In this document: one piece after another, positions 1 through 64,000 of the stretch
Numbering within the stretch: position 1 is the stretch's first letter
How the letters are laid out: every line of letters begins with the position of its first letter
Assembly: GCF_004010195.1 (NCBI RefSeq)
Contig: NC_057752.1
Coordinates: forward strand, 665,908 to 729,907
Direction of reading: 5' to 3'
Source: Chiloscyllium plagiosum
Lineage: Eukaryota
Length of the DNA: 64,000 bases
Notes under the pieces: model-generated
Databases searched by the model: none
Told to the model about the DNA's origin: nothing
Seen by the model: the letters and a program-made list of their open reading frames with translations, nothing else
Program-made: the position numbers and the translations under genes

Positions 1-349
1 GGGAATCACTAAGGTTATTAGGATAGGGCAAGAATGTCAAGTCAATAATGAGCCATAATCTTCTGGAATGACAGTGTAGGTTTGATGGATTGTATGACCT
101 CGTATTGCTCCTATTTCTTAGGTTTCTATGTGTTAATTGACTGACTGGATCTAATTGGCAAAATGACACAGTGAACAGTTAAAATGGCGTCCCATCTGTT
201 GACTTATTATAGATAATTGTTTTGGAAGACTATGCAATTTTCTAAGCTCTCTTTGGTAAACTGGTTAGCAAGGTTAGATCTCATGGAACACAGGGAGAAC
301 TAGCCATTTTGATACAGAACTGGCTCCAAGGTAAAAGACAGAGGATGGT

Positions 350-647
350 CAAAGTTTGTGCGAAGATTTGTAGCTCAGGTGCTCGTTGTTGTGGTTCTGT
401 TCGCCGAGCTGGGAAATTGTGTTGCAGACGTTTCGTCCCCTGTCTAGGTGGCATCCTCAGTGCTTGGAAGCCTCCTGTGAAGTGCTTCTGTGATCTTTTC
501 TCTGGCATTTATAACCACTATAAATGCCGGAGAAAAGATCACAGAAGCGCTTCACAGGAGGCTCCCAAGCACTGAGGATGCCACCTAGACAGGGGACGAA
601 ACGTCTGCAACACAATTTCCCAGCTCGGCGAACAGAACCACAACAAC
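350..647. mobile_element. Penelope-like element family A, fold-back insertion (129-bp inverted arms 385-513 / 519-647)
   Basis: Near-perfect inverted repeat with a 5-nt spacer and a 35-nt tail on one side only; degenerate 12-bp TSD ACAGAGGATGGT (338-349) / ACAGAGGGTGAT (646-657); same sequence as the GIY-YIG-bearing copy at 5568. Confidence 0.88.
569..608 (+). ncRNA. Minimal type I hammerhead ribozyme motif (PLE family A); mirror copy on the minus strand in the left arm
   Basis: GCA-CTGAGGA-T-GCCACCT-AGAC-AGGGGAC-GAAAC-GTC-TGC: core CUGANGA/GAAA, GUC triplet, stem I GCA/UGC, palindromic ACGU stem III; stem II imperfect. Confidence 0.75.
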
Positions 648-2157
648 AGAGGGTGATGGCGGAAGGTTGCTTTTCAGACTGGAGGCCTGTGACTGGTGGT
701 GTGCCACAAGGATCAGTGCTGCATCTACTGCTTTTCGGCATTTTTGTAAATGATTTGGATGTGAACATAGAAGGTATAGTTAGTAAGTTTGCAGATGACA
801 CCAAAAGAGGAATAGCAGATGGAGTTTAATTCAGATAAATATGAGGTGCTGCATTTTGGAAAGACTTATACACTTAATGGTAAGGTCCTGGGAGTGTTGC
901 TTGCAAATTCATAGTTCTTTGAAAGTGGAGTCGCAGGTAGATAGGATAGTGAAGAAGGCTTTTGGTATGCTTTCCTTTATTGGTCAGAATATTGAGTATA
1001 GGAGTTGGGAGGTCATGTTGGGGCTGTACAGGACATTGGTTAGGACACTTTTGGAATATTGTGTGCAATTCTGGTCTCCGTCCTACTGGGAGGATGTTGT
1101 GAAACTTGAAAGGGTTCAGAAAAGATTTACAAGGATGTTGCCAAGGTTAGACGGTTTGAGCTATAGGGAGAGATTGAAAAGGCTGGGGCTGTTTTCCCTG
1201 GAGCGTCGGAGGCTGAGGGGTGACCTTATAGAGGTTTATAAAATCATGAGGGATATGGATTGGATAAATAGACAAAGTCTTTTCCCTGGGTTCGGGGAGT
1301 CCAGAACTAGAGCGCATAAAGGTTTAGGGTTAGAGGGGAAAAATTTAAAAGGGACCCGAAGGGCAACTTTTTCACGCAGAGGGTGGTGCGTGTATGGAAT
1401 GAGCTGCCAGAGGACGTGGTGGAGACTAGTACAATGACGACATTTAAAAGGCATCTGGATGGGTATATGAATAGGAAGGGTTTGGAGGGATATGGGCCAA
1501 GTGCTAGCAAATGAGACTAGATTAGATTAGGATATCTGGTTGGCATAGACAAGTTGGACCGAAGAGTCTGTTTCCATGCTGTACATTTCTATGACTCTTT
1601 AGAGTGGATTTGTATTTTTGTTGTATTATGTCACATAATTCTCTAATATTTATTAAAGTATTTAAAATCTGACTATGTGTGGAATCATGTTCTGCACCCA
1701 TTGCCCAAGCTCTGTCACTACTGAACCTCTTGTAAACCTCCTCTTGTCACCACTGCGGTGAGTAGATGAGTGTTCCTGGAAAGTGAGTCCACAATAATGA
1801 AATATGTCTAGTCTTATAATTTTTTTAACAATTGATGAACATCATTATGTAGGCAATAGACCTATCATTCTCAGTCAGAAGATGCAATATCAGAAAGGCC
1901 ATTCAGCCTAATTGATCTATGTTGGTGCTAATGCTCCACACAAACCTCCTTCCACCCTATTTCTTTGAATTCCATCGTCTTATATTTATATTCCTCTTTC
2001 CCTGATGTGGTTACCCAGTTTTCCCTTAAATGCAAATTTAAGTGTTCCAAAAAAGTGTACTTAATATCAAAAATGTGACTGTGTCTACCACCAAAAATGG
2101 AGCTTGACTTTACAAAGTTTTGAAACTCATCCATCACAAAAACAGCCAAGCCAGGTG

Positions 2158-2388
2158 TGAAATAACTCCACAGAGGCTGGTATCCCATCACCAAGTTACC
2201 CATTATTCACACGTGGAGAGTCCTTGACACTGATCCAGCTCTCTCAGAGCCAGCTCTCAGAGGGAACAGGATGTCTGACACTCCTGTTTATATCTGTCAG
2301 CCAGAGCTCCCTGATTGAACCAGGTTTACAGCCCCAGTCAGGGGACTCCTATGAGGTCCACCTGGTTGACCTCTATACAATCACTACG
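2158..2388 (-). mobile_element. Probable solo LTR (Gypsy-like)
   Basis: On the minus strand begins (C/T)GTAGTGA and ends TTTCA, with TATA-like GATATAAAC and a polyA-like signal; flanked by AGGTG/AGATG (5-bp TSD, 1 mismatch). Confidence 0.5.
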
Positions 2389-3749
2389 AGATGTACTGGT
2401 CATTCTGCTGAGGATTGTGGTGCTCCACTGTGTATATTCTAGTTCCAGGCAGCAGGACGACCATCTAGCCCTATTCACTGTAATTCCTTGCTGCAAGTTT
2501 GATAATCCTGAAACCTGTTTATTCAGGAAAATTGGCCGAGTTCTTCTTGAACCCCACCTTGGTTTCTGTTTCCACAATCCATGGAATGTGTCTTAATAAT
2601 GCATTGAATTGAAACTTTAACTCCATTCCCATCTATTCCAAAAGAAAAGTACTTTCAAATGAGCCTTTCCCTCAACTGGTGTTTGCTGTGTGTTCAAGCA
2701 AATGGACCCTGTGTGTGGCGCAGAAAGAAAACAAGCTCTTCACATCTGCTCCCACTCTCTGGAAACAGTTCTCCAATCAACTTTGGTCATAATTGTACCA
2801 TCCATCTCACAACAGAAGTATATTTCATAAACTTAGGCACATCAGTCCTTACTGAGGGGGCTGTGTGAGTTGATGGGGGAAGAAGAGAAACAAAATTGCT
2901 CTTGTTCCTCATTTGCCATTTCTGAACTTGGGAAAAGTCTTTAATCATGTTGTCTGAACCTTACCATGCTGATTCTCTATTTAGTTGGAAACTGTAAATA
3001 TCAACACGTTAGTGCATTCTTCTGGGTTAAAGGAATGTCAGTACCTTTGTGGAAAAAATGAACCTTTTTTTAAGGAAAGAAAAGAGTTAAGTGATGCCCA
3101 CGTGCTTGCTTGCTCTCTCTCTCTCTGTCTCTCGCACGCACACACATGCACATACACTTAAAATATTGGATGGGAAATGTTTCATGCAAGATTGCTAGAA
3201 CATGAAACGCTTTACCATTAAAAGTTGCTGAGACAGGGTCTGTATCATAATTTCAAAGGGCATTGTGTCAATATGATATTTTTAAAGGAAGAATGTGACC
3301 GGATATAGGGAAAGGCCAGGAAGATTAGAGTAGACAGCACCCGATTAAAGAGCCAACACCAACACATGTGAAATGGAACAAATGATATTCTTCTCTGCTT
3401 TCCATGATCTGATTGTTATGGTAGGATGAGTTAGAATCTTGCCTGCTGGAGCAGCAAACAAACCTGCTATGCTTTAAACATCTGGGCCTAATGAGTATTC
3501 TGCCAGAATGGAATGGATTATGCAGGAAGTGGCTGTCAACCTGTGGAGATGAGGCAGCCTTTGGGTGTCCACCGTATGAAGGTGGCAGTGGGGAAAGAAA
3601 TTCCATGAATATCTCTCAAGAGGGAAGTGGGGAGAAGGACAGGCAAGGAAGCTTAATCTTGCCTTTGGCGCCAGGAGAAAAACCTGCTCCACAAGGAAAC
3701 CAAAAGCAAATCACGCTACTTTTTGTAATCCTCTTCCATTTGAATTTCT

Positions 3750-4115
3750 GATTGAAATGTATAAAATTCTAACAGGGTTAGGCAGACTAAATGCAGGAAG
3801 GATGGTTCTTCTGGTTGGGGAGTCTAGAACAAGGGTTCACTGCCACAGGATATAGAGACAGCCATTTAGGACTGAGCTGAGGAAGCATTTCTTCACTCAG
3901 AGGGTGGTCAACCTGCCACAGAAAGCTGTGGAAGCTGGGTCACTGATTATATTCAAGGAAAAGATTGATAAATGCTTTGATATCAAAGGCATCAAGGGGT
4001 ATGAGGTATGTGGAGAAAGCAGAAATATGGCGTTGGGATGGAGGATCAACTATGATCATATTGAATGGTGAAGCAGGCTTGAAGGGCCAAATGGCCTGCT
4101 CCTAGTTTCAATGTT
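3750..4115 (+). mobile_element. Old CR1 LINE 3' fragment
   Basis: TTCTTCACTCAGAGGGTGGT (FFTQRVV) motif and a 3'UTR ending GAAGGGCCAAATGGCCT. Confidence 0.75.
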
Positions 4116-5099
4116 TAGATTTTGAGGGAACGTTACAGCGGCCTTCCAACTCAGAACAATGTTTAAAAAAATGCAATCAGGACCCACAGTTTTGTATGTG
4201 TCAATGCTCAAGGACCCTACTGATTTCAGTGATGACATTTCCTCAAATATCAATCAAAAGATGGGGTAACCTTATCTATTCCTGCACCCTGTGGTGGGAA
4301 TGTAATATACTAGTCTGTGGTTGTGATTCTATTTCTTTAAAAAAATCATTTCCTGGAGAGCCATGTCATGTTGGCTCAAACTCTACTTGTTTATCATGCA
4401 TGTGTTCATATTTCAATAAATAAATAGAAACTAAAATTTTGCACTTGCAGGATCTCACTTCAACAGACTGTTGCAGAGTCCTGAAAATGGAACCAGTCCA
4501 AAAATACACCTGATACACAGGCGCAACCCCTTTGTAAAAAAACAAATAAATGTGGATTTTTTTTCTGCTTAAATTATTTGAATTGTTATTGTTTGGAAAA
4601 GGAGAAATGTTGTTATGACAACAACACTGTATACAATACAGTTAGTGACTGTCACAACCCAAGCTATATCCGCAATCCTTGGGATGGGCAAGTTGTAACT
4701 TGTAGATAGCTGAATTGAAATCTCCTACAGAAAATCCAAAGTCAATTGCAATCATGAAATTTCATGCCAAGTCTTTCATGTGAAATGTCTTCCATTTTAT
4801 CTGTTTGTTCCTATTCCTTCCTCTGCCTCCCATGCACCACACCCAATTAGCAAGTGAAAATGGGCTGCTGATCTGCTCTCTCTGCTTCAGTTACTCATGA
4901 ATCAATGCAGAGTAAAGTTGGGTACTGCAGGTGCAGTGTTCCCTCTGTGATGCTAAATTACATGGCCATGTAGCAACCCCAAGTACTGGTCACGCAATGC
5001 TCCTTTAAGTTACATGCATTGTTATTATAAATTAAACACCCAACACACTTTGAACATGTTGGCCACACTACAAGATTTGACAGGATACCTTGCTTGAAT

Positions 5100-5304
5100 G
5101 GAGAAAGTGAGGTCTGCAGATGCTGGAGATCAGAACTTAAAATGTGTTGCTGGAGAAGTGCAGCAGGTCAGGCAGCATCCAGGGAACAGGAGAATCGACG
5201 TTTCGGGCATAAGCCTGAAGAAGGGCTTATGCCCGAAACGTCGATTCTCCTGTTCCCTGGATGCTGCCTGACCTGCTGCGCTTCTCCAGCAACACATTTT
5301 CAGC
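5100..5304. mobile_element. Penelope-like element family B, fold-back insertion with hammerhead at the symmetry centre
   Basis: Perfect 14-bp TSD TACCTTGCTTGAAT (5086-5099 / 5305-5318); inverted arms; CTGAAGA-A-GGGC-TTAT-GCCC-GAAAC-GTC at 5215-5242. Confidence 0.88.
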
Positions 5305-5567
5305 TACCTTGCTTGAATATAAAGCCTGAATCTGCTCCATTCTCAGTGGAGCTTAAATTCAAATCCCACTGCCCTCCTTATTCTCCCACTAAAGTTGGAA
5401 AGCTTTTTGTATGGGACCTTCTGCAACATCTGCTTTAATTTGCAAAAGATAAGTTAGTCACAATTGCAAGAAATATTAAAATACAGAAACTGTAGAAACA
5501 TAGAAAACAGAAGCAGGAGGGTGTCCATTCGGCCCTTTGAGCCTGCTCGGTTATGCAATATGATCAT

Positions 5568-6096
5568 CAAAGTTTGTGAGAAGATTTGTAGCTCGGGTGC
5601 TCGTTGCTGTGGTTCTGTTCGCCGAGCTGGAAGTTTTTGTTGCAAACGTTTCGTCCCCTGTCTAGGTGACATCCTCAGTGCTTGGGAGCCTCATGTGAAG
5701 CGCTTCTGTGGTATTTCTTCCGGCATTTATATTGGCCTGTCCCTGCCGCTTCCGGTTATCAGTTTCAGCTGTCCGCTGTAGTGGCCGGTATATTGGGTCC
5801 AGGTCGATGTGTTTGTTGATGGAGTTTGTGGATGAATGCCATGCTTCTAGGAATTCCCTGGCTGTTCTTTGTTTGGCTTGCCCTATAATGGTAGTGTTGT
5901 CCCAGTCAAATTCATGTTGCCACTACAGCGGACAGCTGAAACTGACAACCGGAAGCGGCAGGGACAGGCTACTATAAATGCCGGAGGAAACACCACAGAA
6001 GCGCTTCACAGGAGGCTCCCAAGCACTGAGGATGTCACCTAGACAGGGGACGAAACGTTTGCAACAAAAACTTCCAGCTCGGCGAACAGAACCACA
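5568..6096 (-). mobile_element. Penelope-like element family A, 5'-truncated with inverted terminal copy; retains GIY-YIG endonuclease C-terminus
   Basis: Perfect 13-bp TSD GCAATATGATCAT (5555-5567 / 6097-6109); 182-bp arms 5604-5785 / 5919-6100; minus-strand translation from about 5919 gives QHEFDWDNTTIIGQAKQRTAREFLEAWHSSTNSINKHIDLDPIYRPL; hammerhead motif at 6023-6063. Confidence 0.92.
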
Positions 6097-6739
6097 GCAA
6101 TATGATCATGGCTAACCATTCAATTCTAACTACTGTTCTTCAAATAGTGTTGTGGTTTATTCCACACGAAGCAAGCGTAGTCCTTAGGTTTGTTTCTCAT
6201 TCTTTGGAGGTGAGCACAGCAAAATCCTTCCCATTTATTTTAAAATAAAACTTATGAGGCCATTTTGTTATGTCAGTATGCAAAAAACAGGGCCTTGTTA
6301 TTCATATGTGTAGCTTCCAATTCACACCTGACTGACAATGCTAAATTGGTTGTCAGTGTAATACATCACACACTTGGGATTATCTAGCAAATGCTGTCCA
6401 ATTTCAGGATCTAATATTCAACACTGTAAAATGACATGAGAAGTGTGGGCTAGTTGACAACTCAGTAACTTAAAGTTGCAAGCAGCCAAAGAGATATGCT
6501 GTTTGATATGATCCAATCTCAACAGTATTCTGTAATGAAAAATTCCAGTTTCACAACCCTTTGAGAGAAGAAATTCCTCCACATGCCTGTCTTAAATGTG
6601 GTTATTCTGAGATTGTACCCCCTAATTGTAGGGAAATTGCCTTTTACATTTCCCCTGTCACGTCAACCACGAATCTTGGATGCTTCAGTAAACTCACCTT
6701 TCATTTTTCTAAAATCCAATGACTACAAAGTTCAATTTT

Positions 6740-6820
6740 GAGAGTGTGATGCTGGAAAAACACAGCCAGTCAGGCATCATCCGAGCAGCAGGAGAATCGA
6801 TGTTTTGGACAGAAACTTCA
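6740..6820 (-). mobile_element. Degenerate PLE family B arm
   Basis: TGCTGGAAAAACACAGCCAGTCAGGCATCATCCGAGCAGCAGGAGAATCGATGTTTTGG resembles the family B arms. Confidence 0.65.
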
Positions 6821-6859
6821 ATTTACATGTCCATCTATGTGCTGAAGATATACCCACAA

Positions 6860-7800
6860 TTCTAGGATTTTTACCCAGTGGCAGTGAAGGAGCAGTAAAG
6901 TATTTCCAAGTCAGGATGGTGAGTGCCTTGGAGGAGAACTTGCAGATGTGATATTCCTATTTATCTGCTGCACTTGTCCTTCTAGATGGAAGTGGTCAGG
7001 GCTTTGGAAGGTGCTGTTAAGGATCCTTGGCAAATTTATTCAGGGCATCTTATTGATAGTGCACACTACTGCTACTGAGCATTGGTGGTAGAGGGAATGG
7101 CTTTCTTTGTGCCAGTTATGATTCCAACTAGCACAGAGTTTGCCCCTGATTCCCATTGATTCCAGTTGTACTCAAGTTTCTTGATGTCCCATTTGGTCAA
7201 ATGCAACCTTGATGGTTTCTTGATGTCCCATTTGGTCAAATGCAACCTTGATGTCAAGGGATGTCACTCTCACCTCCCCTCTCGAATTCAGCACTTTTGT
7301 CTACGTTTAAACCAATGAAGTCAGAAACTGAGTGGCCCTAGCAGAACCGAAACTGGACATCAGTCAGCAGGCTATTGCTCAGCAGGTGCTGCTGGATATT
7401 TCTACTGATAACATCTTCCATCACTTTACTGATGATTGAGAGTAGTCTGATGGGGTTGTAATTAGCTAGGTTGTATTTTTCCTGTTTTTTTGTATGTAAG
7501 ACATACCTGAACAATTTTCCACATTATCAGACAGATGCCGTGTTGCAGTTATACTAGAACAGCTTGGCTCAGGTGCGGCAAGTTCTGAAACACAAATCTT
7601 CCACACCAATATTAGAATGTTATCAGGGCCTACAGCCTTTATCCAGTGCCTCCAACTGTTTCTTGATATCATGTGGAGTGAATCGAATTGGCTGAAGACT
7701 AATATCTGTGGTTATGGGAACCACTGGAGGAGGCTGAGGTTTATCATCCACTTGGCACTTCTGCCAGAAGATTATTGCAAATGCTTCAGCATTATCTTAT
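6860..7800 (-). mobile_element. Second CR1-group LINE family, degenerate RT fragment
   Basis: Minus-strand remnant KAVGPDNI...KICVSELAAP followed by degenerate RT-like sequence; same family as 35378-35880. Confidence 0.75.
7176..7253. repeat. 39-bp perfect tandem duplication inside a LINE relic
   Basis: GTTTCTTGATGTCCCATTTGGTCAAATGCAACCTTGATG x2. Confidence 0.9.
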
Positions 7801-9849
7801 GCACTGATGTGCTAAGTGAGTACTCTCCGAACTGCCTCCAATGCCACTATATCTTTCCTTAGATTTGGGACCCAAAACTGTTCACAATCTTGAAAGATGA
7901 CCACCAGTGAATCTAGGGCCATTTCCTTAAGTACTTTCTTTTGTAGATTATCAGATCATGGGGATTTATCAACCTTTAATCTCGTTAATTTCCCCCAAAA
8001 CCATTTCCCTACTAATACCAATTTCCTTCAGTTCCTCCCTCTCACTAGACCCTGTGTTCCCCAATATTTTTGGGACATTATTTGGGGCATAAAATGCACA
8101 CGTCTGTCATCAGACGTCCTTGTAGATTCTCTGGGGCCCGTGACCCCAGTTTAATATTTTGAGATATTCTCTTGGACCCTGTATTTCTGAAATCTGATTA
8201 CATTTGCATTGTAACTGCCACTAACGGCCTGTGTGGATTGTTGAAAGTTAAGCTGTTTTGCTGAAGCTGGTGGATATTTTTCAACTGTGCTTTGATTAAT
8301 TTATTATTCATCCACTGAATAAAAGCACTTATCAGATGTTGATGTGGAGAGATGAATTGATTCTATACACACGTAGCCAAGATTATTCATATGGCTGTAC
8401 ATTTACTACAAAGGGAGAAGAGATAACATCCACTATGACAGTAAATGGCACTTTAGAGACCCTTGGGGAGCAGCCCCATTGGTCCAGTAAGTTACTATGC
8501 CACACAGACTAGGAGGATCCTAGGTCCAAGCCCTGTGATGTCAGCTGAATTAGCCGATTTCAGCTGGTTGTTAATATGGTTGACAACTTGTCTCAGTTCC
8601 TGTTATAGACTCTAAATAGACTCTTTTCAGAGTCACATGAAGGCCGCCCTCATGGAAAAAGTACAGAAGGGTGTTTGGCACCTTGGAAAATGGATAAAAT
8701 CTTGGATAGTTACAGCTTTTGAGCCACTCGAAACGTTCTTTATAAAATTCTGAGCTGTGCACTGTCACTTTCATTCAGGCTTTGATTGCTGCTGTATTAA
8801 TTTTTGTGCAGCAGGAGTTTCTGTATTACAACCAGGATCATGTGTGCATTATTGATGGCCAACAGGATTTGTTAATTTCATCCAGGATCTTCTGAATGAC
8901 TTTGTACCTTTCAGTAATATTGGACCAAAGATAATTACTGTGGCTTTTTTTAAAGAAGCATAACACAGATCTGTTTTGCAGAAGGTGCTGAACCCTACTG
9001 GGTGACTGTTCCAGGAATGCCACTTTGGAAGCTAGCATTTTGCCAATCATCATATTTAAATACTAGATAAACCACTTATCAGAAAGGGGGTTATCAACAG
9101 CCAGGGAAAAGAAAGAGACTGGACTGGTGTCTTGGCAGGCTTCTTGACTGTTGGAGGCAGTCTGTTTGACTGAACCTCATCCTGCTGTATTGTTCATCTA
9201 TATCGAAGTGTACTTTATGGCAGAAGTTACTGAATTTGTAGGCTGTGAACCTTGACTTTATTTTGCCTGCTCCTGCATTCATGAACATCCAGGGGAAACA
9301 ATAGCATTGGCTTTGCACACAGCAAGGACTGCACTGGTACCTTCCTGAGTGATTTGATTAATTGCTGCACTAAGCTTTACAATGGGGTGATTTTAACCCT
9401 TCCTATATGGGAGAAACTAGGTGGGTGGACAGTTAAAATTTTATAGGGGACTTACCTGCCTATTTTGTGCCAATCCTGATTTTAACCTACTTGCAAGCAG
9501 GTAATAAATGCACCTACCAAAAGCTGGAAGGGTTTCTCTTCAAATATGCAGATCTGGATCCAATATTGTATCAGGTCCTGAGTGCAATATGAAGTCTAGT
9601 CTGAGAGGGGAAACAATTACAACTTTCCTGCCAGGTGACGAAATTGGGAAGAGTGCCCAGGTCCACAACAAAACCTTTACTATCACTCTGCTCTCCATGA
9701 CATTTTTGTCAGTGAGCCTCCCACTACTGTGGCTTCCACTAGCCACTTGGCACTTTCTCCCCATTTCAAATCGTCCCCTGGAGGAAAGTAAAAAATGAGA
9801 ATCACAGGTGTCAGTATTTAGAACATTGCTTTTCTTGATCTGTTTTAGT

Positions 9850-10040
9850 GACCATTACTTGGGTATGCAGGGCCCAATTTCAAAATTTTCAGATGACGCA
9901 AAACTGGAAGTATGGTGATCTATGCAGGGGACAGTGATAGACCTCACAAGAATCTAGACAGCATAGTGGAAGGGGCAGAGATGTGGCAGATGAAATTTAA
10001 TGTAGAGAAATATGAGGTAATGCATTTTGTTAGGTGTGAT
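9850..10040 (+). mobile_element. Old CR1 RT fragment
   Basis: TCAAAATTTTCAGATGACGCAAAACT (SKF.DD.K) and TGGCAGATGAAATTTAAT (WQMKFN). Confidence 0.7.
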
Positions 10041-10133
10041 AAAGGTGTAAAATATATTATTGTAGAATTTGGATTTTAAAATAGAGGCAAATAGGTTTTT
10101 GTTTTTGGTTCTTGAAGTAACCTTTTTTTAAAG

Positions 10134-10290
10134 AATCTGATGAAGCGCTTTTGCCTGAAATGTGAATTTTCCTGCTCCTCGGATACTGCCTGACCTGCTG
10201 TGCTTTTCCAGCACCACTCTAATCGTGAGTCTCAGCATGTTTTGCTTTATATCAGCCCAAAGCATCTGGAAATCCACCATCCAGAGTCTC
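10134..10290 (+). mobile_element. PLE family B-related solo arm with decayed hammerhead
   Basis: CTGATGAAGCGCTTTTGCCTGAAATGT followed by CTGCCTGACCTGCTGTGCTTTTCCAGCACC. Confidence 0.65.
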
Positions 10291-10315
10291 TGAACCAAGA
10301 GGAGGATCTTAAATG

Positions 10316-10490
10316 TTTCCTCCCACAGTCCAAAGATGTGCAGGTAAGGTGAATTGGCCATGCTAAATTGCCCATAGTGTTAGGTAAGGGGTAAATGTAG
10401 GGGTATGGGTGGGTTGCGCTTCGGCGAGGCAGTGTGGACTTGTTGGGCCGAAGGGCCTGTTTCCACACTGTAAGTAATCTAAATCTATCT
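10316..10490 (+). mobile_element. HE1-type SINE, 5'-truncated
   Basis: Near-identical to the 3' half of the full copy at 63351-63648. Confidence 0.85.
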
Positions 10491-10897
10491 AAAAAATGTG
10501 GGATACAGGTTCCCATATATGTTGCATACCCAACTGAGCAGTCAGAAACAAGCTGTGCCCCAATCACACTGTTGTGCCATAGGGTATCAGGATCTAACTT
10601 ATGTACACAGTTCTCCTTGTGCCAAATTTCCAATTATTGGCTGTGCCAGGATAGTGAGAAGTTAAATATGGAACAAATCTGTCACAGCAGGAGGTGCCCA
10701 AACATCTTGCCACTTGGTCCTACACCAAGGAGTTCAGCCGCTGCATTAAACGCTGCCTCAGACATGGCTGAATGTGTAGCATTCTCACCTCTGAGTCAAA
10801 AGTCATGGATCAAGTTCCACTCCAGAGATTTGAGCACAGCATCCAGGCTGTCATTCCAGTGCAATACTGAGGGAATGTTGGATTATAACACAATCAG

Positions 10898-11112
10898 AGC
10901 TGAAAATATGTTGCTGGAAAAGCGCAGCAGGTCAGGCAGCATCCAGGGAACAGGAGGATCGACGTTTCGGGCATAAGCCCTTCTTTCCTGAAGAAGGGCT
11001 TATGCCCGAAACGTCGATTCTCCTGTTCCCTGGATGCTGCCTGACCTGCTGCGCTTTTCCAGCAACACATTTTCAGCTCTGATCTCCAGCATCTGCAGAC
11101 CTCACTTTCTCC
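10898..11112. mobile_element. Penelope-like element family B, fold-back insertion with intact hammerhead core
   Basis: Perfect 15-bp TSD TTATAACACAATCAG (10883-10897 / 11113-11127); CTGAAGAAGGGCTTATGCCCGAAACGTC at 10988-11015. Confidence 0.9.
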
Positions 11113-11204
11113 TTATAACACAATCAGTCTTTCAAATAAGACGTTAAACCGTGGCCCCTATGTACTGTCTTGCATGAATTATAAAAGATGAAGAAAAGCT
11201 GAAA

Positions 11205-12653
11205 ATGTTATTATGGGAAGTGAGGGAAGAGATTGCCACGCCTTTGGCGATGATCTTTGCATCCTCACTGTCCACTAGAGTAGTACCAGATGATTGGAGG
11301 ATGGCAAATGTTATTCCCTTGTTCAAGAAAGTGAATAGGGATAACCCTTGGAATTCTAGACCAGTCAGTCTTATGTTGTTGGTGGGCAACTTATTGGAGT
11401 GGATTCTGAGAGACTGGAATTATGATTATTTGGAAAAGCATAGTTTGATTAGAGATAGTCAGCATGGCTTTGTGAGGGGCAGATCATGCCTCACAAGCCT
11501 TATTGAATTCTTTGAGGATGTGACAAAACACATTGATGAAGGTAGAGCAGTGGATGTGGTGTACATGGATTTTAGTAAGGCATTTGATAAGGTTCCCCAT
11601 GGTAGGCTCATTCAGAAAGTAAAAAGGGATGGGATACAGGGAAATCTGGCTATCTGGATACAGAATTGGCTGGCCCATAGAAGACAAAGGGTGCTAGTAG
11701 ATGGAAAGTATTCACCCTGGAACTTGGTGACCAGTGGTGTTTCGCAGGGATCTGATCTGGGACCTCTGCTCTTTGTGACTTTTACAAATAACTTGAATGA
11801 GGAATTGGAAGGGTGGGTTAGTAAGTTTGCTGATGCAGAGCTGGGCTGATAAGTGGCAGGTGGAGTTCAACCTGGAAAAGTGTGAAGTGATTCATTTTGG
11901 AATGTCAAATTTGAATGCAGAATTCAGGGTTAAAGGCAGGATTCTTGGCAGTGTGGGGGAACAGAGGGATCTTGGGGGTCCACATCCATAGATCCCTCAA
12001 AGTTGCTACTCAAGTTGATAGGGTTGTTAAGAAGGCGCATGGTGTGTTGGCTTTCATTAGCAGGGGGATTGAGTTTAAGAGCCGTGGGGTTATGCTGCAG
12101 CTCGATAGAGCCCTGGTTAGACCACATTATTCAGTTCTGGGCACCTCATTACAGGAAGGATATGGAAGCTTTAGAGAGGGTGCAGAGGAGATTTACCAGG
12201 ATGCTGCTTGGACTGGGAGGGCAGGTCTTATGAAGAGAGGTTGAGTGAGTTAGGGCTTTTCTCATTGGAATGAAGAAGAATGAGAGATGACTTGATAGAG
12301 GTGTACAAGATGATGAGAGGCATAGATAGAATGGATAGACAGAGACTTTTTTCCAGGGCGGAAATGGCTATCACGAGGGTGCATAATTTTAAGGTGATTG
12401 GAGGAAGGTTTAGGGGAGATGTCAGAGGTAGGTTCTTTACACAGAGAGTGGTGGGTGCATGGAATGCATTCCCAGCAGTGGTAGTAGACCAGATACATTA
12501 GGGATATTTTAGGGACTCTTGGATAGGCACATGGATGATAGTAAAATGAAGGGTATGTAGGTTAGTTTGATCTTAGAGTAGGATAAAAGGTTGGCACAAC
12601 ATCGAGGGCCGAAGGGCCTGTACTGTCCTGTACTGTTCTATGATTTATGTTCT
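11205..12653 (+). mobile_element. CR1/HER1-type LINE, 5'-truncated RT with an internal deletion after FAD
   Basis: VPDDWRMANVIPLFKK, SQHGFVRGRSCLT, VDVVYMDFSKAFDKVPH, GVSQGSDLGP; TGTTCTA tail. Confidence 0.93.
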
Positions 12654-14627
12654 GATGCATATTTAGCTCTCAACCAACATTACAAACACTGGTTTTCTAG
12701 TAATTATCTCATTGTTGTTTGTGGGAACTTGTTACAAGCAAATTCACTGCAACAAAACCCTTTCTTCACTCTTCCTTCACTGGCACTTTTAGAGCACCTC
12801 AGTTCTGTACAAAGGACATAGTTTGGGTTGTGGTCTGTGCTTGGACCTTGGGTCATTGTTTGGATATTTCTGTTGGGATCCTTGGATCACATCTCTCACA
12901 GGAAAATGTTGCATAATCCACTTAATACCACATTCAACAAATTGAGAGGTGCCTGGTCAGAGCGGGACATCTGTGTACTATCTGCATTAGAGCATTGGGG
13001 ACCAAAGAGGAGAGGACATGAGGAGAGCACAAAGTTTTCTGCCTTTTCTGAAAATAACAAAATCAAACTGTTCAAAACAATTGACCCTTGAACAAATAGG
13101 TGTTATTGTTCAGGGCTAATCTGCCCTTGAATGATTAGTCACATTTCACTCAATAAATATTAAATTCTAGAGGGAGCTGTTCTTCCAAATTAGTGCTAAA
13201 GTTAAATATCGTTGGGAAAGTTAATTAAAACCAAAATTGGACTTTTGTTTTTGACTTGTTTTTGCTGGTACAGTATGAGAGCCTGCCAATATTTGATTTG
13301 AGTTATTTATGCACTGTCATATATATCTAGAACGATACAGTGAAAAGTGTTTTGTCACCACAATCTGGCGCTATTTTAAGTTACAAAAGGAATATAAAGA
13401 AATTATATAAATAGAGTTCATCCTATGTACAATGGGTCTTCAAGCACGGTTCCAGGGCTTCTGCAAGGTCTCTGCAAGGTGTCCTGTGTCTCAAGGAGTC
13501 TCAACTCTGGGCATTGCTTCTGCTATAGTGACCCACCACTGCCAAGCATTCCCTGCTTTGGCCACTGCTGTAGACGATGACCTGCTGAGCCTAGTGTTTC
13601 CACCTCAGATGGGGATCTGAATCCTTTCTCACTGTCCCCACATATCTGGGTGCAGGTTGGGCTTTGTTCCTTCCTCCCTGACCCCATCTTCTGGGGTACA
13701 GGCTCCTTAGATGGTAGTCAACCTGTAGGATCATGTCCAGGTGGTTGTTATTTGTTTATGTGCTTAGCCATGAATGGACTGTCAAATATGGGGTGCTATG
13801 GTCTCCCAGTGCTGCTCTGGTTGAGATTAACTATAACTCCTAATAGACTAAGGGGACCAAATCTGGGATTTTGTTATGGTCTATGTGATTCTGAGACTGC
13901 TCCTGATTGTCATCCACGTTTGGAATGTGTGCATATACGCAAATTTGAATGAAGGTGAGTTGCATAGCCCTAACTCCTGAAGCAAACAGCCATTGAACTG
14001 TCACTGGAGTACATGTTTGAAGAATGGCTACTTGAATGAGGATTGAAGGTCTCTGTGAAGTTAAGAGTCAGCACCTTCAGGGTAAGAGGAAAGAGGCATG
14101 GCAGAGGGAGTGAGAAGACTCCATAAGCAGATTACATTCAATCACATTAATTAGACAGCAAGAAATAGAATCAGGATGAGGCCATCCAGCCCTTGAGTCT
14201 GCTCAACTATTCAATAGAGTCATGGCTGATCTTTTGTCTCCATTCCACTTTCCTACGCATTCCTCATATCCTTTCATTCCTTTAGTGCCCCAAGTGTCTG
14301 TCTCAAGTTTGATTCTACTCAGTAATTGAGTATCCATAGCTCTCTGGGGTAGACAATCTGAAAAATACACAACCTTGGAAAGAAGTGGTTTCTCTTTTCT
14401 CAAATGATACAGACTGTTTCTCCATATTCCAATTTTTTCCCAGCATGTTAATGGTACAAACTTCCCCAGTTTACATTTTTTCCCTACAGCTCTCACTCTC
14501 TTTGGAGAGAATGTACTGGTATTTTTGTTATTTGTCTATTAAATGGGTCCTTTTTTTGTTGTAAACACTTCAAAACATTCCAGATGAGATCCCTGTATTT
14601 ACATAAAGCTTATTTTTCTGATCCACC

Positions 14628-15427
14628 TGGAGTGCCACAAGGATTGGTGCTAGGTCCTCTACCTTTTGTCATTTACATAAATGATTTGGATTTGAGCATA
14701 AGAGGTACAGTTAGTATGTTTGCAGATGACACCAAAATTGGAGGTGTAGTGTACAGCGAAGAAGGTTACCTCAGATTACAACAGGATCTTGACCAGATGG
14801 GCCAATGGGCTGAGAAGTGGCAGATGGAGTTTAATTCAGATAAATGTGAGGTGCTGCATTTTGGAAAAGCAAATCTTAGCTAGACTTATACACTTAATGG
14901 TAAGGTCCGAGGGAGTGTTGCTGAACAAAGAGACCTTGGAGTGCAGGTTCATAGCTCCTTGAAAGTGGAGTCACAGGTAGATAGGATAGTGAAGAAGGNN
15001 NNNNNNNNNNNNNNNNNNNNNNNNNNNNNNNNNNNNNNNNNNNNNNNNNNNNNNNNNNNNNNNNNNNNNNNNNNNNNNNNNNNNNNNNNNNNNNNNNNNN
15101 NNGTCTTTTCCCTGGGGTGGGGGAGTCCAGAACTACAGGGCATAGGTTTAGGGTGAGAGGGGAAAGATATAAAAGAGACCTAAGGGGTAACGTTTTCACA
15201 CAGCGGGTGGTATGGGTATGGAATGAGCTGCCAGAGGATGTGGTGGAGGCTGGTACAATTGCAACATTTAAGAGGCATTTGGATGGGTATATGAATAGGA
15301 AGGGTTTGGAGGCAGATGGGCCGGGTGCTGGCAGGTGGGACTAGATTGGGTTGGGACATCTGGTCGGCGTGGACAGGTTGGACCGAAGGGTCTGTTTCCA
15401 TGCTGTACATCTTTATGACTCTATGAC
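14628..15427 (+). mobile_element. CR1/HER1-type LINE 3' portion spanning an assembly gap
   Basis: [38 protein letters not shown] tail. Confidence 0.92.
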
Positions 15428-15559
15428 CTGCCTCGTCCTTGCAGTGGTTTGTTCTGTTAATCTTATTATTACTTAGTCATAGAGCCATTACCATACAAAA
15501 TAGGCCATTCAGCCCATCAAATCCATGCCTGTAGGACTTCACATGTAGAACCTTCAATT

Positions 15560-15640
15560 AAGGGCTTATGCCCGAAACGTCGATTCTCCTGTTCCCTGGA
15601 TGCTGCCTGACCTACTGCGCTGTTCCAGCAACACATTTTC
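15560..15640 (+). mobile_element. PLE family B solo arm (hammerhead lacking its CUGANGA half)
   Basis: 13-bp TSD AGAACCTTCAATT (15547-15559 / 15641-15653). Confidence 0.82.
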
Positions 15641-16989
15641 AGAACCTTCAATTGTACATAGTGTACACATTGAACAGCCCCGTCATTTCTCTTTTCCCCC
15701 CTCCTTTTTCCCCTGCACACTGAACTGTCTAAAGTTCTGTATTCCTTATTTGATGTGCTTCGTATAATGGAGGTTTGATTAATTCACCCTGAATCTGACC
15801 ATAAAACAGACAACCTTGATGGTGCAAGGAATTCTAAAGCCTTCCCTGACTTTGATACTGGGAGGATAACAGCAGGTTTAGGTTATATGGCAGTTTAAAG
15901 GGAATAACCAATTTCCAGTCAAGCTGGGATGAAAGGAAATAATTAAGTCTGATTGAGAGCTGTTAGGTCTAGGTTGGGTGGAATAGTGCTGGCTGCTGGA
16001 CGTCAACTCACAAACTTGCAGAAAAATGGATGAAAATTTCTTTGAATTAACTGTGATCATGGATCTGACTGAATTTCACAAGACTGGATAAATTAAGGCT
16101 TTTAAATGTTTCTATGGGATTCTTATTGTTCAGGAAGCTTGGTTTCCATCTGATTGGAGCCAGGACAAGTGCAGCCACCAGGACTATCCAGCTGTTACCA
16201 CAATGGATAGCTGCTCTATTGACTTCTGGAATTAATTGTCAATTTTCTGTAATTTGAAAAGGCTGCCTCCTCAAGTGTTGAGAGAGAGCGAGTGTAGATT
16301 TGATGGGCTGAATTGCCTCCTTCTATACTGTAACAATTTAGTGATTCTGAAATGCCTTGCTTGATAAATCAAGCCAGTGCCAGCAAAGGCAATGGAACAG
16401 CAGTGAAATGGAGCTCAACTATTCCCAGATTACACTTTGTTTGGAACTCTTTTGTGCAAAAGACAATTGATGCTAGATTAATTATTAATATTATGTCTGA
16501 TATTGATAGATTGTTGCTGATCATTTTTGTCTCCTATTTGTGTTAAATGGTATGTGGCAAAGACAGTTTCAGAGTTAGGTTTCAGATCACTGAACAATGA
16601 AACAGGTTTGGCAAGTTGAATGGCCTCCTCCTGTTCCCATTTCCTTGAAACTGAAGGTTCTCTGGTTTATGGAAAGAATACAGCAATTTGCATCTAATTT
16701 AATGTAGAAAAATGTGACCAGTTGCTTCAGAGGATCAATATTAAGCACTAAATCAAAGGAGATATTTTGGTGGGGAGGGTGACCGAAAGCTAGGTCAGTG
16801 GTCTGGGTTTGAGAAAGTTCTTAGAGGGAGTGAGTGAGGCAAAGAGGCTTGGAATAGGTTCATGGCCAATGGTGGACTCAAGAGAGTGATAAGTTAAGAA
16901 TCATGAACGGTACTACAGTTATTGATCTTGACACCAAGGAAGACAGGAATAAGCGTTTTCATTATTCTACTCGCCAAACTCGCTCTGGG

Positions 16990-17282
16990 CAAATGCTTTG
17001 TCCCTTTACCACAACAATTACCATTTCTTTTGTCTTATGTTCCATGACATTTTTGTCATTTAAGCTCTCTGACCTTCCCTTTTGTTCTTCCTTCTCCCAA
17101 CCCCTGCTTAAGTTTTGACTGCACCTTCTTCATCCCATTTCTGGATTCCAGTTCTGAAGAGAAATCCTATTCAAATCAAACCTTAACTGTTTCTGTCTCC
17201 ACAGATGCTGCCAGACCGGCTGAATATTTCAGTACTTTCTGTTTTTCTGAACTCCAGCATCTGTACTGTTTTGCTTTTATTA
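16990..17282 (+). mobile_element. PLE family D 3' end, old
   Basis: Pyrimidine-rich 3'UTR, then TTCTGAAGAG..AAACCTTAACTG..CCACAGATGCTGCCAGACC..CTCCAGCATCTG shared with 34630 and 54563. Confidence 0.55.
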
Positions 17283-17394
17283 TATTCTGTATTGGGGAGG
17301 TTTAGAATGGCAATGACCAATGACCTTAGTCATTGCTATAAGCGATAAAATAGATAGAGTGTGCAGCTGAGGGATGGATCAGGTAACAGTATCT

Positions 17395-17491
17395 GATTCC
17401 TGATGAAGGGCTTTTGCCCGAAACATCGATTTTTTTTTAGCTCCTCGAATGCTGCCTGACCTGCTATACTTTTCCAGTGCCACTCTAATCT
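17395..17491 (+). mobile_element. PLE family B solo arm with hammerhead motif (stem III CpG-decayed)
   Basis: 11-bp TSD TAACAGTATCT (17384-17394 / 17492-17502); CTGATGAAGGGCTTTTGCCCGAAACATC. Confidence 0.8.
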
Positions 17492-17601
17492 TAACAGTAT
17501 CTTTGATAGGACTACGCAAGGATATTCTGTCATCCTGTCAAGCACTGGTGCTTCTTAATTAGACAGTTAAATCTCAACATTGACAGAAGTTTGGTAGAAG
17601 G

Positions 17602-18030
17602 GTCATAGACTCATAGCACAGAAACAGACCCTTCAGTCCAACTCGTTCATGCTGACCAAATATCCTAAATTAATTTAGTCCTATTTGCCAGCACTTGGCC
17701 CATATCCCTCTAAACCCTTCCTATTCATATACCAATCCAGATGCCTTTTAAATGCTGTAATTGTACGAGCCTCCACCACTTTCTCTGACAGCTCATTCCA
17801 TATACACACCACCCTCTGCATGTAAACATTGCTCCTTAGGTCTCTTTTAAATCTTTCCCCTTTCACCCTAAACCTATGTCCTCTAGTTCTGGATTCCCCC
17901 ATCCCAGGAAAAGACCTTGTCTATTTACCCTGTCCATGCCCCTTATGATTTCATAAACCTCTATAAAGTCACCCCTAAGCCTCCAACACTCCAGGGAAAA
18001 CAGCCCCATCTTATTCAGCCTCTACCTATA
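17602..18030 (-). mobile_element. CR1/HER1-type LINE 3' end
   Basis: GESRTRGHRFRV...QRVV.IWNEL; reverse complement of the tail seen at 1598 and 15427. Confidence 0.92.
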
Positions 18031-18249
18031 ACAGTTCTTCCATAGTTGCAAAATTTGCTGTAATGGTCTAACATTCTTTGGAAGCAATTCACAAAACAGC
18101 ACAACCTCAACATGTCGAATTAGAAAAGGGTGCAATGGTTACCATGGCAATGACCTGAAGCAATCTAATTTTTTTGAAGTAGCAGAAGTCTTTTGACTGG
18201 TGCCAAATCACTATTAAGAAATTGGGTGCTCTATGTTAAAGTTTAAAAA

Positions 18250-18630
18250 AAAGACTTGCATTTGAATAGCAACTTTAACACTCATCAGGCATCTCCAAAG
18301 CACTTTACAGCCAAAGAGGTTTCTTTTGAAGTAGTCACTGTTTTAACAGCGGAAACGCAACAGCCAATTTAAAAGCAACCTCCCACAAAACGAAACGTGA
18401 TCTGTTTTGGTGATGTTGATTGAGGAATAAGTATTGATCAGGGAAAACTCCTTTGTTCTTCCTTCATTGGTGGCCACAAAATTTTTTGTGCGTACCTGAG
18501 AAGGCAGACGGGCCTCTTCTTAACATCTCATCTAAAAGCCTGTCCCTCAGTACTGCAGTGAAACATCAGTCTTGAATTTTATGCTCAAAGCCAAAGTAGA
18601 ACTTGAACCTAACACGCTCTGACTTGGAAC
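18250..18630 (-). mobile_element. DeuSINE (SacSINE1-like)
   Basis: Minus-strand tail ...AAATGCAAGTCTTT and TTGGCTGTAAAGTGCTTTG; Deu-domain GATGAGATGTTAA; tRNA-like head. Confidence 0.7.
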
Positions 18631-18954
18631 ATTCTGACCTCATTCTCAAGGTGGTGACTCTGCTGGGGTACAGGTTCCGTAGGATCATATCCAGTTCTTT
18701 GTGTGCGAATCCATATCGATGACCTTTGGTGGACTATTCAGCCATGTCACCCATTATAGTTGTGACATACAGACAGCTTCAAGTCCTTCAAAACTATTCC
18801 ACCATCTGGTTAGATCATGGTTCATCTTTGCCTAAAATCCATTTATCTCCCTTATTTCCATATCTGTTGCTATCCATATTGATCAAATGTTATATTTTGA
18901 AGGAGAGTGTCACAAATCAGTGAGAAGAAGTGTAAGTGATTCCTTCCAAAGCAA

Positions 18955-19196
18955 GTAACTTGCATTTATATAACTCCTTGCATGCAGTAAAATATCCTAA
19001 TGTGTTTTATTGGGTTCTTATCAAGCAAAATTTGACACAGAGACACATAAGGGGACATTATGACAGGTAATTAAAAGCTTGGTTGAAGAGGCAAGTCTTG
19101 AGGAGCATCTTCAAGGAGGACAGCAAGGTGAAGAGGTTCAGAGCAGAAATTCCAGAGCTTAAGATTCACACAGCTGAAGGAATCACTGCTGATGGT
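18955..19196 (-). mobile_element. L2 LINE 3' fragment (resumes at about 21556 after a nested insertion)
   Basis: Minus-strand tail TATATAAATGCAAGTT shared with the DeuSINE; GATGGT duplicated at 19191-19196 and 21556-21561. Confidence 0.6.
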
Positions 19197-19199
19197 AGT

Positions 19200-20175
19200 C
19201 ATGATTTGGAGGTGTCGGTGTTGGACTGGGGTGTTAAAAATCACACAACATCAGGTTATAGTCCAACAGGTTTATTTCGAAGCACTAGCTTTCGGAGCGC
19301 TGCTCCTTCATCAGGCGTTTTTGGAGTATAAGATTGTAAGACACAGAATTTATAGCAAAAGTTTACAGTGTGATGCAACTGAAATTATATATTGAAAAAG
19401 ACCTGGAATGTTTGTTAAATCTCATGTTTTAGAATGACTGTGTTGGTTTCAGTTCTTTCATATGTAAATCCCAGAACTTTTTTAAAAGTTACGTTCTCAA
19501 GTGAACTTGAACAATATTGGTGGCACGGTGGTTCAATGGTTAGCACTGCGGTCTCACGGTTCCAGGTTCAATTCTAGCCTCGGGCAACTGTCTGTGTGGA
19601 GTTTGCACATTCTCCCCGTGTCTGCATGGGTTTCCTCCGGGTGCTCCAGTTTCCTCCCACAGTCCAAATATGTGCAAGCCAGGTGAATCGGCCATGCTAA
19701 ATTGCCTATAGTGTTAGGTGCATCAGTCAGAGGGAAATGGGTCTGGGTGGGTTACTCTTCGGAGGGTCGGTATGGACTTGTTGGGCCGAAGGGCGTGTTT
19801 TCACACTGTAAGGAATCTAATCTAATAGGTGCCATGTCAGCTTAGATAATGCATTGAAGGTGTGAAGTGCCCAATGTGAGGCTGTCTGTGCCCCAATGTT
19901 TAGACTGGTTCTATTTCTAAAATGGGGAGTTACAGGATCTTACATGAATTCATGCAGTTTTGAGCAAAATAAAATGTAATTCTGCAAGTACAAATTCACC
20001 TCACAAACCTATATGTGTGTGTGTGGTGGGGGTGCATATATGAGTGTCTGTGAGAGAGTACGTGTATGTGTGTGAGTGAGTGTAAAGGGATATAAGTCTG
20101 TGAGAGGGTGTGTGTGTATGTGTGAGCGTATCAGAGAGAGCTTGTGTATGAGAAAGTGTCTGCTTGAGTGTATGG

Positions 20176-20190
<15 letters not shown>
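19200..20190 (-). mobile_element. Penelope-like element family C 3' end (long 3'UTR with CA repeats; intact hammerhead on the minus strand at about 19283-19317)
   Basis: Minus strand CTGATGA-A-GGAGC-AGC-GCTCC-GAAA-GCTA-GTG; homologous to the GIY-YIG-bearing copy at 32208. Confidence 0.85.
19519..19825 (+). mobile_element. HE1-type SINE nested in PLE family C
   Basis: GGTGGCACGGTGGTTCAATGG A-box, GGTTCAATTC B-box, AATCTAATCT tail. Confidence 0.88.
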
Positions 20191-20206
<16 letters not shown>

Positions 20207-20209
<3 letters not shown>

Positions 20210-21556
20210 TTGGAAGGGCAAGGACTGATTAGGGATAGTCAACATGGCTTTGTGCGTGGGAAATCATGTCTCATGAACTTGATTGAGTTTTTTGCAGAAG
20301 GAACAAAGAGGATTGATGGGAACTTCACACCTTCAATGCATTATCTAAACTGACATGGCACCTATTAGATTAGATTCCTTACAGTGTGTAGACATGATCT
20401 ATATGGACCTCAGTAAGGTGTCGACAAGATTCCCCGTGTGAAACTAGTTAGCAAGATTAGATCTCATAGAATACAGGGAGAACTAGCCATTTGGTTACAG
20501 AAATGGCTCAAAGAAGACAGAGGGTGGTTGTGGAGGGTTGTTTTTCAGACTGGAGGCTTGTGACCAGTGGGGTGCCACAAGGATCGGTGCTGGGTCCGCT
20601 ACTTTTCGTCATTTATATAAATGCTTTGGATGTGACCATAAGAAGTATAGTTAGTAAGTTTACAGATGACACCAAAATTGGAGGTGTAGTGGACAGCGAA
20701 GAAGGTTACCTCAGAGTACAACAGGATCATGATCAGATTGGTCAGTGGGCTGAGAAGTGGCAGATGGGGTTTAATTTAGATAAATGCAAGGTGCTACATT
20801 TTGGAAAAGCAAATCTTAGCAGGACTCATACACTTAATGGTAAGGTCCAAGGGAGTGTTGCTGAACAAAGAGACCTTGAAGTGCAGGTTCATAGCTCCTT
20901 GAAAGTAGAGTCGCAGGTAGATGAGATACTGAAGAAGGCGTTTGGTATGCTTTCCTTTATTGATCAGCATATTGAGTTGGGAGGTCATGTTGCAGCTGTA
21001 CAGGACATTAGCTAGGAAACGTTTGGAATATTGCATGCAATTCTAGTCTCCTTCCTATCGGAAGAATGTTACGAAACTTCAAAGGGCTCAGAAAAGATTA
21101 GAAAGGATGTTGCCAGGGTTGGAGGATTTGAGCTATTGGGAGAGGTTGAATAGGCTGGGGCTGTTTTCCCTGGAGCATCGGAAGCTGAGGGGTGACCTTA
21201 TTGACGTTTATAAAATAATGAGGGCCATGGATAGGATAAATAGACAAAGTCTTTTCCCTGGGGTGAGAAGTCCAGAACTAGAGGGCATAGGTTTAGGGTG
21301 AGAGGGGAAAGATATAAAAGAGACCTCAGGGGCAACCTTTTCATGCAGAGCTGCCAGAGCAAGTGGTGGAGGCTGGTACAATTGCAACATTTAAAAGGCA
21401 TCTGGATGGGTATATGAATAGGAAGGGTTTGGAAGGATATGGGCCGGGTGCTGGCAGGTGGGACTAGATTGGGTTGGGATATCTGATCGGCATGGATGAG
21501 ATGGACCAAAGGGTCTGTTTCCATGCTGTACATCTCTGTGACACTCTGACTCTATG
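20207..21556 (+). mobile_element. CR1/HER1-type LINE, 5'-truncated
   Basis: [40 protein letters not shown] tail. Confidence 0.93.
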
Positions 21557-22264
21557 ATGGTGGAACAATGGAAATCAGGGATATGTGAGAGGCAGAATTG
21601 GAGTAACACTAAAATCTTCTGTTGTGAGGCTGGATGTGGGTGACTACAGGGATAGTTGTGCTGAAGGTAATTGTCACCCTAGTTGATGTGAGCTAACTCA
21701 ATACAGACCCAATATTGATTTTGGGGCTTCCTGCACTCTATGGCAGTGTCATGTTAGACATTGCATTTAACACTAAAATCCATCATAATATCCTTGTACT
21801 TGAGGGAATCTAAGATGGTGTAAACCTCTGAACTTTCAGTGATCTCCAACGAGAAGATTTATGGTTTGGATCCTGGGTATTGCCTGTTGTATCAATCTCC
21901 TTGTCTCAAGTGGGTGACTGTCCAGTGAAGCTGTTTGTTGGAGCTTGACACAGAAGCAAACTGATCTGTGGGGTGGTGCATCTTAGCAAATTCTTGAACA
22001 CAGTCTTAATGGTGGAAGAGAAGGAGAGACAAAATGATGACCAGGTGGTGAAGTGAGAAAAATAGGACAGATCTCATTGTTTTTAACTTTGGAGTTTGTT
22101 TTACAATTCACAAGATTTGGCTTACTTCTTCTTTAAGCCATAAAGCTTGTATTGCTTCATTTTAAAAAAAAACTTGACTGATTAATAATGTGTTCTTTGG
22201 AAATATCTTTAATAGTGGGCCTCAGGCTGATTCTCTCGAACTCTTCCAATACACAACAATATAC

Positions 22265-22358
22265 AAAATCAGGAATAGCTGGAGAAACTCTTCAGGTTGA
22301 CAGCATCTGTGGAGAGAAAGCAGAGTTAACATTTCAGATCCTGTAACCCTTCTTCAGG
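22265..22358 (-). mobile_element. PLE family D solo arm
   Basis: Minus strand CCTGAAGAAGGGTTACAGGATCTGAAATGTTAACTCTGCTTTCTCTCCACAGATGCTG. Confidence 0.65.
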
Positions 22359-23000
22359 ACATATATAGTTGGCCTAAGTGACTGCCAGACCCCTATCAAA
22401 ACCAAGTGATACACTCTGACCCTGCATTTGTCAAGCTCTGTTTTCAGACACTCATGCAGCGCCTCTCATCTGTGGTTTTAGTGAGGTTTAATGTGTTGCT
22501 TCTCTTCTTATTTTGCAGCTTCCTCTCAACTAAATAGACTAAACCTCTAAAGAATCCAGATTACCGTACTAGGAAAGTTTGGACCTTCAGAACCTGCTGC
22601 ACGTTTACAGTATTTTTGTTCTTCATACCAGAATAGCCACTTTCAAAATGTTTCTGCAAATATGTTGATGGCGAAAATTTACTTTGTGTCCTTTGTTGTA
22701 CAATTGCTATGATCAGGAATATATGAGCATTAAAAAAAAGGAGCAGGAAAAGGAATCTGTTCCATTCATTCACCAGGTAATTGGGTGTGGATTAGATATT
22801 TTACTTCCGAACTTTAGTTTCATTTAAGGATAGTCAATTTTATTTTTTAAATTGGGATCTTTTTAAATTCTGTGCTCACACTCCAAATTGCAGGAATGGT
22901 TATGCAGCATCTTTGCTTCTTAGTGTTTCAGAGAAAGTTGGACTATCGTCTGCACGATGGCTGATGCCATGCAATGCAATTCAACAAAGTATGTTGTGGT

Positions 23001-23055
23001 AAAAACAATGGACTGCAGATGCTGGAAACCAGATGCTCTTCCAGCACCACTAATC
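23001..23055. mobile_element. Collapsed PLE fold-back scar
   Basis: 16-bp direct repeat CAAAGTATGTTGTGGT (22985-23000 / 23056-23071) around the PLE tail GACTGCAGATGCTGGA fused to the opposite arm end TTCCAGCACCACTAATC. Confidence 0.7.
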
Positions 23056-24557
23056 CAAAGTATGTTGTGGTGTTTTGTTTGTCAAATATGTGGCTGTGAA
23101 CCAGAAAGTGGGCAATACTGGTGGTTGCTGGGAGGTATATCTGCAGATCAGTGTGAGTCCTCTGAATCTTCCTCTTGACAACTGTGCTTCAGAGTTGAGG
23201 TTTAACTGTGTAGGCTTTGTATGACTTGATGTACTGATAACGGAACCCACTGCCTTCTGGTTCTCTCCCCATATTGTCTATTGACTTCCTTTAGCAGTGG
23301 CAGATTGTCTGTTCATTGACGTATGAAGATCAGATGTAGCTGAAGCTAATAACAAATGGTTATATTTTCTTTTAAACTTTTCTTCCAAACTATCTGCTTC
23401 CTTCAATCCAATCAGGTGGTCAAAAAAGTGTCAGTTCACATTTGAATATTAGTATTGCATTTTTAAATTACATTTCTTGGTAACAGAATATTGAGCTGGC
23501 AAATTGAACCAAAAATCTTCATGTTTGTACGACAGCTGTTCTACAGGATGTTGACAGAATGTTGCTTATCTTGAACTGGAAGGATACTGGAACATGAAGC
23601 CACACATCAGCATGAACCGACACCTTCCAATGAGGAAGGGAAAATTGACATTGACAGGAGATATTTTAAAAAGTAGGTGCACAATCAAGGATATAACCCA
23701 GCCTTAGAATTCCTTTTTTATGAAAACACACACACACTGCCACTTAGATACACATGCACCCTCTGTTGTAGTTTGGATTATTGTTGCGCTCAGGGTGTTC
23801 TATGCTATCCTCAACTTTCAAATATAACGCTCAATGTAGTGATCATACTGAAAGGTATTTACTATGACAGATGGGAGTTGATCATTTATAGGTTTTGAAC
23901 TGTTCTTTTTAAAGACTGACTACTCAGGGAGGATGGAGGCATAGTGTCCCAGGGGATTGGCTATAACAATAAAAAATTCTATCTGTGCACTCACCACTTA
24001 ACAAGGGAAATGGGAACCTTGAGGACTATAACCATAAAAAACAAACAGGCTCTCATAAAACCACAGACATATTAAGAGGGCAAAGTATTCCTCATTGCTT
24101 AAGCACATGGACAATTTAATTGAAAATGTCTTTGTCTGGCTTCAATTAAATCAAAATATTTGATTTGAAAGATTCAATTATATTGTCATTGTAGGATTTA
24201 TTGTTAAGCAATTCTGCTAATATTATTCTGAGGATAACTGATGTACATTAACTGTGTTTTATATTTCTTGTTCCCCCTTAAATCTCTTTGTTTTGAAATC
24301 TCGGATTTCCTTTAGGATGCTGCTTAAAACCTGGCTTTGATCAGGCTTTAGATTAACATTTCCATTTGTGGCTTGGTATAATAACGTCTCTGAACAAGTT
24401 GATTAAAAAAATAGGTAAAAATTGTTTCCTCTGAATAGTATTCCATTTTGGGATCTATCAATACATTAAAGATGCTATATAAATGTAAATACATGTCTCT
24501 TCATGTACAATTTGGTTTTGCCTCCGATCTCATTCTCCCTTGCATTTCTCACTATTG

Positions 24558-24899
24558 GGGAGGCGATAGCCTCATGGTATTTTGACTAGACTGTTAATCC
24601 AGAGACCCAGGCTAATGTTCTGAGGGCCTGGGTTTGAATCATGGCAGAGAGTGGAATTTCAATTCAATAACAATCGGGAATTGAAGTCTAATGATGACCA
24701 TGAATCTGTTGTCAGTTTTTGGGGAAAGCCCATCTGGTTCACTAATGTCCTTTCGGGAAGGAAAGTGCCATCCTTACCTGGTCTGGCCTACATGTGACTC
24801 CAGACCCACAGCAACGTGGTTGACTTTCAAATACCCTCTTGGCAATGAATGCTAGCCTAAGCAGTGATGCCCGCATTGTCTGAATGAATTAAAATAAAA
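24558..24899 (+). mobile_element. tRNA-derived SINE (third type) sharing its 3' tail with the LINE at 35378-35880
   Basis: A/B-box-like TAGCCTCATGG and GGTTTGAATC; body CCATCTGGTTCACTAATGTCCTTT..CCTTACCTGGTCTGGCCTACATGTGACTCCAGACCCACAG; tail TGAATGAATTAAAATAAAA. Confidence 0.7.
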
Positions 24900-25202
24900 C
24901 TCCCTGTTAGTGGAGTACAATCCGAAAGGGTACCGGAACATCACTGATACTTCACCCAAATGGTCAGCTCACATTAACTAGTTATCGGCTAGCTATTGTC
25001 TCACACCTGAGTGTCCAGGATGCTGAAACCTGAATAGATCAACAAACTGCAAAAATTATGGAAACTTTCCTTCTTCAAAATAATGAACCACACAAGCTAA
25101 GAATTGTGCCATTGGGAAATTCCCCATTGCAGTTCGCTCTCTTGGGACAGTTTCGTATAAATCAGTGTGTATGTATTTTTAAAAAATTTCTGACATGTTA
25201 TT

Positions 25203-26092
25203 GAGTCATACAGCATGGAAACAGACCTTTCGGATCAACTTGTCCATGCCGACCAAGGTTCCCAAACTAAACTAATCCCACTTGCCTGCGTTTGGTCCAT
25301 ATCCATCTAAAACTTTCCTGTTCATGTCTTTTAAATGTTGTAACTGTTCCTGCATCTGTACCAAATCCTTTGGCAGTTCATTCCACATATGAACAACAAT
25401 CTGTGAGAAAAGGTTGCCCCTCAGGTCCCTTTTAAATTTTTCTCCTCTCACCTTAAAAATATACCCCCTTGTTTTGAACTACCTCACCTTAGGGAAAAGA
25501 CTCTTGGTATTCACCTTATCTATACCTGTCATGATTTTATATGCCTCAACAGGTCACCCCTCAACCTCCTGTGTTCCCAGCTTAACCTTATAACTCAAAC
25601 CCTCTAGTCCCAACAACATCCTGGTAAATCTTTTCTGAGCCCTCTCTATTTTAATAATATCCTTCCTATAGCAGGGCAACCAGAAGTGAACACAGTACTC
25701 CATAATTGATCTCACTAACATCCTATACAATCTCAACCTGATGCCCCAACTCCTATACTCAATGGTCTGAGCAATGAAGGCAGGTGCGCTAAATGCCTTC
25801 TTAACCACCCTGTCTACCTGTGATGCAACTTTCAAAGAACTATGCACCTGAACCCCTAGGTCTCTCTGTTTAACAACACTATCCAGGACGCTACCCATTA
25901 AATATATAAGTCCTGCTCTTGTTTGTTTTACCAAAATGCAATATTTTGCATTTATCCAAATTAAACTCCATCTACCACTCCTCAACCCATTGGCCCAATT
26001 GATCAAAATCCCTTTCTAATCTTAGATAACCTTCTTCACTGTCGACTATTGCACCAATTTTGATGTCATCCGCAAACTTACTAACCATGCCT
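25203..26092 (-). mobile_element. CR1/HER1-type LINE 3' portion
   Basis: QRDLGVQVHSSLKV, EYCVHFW, RAQKRFTRML; FADD at about 26065. Confidence 0.92.
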
Positions 26093-26096
26093 CCGA

Positions 26097-26830
26097 AATT
26101 ACATGGGAGTCTTTCAAAGTGTGCCAGTATTTACAATGGGGTTGCCATGAGTGCATCAGCATTAACCAAAGGATCCCTTGGGTGCGTAAGTGTTTAAAGG
26201 GGGCACCTGAGAGTATATCTACTATCTGAGAGCAGTATTCGCAGTGTTGAGGGGGCAGGGGGGTACCATGGAATATGTACATATTCATATTTTTGTCTCC
26301 TATGATTATGTATGATTCAGGAGTACCAATCAGTTGGGAACCTGTTTTGGCATTTATAGGGATATCCCCAGGGATGCATTTGTATTTGCAGGTCATGGGG
26401 AAACTCCTGGGATACAGCAATGAGGAGGAGTCCGCATATTTCAGCAGGACAAGATATGGGGAAATCCATCCGATTATGTGTTGATATTGCAGTTGGGGCC
26501 AGGAGTTAACCTATGTTCATGGGGAGGCATTCTACAGGGTTGTGTCAGTGTCTAGAGAGGGGATCCCTGCCAGTGCACTTGTGTTTACAGGAGCATTCCC
26601 AGGAGTGCGTCAGTATTTACCAGAGGAGTTCCCAGGAGTGCATCAGTATTTCAAAAGGGTTTCTCAGGAGTGCATTGTTATTTACAGGGACATTCCAAGA
26701 AGTACAATGGTATTTATACAAAGTTTCCTGGGAATGCATCAGTATTTACAGGGGCATTTCAAGTAGTGTGTTGGTCTTTCATTGGAGTTCATCGGTATTT
26801 GCATTAGTATTTACAGCAGGGTTCTGGGAT
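26097..26830. repeat. Degenerate ~32-bp minisatellite (consensus about TTCCCAGGAGTGCATCAGTATTTACAGGGG)
   Basis: CAGTATTTAC-like cores at 26611, 26644, 26676, 26708, 26740, 26772 and 26805; more diverged units at 26097-26400. Confidence 0.8.
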
Positions 26831-27574
26831 TATGTCATTCTTTGTCTTTCTGAGCCTGTGGGACATGTTAAATGTTGAGCTCAAGATTTTGAGGTATTTT
26901 CCAACTGCTTCATTTATGGAGTATATATATCACTTATTTTAACTTCCTATATGAAGTTCTTTACAATTTTTCGTGTTACATTTTGCTAAAGTATTTGCTA
27001 ACTTGCAGATCAAAGGTGAAAGTTCAGCCACATGCTGAATGACAAAGTCAGGCTCATTTGTGCTTCTCAGAACTGGTTAAATCAGGCTCCAGAAAAATTT
27101 GCATTCTTATTTATTCTGTGGTGATAGATAATCTGCAAACAAACTGAGGTAAATTTATGTATGGTTAAAGAAAAGGGATAATTGAGAAATGGAGCAGGCT
27201 TGAGGGGCTGAAGGGCTTCTGTTCCTACATTCCTAAATGAGAATGCTGCCTTCTACAATGGTCTGGGAGGGTCTGGGATGAGAAAATTGGAACACCAGTG
27301 AAAACAAATTACCATTTCATTGATCATTGAAACCCCAAGGAAATGTCCCTTGTCTCCGAGGGGAGAAGGAAACCCTGTGAGCGTCAAGGCTTTGCATCAT
27401 AAATTGCTGCATAGGGCACGAGTCTACCTTGGCTTGGAAATGATCAAAACAAACATGAATGTTGTTGTTCTGTCTCTTGAAGGCTTACAAAAACCTTTTT
27501 GACAGGTGAAACAGTCCCCACATTTTTTATATGAGTATTGTAAGTATTTTGTGAGTCTTTTGTTGGAGAATGGA

Positions 27575-27980
27575 GAGTTTAAATTTGGATGAAGGGACAG
27601 AATGCATGGTTGCTAAATTTGCTGACAATGCAAAAACAGGGAGAAGAGTAAGTTGTGAAGAGGACATAAAGGAATAAAAATAGGTTTAATGGGTGCAAAG
27701 ATTTGGCATATAGCGTATAACATGGAAAAATGTGTACTTATCCACTTTGATAGGAAGAGTAGAAAAGCATTATAGTATTTAAATGGAGAAAGTTTGCAGA
27801 ACTCTGAGGTAGGGATCTGGGTGTCCTGTTATATGAATCACAACAAATTAGTATACAGCTATAGCAAGTAATTCTGAAGGCAAATGGAATGTTGGTGTTT
27901 ATTGCAAGGGTAAGGAATATAAAGGTAAGGAAAATTTTGTTACAGCTGAGCAGGGCATTGGTGAGACAGCTGTACTATGT
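27575..27980 (+). mobile_element. Old CR1 fragment (continues at about 28710-29275)
   Basis: GCTAAATTTGCTGACAAT, GGGATCTGGGTGTCC and GCAAATGGAATGTTGG motifs. Confidence 0.7.
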
Positions 27981-27981
27981 A

Positions 27982-28710
27982 CATGATTTGGAGAGGCCGG
28001 TGTTGGACTGGGGGTGTACAAAGTTAAAAATGACACAACACCAGGTTATAGTTTATTTGGAAGCACTAGCTTTAGGAGTGCTGCTGCTTTATCAGGTGGT
28101 TGTGGAGTATGAGATCGTAAGACACAGAATTTATTGCAAAAGTTTACAGTGTGATGTAACTGAAATTATGTATTGAAAAAGACCTGGATTGTTTGTTCAG
28201 TCTCTCATCTTTTAGAATGATTTGGAGATGCTGGTGTTGGACTGGGGTGTACAAAGTTAAAAATCACACAACACCAGGTTATAGTCCAACAGGTTTAATT
28301 GGAAGCACACTAGCTTTCGGAGCGAGCGACGCTCCGAAAGCTAGTGTGCTTCCAATTAAATCTTTTAGAATTAACATGTTGGTTTCAGTTCTTTCAAATG
28401 TAAATCGCAGAATATTTAAAAGTTACATTCTCAAATGAACTTTAACAATTGGTGTCATGTTGGTCCAGATAATGCACTTAAGGTGTGAGGTGCCCTGTGT
28501 GAGACTGTCTGTGCCACAATGGGCAGACTGATTCTAATGTAAAAAATGGATTTACAGAATCTTACATGGATTCGTGCAGTTTTTGAGCAAAGGAAAATGT
28601 AATTCTGCAAGTACAAATTCACCCCACAAACGTGTGTATGTGTGTGTTTGCGGGGGTGGGGGGTGGGGGAGGGGATTATGAATGTCTGTGAGCGAGTATG
28701 TGTGTGAGTG
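27982..28710 (-). mobile_element. PLE family C 3' end hosting a nested family C insertion
   Basis: ATGATTTGGAGAGGCCGGTGTTGGACTGGGG terminus, decayed hammerhead, GT-rich segment. Confidence 0.82.
28219..28359. mobile_element. PLE family C mini fold-back inserted in a family C copy
   Basis: 12-bp TSD ATCTTTTAGAAT (28207-28218 / 28360-28371); hairpin TTTAATTGGAAGCACACTAGCTTTCGGAGCG-AGCGA-CGCTCCGAAAGCTAGTGTGCTTCCAATTAAA. Confidence 0.85.
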
Positions 28711-29809
28711 GAATTCTCTTCCCCCAGACAGCAACAGAGGAAGGAATATTGAATATTTTTCAGGCTGATAATGATAGATAATTGATTGACAAGGGAGTCA
28801 GCAGTTTTTGGGGGCAGAGAGATGGTTTTCCCTTACAGGAACATCTAGGACTAGACAAAATAATCTCAGAATAAGTGTCCGCCTATGTAAGACAGAGATG
28901 AGGAGGAATTGTTTTTCCTCAGAGAGTAGTGAATCTGTGAAATTCTTTACCACAGGGAGCTGTCAAGGCTGGGTCATTTAATATATTTAAGGCTGAGATA
29001 GATAGATAGATTTTTAATCAAAGGGAATCAAGGATTATAGGGAAAAGGTTGGAAAGTGGAGTTGAGGATTTTCAGATCAGTTATGATCTCATTGAATGGC
29101 AGAGCAAGCTCAATTTGTTGAATGGTCTAAGATTGCTGCTATATCTTATGGTCTTATGGGTAGACAAGAAAATAGAGTTGAGGCCACAATTAGATCAGTC
29201 ACGACCTTATCAAATGGTAGAGTGTGCTCAAGAGGCCAATTGGCTTGCTGCTTCAAATTCTTGTATTCGTATGTACGTGTGTTTCACTTTTTCTCATTGC
29301 CATTGTGATTAAAAATGATCCAACAGGAAATACGTTTTGCAAATCTTTTCATGTAAGTGATGTGTCCCTTCATTAAAGCTTTATTGAGCGCAGAGTTTCA
29401 GACATTACAGGAGCCTTTATCATGGTATTATGTTCATTAATGCCAGTCACGTTGCACTGGAATCAAATGCTGCTACTTTGACTCTGCACAAGTGACGCTG
29501 AAGTAAGATGTGCCTTAAAATAAGGACTGCCCCTTTGTCTTGGTGGCTCGTTGGGTTTTTTAAATTCACAGAATAGCGTGTAGGGAGGGCAAATCAGTCT
29601 GTGGTCAATTTATTATCAAACTTCTCTGTCCTTTTTGCTCACTGTCCATAATGCAGTTAACTCAAACTGAGGAACTTGTGATGAGGTAAAAAACCCAACC
29701 ACACCCTGAACAAAGGTGCTTTTTTCTCTATTTTATATTCCAGAGTTTTGGATTGTCGCAAGTATTTGATCGGTATCTTAATCCAAAATATTCCAGTAAA
29801 TGATCGAAT

Positions 29810-30310
29810 ATAGAAAATAGAACAGTACAGCACAGTACAGGCCCTTCGGCCCTCGATGTTGTGCTGGCCTTCTATCCTACTGTAAGATCAGACTAATGTA
29901 CATACCCTTCATTGTACTAACTTACCTGTGCCTATCCAAGAATTGCTTAAATGTCCCTAATGTATCTGAATCTACTACTGCTGGCAGTGCATTCCATGCT
30001 CACACCATTCTCTGAGTTAAGAACCTACCCTGACATCTCCCCTAAACCTTCCTCATTGCCTTAATTACCTTAAAATTACGCCCCTCGTGATAGACATTTC
30101 GCCATGGGAAAAAGTCTCTGGCCATCCACTCTATCTATTCCTCTCAACATCTTGTACACCTCTATCAAGTCACCTCTCATCCTTCTTTGCTCCAATGAGA
30201 AAAGCCCTAGCTCCCTCAACCTCTTTTCATAAAACAAGCCCTCCAGTCCAGGCAGCATTCTGGTAAATCTCCTCTGCACCCTCTCTAAAGCTTCCACATC
30301 CTTGCTATAA
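29810..30310 (-). mobile_element. CR1 LINE 3' end (same subfamily as 11205)
   Basis: [21 protein letters not shown]...[11 protein letters not shown]. Confidence 0.9.
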
Positions 30311-30540
30311 TCCCTGCATTTTCCACGGCTAACCCGCCCAGCCTGCACAGCTCTGGATACTATGGGCAATTTAACGTGGCCAATCCACCTAACCTGCACT
30401 TTGTACTGTGGGAGGAAACTGGAGCATCCGGAGGAAACCCACGCAGACACGGAGAGAATGTGCAAACTTCACACAGACAGTCCTCCGAGGCTGTAGTCAA
30501 ACTCGGATCCCTGCTGCTAACCGCTGAGCCATTGTGCTAG
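30311..30540 (-). mobile_element. HE1-type SINE abutting CR1
   Basis: Minus strand CTGTCTGTGTGAAGTTTGCACATTCTCTCCGTGTCTGCGTGGGTTTCCTCCGG. Confidence 0.85.
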
Positions 30541-30660
30541 CCCAAGCCAAAGTGTCGCAAATCACAATTAATATTGCCATCACAAGTCACAGGTATAGGT
30601 AGAAACAATTTAGCTTTACATTTGGGACATTTTCAGACATCCCTGTCAAAGTGGGATACT

Positions 30661-30835
30661 CGACGAGCAGGAGAATTGACATTTCGGACATAAGCCCTTC
30701 ATCAGGAATTGCTGATGAAGGGCTTATACCCGAAACGTCGATTCTGTTGCTCCTCGGATGCTCCCTGACCTGCTATGCTTTTCCAGCACCACACTCTCAA
30801 ACCTGATCTCCAGCATCTGCAGTCCTCACTTTCTC
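30661..30835. mobile_element. PLE family B fold-back insertion with hammerhead at 30712-30739
   Basis: TSD (TC)AAAGTGGGATACT (30646-30660 / 30834-30848); CTGATGAAGGGCTTATACCCGAAACGTC. Confidence 0.86.
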
Positions 30836-31639
30836 AAAGTGGGATACTTGGTGGGAAATAGACAACTAGCACAATTCAGTGTTATCAAACCTACAAAAAT
30901 GATTTATGTAAAATGACATCCAATACTGTGTCTAATAACAAATAAGAAGGCAGCGCTTTATAACCAAAGAAATGCAAAACAAGATCATAGGCCTGATCAG
31001 AAGGCCTACCAATCCCAGCATGAGGTGTTGCAGTAAAATTGGCTTTACCCTGCCTTCCTCAAGTCAGAGATTTACATTGTGGAGCAAGGAATCTGCAATT
31101 TGTACATTGATGGAGTGTGGAAAATGGAACATGCCCACTGTCAGTCTCCATTGACCATGATGAGATTGAAATGTATTTCCATGCTGCTGTGGTGCCCTTC
31201 ATGTTGTCATTGCTTTTCAGTAAAGGCTAGGTTGGCAAGAATATTACCACATGGTCGTCACCTCAAAGTGGTTTTAAAAGCAATTAACAAACAAAAAGCA
31301 ACTTTCAAAACTGAGTTGAATTACTTATCTCAAAATTATCTATTTTGAATTATAACCTGGCTCCAAAGGTTCTCGAAAGCTCTATAATTGACCCTGAACC
31401 CCAGACTGTTATGCAATGTGGCCCCCTGGTGTTAATTCAAAGTATATTTCAGAAATTTCATTCCCCAACTTTCTTGCAAAGTAATTTCCTGTCCTCTACG
31501 CTATAATTCTATAACTTTTTAAAAATTGCAATTAACTGTTCTCTTTACAATCTAAAAAATCCTTGCGGCAGATACAGTTAAAGCATCCAGTCTGAGTATG
31601 GTAATAGATTTACAGATCCTCTCAAGGTAACAATAGATA

Positions 31640-32160
31640 TAATCAAACAGGAACCAGGACAGTTTAGTATCTAGTGAAGCTGTAGGCTGTTTCCTTAAGC
31701 CTGCCTTAAAAGTTTGGACTGCTCTTTCTGCCAGACGATTGGATGATGGATCGTATGGATCCTTTTGTGCCAAACGCCATTCAACTTTAGGAAATACTGA
31801 AATTCCTTGTTGATAAACCAGGAGAGCATGTATTGCAAAAGATGTGTGCAGTTTTTCTATCGTCATCCTGTATTTGACAAATGATCTCTATGCACAACCG
31901 GCCACTTTGAGTGGGCCACAATGACTAAGAACATTGAGCCTATGAAAGGACCTGAATAGTCGATGTATAGCTGAGTCCAGGGTTTACCTGGCCATTCCCA
32001 AGAATACCGCAGAGCTGCTGGTGGTAATTTCTGTCCTTTGTGGCACTCTAGACAGTGCCTCACCTATGTGGCTACGTCTGCATCCAATTGTGGCAATCAG
32101 ACATAATTTCTCACCAACATATCCATTTTGGAAACCAAACTGATTTTGGCTCTAGAATTG
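31640..32160 (-). mobile_element. Gypsy-type LTR retrotransposon integrase relic (frameshifted)
   Basis: SWEWPGKPWTQLYIDYSGPFIGSMFLVIVAHSKWP and PYDPSSNRLAERAVQTFKAGL (rve DDE-integrase motifs). Confidence 0.85.
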
Positions 32161-32207
32161 GTGAGGTTAACTTTATCCAGTTTATTATAGATACCTTTGA
32201 GAGTCTT

Positions 32208-33250
32208 AAAGTTAAAAATCACACAACACCAGGTTATAGTCCAACAGGTTTAATTGGAATGCACACTAGCTTTCGGAGCAACGCTCCTTCATCAGGTGAT
32301 TGTGGAGGGCTTGATCGTAACACAGAATTTATAGAAAGAATTTGCAGTGTGATGTAACTGAAATTATACATTGAAGAATTGATTGTCTGTTGCCTTTCAT
32401 CTGTTAGAATACAGTGATAGTTTCACTTCTTTCATGTGTAAATCATAAAACCCTTTTTTTAAAAGTTGCATTCTCGGGTTAGCTGTTAACAATGGTGATA
32501 GCTAGACAATATGTTGAAGGTGTTAGCCCCCTGTGTTCTCTGTCTATGACCTGATGTTTAGATTGATTCCAATCTAAAAAGTGAAATAACAGAGTTTTAC
32601 ATAAATTCATGCAGTTTTTGAGCTCAGAGTTCTACATGAATGTATGTGGTTTTTGAGCAAAGTGCAATGTAACTCTGAAAGTACCAAAAAAACTATGTGC
32701 GCATCTGTGTGTATCTGTGTCTGTGTGTATGTGAGAGTGTGTGTAGGAATATCTGTGTGTGTGTGTGTAGTGCAGTGGTGATCACCTGTAATGTGACATG
32801 AACCCAAGGTCCCGGTTGAGGCCCTCCCTATGGGTACCGAACTTAGCTATCAGCCTCTGCTCAGCCACTTTCCTCTGCTGCCTGTCCTGAAGTCCACCTT
32901 GGAGGATGGTCACCCGAAGGTCCGAGGATGAATGTCCTGGACAACTGAAGTGTTCCCCAACTGGGAGGGAACCCTCCTGTCTGTTGATTGTCGTACAACT
33001 GTATTGTCACTGTATTCTAACAGATGAAAGGCTTAACAGACAATCAATTCTTCAATGTATAATTTCAGTTACATCACACTGCAAATTTTTGCTATAAATT
33101 CTGTGTTACGATCGAGCCCTCCACAATCACCTGATGAAGGAGCGTCGTTCCGAAAGCTAGTGTGCTTCCAATTAAACCTGTTGGACTATAACCTGGTGTT
33201 GTGTGATTTTTAACTTTGTACACCCCAGTCCAACACCGACATCTCAGAAT
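32208..33250 (-). mobile_element. Penelope-like element family C, 5'-truncated with inverted terminal copy; GIY-YIG C-terminus at 32782-32994
   Basis: 12-bp TSD TTTGAGAGTCTT (32196-32207 / 33251-33262); minus-strand TTINRQEGSLPVGEHFSCPGHSSSDLRVTILQGGLQDRQQRKVAEQRLIAKFGTHREGLNRDLGFMSHYR*; inverted arm about 33005-33217. Confidence 0.92.
33128..33162 (+). ncRNA. Minimal type I hammerhead ribozyme motif (PLE family C)
   Basis: CAC-CTGATGA-A-GGAGC-GTC-GTTCC-GAAA-GCTA-GTG: stem I CAC/GUG, palindromic AGCU stem III, CUA triplet. Confidence 0.75.
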
Positions 33251-34629
33251 TTTGAGAGTCTTGGCGTTTTAACCTACAGATGTTTTGAATCATATGACGA
33301 AAAAGGTATTTTGTGTCATTAACCTCTCTGATTGGACGGTGCCTGAATATTCTTTAAAGACTGGAGAGATTCTGCATTTGTTCTTAAGAGATGGCCCGAG
33401 CAACATGAGTTCTGTTGGGTCAGAGAGAGGAGAAGGGATAAATTTTTACTAGTGAAGAATGCAGTATTATTAGACTGAAGGCGTAACATTTCCTATGTTG
33501 GGGTGGTAGGTGGGGAGTAAGGAGGGGAGAAGGGGAAATGGGGTGAGGTGGTGGTGGTGGTGGTGGTGGTATGAAGGACATTAGAAACAACCCAGTTGTT
33601 GCCTTGGCTGAAATCAGCTAACTCAGCATCGACAATTAAAGCTAAGGTTGTACACTGGTGTGTATAATTTACTGCAAAACAAGTCGGTTCTTGAACTTCC
33701 TGAGAAAGCTCACAGCAGCCTCAAGATTTATTCTTGTAAACACCTGTTTTGGTTTTTGAGCAAACAAATATATCTTCAATGAACTCTCAAGTATATGTTG
33801 TATCACATTTTTAATTGACTTGTTTCGACTATTTTGACATGTTTCTATGATCATCACATTCTCAGGTGGGACTTGAGCCTGGACTTTCTGACCTTGCAGT
33901 AGGGCCATGACCACTCCGCCACAAGACCCTTTTTTGTGTGTATACTGTATGTATACTGTAAAAATCCTTCATATTGGTTTACTCCAATGTGGTGCCATGG
34001 ATTTTTACATCCTCCTAAGAGGGTCCACAGGGAAACAGCCCCAAGCTGATAGATTGGCTTCAGACAACTCATACCAAACCCTCAAGCACTACCAACCCTG
34101 CATATGATTGTAGATCAAGTATCCCTTATCCATCTTAGAACCCCTTGAAACAGAGTGGAAGCAAGTCATCCTTGGTCCTGAAGAGTTGCCAAAGAAGGCG
34201 GCTTCAGAACAGCACAGCAAGAGGCCCTATGGTCACTATTTCAACAATAGTGGTGCGTGGTATGAAGGCAGAATGGCTGTATGGAAATCGAGGTGTGCCC
34301 TTGGGAATGATTCTATAGTACTATATTATCGATAATGCCCATACCCCCTCCCATTTTCGGTGAGAGCCTTGCACCATTTCAGGAAACTTGCCCACTTCTT
34401 TGACAAAGTCTAAAAATCCTTAGCTTAATAACAGCCAGGATCTGTACATCTTCCCTGAGGCTGTAAGCAGAAACTGGTGCTATCAATTTGCAATCTATTG
34501 GGCCTGCAGTGAAGGTGGCACTTGTCAGTTAATGAGGTGTGGCAGAGTCATCGGCTGAAGTCAAACAACTGTAATCCTTTAGCTTTTTAATTCCCTCTCA
34601 ATATTATTTCACATGAGGCATAAAATATT

Positions 34630-34727
34630 CTGAGGAAGGGTCACTGGACCCGAAACATTAACTCTGGTTTCTCTTCACAAATGCTGCCAGATCTCCTGAG
34701 ATTTTCCAGCAATTTCTGTTTTTGTTT
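34630..34727 (+). mobile_element. PLE family D solo arm beginning exactly at a hammerhead core
   Basis: 12-bp TSD GCATAAAATATT (34618-34629 / 34728-34739); CTGAGGA-A-GGGTC-ACTG-GACCC-GAAA-CATTA. Confidence 0.8.
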
Positions 34728-35377
34728 GCATAAAATATTGTGTCAGGTAAGAAAATGTCTGAGCCTGACGTCCTCACATCATATCTTTTGGCATCCTTAA
34801 GTTTACAAACTGGGGCACTTCAGCATAAAGTGCTAGTCGGCTGACCTCACCTTCATATTCACATCTGAGTTTCATGTAACTTGGTTGGAACCTGAAAGTA
34901 AAGTTTTTTTTGTACTTGCTGGGAGTTGAGAAGATCAGTGTGTCGGATTGTTGAATTTCCCCTTTTGTGTGAATAGGAACCTCCCAAATCCCTTTAAGGA
35001 TCTCACTCCTCTTTTCCTCAATAGGTATTTTCTGATCAACCTCTTCAGAGATGTTATTACATATCTTTGGAGCAGGAGGGCCTTAAACCTATGCCTCCTG
35101 GCACAGAGGCAGGGACTCTGCCACTGCATCACAACAGCCTTTTTTCCTTTATAATTTGTTTCCATGCTGTATGACTCTATGAATCACATAGTGCCTTTAC
35201 GCAAGCTTTTTAAAAATTATATTCAAATTTCACCACCAGTCATGGCCAGATTTCAACCTCAGAATATTAAACTGAGTTTTGGATTACTAGCCTAGTGACA
35301 CCACCACTACACCACTAACCTCCTCTTCTCAATAGTCTCTTCCAGCACTACAACTCTACCTGAACTTCTCCAACTTC

Positions 35378-35880
35378 TTTTATTCATTCATTGGAGGCAG
35401 TCATCACTGGCTAGGCCCACATTTATTTCCCATCCCATCCCTAATTGATCTTGAGAAGCTGGTGGTGAGCTGCCTTCTTCAACTACTGAAGCCTTTGGAG
35501 TGTAGATACACTCACAATGCTGTTACGGAAGGGAGTTCCAGGGCACTGAAGGAAGAGTTTTCAAGTTAGGATGAGGTGTGGTTTGGAGAGAAACTGATGT
35601 TCCCATATATCTGTTGCCCTTGTCCTTCTAGATGGTGGAGATCATGGGTTCGGGAGGTGCTGACAAAGGAGCCTTGTGACTTCAGTGTGCATTTTGTAGA
35701 TGATACTGATGGCTTCCACTGCACGTTATGAAGAGAGTGAATGTTAAAGGTGGTGGATGTGGCGCCAATCAAGTAGGCTGCTTTGTCCTGGATCATGTCA
35801 AACTTCATGAATGTTGTTGGAGCAGTCTAGCCAAGTGGCGAGTATTCCATCACGGTCTTGTCTTGTGCCTTGTTTATGGT
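35378..35880 (-). mobile_element. Second CR1-group LINE family, 3' end
   Basis: Minus-strand KFDMIQDKAAYLIG remnant and tail CAATTAGGGATGGG..AATGAATGAATAAAA. Confidence 0.72.
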
Positions 35881-36132
35881 GGTCAGATCTCTTAAGCTCC
35901 TAAGCCATTGTTAATCATGCCTTAAGTTGCATAAACAACATTGTGCAGCTCTCTTTCTCTCTTGTAAGCTTCCTCTACTTCCTTTAAGGCCTATCTTAGA
36001 ACCCACTTCTTTGACCAATCTTTTGGTCACCTCCATAATATCTCTTTCTTTGGCTGAATCAGAACATTTCATAAAACTATGCTCCTGAATATGGAACTAC
36101 TTTACAATTTTTAAAAATAAATGTATGGGCAG

Positions 36133-36780
36133 TGTTATGGACCAGACTAAACCTCAAAATATTTTAAGAAGGTAGCCTAAATCCTAATTTTTTCTTATAA
36201 TAAAGGCAAATATAAAGTGCTGTGTTCCAGATGCAACTTGACTGGTCAAACTGCTCGACGTTAAGCAAAACACAATTTATTTATACACTATACTTAAAAT
36301 ACAAACAAAAGAAAGAAGAACTAGAATAACTTAACTCTGTTGGAAAACTTAACAGAATAATAGATACAGTAACTATTGCTAATTAACTGTTCCAATATAG
36401 CAACATCCCAAAAACACACCCCTTGGCGAAAAGGCAAATTCAGAAATCAGATTTTCTAACATGCAATGCTCTAAGTAGGAATAGAAATCACAACTTCTGG
36501 CTATAACTGAGAGAGGTGAAAAAATAGCTCCTACTTCTTCAAAACTCCAGCAGCTTCTGCTGAATCTAGAGGCTAAATAAAAACGTGGAAATTCTGGTCT
36601 GTGAGAGCTGGCCACACCCATCCAGGATGATTTTATTGTTCTAACTTTAAAAAAAACCAAGGCCTCCCAAGCTGTTTACTTCATGGGCCTTCACTAGCCA
36701 GCTCACTGCGTCTGCCTTAAAACCTCTCTTCAAAGAAAACCAGGACAAAATACACCTCTTAAAACCACAGCATTGTCACA
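36133..36780 (-). mobile_element. Probable solo LTR
   Basis: TGT...ACA termini; GCAG/ACAG flanks (4-bp TSD, 1 mismatch); minus-strand AATAAA near 36277. Confidence 0.6.
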
Positions 36781-37554
36781 ACAGTTACTATTGACTGAAA
36801 CAGTTGCTTTATAGGATGAGACTTAACCGAAAAGTTCCAGTATAATGCATTAAAAGTACATTTATCTATCAACATTTAGCTATTAATACCTATGGGTTTG
36901 AGTTATGCAAAAGATACCAGTATACTAATAACTGATAGTAACACCAGACCCCAGATGAGGTTCTCCAATTTATTGTGGTTTCAGACAGGATACTCTAAAT
37001 TGTTAGATTCCTGGGTGAGGAGGGATGAACTGGCTCCCCCTCTTTATTCACCATTTCCCTTGGTTGACCACAAGGTTAGTTTAAAAATAGATCCTTTCCC
37101 TTGCAGATACCCTTTTCCCAGACTCAAATGAACTTTTTACTGGGCTTTCATAAGTTAACAAAGTTTGAGTTTATTAATTAATAAACATGAGAGGAGTTAG
37201 TAATGCAACACACAAATTATAACTAAATGGTGAGTCCAAAAAGATAAAGCTTAAAAACAAAGATATATGAATTCATCTCTGAATGTTTGCAAAGAACGGA
37301 TAGTTGAACATTGCAACCAATGCAGTGGAAGTTACTGGTAGCATTGGGAGCTGAACAGTTGATTTCAAGAGTCTTAGTTTTGTAGATAGGCTGTGATTCT
37401 GATTCCTTTTGATCGTGGCTGGATTCCAACATTCAGTCTGAGAGAGGGAGAGTCCTTGAGTTGTCCTGTATCCTTTTGTTTGGTTTACTAGCTAGCTGGC
37501 TGCTAACGCTCAGAGTGAGAGAGTCTCTTTACCTACAACACAGGTGTTAGATGA

Positions 37555-40500
37555 GGGTAGTGCAGTTGACATAGTCACGTGTATATGCGGATAAAACAGT
37601 TGATATAGTTTATATGGATTTCAGCAAAACCTTTGACAAGGTCCCACGTGGGAGACAGATAAAGAAGATAAAAGCACATGGGATCCAGAGTAACTTGGCA
37701 AGTTGGGTCTAAAATTGGCTTAGCGGGAGGAGGCAGAGAGTAGTGACGGAAGGCTGTCTATGTGGTAGAGACAGATGTCCAGTGGTGCACTACAGGGGTC
37801 AGTGCTGGGTCCCTCATGGTATATATAAATAGAACATAGAAAAATACAGCGCAGTACAGGCCCTTTGGCCCTCGATGTTGCGTCGATCCAAGCCCACCTA
37901 ACCTACACGAGCCCACTATCCTCCATATGCCTATCCAATGCCCGTTTAAATGCCCATAAAGAGGGAGAGTCCACCGCTGCTACTGGCAGGGCATTCCATG
38001 AACTCATGACTCGCTGAGTAACAAATCTACCCCTAACATCTGTCCTATACCTACCACCCCTTAATTTAAAGCTATGCCCCCTCGTAATAGCTGACTCCAT
38101 ACGTGGAAAAAGGTTCTCACGGTCAACCCTATCTAAACCCCTAATCATCTTGTACACCTCTACCAAGTCACCCCCAAACCCTCTTTTCTCCAATGAAAAC
38201 AGCCCCAAATGCCTCAGCCTTTCCTCATACGATCTCCCTACTATACCAGGCAACATCCTGGTAAANNNNNNNNNNNNNNNNNNNNNNNNNNNNNNNNNNN
38301 NNNNNNNNNNNNNNNNNNNNNNNNNNNNNNNNNNNNNNNNNNNNNNNNNNNNNNNNNNNNNNNNNNNNNNNNNNNNNNNNNNNNNNNNNNNNNNNNNNNN
38401 NNNNNNNNNNNNNNNNNNNNNNNNNNNNNNNNNNNNNNNNNNNNNNNNNNNNNNNNNNNNNNNNNNNNNNNNNNNNNNNNNNNNNNNNNNNNNNNNNNNN
38501 NNNNNNNNNNNNNNNNNNNNNNNNNNNNNNNNNNNNNNNNNNNNNNNNNNNNNNNNNNNNNNNNNNNNNNNNNNNNNNNNNNNNNNNNNNNNNNNNNNNN
38601 NNNNNNNNNNNNNNNNNNNNNNNNNNNNNNNNNNNNNNNNNNNNNNNNNNNNNNNNNNNNNNNNNNNNNNNNNNNNNNNNNNNNNNNNNNNNNNNNNNNN
38701 NNNNNNNNNNNNNNNNNNNNNNNNNNNNNNNNNNNNNNNNNNNNNNNNNNNNNNNNNNNNNNNNNNNNNNNNNNNNNNNNNNNNNNNNNNNNNNNNNNNN
38801 NNNNNNNNNNNNNNNNNNNNNNNNNNNNNNNNNNNNNNNNNNNNNNNNNNNNNNNNNNNNNNNNNNNNNNNNNNNNNNNNNNNNNNNNNNNNNNNNNNNN
38901 NNNNNNNNNNNNNNNNNNNNNNNNNNNNNNNNNNNNNNNNNNNNNNNNNNNNNNNNNNNNNNNNNNNNNNNNNNNNNNNNNNNNNNNNNNNNNNNNNNNN
39001 NNNNNNNNNNNNNNNNNNNNNNNNNNNNNNNNNNNNNNNNNNNNNNNNNNNNNNNNNNNNNNNNNNNNNNNNNNNNNNNNNNNNNNNNNNNNNNNNNNNN
39101 NNNNNNNNNNNNNNNNNNNNNNNNNNNNNNNNNNNNNNNNNNNNNNNNNNNNNNNNNNNNNNNNNNNNNNNNNNNNNNNNNNNNNNNNNNNNNNNNNNNN
39201 NNNNNNNNNNNNNNNNNNNNNNNNNNNNNNNNNNNNNNNNNNCCTCCACACGCAACGTCCCACTACTATCCTTGACTGGACCTATTCCTACCCTAGTCAT
39301 TCTTTTATTCCTGACATACCTATAGAAAGCTGTTGGGTTTTCCCTAATCCTACCAACTAAGGACTTTTCATGTCCCCTTCGTGCTGCTCTTAACCCTCTC
39401 TTCAGATCCTTCCTAGCTACCTTATAACTCTCAATCGCCCCAATTGAACCTTCCCGCCTCATCTTTACATAGGCCGCCCTCTTCCCTTTAACAGGGGATT
39501 CCAATTCCTTATTAAACCACGGCTCCCTCACACGACCCTTTCCTCCCTGCCTGACAGGTACATACTTATCAAGGACACTCAATAGTTGCTCCTTGAACAA
39601 GCTCCACATTTCAATTGTGCCCTTGCCTTGAAGCCTACTTTTCCAAGCCCCACATCCTAAGTCGTGCCTCACCGCATCATAATTTCCCTGCCCCAAACTA
39701 TAACTCTCGCCCTGCAGTGCACACTTATCCCTCTCCATCACTAGAGTAAAAGTCACCGAATTGTGGTCACTGTCTCCAAAGTGCTCACCTACCTCCAATT
39801 ATAACACCTGGCCTGGTTCGTTACCCAGAACCAAATCCAGTATGGCCTCACCTCTTGTTGGCCTGTCTACATATTGTGTCAGGAAACCCTTCTGACACAA
39901 GGAAACTCAAGTCCATCCAGCCTGTTCCACACCTTTATGATACCTTGTGTTTCTGTGTATAAATATGCAGTTTAGCTATTAACAGAGGCTGGATAAGCTC
40001 AGATTGTGTTCTTTCGAGCAGAGAAAGCTAAGAGGAAACCCAATTGAGGTGTATGAGGTTATGAGGGGCATGGCAAGATGGAGATAGCAACTTAGTTGAA
40101 GGGTCAGTAATATAGAAGAAAAAGTGGAGGGATGATAAGTATGTCTGTAGATGACACAAAGATTGTCTGGGTGGTTGACAGTGTGGAAGAAGGTCTTAGG
40201 TTATGAGAGGATATGGATGGGTTGGTCAGATGGGCAGGTCGGTGGCAGATGAAATTTCCCTGATAAGTGTGAGGTGATGCACTTTGGAAGAAGTGACAAG
40301 ACAAGGGAGTACTCAGAATAGCAGGACATTCGGAAGCTCAGGGGAACAGAGGGATCTTGTGGTGCTTATCCACAAATCCCAGAAGGTGGCAGGACAGGTT
40401 AATAGGGTAGTTAAGAAGGCATACAGGACACTTACCTTTATCTGTCATGCATAGATTTAAAAGCAGGGAGGTTAAGTTGGACTTGTGCAAGATTTTGGTT

Positions 40501-41020
40501 AGGCTGCAGCTGGAGGACTGTATGCAGTTTTGGTCGCCACACCACAGGAAGGATGTGATTGCGCTGTGAGGAATGCACAGGAGATTCACCAGGATTGTGC
40601 CTAGGTTGGAGCAGTTTAGCTATGAACAGAGGCTGGATAAGCTCAGATTGTGTTCTTTCAAGCAGAGAAAGCTAAGAGGAAACCCAATTGAGGTGTATGA
40701 GGTTATGAGGGGCATGGCAAGATGGAGATAGCAACTGTTCCCTTTGTTGAAGGGTCAGTAATGAGGGGGCAAAATTTTAAGATGAAAGGCTTTAGAGGGA
40801 ATTTGAGGAAATTGTTTTTCACACAGTGGTGGGAATTAATTATGGTTGAGCTGGAGACCTCTCAACCTTTAAAAAGTACTTGGATGAGCATTTGAAATGA
40901 CATAACATTCAAGGCTACGGGCCAAATACTAGAAAGTGGGACTAATTTAGATTTCGAATAGTTTTTGTCAGTGTAGACTTGATGGGCTAAACGGTCTCTT
41001 CTGTAGTGTATTATTCTATG
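37555..41020 (+). mobile_element. Old CR1 LINE split by a younger antisense CR1 (pieces 37555-37829 and 40112-41020)
   Basis: GATATAGTTTATATGGATTTCAGC..TTTGACAAGGTCCC; GTAGATGACACAAAG; TGCAGTTTTGGTCGCC; 3' tail at about 41020. Confidence 0.82.
37830..39895 (-). mobile_element. Young CR1 LINE (EN end to 3' tail) with RT core in an assembly gap
   Basis: Stop-free flanks: VGEHFGDSDHNSVTF (APE-like endonuclease) ... FTRMLPG..GDLVEVYKMIRGLD..TQRV; TGTTCTA tail. Confidence 0.92.
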
Positions 41021-41743
41021 AACACATGGGTGACGAGGGAATAGTTCTTCAACTGCTACCTTCACAGCATGCTGATACTCAAACCCAGGCCAGTGCACAT
41101 GGGTACACTAACCCAATGACTCACATGGGAATATTTAATCCCATTAGCACACTCTATAGAGATGAAACTGTTTTTTTCAACCTTCTGTCCTTGTGTATTC
41201 TTTGAAGCGAAAAACACAAAATGTGAATGCAGTTTAGGACGTGATCCCCAGTTGGTTGAGCAAGGGGGTCGTCAACACCTTGTTATTATTGCAGTCATAA
41301 AAGATCACACTCTAGTCCATATTACTTTCCTCTTCCCTGCTTTGAAAGGTTCATATTTGAATTTCCCTTTACATCTTTACGTGTGATATTCCATGGGTCT
41401 TTCTCCAGAAATGCTCTGAACTTACATCTGCAACCATTTTTGGTGGTATCAGTCCTCTTTTAAAAAACACGTTTTTGAATTACAAGTTAAAAATAGTAAC
41501 TCAGGGTTCTGACTGTGGCTGTGACAACAGGTAAGGAAACTCAAGTCCATCCAGCTTGTTCCACACCTTTATGATACCTTGTGTTTCTGTGCATAAATAT
41601 GCTCCCTACCCATAAAATATAATGTGTTTTCATTATTAATGAATGGTTTTAACTATTATTGGCATTCATAATATATAGAACTAATTTAATATAATAACAT
41701 ACATGCAGAAGAATAGGTACGTGATGAATGTTACAGTTGTGCT

Positions 41744-41902
41744 AAAATAAAACAAAGAGTTACGGATACTGGAGATCTGAAACAAAAGTAGAACAGGACT
41801 GTTCTAACGCAAGGTCACTGGACTCGAAATGTTAACTCTGTTTTTCTCTCTATAGATTCTGCCAAACCTGCTGAGTTTCTCCAGCAGTTTCTGTTTTTGT
41901 TC
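41744..41902. mobile_element. PLE family D partially collapsed fold-back
   Basis: TSD CAGTTGTGCT/CAGCTGTGCT (41734-41743 / 41903-41912); antisense tail followed by the sense arm AAGGTCACTGGACTCGAAATGTTAACTCTG. Confidence 0.68.
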
Positions 41903-42769
41903 CAGCTGTGCTGTTCTTTTAGTAGAAATAGCCAACAGTCTACAATTTTCCAGTGCTCTTTACACAGTGACACACCTCTCATGTTTTACATTGATGTAAA
42001 ATTGTGGATGCTAAGCAGGAGGGGAAAGTTTAAGAAGGAAGAGTACGTTGGAAAGTGAAAGGCACAATATAGAGAAATTTAATGAGATTTTTTAAAAAAG
42101 TACAGAGATCGAAGAGAACCGATTAGAAAGGGCACAACTGTAATGACCAAATTAAGAGCTATCAATAGTGAAGATGTGAGAAGAGTAATGCTAGAGAAGT
42201 AATTGGGGAACTCAGATATTTGAAAGTTGGACCAAAATGTAAATCAAATCCAAGGCCTTCTTAGCACCTGAACCAAGAGAAAGACAGCGCTGGTACTCAA
42301 TGTTACCTACCCTCGTGCGCCCACCACCCCATCCCGGTCATGTGATAGTTATCTTTTTAAAACTGATGAGTGTTTTTGTAGGAAGTAGTTTGAGGGCTGA
42401 GCATTATGTTTTTTAAAAAAAGTCAGCAGTAGCTTCAGGGACTTGCACAGTTACTGTCCCTCATCAGCCTGGAAAGTTTGATTGTCAGGATTGGAAAACA
42501 AATTTCATTTGCTGGTGGCTGTTCTCAAATGCACTTCCATCATCATAAGCACTGAAGCAATGCATTTCTAAAAGAATTAAGCTGATCTTAAATTGGAATG
42601 TGTTGTTACTCCTGAGGGCTCTCAATATTCTCACCAGAAATTGGCTCAGACTTCAGTAATAAATTGTCCGGTTAAAGGCATTTATACTTAATTCATTCAT
42701 CCTACTCATGCATAAACTATTTGAAGTGATAATGTATCGTTTAATTGGCTGGTATAAGATATTAAGCCC

Positions 42770-44138
42770 AAAGGATAGACCAGATCTAAAAATTGAAGTT
42801 CTAAATTGGAGGAAGGCCAATTTTGACGGTATTAGGCAAGAACTTTCAAAAGCTGACTGGGCGCAGATATTCGCAGGTAAAGGGATGGCTGGAAAATGGG
42901 AAGCCTTCAGAAATGAGATAATGAGAGTCCAGAATGTATATTCCTGTTAGGGTGAAAGAAAAGGCTGGTAAGTATCGGGAATGCTGGATGACTAAAGAAA
43001 TTGAGGTTTTGGTTAAGAAAAAGAAGAAAGCGTATGTCAGGTACAGACAGGATAGATCGAGTGAATCCTTAGAAGAGGAGAAAGGCAGTAGGAGTATACT
43101 TAAGAGAGAAATCAGGAGGGCAAAAAGGGGACATGAGATAGCTTTGGCAAATAGAATTAAGGAGAATCCAAAGGGTTTTTACAAATACGTTACGGACAAA
43201 AGGATAATTCGGGAGAGAATAGTGCCCCTCTAAGATCAGCAAGGTAGCCTTTGTGTGGAGCCGCAGGAGATGGGACAGATACTAAATGAGTACTTTGCAT
43301 CAGTATTTACTGTGGAAAAGGACATGGAAGATATAGAATGTAGGGAAATAGATGGTGATATCTTGCAAGATGTCCATATTACAGAGGAGGAAGTTCTGGA
43401 TGTCTTGAAACGGGTAAAAGTGGATAAATCCTCAGGCTCTATGACTCTACGACTCTATGACCTGATCAGGTGTACCCCAGAACTCTGTGGGAAGCTAGGG
43501 AAGTGATTGCTGGGCCTCTTACTGAGATATTTGTATCATCGATAGTCACAGGTGAGGTGCCGGAAGACTGGAGGTTGGCTAATGTGGTGCCACTGTTTAA
43601 GAAAGGTGGTAAGGACAAACCAGGGAACTATAAACCAGTGAGCCTGATGTCGGTGGTGGGCAATTTGTTGGAGGGAATCCTGAGGGACAGGATGTACATG
43701 TATTTGGAAAGGCAAGGACTAATTAGGGATAGTCAGCATGGCTTTATGCATGGGAACTCATGTCTCACAAACTTGAGGAAGTAACAAAGAGGATTGATGA
43801 GGGCAGAGCGGTAGATGTGATCTATATGGACTTCAGTAAGGCCTTCAACAAAGTTCCCCATAGGAGACTGGTGAGCAAGGAATACATGGAGAACTAGCCA
43901 TTTGGATACAGAAAGGTAGAAAACAGAGGGTGGTGGTGGAGGGTTGTTTTTCAGACTGGAGATCTGTGGAGTGCCACAAGGATCGGTGCTGAGTCCACTA
44001 CTTTTCATCATTTATATAAATGATTTGGACGTGAGCATAAGAGGTATAGTTAGTAAGTTTGCTGATGACACCAAAATTGGAGGTGTAGTGGACAGCGAAG
44101 AAGGTAACCTCAGACTACAACGGGATCTTGATCAGATG
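42770..44138 (+). mobile_element. CR1/HER1-type LINE internal fragment (post-EN linker and RT)
   Basis: [52 protein letters not shown]. Confidence 0.93.
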
Positions 44139-44164
44139 GTACTTGTTCACAAATACATGTTGGC

Positions 44165-44640
44165 TACTGCACCAGGAAAAACTCCCCAGCTATAATTTGA
44201 ATGATGCTGTAGGATCTATTATATCCACCTTAGAAGGCAGAACCAACCTTACTTTTAATAACTGTTCAGCGCACAGCACTGTCTCAGTACAGCACTGGAA
44301 GAGTCAAAAAGGGTGGTGTTGGAAAAGCACAGCAGGTCAGGCAGCATCCAGGAAGCAGGAGAGTTGATGTTTTGTGCACAAGCCCTTCATGAATTTCCTG
44401 CTGACATTCCTGATGAAGGGCTTATGCCCTGAATGTTGACTGTCCTGTTCCTTGGACGCTACCTGACCTGCTGTACTTTTCCAACGCTACACTTTCCGAC
44501 TCTGATTCTCAAGTATCTGCGGTCCTCACTTTCTCCACAGCACTGGAAGATTCAGCCTGGACTGCAAGTTTCTTGACGAGGGATTGAATTTATGACCTTC
44601 TGACTTAGAAGTATATGTGTTATCCACTGAGCCACAGCTG
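44165..44640 (-). mobile_element. DeuSINE relic interrupted by PLE family B
   Basis: Minus-strand head GTGGCTCAGTGGATAACAC..TCATAAATTCAATCC; homology to the copy at 10765. Confidence 0.55.
44303..44536. mobile_element. PLE family B fold-back insertion, older
   Basis: 14-bp TSD ACAGCACTGGAAGA (44289-44302 / 44537-44550); CTGATGAAGGGCTTATGCCC at 44410. Confidence 0.85.
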
Positions 44641-46320
44641 CTACTGAATATAATAAAATCAGAAATATGCTGACACAGGGCTGACAATGTCCAACTCCTT
44701 CCATACTGCAACAAAGTCTCAGCCTAAGGTATAAATGAAAACCCTAATGTATAGCTCAAATTTCTAACCATCTGACTCAGGCAAGAAGCTATGAGTGAAT
44801 TTCAGTCAGGACAGTGTGTGGGATGAGGGTTACACTTGGGGATTACAATTGAATTTGACCCACCTGTCATAAGGGAGGCAATGATTGAAGTAGAATTTAT
44901 TAACAAGTCGTACTTGCCCAACCTTGCAGTAGCTTTGACCCCTCTTCCTTTAACCTCACTGTTCATCTTTAGAATTTGCTTTTTGAGCTACCAGCAGGAA
45001 TGTACTGTATTCCTTGTGCAATATATGGGAACAATCTGATATAATCTAAGAAAAGTGATGCATAAATTCATGATTATGTTTCACTTTTGTAAAAAAATAC
45101 AATTTAGCATATTTAGTATTTCTTCAGGATAATTTATATAGTATGATGATGTTGCATTCTCAAAAGCTCTTACGCAGCCCTGTTTGTGGCTCTTAGAGGT
45201 TGACTCACTGTGAATTGTATCAGTTAGCATAGATTGCATGACTTGAAAACAAAAATTTACTGCAATTCAGCCCAATTGGATACAACCCACATTGAAGAGC
45301 GAGAGAAGATTGAGGCTGTCAACAAAAGTGGAGAGGGAGGAGGGGATGAATATGAGGCTGCCAATAGTAGCATTGATAAGAACAATAACAATGCCAGTTG
45401 GCTGCTGAGTTGATAATTGCCCCTACCTGACTTGTTGGGAGTAAACTGTAGAAATACAGGCGCAAGAAGTATTTTCATAATTGTGTGAGAATCTTGTGAG
45501 AACGTGGCAGATCACCTCTATCAGACATAGGAGAACCAGGAAAACAGATTGGACCATCTTGAACTACTGGTGAAGACAGAAGTGGATTTGGCTGCAATTC
45601 CCTTTGTAGTTGAATTGTCTGCCTGCACCTGCAGTCCATATTCAAATGTGAAGTTTTGAAATCTTTCCCTGAAATTGGCCTGCTAGACGGAAGTAGAATT
45701 CTGTCTTTGCCTTTTGACAGCAAAGGCCTTTGGGACTGATGTAACTTGAAAGCATTCTATTGCGCCAGTTCAAGACTGCCAAAATATTATTCATAATGGA
45801 CAGCTGGTTTTGTTTGCTGAGGCTAGAGTATGAATCCCAATCCCAATGCACTGATCCAATGCCTGATTGCAAGAACTCCCAGGCTGAAATGTCATTAGTT
45901 TTAAATTCACTATCAGAATTCAAAAAGTGTGATTTGCTTTCAGATTTCTCGAGTCCTGCTGGCTTTTCCATATGTCAATGCACTAATGTAACATGAAGTA
46001 CAGATTTAATATACAGATCTAAACCAATCTTCAGCATTTTATTGCATTTAAAGATGGCACTTTTTATTTAATTGCTTACAAGTCAAGAGTTGAACAAAGT
46101 GGTCTTGGACTATTTCTTATTTTGGCTGGGTGCCAAATTTTGTGTGATCGTGCTCTTGTGAATAAGTTTGAGTACTTTTCTTGTTAAAAGCACTGTACAT
46201 TTGTAAGTTTGTTGTGACTTTGTAATGCAGAGATGCACAACCCTTGATTCTTTGTACAAGAATTGATGAATATATAGATGAGGCACTTGCTCTTTGTCTC
46301 CTTCATGCTTAATTTGTGCA

Positions 46321-47604
46321 TGATGTGGAGGAGCCGGTGTTGGACTGGGGTGGACAAAGTTACAAATCACACAACACCAGGTTATAGTCCAACAGGTTTA
46401 ATTGGAAGTACTGGCTTTTGGAGCACAGCTCCTTCTTCAGGTGGTTGTGTGGCAGGATCATAAGACACAGAATTTATAGCAAAAGATTACAGTATCATGC
46501 AAGTGAAATGATATATTTAACAAACAGCAAATAAATATATCATTTTATTTACATGGTACTGTAATCCTTTGCTATAAATTCTGTGTCTTATGGTCATAGA
46601 GCCATAGAATCAGAGAGATGTACAGCACGGAAACAGACTCTTCAGTCCAACTTGTCCATGTCGACCAGATATTCTAACCCAATCTAGTCCCACCTGCCAG
46701 CACCCGGCCCATATCCCTCCAAACCCTTCCTATTCATATACCCATCCAGATGCCTTTTAAATATTGCAATTGTATTAGCCTCCACCACTTCCTCTAGCAG
46801 CTCATTCCATACACGTACCACCCTCTGTGTGAAAACGTTGCCCCTTAGGTCTCTTTTATATCTTTCCCCTCTCACCTTAAACCTATGCCCTCTAGTTCTG
46901 GACTCCCCTACCTCAGGGAAAAGACCTTGTCTATTTATCCTATCCATGCCCTTCATGAATTTATAAACCTCTATAAGGTCACCCCTCAGCCTCTGCCGCT
47001 CCAGGGAAAACAGTCCTAGCCTATTCAACCTCTCCGTACAGCTCAAACCCTCCAACCCTGGCAACATCCTTGTAAATCTTTTCTGAACCCTTTCAAGTTT
47101 CATAACATCTTTCCGATAGGAAGGAGACCAGAATTGCACGCAATATTCCAACAGTGGCCTAACCAATGTCCTGTACAGCCACAACATGACCTCCCAACTC
47201 CTGTACTCAATACTCTGATCAATAAAGGAAAGCATACCAAACGCCTTCTTCACTATCCTATCTACCTGCGACTCCACTTTCAAGGAGCTATGAACCTGCA
47301 CTCCAAGGTCTCTTTGTTCAGCAACACTCCCTCGGACCTTACCATTAAGAGTATAAGTCCTGCTCTGATTTGCTTTCCCAAAATGCAGCACCTCGCATTT
47401 ATCTAAATTAAACTTCCATCTACCATTTCTCAGCCCATTGGCCCGTCTGATCAAGATCCCATTGTAACCTGAGGTAACCCTCTTCACTGTCCACTACACC
47501 TCCAATTCCTGCTACACAACCATCTGAAAAGGAATGGTGCTCCGAAAGCTAGTGCTTCCAAAATAAATCTGTTGGACTATAACCTGGTGTTGTGTGATTT
47601 GTAA
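46321..47604. mobile_element. PLE family C fold-back whose right arm is interrupted by a CR1
   Basis: 13-bp TSD CTTAATTTGTGCA (46308-46320 / 47605-47617); left arm about 46358-46497; right arm about 46555-46592 plus 47507-47606. Confidence 0.85.
46593..47506 (-). mobile_element. CR1/HER1-type LINE 3' portion, well preserved
   Basis: Open frame FNLDKCEVLHFG...LEYCVQFWSP...GYGPGAGRWD*. Confidence 0.94.
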
Positions 47605-47939
47605 CTTAATTTGTGCAGTTAGAATGTCACATCATGAATGTTGCTAGTCAGGACTAGACTTTGTTGTATTTTGCAAATTTTGTAATACTGTAGTTTTAAA
47701 ATTGATGACTTGTTAATCTTTGTTTAGCGAATGTGCACTTTTTTAGCTAACATTCCCATTTTTTCAAACTATAGTCATGGCGAGGCCAGTATTTGCTCTT
47801 CAGCTACTCAAATGGAATACACAGTGTTATTAGGAAGGGATTTCCAAGATTCCAGTAGGTGATGGTGTATCAGGAATGGAGTCATCAAAACAATAATTAA
47901 TCATTTCTTATTGATATAGTCCCTGTTAACTTGACAGGA

Positions 47940-48170
47940 TCACAGAATAATACAGCACAGGAGGAAGTCATTTGACCCATGTGCAATTTAGGTGAATTGG
48001 CCATGCTAAATTGCTCCATAATGCCTTGGAACGTGCAGGCTAGGTGGATTAGCCATGGTAAATACGGGGTTATGGGAATAGGGTGAGGGGTGAGTCTGGA
48101 TGGGGATGCTCTTTGGAAGGTCACTGCAGATTTAGTGGGCCGAACGGCCTCATCTGCACAGTATGACTCT
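47940..48170 (+). mobile_element. HE1-type SINE 3' fragment
   Basis: AGGTGAATTGGCCATGCTAAATTG and GTGGGCCGAACGGCCT. Confidence 0.65.
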
Positions 48171-48821
48171 TATCAGCAGTGTCTTGTAGTTATTGACTTT
48201 TGTGAGGACGATAGGATTCTTTTGATTTTGAGTGCTAGACCTGACAAGAAGGTTATTGGAAGTATGTAGTCAATCAAACAGGAAGTGGCTTTGGGTTTTT
48301 CAGACAGTTGAATCATAAACTGAGCCACACTATTTATAGTAATACTGTGTAAATCAAACACCATCTGGATGCCATACGTTAGAAAAATTGTTAGCCTCCT
48401 AGGAGCCTCAGTGCTGTAATGGACAGGACGTAAAACGTAAGATGTCATACATTCCACTATATGCTTTATTAACTTATCCGCATCTAACTAGAAAGCTTTA
48501 GTTTTCCAAAAGTTCTAACTAATAACAGATTTTGCAAGCTACTTAACGGTAGTGTCCATCTCATTTTCAAAACAAAGCACTTACCTTAAAGGAGGTACAA
48601 GTATATAATTTTATCTACTTTAGTTATTTCCTCACCCCCCACATTTTCTCACTGTTGTGTTAAAAGTTAATCAGTTCTGTACCTGTCCTCCAGTGGCCAG
48701 TCTTTGAATGTGAGCTTTGAGATAGACGTCTGGCAGATTATTAGGATCACGTGCATTGCAATCAAATCTAGTCCTGCCCTCAACTGGTATTTCATAAAGG
48801 CACACTTTGTACAAAAAGAAG

Positions 48822-49020
48822 AAACAAAATAGATTGCATTTATATAGCACCTTCACTACCTCAGTCTGCCCCAAAGCAACTTCACAGCTCATTAATCATT
48901 TTTGAAGTGTACTCCCTGTTGTAATGTAGGAAATACATTAGCCAGTTTGCACACAGTAGTGTGATTAACTACCAGTGTATTTTATTGATGTTGGTTGAGG
49001 TTTTAATCTTGGTCAGAATA
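48822..49020 (-). mobile_element. DeuSINE 3' fragment
   Basis: TTGCATTTATATAGCACCTT and TTTTGAAGTGTACTCCCTGTTGTAATGTAGGAAA. Confidence 0.62.
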
Positions 49021-50713
49021 TGCGTTAGTATACACAAAGCACACAATCAACAGAGTTTGTGCACATGTTTATTAATGAATGCTGTTAGATGTATCTTGGT
49101 TTATGGAAGTGGAATTTTCCTTTGTATTAGAATAATTAACGTAGTGGACATGAATCACCTTGGTCTCCCAGCAAGGTGCTGTGGTTATCCTGAAAAAATC
49201 CTCCCGATTAAGGTGTCTTTTTCATATTGCCTGCACTCCAATTGCCACTTCATTATGTGGGAAGTGCCATATGCCAGATAACAGCAAAATACTGCAGATG
49301 CTGGACACCTGAAATAAAACAGAAAATGCTGGAAATGTCATTTGACAAATGCCAATCACAAATAACAAATCAGTAAGTCTGCCCACATGAATTAAAGTAG
49401 TGGGGTCAGGCCAACTTGTGAAAGTAACCCATGTATTTTGAATATTACCAACACTGTAGTGTTAACTAATTCGATTTCTCCTGCTGCTCTCTCTATTTGT
49501 TGCACGATTTGGAAAACATTCACTCTCAGTACAGGGTCTCTTGCGTCAAACAGGGGTCCAGGATGTTCCAGCCAATAGACTGCACCATGACAACAGTGAA
49601 TGCTGTTCTATGATTGGCCAACTAGTGATGTTGTTTAAGATACAGTTGCTCAGCTGCATCTCAGTGTCTGATGCTGTGAATGCCTGATTTTTGTGTGTCT
49701 GTTTTTGTCTACTGTGCATAAGTTAGGAGGATAGGTTGCAGTAGTGCTATGCCATGGGCAATAGACGTACTATTAATGACAGATTACCAATGTAAAAGAC
49801 CTGAACTCCAGATTTATACTCATGTCCAACTTCTTACAGTTCCCAATGTGTTAAAAGGTTTAGAACATCTTCTCTGATAACTGCCATCAACGCAAAGTGA
49901 ATCAGAGACAGGAACAACAGTATTTAACATGGTGGTGAAAGGTCACAGGCCTGAAAGATCAACTCTGTTTCTCTCTATGTATAGATGATGCCTGGTCTGC
50001 TGAGTTCTTCTCCTTCCAACACCACCACCTCCCCCCGCCCCTCCCCCAACCACCACCCCATTCCCACCCCGGCCGTGGCATTTAGTAAGTCACCAGCTTG
50101 CTGTCAAGCACTTTAGTGCACAGCATGAACCAAAGAGGCAAGAGGGAACAATTCAGAGCTTTAGGATTCAGGACATTTGTTCTGAGAATCTGAATCTGAT
50201 CTGAAGCCTTGATTTGTGAATCCCAAGACCAGACTGATTTCAGACAGTATCATTCCAAAGTACAAATGCTCATCCGCCTGATCCTTCAGAATATAGGAAC
50301 AAGATGGAATTATGCCCACTACTGTGTCCTCATGCAAAGACTGCTGAATATCCATTTCCTGTTTCCTGGATATATTGCTCAAACTTACCCAGCCACACAT
50401 TGTAACTGCTCACCTGAAATCAGAATACTGTGTTTTCCAATGCATCTGAGTGGAATAAAAGGAATGCTAGCTTGTTCAATGCCAACAGTATTCAATTAGC
50501 CCTCTAATTCATTATCTTTGAGGCTTTGTTCCTGTTCTGCCAGAGACACCACGCACACACTTTGTAAAAGAAACATTCTGACCAACCTTTCTCTCTCCCT
50601 GCCCTCCCCCACCCACGATTTCCTTCTGGAATATAAAGAACTTCTGAATCTCTTGCTCGTGACCCTTGTATCCTGGAACTGCCAGATCATCATGTTGTGT
50701 GCACTTATCCTTA

Positions 50714-51502
50714 ATGTGATTTGGGGTTGCCGGTTTTGGACCGGGGTGTACAAAATTACAAATCCCACAACACCAGGTTATAGTTCAACAGGTTTATTTG
50801 GAAGCACTAGCTTTTGGAGCACTGCTCCTTCATCAGGTGTTTGTGGAGTATAAGATTGTACAACATAGAATTTATAGCAAAAGTTTACAGTGTGATGCAA
50901 CTGAAATTATGTCTTGAAAAATACCCGGATTGTTTGTTAAGTCTCTCATGGTTTTGAATGACCATGTTGGTTTCAGTTCTTTCATATGTAAATCCCAGAA
51001 TGTTTTTTAAAGTTACACTCTCAAGTGAACTTTAACCATAGGTGCCATGTCAGCTCAGATAATGCATTGAAGTTGTGAAGTGCCCTGTGTGAGGCTGTCT
51101 GTGTCCCAGTGTTCAGACTGGTTCTATTTCTAATAAAGGGATTTACAGGATCTTATATGGATTCATGCAGTTTTTGAGCAAAATAAAATGTAATTGATCA
51201 AGTACAAATTCACCCCACAAACTGATATGTGTNNNNNNNNNNNNNNNNNNNNNNNNNNNNNNNNNNNNNNNNNNNNNGGGGAGATGAGTGTCTGTGAGAG
51301 TGTGTGTGTATATGTATGTATGTGAGTGTAAAGGGATATAAGGAGAGGCTGTGTGCTTGAGTGTGAGTGTGGATGTGTATCAGTGAGCGTATGAGAGAGA
51401 GCTTGTGTATGAGAGAGGGTCTGTGTGTGTGTTTAGTGCAGTAGGGTCAGCTATAGTGTAACATGAACCGAAGGTCCCGGTTGAGACCATCCCCATAGGT
51501 AC
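50714..51502 (-). mobile_element. PLE family C 3' end with the last codons of GIY-YIG
   Basis: Homologous to the 19200 and 32208 copies; minus-strand TYGDGLNRDLRFMLHYS* at 51447-51500. Confidence 0.87.
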
Positions 51503-52487
51503 ACAGCACTGATCCTTGTGGCACACCACTGATCACAGGCCTCCAGTCTGAAATGCAATCCTCCACCACCACCCTCTGTCTTCTACCTTTGAGCCAGTTC
51601 TGTATCCAAATGGCTAGTTTTCCCTGTATTTCATGAGATCTAACCTTGCTAACCAGTCTCCCATGAGAAACCTTGTTGAACGCCTTACTGAAGTCCATAT
51701 AGATCACATCTACCACTCTGCCCTCAATAATCCTCTTTGTTTACTTCTTCAAAAAACTCAATCAAGTTCGTGAGACATGATTTCCCACGCACAAAGCCAT
51801 GCTGACTATCTCTAATCAGTCCTTGTCTTACCAAATACATGTAAATCCTATCCCTGAGGATGCCCTCCAAGAATGGGTGGCACGGTGGCTCAGTGGTTAG
51901 CACTGCTGCCTCACACCGCCAGTGACCCGGGTTTGATTCCAGCCTTGCGCGACTGTCTGTGTGGAGTTTGCACATTCTCCCCGTGTTTGCATGGGTTTCC
52001 TTCGGGTGCTTCGGTTTCTTCCCACAATTCAAAGATGTGCAGGTTTGGTGAATTGGCCATGCTAACATTGCCCATAGTGTTCAGGGATGTGTGGGTTAGG
52101 TGCATTAGTTAGGGTAAATGTAGAGTGTAATGGGAATGGGTCTGGGTGGTTTATACTTCGGAGGGTCACTGTGGACTTGTTGGGCCGAATGGCCTGTTTC
52201 CATACTGTAGGGATTCTATATTTTAAAAAAAAACCTGCCCACCACCGGTGTCAGGCTTACTGGTACATAGTTCCCTGGCTTTTCCTTACCAACTTTCTTA
52301 AATAGTGGCACCACGTTAGCCAACCTCCAGTCTTCTGGCACCTCACCTGTGACTATCGATGATACAAATATCTCAGCAAGGGCCCCAGCAATCACTTCCG
52401 TAGCTTCCCACAGAGTTCTCAAGTACACTTGATCAGGTCCTTGGGATTTATCCACTTTTATGCATTTCAAGACATCCAAGACTCCTC
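51503..52487 (-). mobile_element. CR1 LINE RT fragment interrupted by HE1 SINE
   Basis: [62 protein letters not shown]. Confidence 0.92.
51875..52219 (+). mobile_element. HE1-type SINE, full length
   Basis: GGGTGGCACGGTGGCTCAGTGG A-box; GGTTTGATTCC B-box; 3' GGGCCGAATGGCCTGTTTCC. Confidence 0.88.
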
Positions 52488-52932
52488 GAGGAATTTAAGT
52501 GTGTACAAGAAAATTTTCTGATTCAGTATGTGGATGTGTCTACTAAAGAAGGTTTAAAACTTGACCTACTCTTGGGAAATAAGGCAGGGCAGGTAACTGA
52601 GCTGTCAGTGGAGGAGCACTTTGGGGCCAGCGACCATAATTCTATTAGTTTTAAAATCGTGGTGGTAAAGGATAGACCAGATTTAAAAGTTGAAGTTCGA
52701 AATTGGAGGAAGGCTAATTTTGACGGGATTAGGCAAGACCTTTCAAAAGCTGATTGGGGGCAGATGTTCGCAGGTAAAGGGACGGCTGGAAAATGGGAAG
52801 CCTTCAACAATGAGATAATGAGAGTCCAGAGACACTATGTTCCTGTTAGGGTGAAAGGAAAGGCTGGTAGATGTGGGGAATGGTGGATGACTGGAGAAAT
52901 TGAGGTTTTGGTTAAGAAAAAGAAGGAAGCAT
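52488..52932 (+). mobile_element. CR1 LINE endonuclease fragment, inverted relative to the adjacent RT fragment
   Basis: LDLLLGNKAGQV..EHFGASDHNSISFK..NWRKANF..KKKKEA. Confidence 0.9.
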
Positions 52933-53691
52933 TTCATTTCATAAATAATTACAAATTTTTACATTGTTTATTAGATTTGGAGAAGAACTTAGCAGCAAAA
53001 TCCAAACATGTTCATTCCAGTAGAGACAGCATTGTAGATAAAGGGCAGAGCAGATTACAACAGTAAAGTGTAATGTACTGTGAGTAACAAGTTACTTGCT
53101 AAGCGTGTCTTCCTTTGTCTACAATACTGCTCTCACTGGTAAACATTGAACTGCATGTCACTTAAAGCAATATTTTTCAATGAAAATTGTTTAATTAAAA
53201 GCTTCTTAGTGTGATTACAGCAGACCTGTTTCAGTGACACTTGCAAGAATGTGTCATTACCTGCAATGGTTTGGAACTTCTTTGCTTGTAGTTTTACCAT
53301 GCTGTGTTTTAAGTGAACAATAATGCTAACTTTTTAATCTCAGTTTCTGAAGGTACTTAGCAGCAGAGATTTACATCAGATGCTCAGCATCCGCAGTGTT
53401 TTATTTCAGAATTTCCAGGATTAACTCTGCAGCTTTTCCAGTCTGATGGTAGCTAAAGGTGAAATAACCAGCAGTCTTTGTGGACTTTTTGTGTGCATTC
53501 AATACAGAGAGCAGCAAAGTTGACAAAAGGCAGTAAAACATTGAACCACAGCTTGAAAGCTTTGATTGAGCAATTTTCATTGAAAATATTTGCTTTAAGC
53601 AGTGCGCAGCACAAGTGAGAACAGTAATACAAAGAAAGGGACAAGTTGGAGGATGTCATACTTAAAATTATACAAGATTCTGGTCAGACCA

Positions 53692-53899
53692 CAGTTTCAG
53701 TTCTGCTATAACACAGTAGTTCCATTCTCGCTCAATCGTGTTACAAGAAAATCATGTAATAGCAGCACCATTTAAACTAATGGGGCCAGAATTGCATTAT
53801 AACCAATACATGCTTATTGGTTAGAAACAGTGTCCCCACTTTGTCAATTGCATTATAGAGGATTTGCATTAACGAAATGCGTGTTATAGCTGAACGACT
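53692..53899. mobile_element. Pogo/Tigger-like MITE
   Basis: Terminal inverted repeats GTTCTGCTATAACAC / GTGTTATAGCTGAAC with internal ATAAC-type subterminal repeats; no ORF. Confidence 0.5.
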
Positions 53900-54562
53900 T
53901 TTTTTGAGTCCAGTTAAGGTCATAGAGACACTATTAATATATTCATAAAATGGAATTCGTGCAGGGGAGGACTACAAGGGTGATTATGAGGAAAGAGATC
54001 AGCGCTCAGAAAATCCTCCAGTAATAATTTTGTGTGGGTCCTCCGGCACTGACCAAACTGAAATTTGCTAGCACAGTGGAAGAGAGGGCACCTCATTTAC
54101 AAGGGCCAGGTGGCATAAACGCTACTTGGGGCACATCTTGGGCTCTCACCTGGCTATGACTATTGGAAAACCCTGGTGCTTGTCCTGGGGAGTAGGGATT
54201 GTCCAGGTGGCACGCCCTCATATTCACAAATGGTCCTTTAAGCCCCCAAAAGAGGAAGCTGGTTTGTACCATTTTAAAAACAGTAGTTTGAAAATTCATT
54301 GAGGGTGGAATGGGGTGGTCTGGAGCCTATCTATGTCTCTGAGCCAGCTGGTTATGCTGTGACTTAGTTACTTGGTGTAATGTTCACCACTATCACACTA
54401 GACCCAACTGGAACCTGAGGTTGGAGTGGATAGTCTGAGTTTGGGAGAACTCATCCCTGAGCATCATTTACCTTTCAAGGGGTGGACAGAAATTCTGTCC
54501 TCACTGCTCATAGTAGAAAGTCCAGCCAGTCAGGAACCAATTAGGTTCCTTGGGAATTTGAT

Positions 54563-54695
54563 TCTGATGCAAGGTCACTGACCTGAAATGTTAACTGTGT
54601 TTCTATTTCCGCAGATGCTGCCAGACCAGCTGAGTATTTACACCATGTTCTGTTTTTACTTTAGATTTCCAGCATCTACAGTATTTTGATTTTTT
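54563..54695 (+). mobile_element. PLE family D solo arm with tail, decayed hammerhead
   Basis: CTGATGCAAGGTCACTGACCTGAAATGTTAACTG..CAGATGCTGCCAGACC..ATTTCCAGCATCT. Confidence 0.68.
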
Positions 54696-56258
54696 TTTAA
54701 CCCTGGTTCCTCTTGCTGGCATTCCATTGGATGCAGTAGGAGATATGCCGAACTCTGATGGAATTTATTTTTGGCTTAACACAGAAAGGAGCCATCCGAG
54801 AGATGATTATATAGAGTTATGCAAGATAGTTAGTAATATAATAAAAGGTTAATCTGAAATAGTACTTAAAATGAAATTGTGGGAAGAAGATTGAGGATGC
54901 AAGTAGAAACTGCTAATAGCCAAATTTAAAACTGACATCAGGAAATTCTTCTTCACTCAGGAGAGTGTTCAGCACTTGAAAATGAGTGTATCTGTCGAAT
55001 GGTCAGAAGTGAACATCTAACCTCCAGTGTGATACATTTTTATTTTAAGAGTGTGTTTAACTATTTATTTCAGTCTGTACCAGAAATTTGGATTATGTAC
55101 TGGCTGCTGTCATGTGACATTAAGCTGACTTTTTAAAAAAATGTTTAATCCACTGGCCACTACTTTATTTTATTTTTATTTGGTGCATTGCAGACACCAC
55201 CTCTTTTCATGTTTGAGACATATGCAGCCAATTGACTTGTTAGATTTGATGTTGAAGATGTTGAATTCCTGTCTACTGTGTGATTTACTTAAATTGTTAT
55301 TGAGATTGACAGTTGTAGTCTTCCCATGATTTTAGGAGGTTTTGTCTCATGCTGTCTTCTCACTGTCTCTCCTGCCAATCAACATGGTATCCACCCATTT
55401 TCTGACTGAAATTCTGAGTGTGTTTTTTTGTTGTAAATTGTAGCTCACACAAACAGCTTGCTGGCTCTCTTCCCTTTAATGTGAGATGTCATCCTGCATC
55501 CATGTTGCTTCATCCGCAGTAATTGCCTTACTGACAAATGAGGGATGGATTTCTACACAAACTATTAACACTGAGCAACCTATCACCCCACTCATCCTCT
55601 CTATACGGTAGTTGATAGTTCTACCACTTTTAAATAATGATCAAATTCCTAATGTAGGTGTATTAATGAAGGAGTGGCTGAAGTGGGAGGAGGTAACCAT
55701 TAAACATAAGGCATTGTTTCCTTGGAGCTGAAAGGGGATGGGAATTCCAGTCCACATTTTCCAGAAGACCCCCACTGAGCTTTTCAGGTCTGAATCAATG
55801 TGAATTCTCAATGTATACTCTGGTGTCTTCATTATCTCATCAAGCTGTTTGATCCAAGAAGTGTTGAAAGGATTTCAGTGGTTACCTCCTCAGAATTGGG
55901 GCTTGCTTCATCTTATTTTCAGCCTTGAAATGTTTTTGTATAATTTTCTCCCCCTGTTCAGTATATCCTCCACTTGTTTTTGGCACCTGATATGCAAATA
56001 GGAATATGTCCGGAAACCTTGGAAAGAGAGCTGCAGCTGTGGTAAGGGAAGGGTGGGGGGGTGTCTGTATTGTGTAATGAGGATGCTTCATGCCTCGGAT
56101 GATCTCTATTCTGCAGCGCAAAGCATGCATCCTTTTGTATTACATTGTGGAATCTAAGAAGCCTAACACACAGAGAATTGTTGTCCGGATGGGTGGTCTG
56201 TGATGGGAAGGGGCCATGAGCCTTTCAGAGCCCCGTGCTACCTTCGTACTCTGAACCC

Positions 56259-57576
56259 ATGAACAGAGGAGCAATCTTGCAACGAAGGACTACTTTTCAT
56301 ATCTCTCTCACGCTAGTGAAATTAGAGCCTCTGAGCGATGGAGGCAGTGGGAGTGAGACTTGTCAGAGGGACAAAGCTACCTCATCGGAAGAGGAACCTG
56401 ATGCCAAGGCTGCAGGAAAGATTTCTTTATTGTACGGCAACAAAAATGCTTCTGGCCAGCGACCTAAAGGTCCCCAAAATTTGAGGTTAAATGTTATCGA
56501 GAATGTGGAGCCAATTGAATCTAGAACAATAGATGATCGAAGCAGCTTCAGTATTCGAAATGATGAATTGGGTGCTGGTGCCAGATCAGCCTGGGTTGAA
56601 GTGCATGAATTACCAAGCAAAGTCCAAGTTGAACCAACGCTAAAATCTGTGAATAAATCTGAAAATGTAGGATTGTTGTCTTTTTCTACACTCTGTGCCA
56701 AGTCCACAGGCCAGTGCAGACATACTGATTTTAATGGTGCTAATGAGAAGAATCAAGATGATCACATTCAACCCCCATGCCAGTTGTGTGCTGTTGCCAA
56801 GATTGAGGAGAATCTTGCCAGTCCTTTGGCTTTGGAGAAAAGCCACACGAAAACACAGACTGAAGTTGACCATCCGAGAAGATCTGAGGCAGAAGGAGTC
56901 TTGAAAGATCAAACTGAGAAAGCCATGAGCCTTCACATCCCACCAGAGCAATCACTAGAAAGTAAATGTCTTGATATTCAAATCGAGAAGAAAGCTCAAG
57001 TTGAAAGGGACCTGCCACAAGAAAAGGCTATGACTGTTTCTCAACATGTGGAGAAAAGTAATGTAAAACCTAAGCCCCAATCTCTGCCTGTGATTGCTGA
57101 GAAAAGTCCAGGTATGCTGAGAAGTTCCAGTGGCAACCAGGGTAAAGCTGAACCAATTAAAACCTCAGGGAAAAAGGAAAAGAATCTTCGTCATACCAAC
57201 TGCTTGTCTTGGCAAGAGACTGAAATGAAGATGAAAATTCAAATGAGTAACAGGAAGTATTCCAGAGTAGAAAGCCTGAGGAGCACTGGGGAGATGTTCC
57301 ACAGGAGAGGTACACAGGTAACAACTGAACAAGGGAAGGGAAAGAGCAGAACACTGGATAACAGTGACATTCATACTCTTTCTGAAGACCTTGAACAAGG
57401 CCGGGGCATCCCAACGCCAGAGAGAACCAAGTCCAATGCACGGGATCGAAAGATGTTAAAATTTATCAGTGGAATTTTCACCAAGAGTGCAGGCGCTGTG
57501 TCTGTCTCACCTGCAAGTGGTGGATTAACTCAAAGGGAGTTTGCTGCTGGAGCCAAAGGTCCCTCCTCAAATCAAA
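56259..57576 (+). CDS. AGAP2: First coding exon of the long isoform of ArfGAP with GTPase domain, ankyrin repeat and PH domain 2 (PIKE-L N-terminal extension); gene continues beyond the window
   Basis: Stop-free 439 codons + 1 nt from ATG 56259, with an in-frame TGA upstream at 56217. Four blocks match mammalian PIKE-L as I recall it: [23 protein letters not shown] (cf. [25 protein letters not shown]), LSWQETE (cf. LSWPESE), KGKSRTLDNSDIH (cf. KGKSKTLDNSDLH) and RDRKMLKFISGIFTKS (identical). The donor AAA|GTAAGC at 57576/57577 is phase 1, which fits joining to the shared exon encoding ..NSQEWTLSRS. Confidence 0.9.
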
Positions 57577-59067
57577 GTAAGCACAAAATTAGCTCAACTT
57601 ACTCTTTTTAAATCAGTTTACTGATGTTTGTCCTGGGCTACAAAGACATTTATCTGCTTTTTTTTGAAGGAAAAAATATCCCCAATCCAATTTTCTTGCC
57701 TCACATACTGAAAATGCTGAATCCTAATGGGCCATTCTGGGTTCCCTTGCATACTTCAGCTAGATGACCATTCTACATGCATTGGTCTCGACACTCCGAG
57801 TCGCATTAATCTTCAGAGGCATCACAGATAAACCTGGTATTGTCCTCAATCACCATGTGCTAGTGAGAGCACACTTCCTAGCTGGAGTCTCTGGATAGCA
57901 GTTAAGAAAGAAGACCCTAGTTATAGAGACTGTCTCTATGTTACACAGCTAATATTGTTTTCCCTCTTCCACTCCCATCCTCGGGGTACTGACTGGGATC
58001 ATCAACTAACTTGATGCTGCCAGGGATTAAACTGGCACTTTACAAAGAAGTAATATTTAATCAGCCATCAATGGGATTTAGTGTCACCCTACCTGCTCTA
58101 TCTGAAATTGGCTCCAATCCGAAACAATATGGTTGACTTTTAATGCCCCCAGGGCTCTTAAGGAAAGGGAATAAATGCTGTTTTATAAGATTTGCCCACC
58201 AAAAAAAATGCTGTTAACCTCAGAATTGAGTCGTTTCTCTTAGAAGATAAAAGATTAAGGATTGATTTAATAGCAGTGTTTAGTTTTATGAAGGATGGAA
58301 CAGAATATTTAAGACATGCTGTCTCCAACAATTGACAAGCTGCAAATAAGAAGGCATTGGTGTAAGATCATGAGATTTAGGACAGAGAGCAAGAGAATTG
58401 TTTTTTCACACAGGGTTACAAAGCTGTGGAATGCACTGCTGGAGTTTAGTGATTAAAACAAAAATCATATTAAGATACAAGAATTATTGAAGAATAAAAA
58501 GGATAACAGGAAATGGGAGTGGAGTGCAGACATCAGATAAGGATTACAGATTATGTGGACTTTAAACACCAGCATGGACTGGTTGGGGCAAAAGGCCAGT
58601 TACCATTTCCACATCATTGTGTAAACAATAGCCTTTTTTTGATGGGATTGGAGTATGTCAATCTTCCAGTCTGTTATGCCAGAGGCCCATGTACTGTGTT
58701 CTTGACCTAAGCCATGAATTTGGAGTGGGTGTCAAGAACAAGGCACTTTGCAAGAGCAAACTTTTGTGCAGCCTTTTTCTCCTCAAATAGAATTGGAATC
58801 AGCAGAGGGCTGGAAGCAGGTTGGCTGTCCCTCTCTCTCCTAAAGGGTGGGTGAGTTGGGAACAGAATGTGTTAAATGGAACAGTTGTGTAGCTCATCAA
58901 AAGAAGGATAAATATTACAATGGGATACTTCTAGCAGTGCCTACATTGTGTTTGGCTGTATGGAGAAAGAGAAAAACTGGACTAAATGGAAGAAGCACGT
59001 CTCAGTCTGATGGACTTTTCTTGTTCTGGATAGTAAGAATACAGACTGTGCTGCAAAGAGATTGAGT

Positions 59068-60375
59068 AAAGGAAGAACTTCCATTTATTTACTGTCTTTT
59101 ATGATCTTTGGACATCCCAAAGCACTTTACAGCCAATGAAGTATGTTTGAATTGTAGTCACCATTGTCGAAACGTAGAAAATGTAGAAAAATCAAATAGT
59201 TGTTATGCAATTCAGAACTTTGAGTATTCTTGAAAACAATTTGTCAACGCTTTTCACCTTGCACTCATCAGGACAATTCACACAAAATACCAATGTAAAA
59301 GAAAAATAACATTTAGCTGTATGAGAGGAGAGAGCTGATTGGTGGTTGACAAGGGAGCTCTGATTGAAAGAGGCATTGCTAGGGTAACATTCTGACTGAT
59401 GATGACTGACAGTTAACTGCTAAACTTTGTTTAAATTTTAAACCAGGCAGATTGACTCTGATTGGTCAAGGCATTGCCCTGGAAAATGAACCAGAGAAAG
59501 TCTTTCACCTAGTTTGTTACATTGCAATAGGCGACTGTATATAAATGTCCTTTCTATCTGCAAAAAACAAGTCTGTAATCATTAATTTACATAGCTTCCA
59601 GTACACGAATGTGCATCACACTGCAAGCCTGACAGTCTATCCTAAATTGATGGTCAGCCCAATTCTGTGAGTGCTCAACATTACTTTGCAAATGTCAGTC
59701 ATGGAATCAGATCAACGTTGGACACTTCTGAGTTTTGCAAGCACAGGCTGCTTGGGTATGGTCAGTGTCTTGCTTACTGTGAATTCTAAAAGGATATACT
59801 GTTTAATATTATCCAATCTTTAGGATGCTTGGCATAGACACCTATCATCACACAGAGCCTTGAAATTCATATACTGTATTATTCATTGTCTGACAGATAA
59901 GACTGGCAGTCATCATCCAACTGGTGCATTCTTCATGGCAATACCTCTGATAATCAGAGTCCTCTTGCGAACCAATCTGTTCTTCTTTCATATTGTATAA
60001 ATGTTGTTCTCCATTTACATTGGTATTTCTTGTGAATTGTCCTGGTGGGTGCAAATGGGTGTATATTTTTAGCAATATCCAAATGTAAGAAATGCGCCAG
60101 CTACAAACACTAGTGAGATCATGACCAAATAATATGTTGTTGTGTGTAATATTGACTGAGGGATGAACATTAGCTAGGTCACTAGGGAAACTCTTCCCTG
60201 GGATCTTTTATGTCCAATTGAACGGGCACATAGGGCTTTGGTTTAGCATCTCATCTGAAACATGGCATTGGTGATGATGTAGAAAACCTTCAGTCCTGCA
60301 CTGGAGTATCAGATTGAAATGGAAATTATGAGCTTCAGTCTGGAGTGAAATGTGAACCCAAACTTGATGTCTGTG
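59068..60375 (-). mobile_element. DeuSINE split by PLE family E (pieces 59068-59185 and 60080-60375)
   Basis: CCCAAAGCACTTTACAGCCAATGAAGTA tail; GGGATCTTTTATGTCCA..GGTTTAGCATCTCATCTGAAA Deu domain. Confidence 0.65.
59190..60080 (-). mobile_element. Penelope-like element family E, old, with inverted terminal copy
   Basis: Arms about 59257-59314 / 59997-60056; minus-strand hammerhead relic TGTC-CTGATGA-GTGCAAGGT-GAAA-AGCGTT-GACA at 59242-59275; decayed HIRVLEA...FCR.K.H GIY-YIG C-terminal motif at about 59540-59620. Confidence 0.68.
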
Positions 60376-60473
60376 CAGCAAGTATATAAATGCAAAGACT
60401 TACAACTGTAAATAGGTTGTATCCTTATATAAGGTAATGGTAAGACTCTATCTGTGGTACTGTGTGCAGTTCA

Positions 60474-60798
60474 TAGAATTCCTACAGTGTGGAAACACAC
60501 AATTTGGCCCAACAAGTGACACCAATGCTCCAAAGAGCATCCCACTCAGACCCAAGCCTGCATTTCCTGCAGCTAATGAACCTAATCTACACATCCCTGA
60601 ACACTATGGGCAATTTAGCATGGCCAATCCACCTAACTTGCACATCTTTGGACTGGAGGGAACTGGAGCACCTGGCAGAAACTCACGCAGACACAGGGAG
60701 AACATGCAAACTCCACACAGACTGTCGCCCAAGGTTGGAATCGAACCCAGGACCCTGGCACTGTGAGGGAGCAGTGCTAACCACTGAGCCACTGTGCC
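60474..60798 (-). mobile_element. HE1-type SINE
   Basis: Minus strand GGCACAGTGGCTCAGTGG A-box; GGTTCGATTCC B-box. Confidence 0.88.
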
Positions 60799-60799
60799 T

Positions 60800-61830
60800 A
60801 ATCACAGAAAGGACTTTACTGCCCTTCCTGGGGGACATAGGGCAATAGAGATGATTTCAGATATCATGACAGTCGGAGGTCACCTCTTGTTGCGATATCA
60901 ATTCTGTTCCTGATTTTGTCAAGGAAACTGCCTTGCACAATCCACTCTCAACCAAATATGCTGAGGGAAAGGTAATAAAAAATATTTGGACATTTTCCCA
61001 CAGAGTTGGAAATTTATTCGGCAGAGCATTTGTGAGTATTTCCAGTTTTAGCAATCAGTTTACTAATTTTGTATGATGCAACAAAACCCTTCTCTAGTTT
61101 CTGTGACTTTTGAGTAAGCATTTGTTTCAGCGTTGGCCTTCTCTCAAAATTATCTCGAAGATTTTTGAAGAGATCTAAGGGTTTAACCTTCTTATCTGGA
61201 TGCAAGGTATCCAAATGTTTTTTCAATTTGCTTGGCCTCGTGTTTTCATTTGACAATATAGTCATGCAGTTCAAACACATGGGCAAAGATGGGTTTTGTG
61301 GAGATGCGATAAAACCACACGATAAGTATTCCACTGAACACTGCCAACATGTTTTTTTCGCCAAGGAATATATGGGTAGAATTATTTCTGAAAATAATAA
61401 AAATAATCATGAGGCACTTCTTACAAGGAAAATAATGAGCAAATGAACTAGGATAAAAAAGGCCTAGCAAGACAGGCTGATCTTCGGATAATGAAGCATG
61501 GTGATAATGGATGCAAGAGCCCTTGATTGAATACTTTAACCCAGTGCAGTATGATACGTGACTGACTCTGAAGTGAGGCTGTGTAGGAGGAGCTTAAGCA
61601 ATTAATTTACCAGGTGCGCTGAATTCAAACTGTGCGTTAAAGAGCCTCCCTATTAAAGGAGGGAAACTATTGACTCCAATGAAGGTTGTTGCTTGGGTAT
61701 TTCATGGGTTCAGTTACCAGGGCCCCGATAAACCCTTGGGGCTCCCCTTCTCACAGTTTTCAGTCTGTGGCCCCCTTCAAATATGCCAGGACCACTAAGG
61801 GGACTATATGATCCCTGTTAAGAATGGCTG
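60800..61830 (-). mobile_element. hAT DNA transposon relic, Buster/Charlie (ZBED5/SCAND3-like) group; BED-finger N-terminus at 61014-61364
   Basis: SVEYLSCGFI..PMCLNCMTILSNENTRPSKLKKHLDTLHPDKK..ASYKISKLIAKTG; Charlie-like terminus CAGCCATTCTTAAC at 61830; left boundary uncertain. Confidence 0.8.
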
Positions 61831-61864
61831 CCCGAAAGTAAGGGAAGACCTTGAAGAACGGAGA

Positions 61865-62110
61865 TAAGGAGAAACGTCTTTACCCAGAGAGTGGTGAATC
61901 TATGGAATTCATTGCCACAGAAGGCCGTGTAGGCCAGGTCATTGAGTATATTTAAGATGGAGATAGATAGGTTCTTGATTGTCAAGGGGATCAATGATTA
62001 CGAGGAGAAAGTGGAAGAATGGGGTTGAAAAACTTATCAGCCATGATTGAACGTTAGAGCAGACTCGATGGGCTGAATGACCTAACTTCTGCTCCTACGT
62101 CTTATGGTCT
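61865..62110 (+). mobile_element. CR1 3' fragment
   Basis: TTTACCCAGAGAGTGGTGAATCTATGGAATTC and CR1-type 3'UTR. Confidence 0.75.
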
Positions 62111-63309
62111 AAATATATGTTGCTTCAAAGAGAAGGAACTGTGGACACAGAATACAGATATCTCTGCATTTCCCCAAGAGGGGCAGATAACTGACCATCA
62201 AGAAGGGATTGGTTGACTGAATAGCATTTTCTAAGAGGATAAATGAGAGAGCAAATAGAACAATTTCACATCATGGATTTGTGTGTAGTGGAGGGGAAAT
62301 TGCCTTTACTGATGGAGATTAATCTTGTGATCACTTATGATGTCTGTTGAGTATAATTTGTGTAAAGAATGAATGATACAGTAAGTTCTCAGGCCTGGAA
62401 TAAAGTTGAGTGAAACAGATGGATGAAAATTTCATGTTGTTGACCAGAAGGGAACCATGTGCATTCTGAATAGACCCAATTCCTAGTGGGGCCACAGCAC
62501 AAAACAGCCTCGAATTGGCTATTTCACAGGATTGTAGTGTGGGAAATGAAATATTTGTTGTCATTTAAAGTGTCACCCTTTCACGAAAGGGATTTTTTTG
62601 GTAAACACACTTCTGTTTCAATATGGAATATTAGTTTCTTTTTTTCTGAAAATGATACATTTGTTCTAACTTCAAAGCATACATTCTAGAGCATTCAACT
62701 ATCTTTCTTGTCTGTTAATTTACAATCCTCGACAGCAGTTATCTCTGATCGTCTATCTTAAATATTCCATGTACCAGCCACAATCCATTCACTACCAGTT
62801 CACCTGACGTGTTCCAACTTTCAGAAATCCAATCTACTCACTTTAAGTTGTTCTGGAATTTCCCCTCATCCTTCCAAAGGTTTTCTGTTGTCTTAAAACA
62901 AAATTGAGTAGGGCATCAGATAGGGCATCCTCTACCAAAATACCCTGCACCTACTGCTGCTCAAGAGCTAAATAACAGATTCTAGCTGCATGCTAGCCTT
63001 TTGACAGAAAGGAAGGACTTCCATTTATATAGCACCTTTCTTGATTTTGATCTCAACTGGGAAGTGCACACCCCAGTGTTGAAATTAGCTATAGAGAGCA
63101 GGAAGGCTCTGGGTCTGTTCCCTCGGCCCCAGGCATGATGAGTTAATGGGTCTCAGCATGAATAGTACCATAATTGGTCTCATTGCCATGAGGTGAAAAG
63201 AGGAAAGATTGTGCAGAGTTCCCACTCCTTTAGCCTGATTTTAACTCTGTGTAAATGAATAGGTTTTGTGTCTGGATTCTAGTCTTGAACTCAGCAATGA
63301 TGCCCTTCA

Positions 63310-63760
63310 CAAAACCAAAAACATCCCAGTGCTATATAAATTGTTACCGTGGGCGGCACGGTGGCACAGTGGTTAGCACTGCTGCCTCACAGCGCCAGAG
63401 ACCCGGGTTCAATTCCCGCCTCAGGCGACTGACTGTGTGGAGTTTGCACGTTCTCCCCGTGTCCGCGTGGGTTTCCTCCGGGTGCTCCGGTTTCCTCCCA
63501 CAGTCCAAAGATGTGCAGGTCAGGTGAATTGGCCATGCTAAATTGCCCGTAGTGTTAGGTAAGGGGTAAATGTGTGGGTTGTGCTTCGGTGGGGCGGTGT
63601 GGACTTGTTGGGCCGAAGGGCCTGTTTCCACACTGTAAGTAATCTAATCAGAACTAAAATATCCCAGTGCTATGTAAATTGTCACAGAACTGAAATATTC
63701 CAGTGCTATATAAATTGTCACAGAACTAAAACATCCCAGTGCTATGTAAATTGTCACAGA
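63310..63760. repeat. 36-bp minisatellite (one unit before and three after the HE1 SINE)
   Basis: CAGAACTAAAACATCCCAGTGCTATRTAAATTGTCA units at 63310, 63649, 63685 and 63721. Confidence 0.9.
63351..63648 (+). mobile_element. HE1-type tRNA-derived SINE, full length and young (CpGs retained)
   Basis: A-box TGGCACAGTGG 63362-63372; B-box GGTTCAATTCC 63406-63416; CR1-like 3' end GGGCCGAAGGGCCTGTTTCCACACTGT; TAATC tail. Confidence 0.92.
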
Positions 63761-64000
63761 AAACAAGAATGCTTGAGTGAAGTGCTGGCACCCACAAAAG
63801 CATAACCCACAAGACTCAACATCTGAAGGGGATTAAACAGGCTTTCCTACTTGTAACCAAAATTTTCAGGTCTGCTCTGGAAACTGTCATCAAAATATAT
63901 GAACGTGAATAAATTCTGCACTGCTTTTAAGTTTTTAAAGTTTCTTCCTGTTTTGTATTTTCATCTGATTGAGTCACTGAGTGACCAGTTAAAGTAGATT

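Follow-up and report, generated by a model that had tools for sequence, protein, structure and literature searches.

Minimal hammerhead ribozymes have been described in metazoan Penelope-like elements (PLEs; Cervera and de la Pena 2014, PMC4209133). Canonical insertions of endonuclease-bearing (EN+) PLEs comprise a pLTR, an inverted 5'-truncated copy, a tail of 30-40 bp and a target-site duplication (TSD) (PMC8557442, PMC3846280, PMC2377424). The role of the PLE hammerhead is a standing question (PMC8557442), and its cleavage was dispensable in vitro for Poseidon_Ac from the green anole (Frangieh et al. 2024, PMC11167929), where template numbering extends to -145 upstream of the ORF. Animal retrozymes form tandem arrays with at least two hammerhead units (PMC7229834; bioRxiv 10.64898/2026.07.22.740005).

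The window analysed here, 64,000 nucleotides from the shark Chiloscyllium plagiosum, holds insertions of this already published kind, and the shark families are additions to a known class. The first-pass annotation proposed an origin from PLEs, type I hammerheads of the minimal kind and insertion in inverted form, all of which agree with the published picture (PMC4209133, PMC8557442). Compared with the part of PMC4209133 considered here, the host group differs, the stems are shorter (2-5 bp in stem I, 3-6 bp in stem II) and insertions occur locally at one per 2.7 kb. Inverted arms, a one-sided tail of 32-37 nt on a single arm and TSDs of 11-15 nt resemble canonical EN+ PLE insertions; the miniature scale and the clustering of 5' edges at the hammerhead core in two families, B and D, do not. 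We found no description of such clustering of PLE-stub 5' edges in the literature searched.

Hammerhead motifs and insertions in the window

A strict minimal-hammerhead descriptor found six sites, at 5678 (-), 6026, 10988, 19314 (-), 32295 (-) and 33131, whereas 200 dinucleotide shuffles yielded 0.01 on average and never more than 1; no site of family D or E passed this descriptor. With a relaxed descriptor there were 13 sites against 0.77 (maximum 4), one of the 13 lying outside every family, and 16 of the 22 core-pattern matches in the window fell inside families. The relaxed-pattern sites at 55893 (-) and 33865 (-), outside any repeat family, were taken as chance. Judged against the shuffle expectation, which the intact-looking sites far exceed, the motifs are real. 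Their core (CUGANGA and GAAA..UH) and their stems I and II are those required of PLE minimal hammerheads, and most other copies in the window are decayed. Each of the 12 relaxed-descriptor sites that lie in families has a one-nucleotide insertion between positions 9 and 10.1. An extra A between the core and stem II, present in B, C and D, had been omitted from the core strings first given for B and D. The cores first placed at 572, 6026, 5215, 10988, 30712, 33131 and 34630 were all found again, and that of family E, first placed at 59242, starts at 59271 on the minus strand. An Rfam scan of the window returned no hammerhead match and only sub-threshold microRNA matches, which the fold-backs produce; we rejected microRNA precursors.

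We counted 23 insertions (A 2, B 8, C 5, D 7, E 1), slightly more than the roughly 20, or one per 3 kb, first estimated. These PLE ends cover about 7.1 kb, about 11% of the called bases of the window, with interval limits set by hand. Many had been described as fold-backs, and inverted arms are indeed present in 10 of 23 (A 2/2, B 4/8, C 3/5, D 0/7, E 1/1). A TSD score of at least 11 was reached by 10 of 23 insertions and by 0.2% of 1,920 random pairs. Of the EN+ hallmarks, B and D both have the tail; TSDs flank 6/8 B and 1/7 D copies, a clear one being absent from the other six D copies. Each of four families shows two classes of 3' end, measured in nucleotides from the core: 74-75 and 111 in A, 89-91 and 124-126 in B, 87 and 119 in C, and 97 and 129-134 in D. 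Fold-back centres vary from copy to copy, and these copy-specific centres, together with the TSDs, led us to reject an assembly artefact. The fold-backs cannot supply ready-made dimers either, because their paired hammerheads lie on opposite strands. Structure prediction leaves the core of folded insertions fully or almost fully paired, and the fold-back duplex would thus bury the ribozyme.

Coding links of families A and C, and the relic family E

Families A, C and E had been linked to GIY-YIG C-termini. Protein and profile matches bear this out for A and C, and the link was not detected for E. The insertions are as follows.

349..647: family A fold-back inside a LINE fragment; cores 460 (-) and 572 (+), each with one broken stem II pair; 36-nt tail confined to the minus arm
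5567..6100: family A (Poseidon-type) fold-back; intact cores 5678 (-) and 6026 (+); minus-arm tail of 37 nt; 13-nt flanking duplication
5662..5922, minus strand: family A GIY-YIG endonuclease C-terminus; the frame crosses the hammerhead core and ends within loop II
6032..6042, plus strand: inside the hammerhead, family A AUG at the stem II start (6032-6034) and endonuclease-frame stop (6040-6042)
19195..20171, minus strand: family C copy; intact core 19314; long 3' UTR with a SINE-like insertion in it (about 19515-19825)
27978..28710: family C compound insertion; two minus-strand ends as a partial tandem plus a short fold-back (~28272-28381); damaged cores
32208..33250: family C (Neptune-type) fold-back; intact cores 32295 (-) and 33131 (+); plus-arm tail of 32 nt; 12-nt TSD
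32782..33006, minus strand: family C GIY-YIG endonuclease C-terminus
46315..47604: family C fold-back interrupted by a LINE fragment (about 46594-47507); 13-nt TSD; damaged cores
50717..51490, minus strand: family C copy; 3' UTR up to the last ORF codons; damaged core near 50835; crosses an N gap
59230..60054: family E relic; core 59271 (-) with 5-bp stem I; inverted arms 59259-59379 and 59938-60054, 75% alike

Against shark proteins of RT/GIY-YIG elements, the endonuclease fragments of A and C show 91-94% identity. That of family A is 91% identical to P0019, an RT+EN protein (RT, E 3e-6), whose relatives P0031 and P0034 match Pfam GIY-YIG. P0019 and P0031 lack the CX2-5CxxC linker, which defines clades (PMC8557442). 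With its C-terminal GIY-YIG after the RT and no linker, family A fits the Penelope/Poseidon clade, as assigned by these features rather than by an RT tree. The family C fragment matches a GIY-YIG profile (E 2e-15) and is 94% identical to P0001 and 78% to P0003, both of which carry the linker; the Neptune-type relatives have it as CxxxxCxxC and the Poseidon-type relatives have none. Family C fits the Neptune clade, which is marked by a C-terminal GIY-YIG with this linker and CCHH, again as assigned by such features; the linker also occurs in Nematis. A Pfam search with four window fragments gave no match. An Atlas search with the C fragment reached unnamed eukaryotic clusters (0.95) and one cluster (0.90) with GIY-YIG in 15% of its members, which we treat as a lead only; no match of the Neptune protein to viral contigs was confirmed.

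Family A resembles Poseidon_Ac (PMC11167929) in having its AUG at the start of stem II, with the cut site 28 nt downstream (26 nt in Poseidon_Ac), and both show two 3' ends bounding the tail and an apparently uncleaved template. It differs in that the upstream endonuclease frame extends into the hammerhead and ends within loop II, with no untranslated gap in between. In shark Poseidon elements, the overlap of the stop codon with the AUG of the next ORF inside the hammerhead could couple translation restart to ribozyme folding. We rejected it as a proven function, as it is known from protein ends only, in two to three independent families.

Family E has a damaged, AAGCUU-like stem III word. Pfam, candidate and profile searches, the profile set being one without Nematis-type proteins, gave no GIY-YIG match for it, and the best frameshift-tolerant hit, 5.0 bits, lay within the controls (up to 7.3). 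The middle of E, which by eye resembles an endonuclease in its motifs, may be a decayed endonuclease gene.

Kinship and boundaries of families B and D

The copies of families B and D in the window are listed here.

5100..5304: family B fold-back; core 5215 (+), without the 5' strand of stem I; 14-nt TSD
6739..6814, minus strand: family B relic; core lost
10134..10224, plus strand: family B copy; decayed core 10137
10898..11112: family B fold-back; intact core 10988 (+); plus-arm tail; 15-nt TSD
15560..15640, plus strand: family B copy beginning 6 nt inside the core; 13-nt TSD
17395..17491, plus strand: family B copy; core 17400; 11-nt TSD; extra G between the TSD and the A at -4
30661..30836: family B fold-back; cores 30705 (-) and 30712 (+); both arms begin at -4; 15-nt TSD; the copy compared with public contigs
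44303..44536: decayed family B fold-back; core 44410 (+); TSD of at least 14 nt
17150..17284, plus strand: family D relic with tail
22263..22360, minus strand: family D copy; decayed core 22357
34630..34727, plus strand: best-preserved family D copy; non-palindromic stem III word ACAU; 12-nt TSD
41800..41901, plus strand: family D relic
49285..49336, minus strand: family D tail-only relic
49930..50013, plus strand: family D relic
54561..54699, plus strand: family D relic with tail; core 54564

B and D align end to end. With the first 40 nt removed, four of the six B-D pairs outscore all 300 shuffles; the two that do not involve the decayed D copy at 22357. No other pair of families outscores all 300, the nearest, B30712 with C, being equalled by 6/300. 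The five families, first described as unrelated, therefore form four lineages, since B and D are homologous. It had also been proposed that each family has its own palindromic stem III, which does not hold: the word is ACGU in both A and B (CG at 15.2-16.2) and AGCU in C (GC), it is damaged in E, and it is ACAU or AUGU in D, where no present-day copy has a palindrome. ACAU and AUGU are the two CpG-decay products of ACGU; the 15.2-16.2 palindrome of D may be deduced from them, and A, B and, by this inference, D would have a common ACGU stem III.

The B and D stems show 14 cells with changes on both sides against 7.3 in shuffles (1/500), a count that is not a probability because the covariation chiefly separates B from D among related sequences; the covariation value was 0.318 against at most 0.134 in slid controls. 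Compensatory changes are present between B and D; within stem II of C none was seen on both sides. Variation within B in public contigs consists mostly of CpG decay, plus loop II variants.

The 5' boundary is sharp in both families. Of the B/D insertions, 14 reach the core, and every one of these begins at its edge, with none at the cut site; the starts of the 18 individual arms span about -5 to +10 of the core, four of them lying a few nucleotides inside it and again none at the cut site. Extension upstream of the core occurs in none of 15 B/D insertions and in all eight of A, C and E, copies within one family not being independent. No upstream sequence is common to any two of the 10 non-palindromic B/D copies, which a dedicated short element would also give. 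As first noted, no coding sequence lies beside any B/D copy in the window. An RT+GIY-YIG ORF joined to B or D was found neither in the window nor in viral contigs, metagenomes or prokaryote genomes (0 each). The 22 metagenome matches to a 21-nt tail pattern showed no extension and were set aside as chance.

In public contigs the two 3' ends of B recur, at 30797 and 30835. Contigs leaving B at 30708 (402, 322 and 80 in three runs) have a common C-rich consensus ending AGCCTC, and the random-flank control gave an AT-only consensus; agreement in this 30-nt loose-end consensus is just 0.34-0.38, and it gives no copy fraction. Contigs leaving at 30835 begin CTA(G/A)TT. In this comparison, which covered B, some B-bearing contigs run on into shared sequence on both sides, without reaching an ORF. 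About 6% of one single-cell RNA run (X22) yielded 0 reads for B, a figure that carries no weight for or against its transcription.

Possible origins of the short stubs

We favour, with a probability of roughly three in four, the explanation that the window holds dead-on-arrival ends of endonuclease-bearing PLEs from four lineages, namely a Poseidon-type (A), a Neptune-type (C), the joint B and D lineage and an old relic (E), produced by internal priming on uncleaved template, with B and D derived from longer autonomous PLEs. By analogy with PMC11167929, the element protein would nick DNA and prime cDNA synthesis internally on the RNA, at either of two sites about 75-135 nt 3' of the hammerhead core, and the two sites would yield the two 3' ends, 32-37 nt apart, that bound the tail. 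Copying would halt early, often with the addition of an inverted second copy, and repair would generate the 11-15 nt target duplication. The ribozyme would have left the template RNA uncut; in the parent element it might require a partner, dimerizing through the ACGU or AGCU palindrome, or the element protein. In the present copies, mostly decayed or buried in a fold-back duplex, the hammerheads are probably inert. Because the core-reaching B/D insertions start at the core edge and never at the cut site, we infer an uncleaved RNA beginning at that edge. Longer autonomous PLEs are the most likely parents of B and D.

A more specific proposal, tentative and to our minds somewhat short of an even chance, is that the B/D stubs are complete cDNAs of the 5' leader of a parent PLE mRNA, with transcription from an initiator-like site 4 nt upstream of the core, priming 90-135 nt downstream, and most retrotransposition copying the leader only. 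If true, the stubs across the genome would document, in vivo, where PLE transcription begins and how uncleaved RNA is primed internally. The sharp-edged (B, D) and read-through (A, C, E) families would offer a handle on the start of PLE RNA and on whether cleaved molecules are ever copied. One step of the preferred explanation has an alternative that we consider unlikely, though less so than the readings that follow: with autonomous PLEs still as the source, the 5' edge could mark the point at the hammerhead helices where reverse transcriptase stalls or switches template, instead of the RNA start. The edge matches the 5' strand of stem I, and the four arms starting inside the core would suit a stall; however, A, C and E have the same kind of fold and all eight of their insertions read through, and a stall would be expected on the 3' side of the helix.

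It is distinctly improbable that B and D are dedicated non-autonomous short elements, SINE-like monomers of 90-135 nt with their own source copies, mobilized in trans by PLE protein. Their uniform short length, the uniform lack of upstream extension and of adjacent coding sequence, and the great abundance of B (45,376 contigs in one run) would fit such elements, and both non-autonomous PLE partners (Chlamys MRC1, PMC8557442) and pLTRs able to act in trans (PMC3846280) are known. Yet public contigs share a continuation on both sides of B, the fold-back centres are copy-specific, and a monomer ending at the priming site would, as PMC11167929 suggests, need template beyond that site, which an isolated stub would not have.

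B and D had also been regarded as retrozyme-like. Non-LTR retrozymes are likewise short, non-coding, hammerhead-bearing and pLTR-related; they derive from pLTRs and have been reported in one chondrichthyan (bioRxiv 10.64898/2026.07.22.740005). The type I hammerhead and the missing ORF agree with tandem units excised by paired hammerheads and circularised, as do rare head-to-tail B joints, which number 6/45,376, 25/31,222 and 4/5,162 contigs on the B copy among those listed (at least 35/81,760, with 61 further joints beyond the listed ones). Retrozymes, however, are tandem arrays, whereas B and D are monomers or inverted pairs with a Penelope tail, B mostly flanked by TSDs, and none of the 15 window insertions is tandem, although contigs collapse repeats and may under-count arrays. 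The units begin at the 5' edge of the core instead of being permuted around the cut site, and the hammerhead is the minimal PLE type without a stem III loop. Taken together, this makes a retrozyme origin very improbable. Hardly credible is a host-maintained function in which the hammerheads cleave host transcripts: the six intact-looking sites might invite it, but five of them lie in fold-backs where the core is predicted to be fully or almost fully paired, variation among B contigs is chiefly CpG decay (C>T at 13-16 and G>A at 4-10 places per run), and intactness follows the youth of the insertion.

PLE-end hammerheads and their coding links

The hammerhead motifs at the Penelope-like element (PLE) ends in the window are real and abundant, and their kind is already known. 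The core pattern CUGANGA..GAAA has 22 matches, 16 of them within the five repeat sets (families A to E). A strict minimal-hammerhead descriptor found six sites (A two, B one, C three) against 0.01 per shuffle, and a relaxed one found 13 against 0.77 in shuffles, with 1 of the 13 outside every family; the minimal motifs of the window go undetected by Rfam. Self-comparison and inspection gave 23 insertions, two in A, eight in B, five in C, seven in D and one in E; they occur once per 2.7 kb and cover about 11% of called bases, which bears out the count and density estimated in the first-pass annotation. The core of E lies on the minus strand, starting at 59271, not where it had been placed. An extra A, described as typical in PMC4209133, precedes stem II in B, C and D. 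Our search of published papers found no report of shark PLE hammerheads.

The families had been called unrelated, each with its own palindromic stem III, and neither description holds. B and D align end to end and four of six B-D tail pairs match above all 300 shuffles, as no other family pair does, so by sequence similarity B and D are one lineage. The stem III word ACGU is common to A and B, and D copies carry ACAU or AUGU, which cannot self-pair and are presumably the two CpG-decay products of ACGU.

The closest named proteins are from Chiloscyllium punctatum (91–94% identity), which points to a bamboo-shark-like host. The proposed GIY-YIG links stood for A and C; that of E stays putative, with no match in five tests and with profiles that covered Neptune- and Poseidon-type proteins. 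The A fragment 5662-5922 (minus strand) is 91% identical to a reverse transcriptase (RT)-plus-endonuclease protein without a linker zinc finger, and the C fragment 32782-33006 (minus strand) matches two proteins that carry one, at 94% and 78% identity. By this feature, as the clades are defined in PMC8557442, A is classed as Poseidon type and C as Neptune type. PLE endonuclease pieces also occur in several annotated shark host isoforms (PPP1R12A-like, XRCC5, NT5DC1, MAP3K7, CUEDC2, WBP2-like; proteins P0002, P0007, P0021, P0025, P0026, P0028, P0030), forming the C-terminus in the five sequences inspected; they are either exonised PLE pieces or annotation artefacts.

The endonuclease frame of family A crosses the hammerhead core; its stop codon lies in loop II, 8 nt past an AUG that lies at the stem II start, 28 nt upstream of the cut site, much as the AUG of Poseidon_Ac lies 26 nt before it:

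6032-6042, plus strand: family A ORF stop and next AUG overlap inside the hammerhead
5662-5672, minus strand: the same overlap

Among 16 homologues, seven have the matching terminal peptide (P0019, P0021-P0024, P0026, P0030), two read through it (P0020, P0032) and seven end otherwise. They represent two to three families, compared at the protein level only. No report of a stop/start overlap within a hammerhead was found in the literature search.

Insertion signature and fold-backs

Each of families A–D has two classes of 3' end, 32-37 nt apart, which marks the PLE tail; PMC11167929 traces this tail to two internal sites at which reverse transcription begins. Both B 3' ends were found again in public contigs. 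At 10 of the 23 insertions the flanking target site duplication (TSD) scores at least 11, a level attained by 0.2% of random pairs.

Inverted arms occur in 10 of the 23 insertions. The centres of these fold-backs vary from copy to copy, which argues that they form at insertion. A fold-back is not a ready-made hammerhead dimer, since the partner hammerhead is antisense. In the seven fold-backs folded, intact-core arms are predicted to pair into the long duplex.

In a few public contigs the 34-nt B tail is tandemly doubled (joint 30835 to 30802), resembling the 34-bp repeat present in one or two copies in Drosophila Penelope (PMC2377424). At its long 3' end, family C terminates on or close to an ATG (19195-19200, 27978, 46315, 50717, minus strand), possibly the start codon of the next ORF. 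Pyrimidine-rich runs with a terminal CAG, found in the tails of C, B and D, resemble 3' splice sites.

Origin of the B and D copies

B and D most probably derive from a longer PLE parent (probability about 0.75). No PLE coding sequence adjoins any B/D copy in the window, as searched with 184 proteins and profiles. Of the earlier suggestion of non-autonomous, retrozyme-like elements, the retrozyme reading is unlikely: none of the 15 B/D insertions lies in a tandem array, and head-to-tail B joints are few among those listed (at least 6 of 45,376, 25 of 31,222 and 4 of 5,162 contigs, in contigs that collapse repeats). Chondrichthyan retrozymes listed with bioRxiv 10.64898/2026.07.22.740005 may bear on B/D. 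In favour of a dedicated short element, none of the 10 non-palindromic B/D copies shares upstream sequence with another. Continuations in contigs, followed for B, favour the longer parent. In three runs, contigs that leave B at 30708 (numbered on the B copy 30661-30836) have in common a C-rich consensus with AGCCTC at its end, and CTA(G/A)TT opens those that leave at the tail. With an agreement of only 0.34-0.38, these continuations stop short of any ORF.

A covariation check found changes on both sides of stems I and II between B and D, and B has subfamily variants that change the loop only (A30726T at about 30% of depth). Together these suggest that the B/D parents may have kept the hammerhead fold under selection, with inserted copies decaying at CpG.

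The 18 arms of the 14 core-reaching B/D insertions start at about -5 to +10 of the first C of the core, and none of the 18 at the cut site, D edges being mostly called without a TSD; the fifteenth insertion is tail only. All eight A, C and E insertions reach at least 53 nt upstream of the core. Loose contig ends combined with window copies yield TCATTCC across the edge, which fits the initiator consensus YYANWYY with +1 at -4 (background 1.2% per position). Penelope transcripts begin within the upstream terminal repeat (pLTR; PMC2377424). The edge, the initiator match, this start and internal priming together suggest that each B/D stub reproduces the 5' leader of the RNA in full; the rival reading is that reverse transcription stalled at the hammerhead helices. 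A single extra G between the TSD and the A at -4 in the 17395 B copy (n = 1) would fit a cap-templated G. The literature search found no report of 5' edges clustering at a hammerhead core.

Neighbouring repeats and relative ages

Nesting of repeats gives relative ages. A LINE fragment (46594-47507) splits a family C fold-back, a SINE-like repeat (19515-19825) splits another C copy, and the A copy 349-647 breaks a LINE fragment (254-349 with 645-1598). The abundant LINE group is presumably CR1-like.

645-1598, 11214-12652, 14628-15427, 20317-21557, 25197-26093: abundant LINE group, fragments
29806-30311, 37611-38265, 43387-44139, 46594-47507, 51493-52487: abundant LINE group, further fragments
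~10315-10496, 51873-52230, 60473-60798, 63350-63649: SINE-like repeats

At 63307-63761 a SINE-like copy sits within a small tandem array of ~39-nt units (four copies). Outside all families, a near-identical 70-nt direct repeat occurs at 39899-39968 and 41533-41602, 1.6 kb apart.
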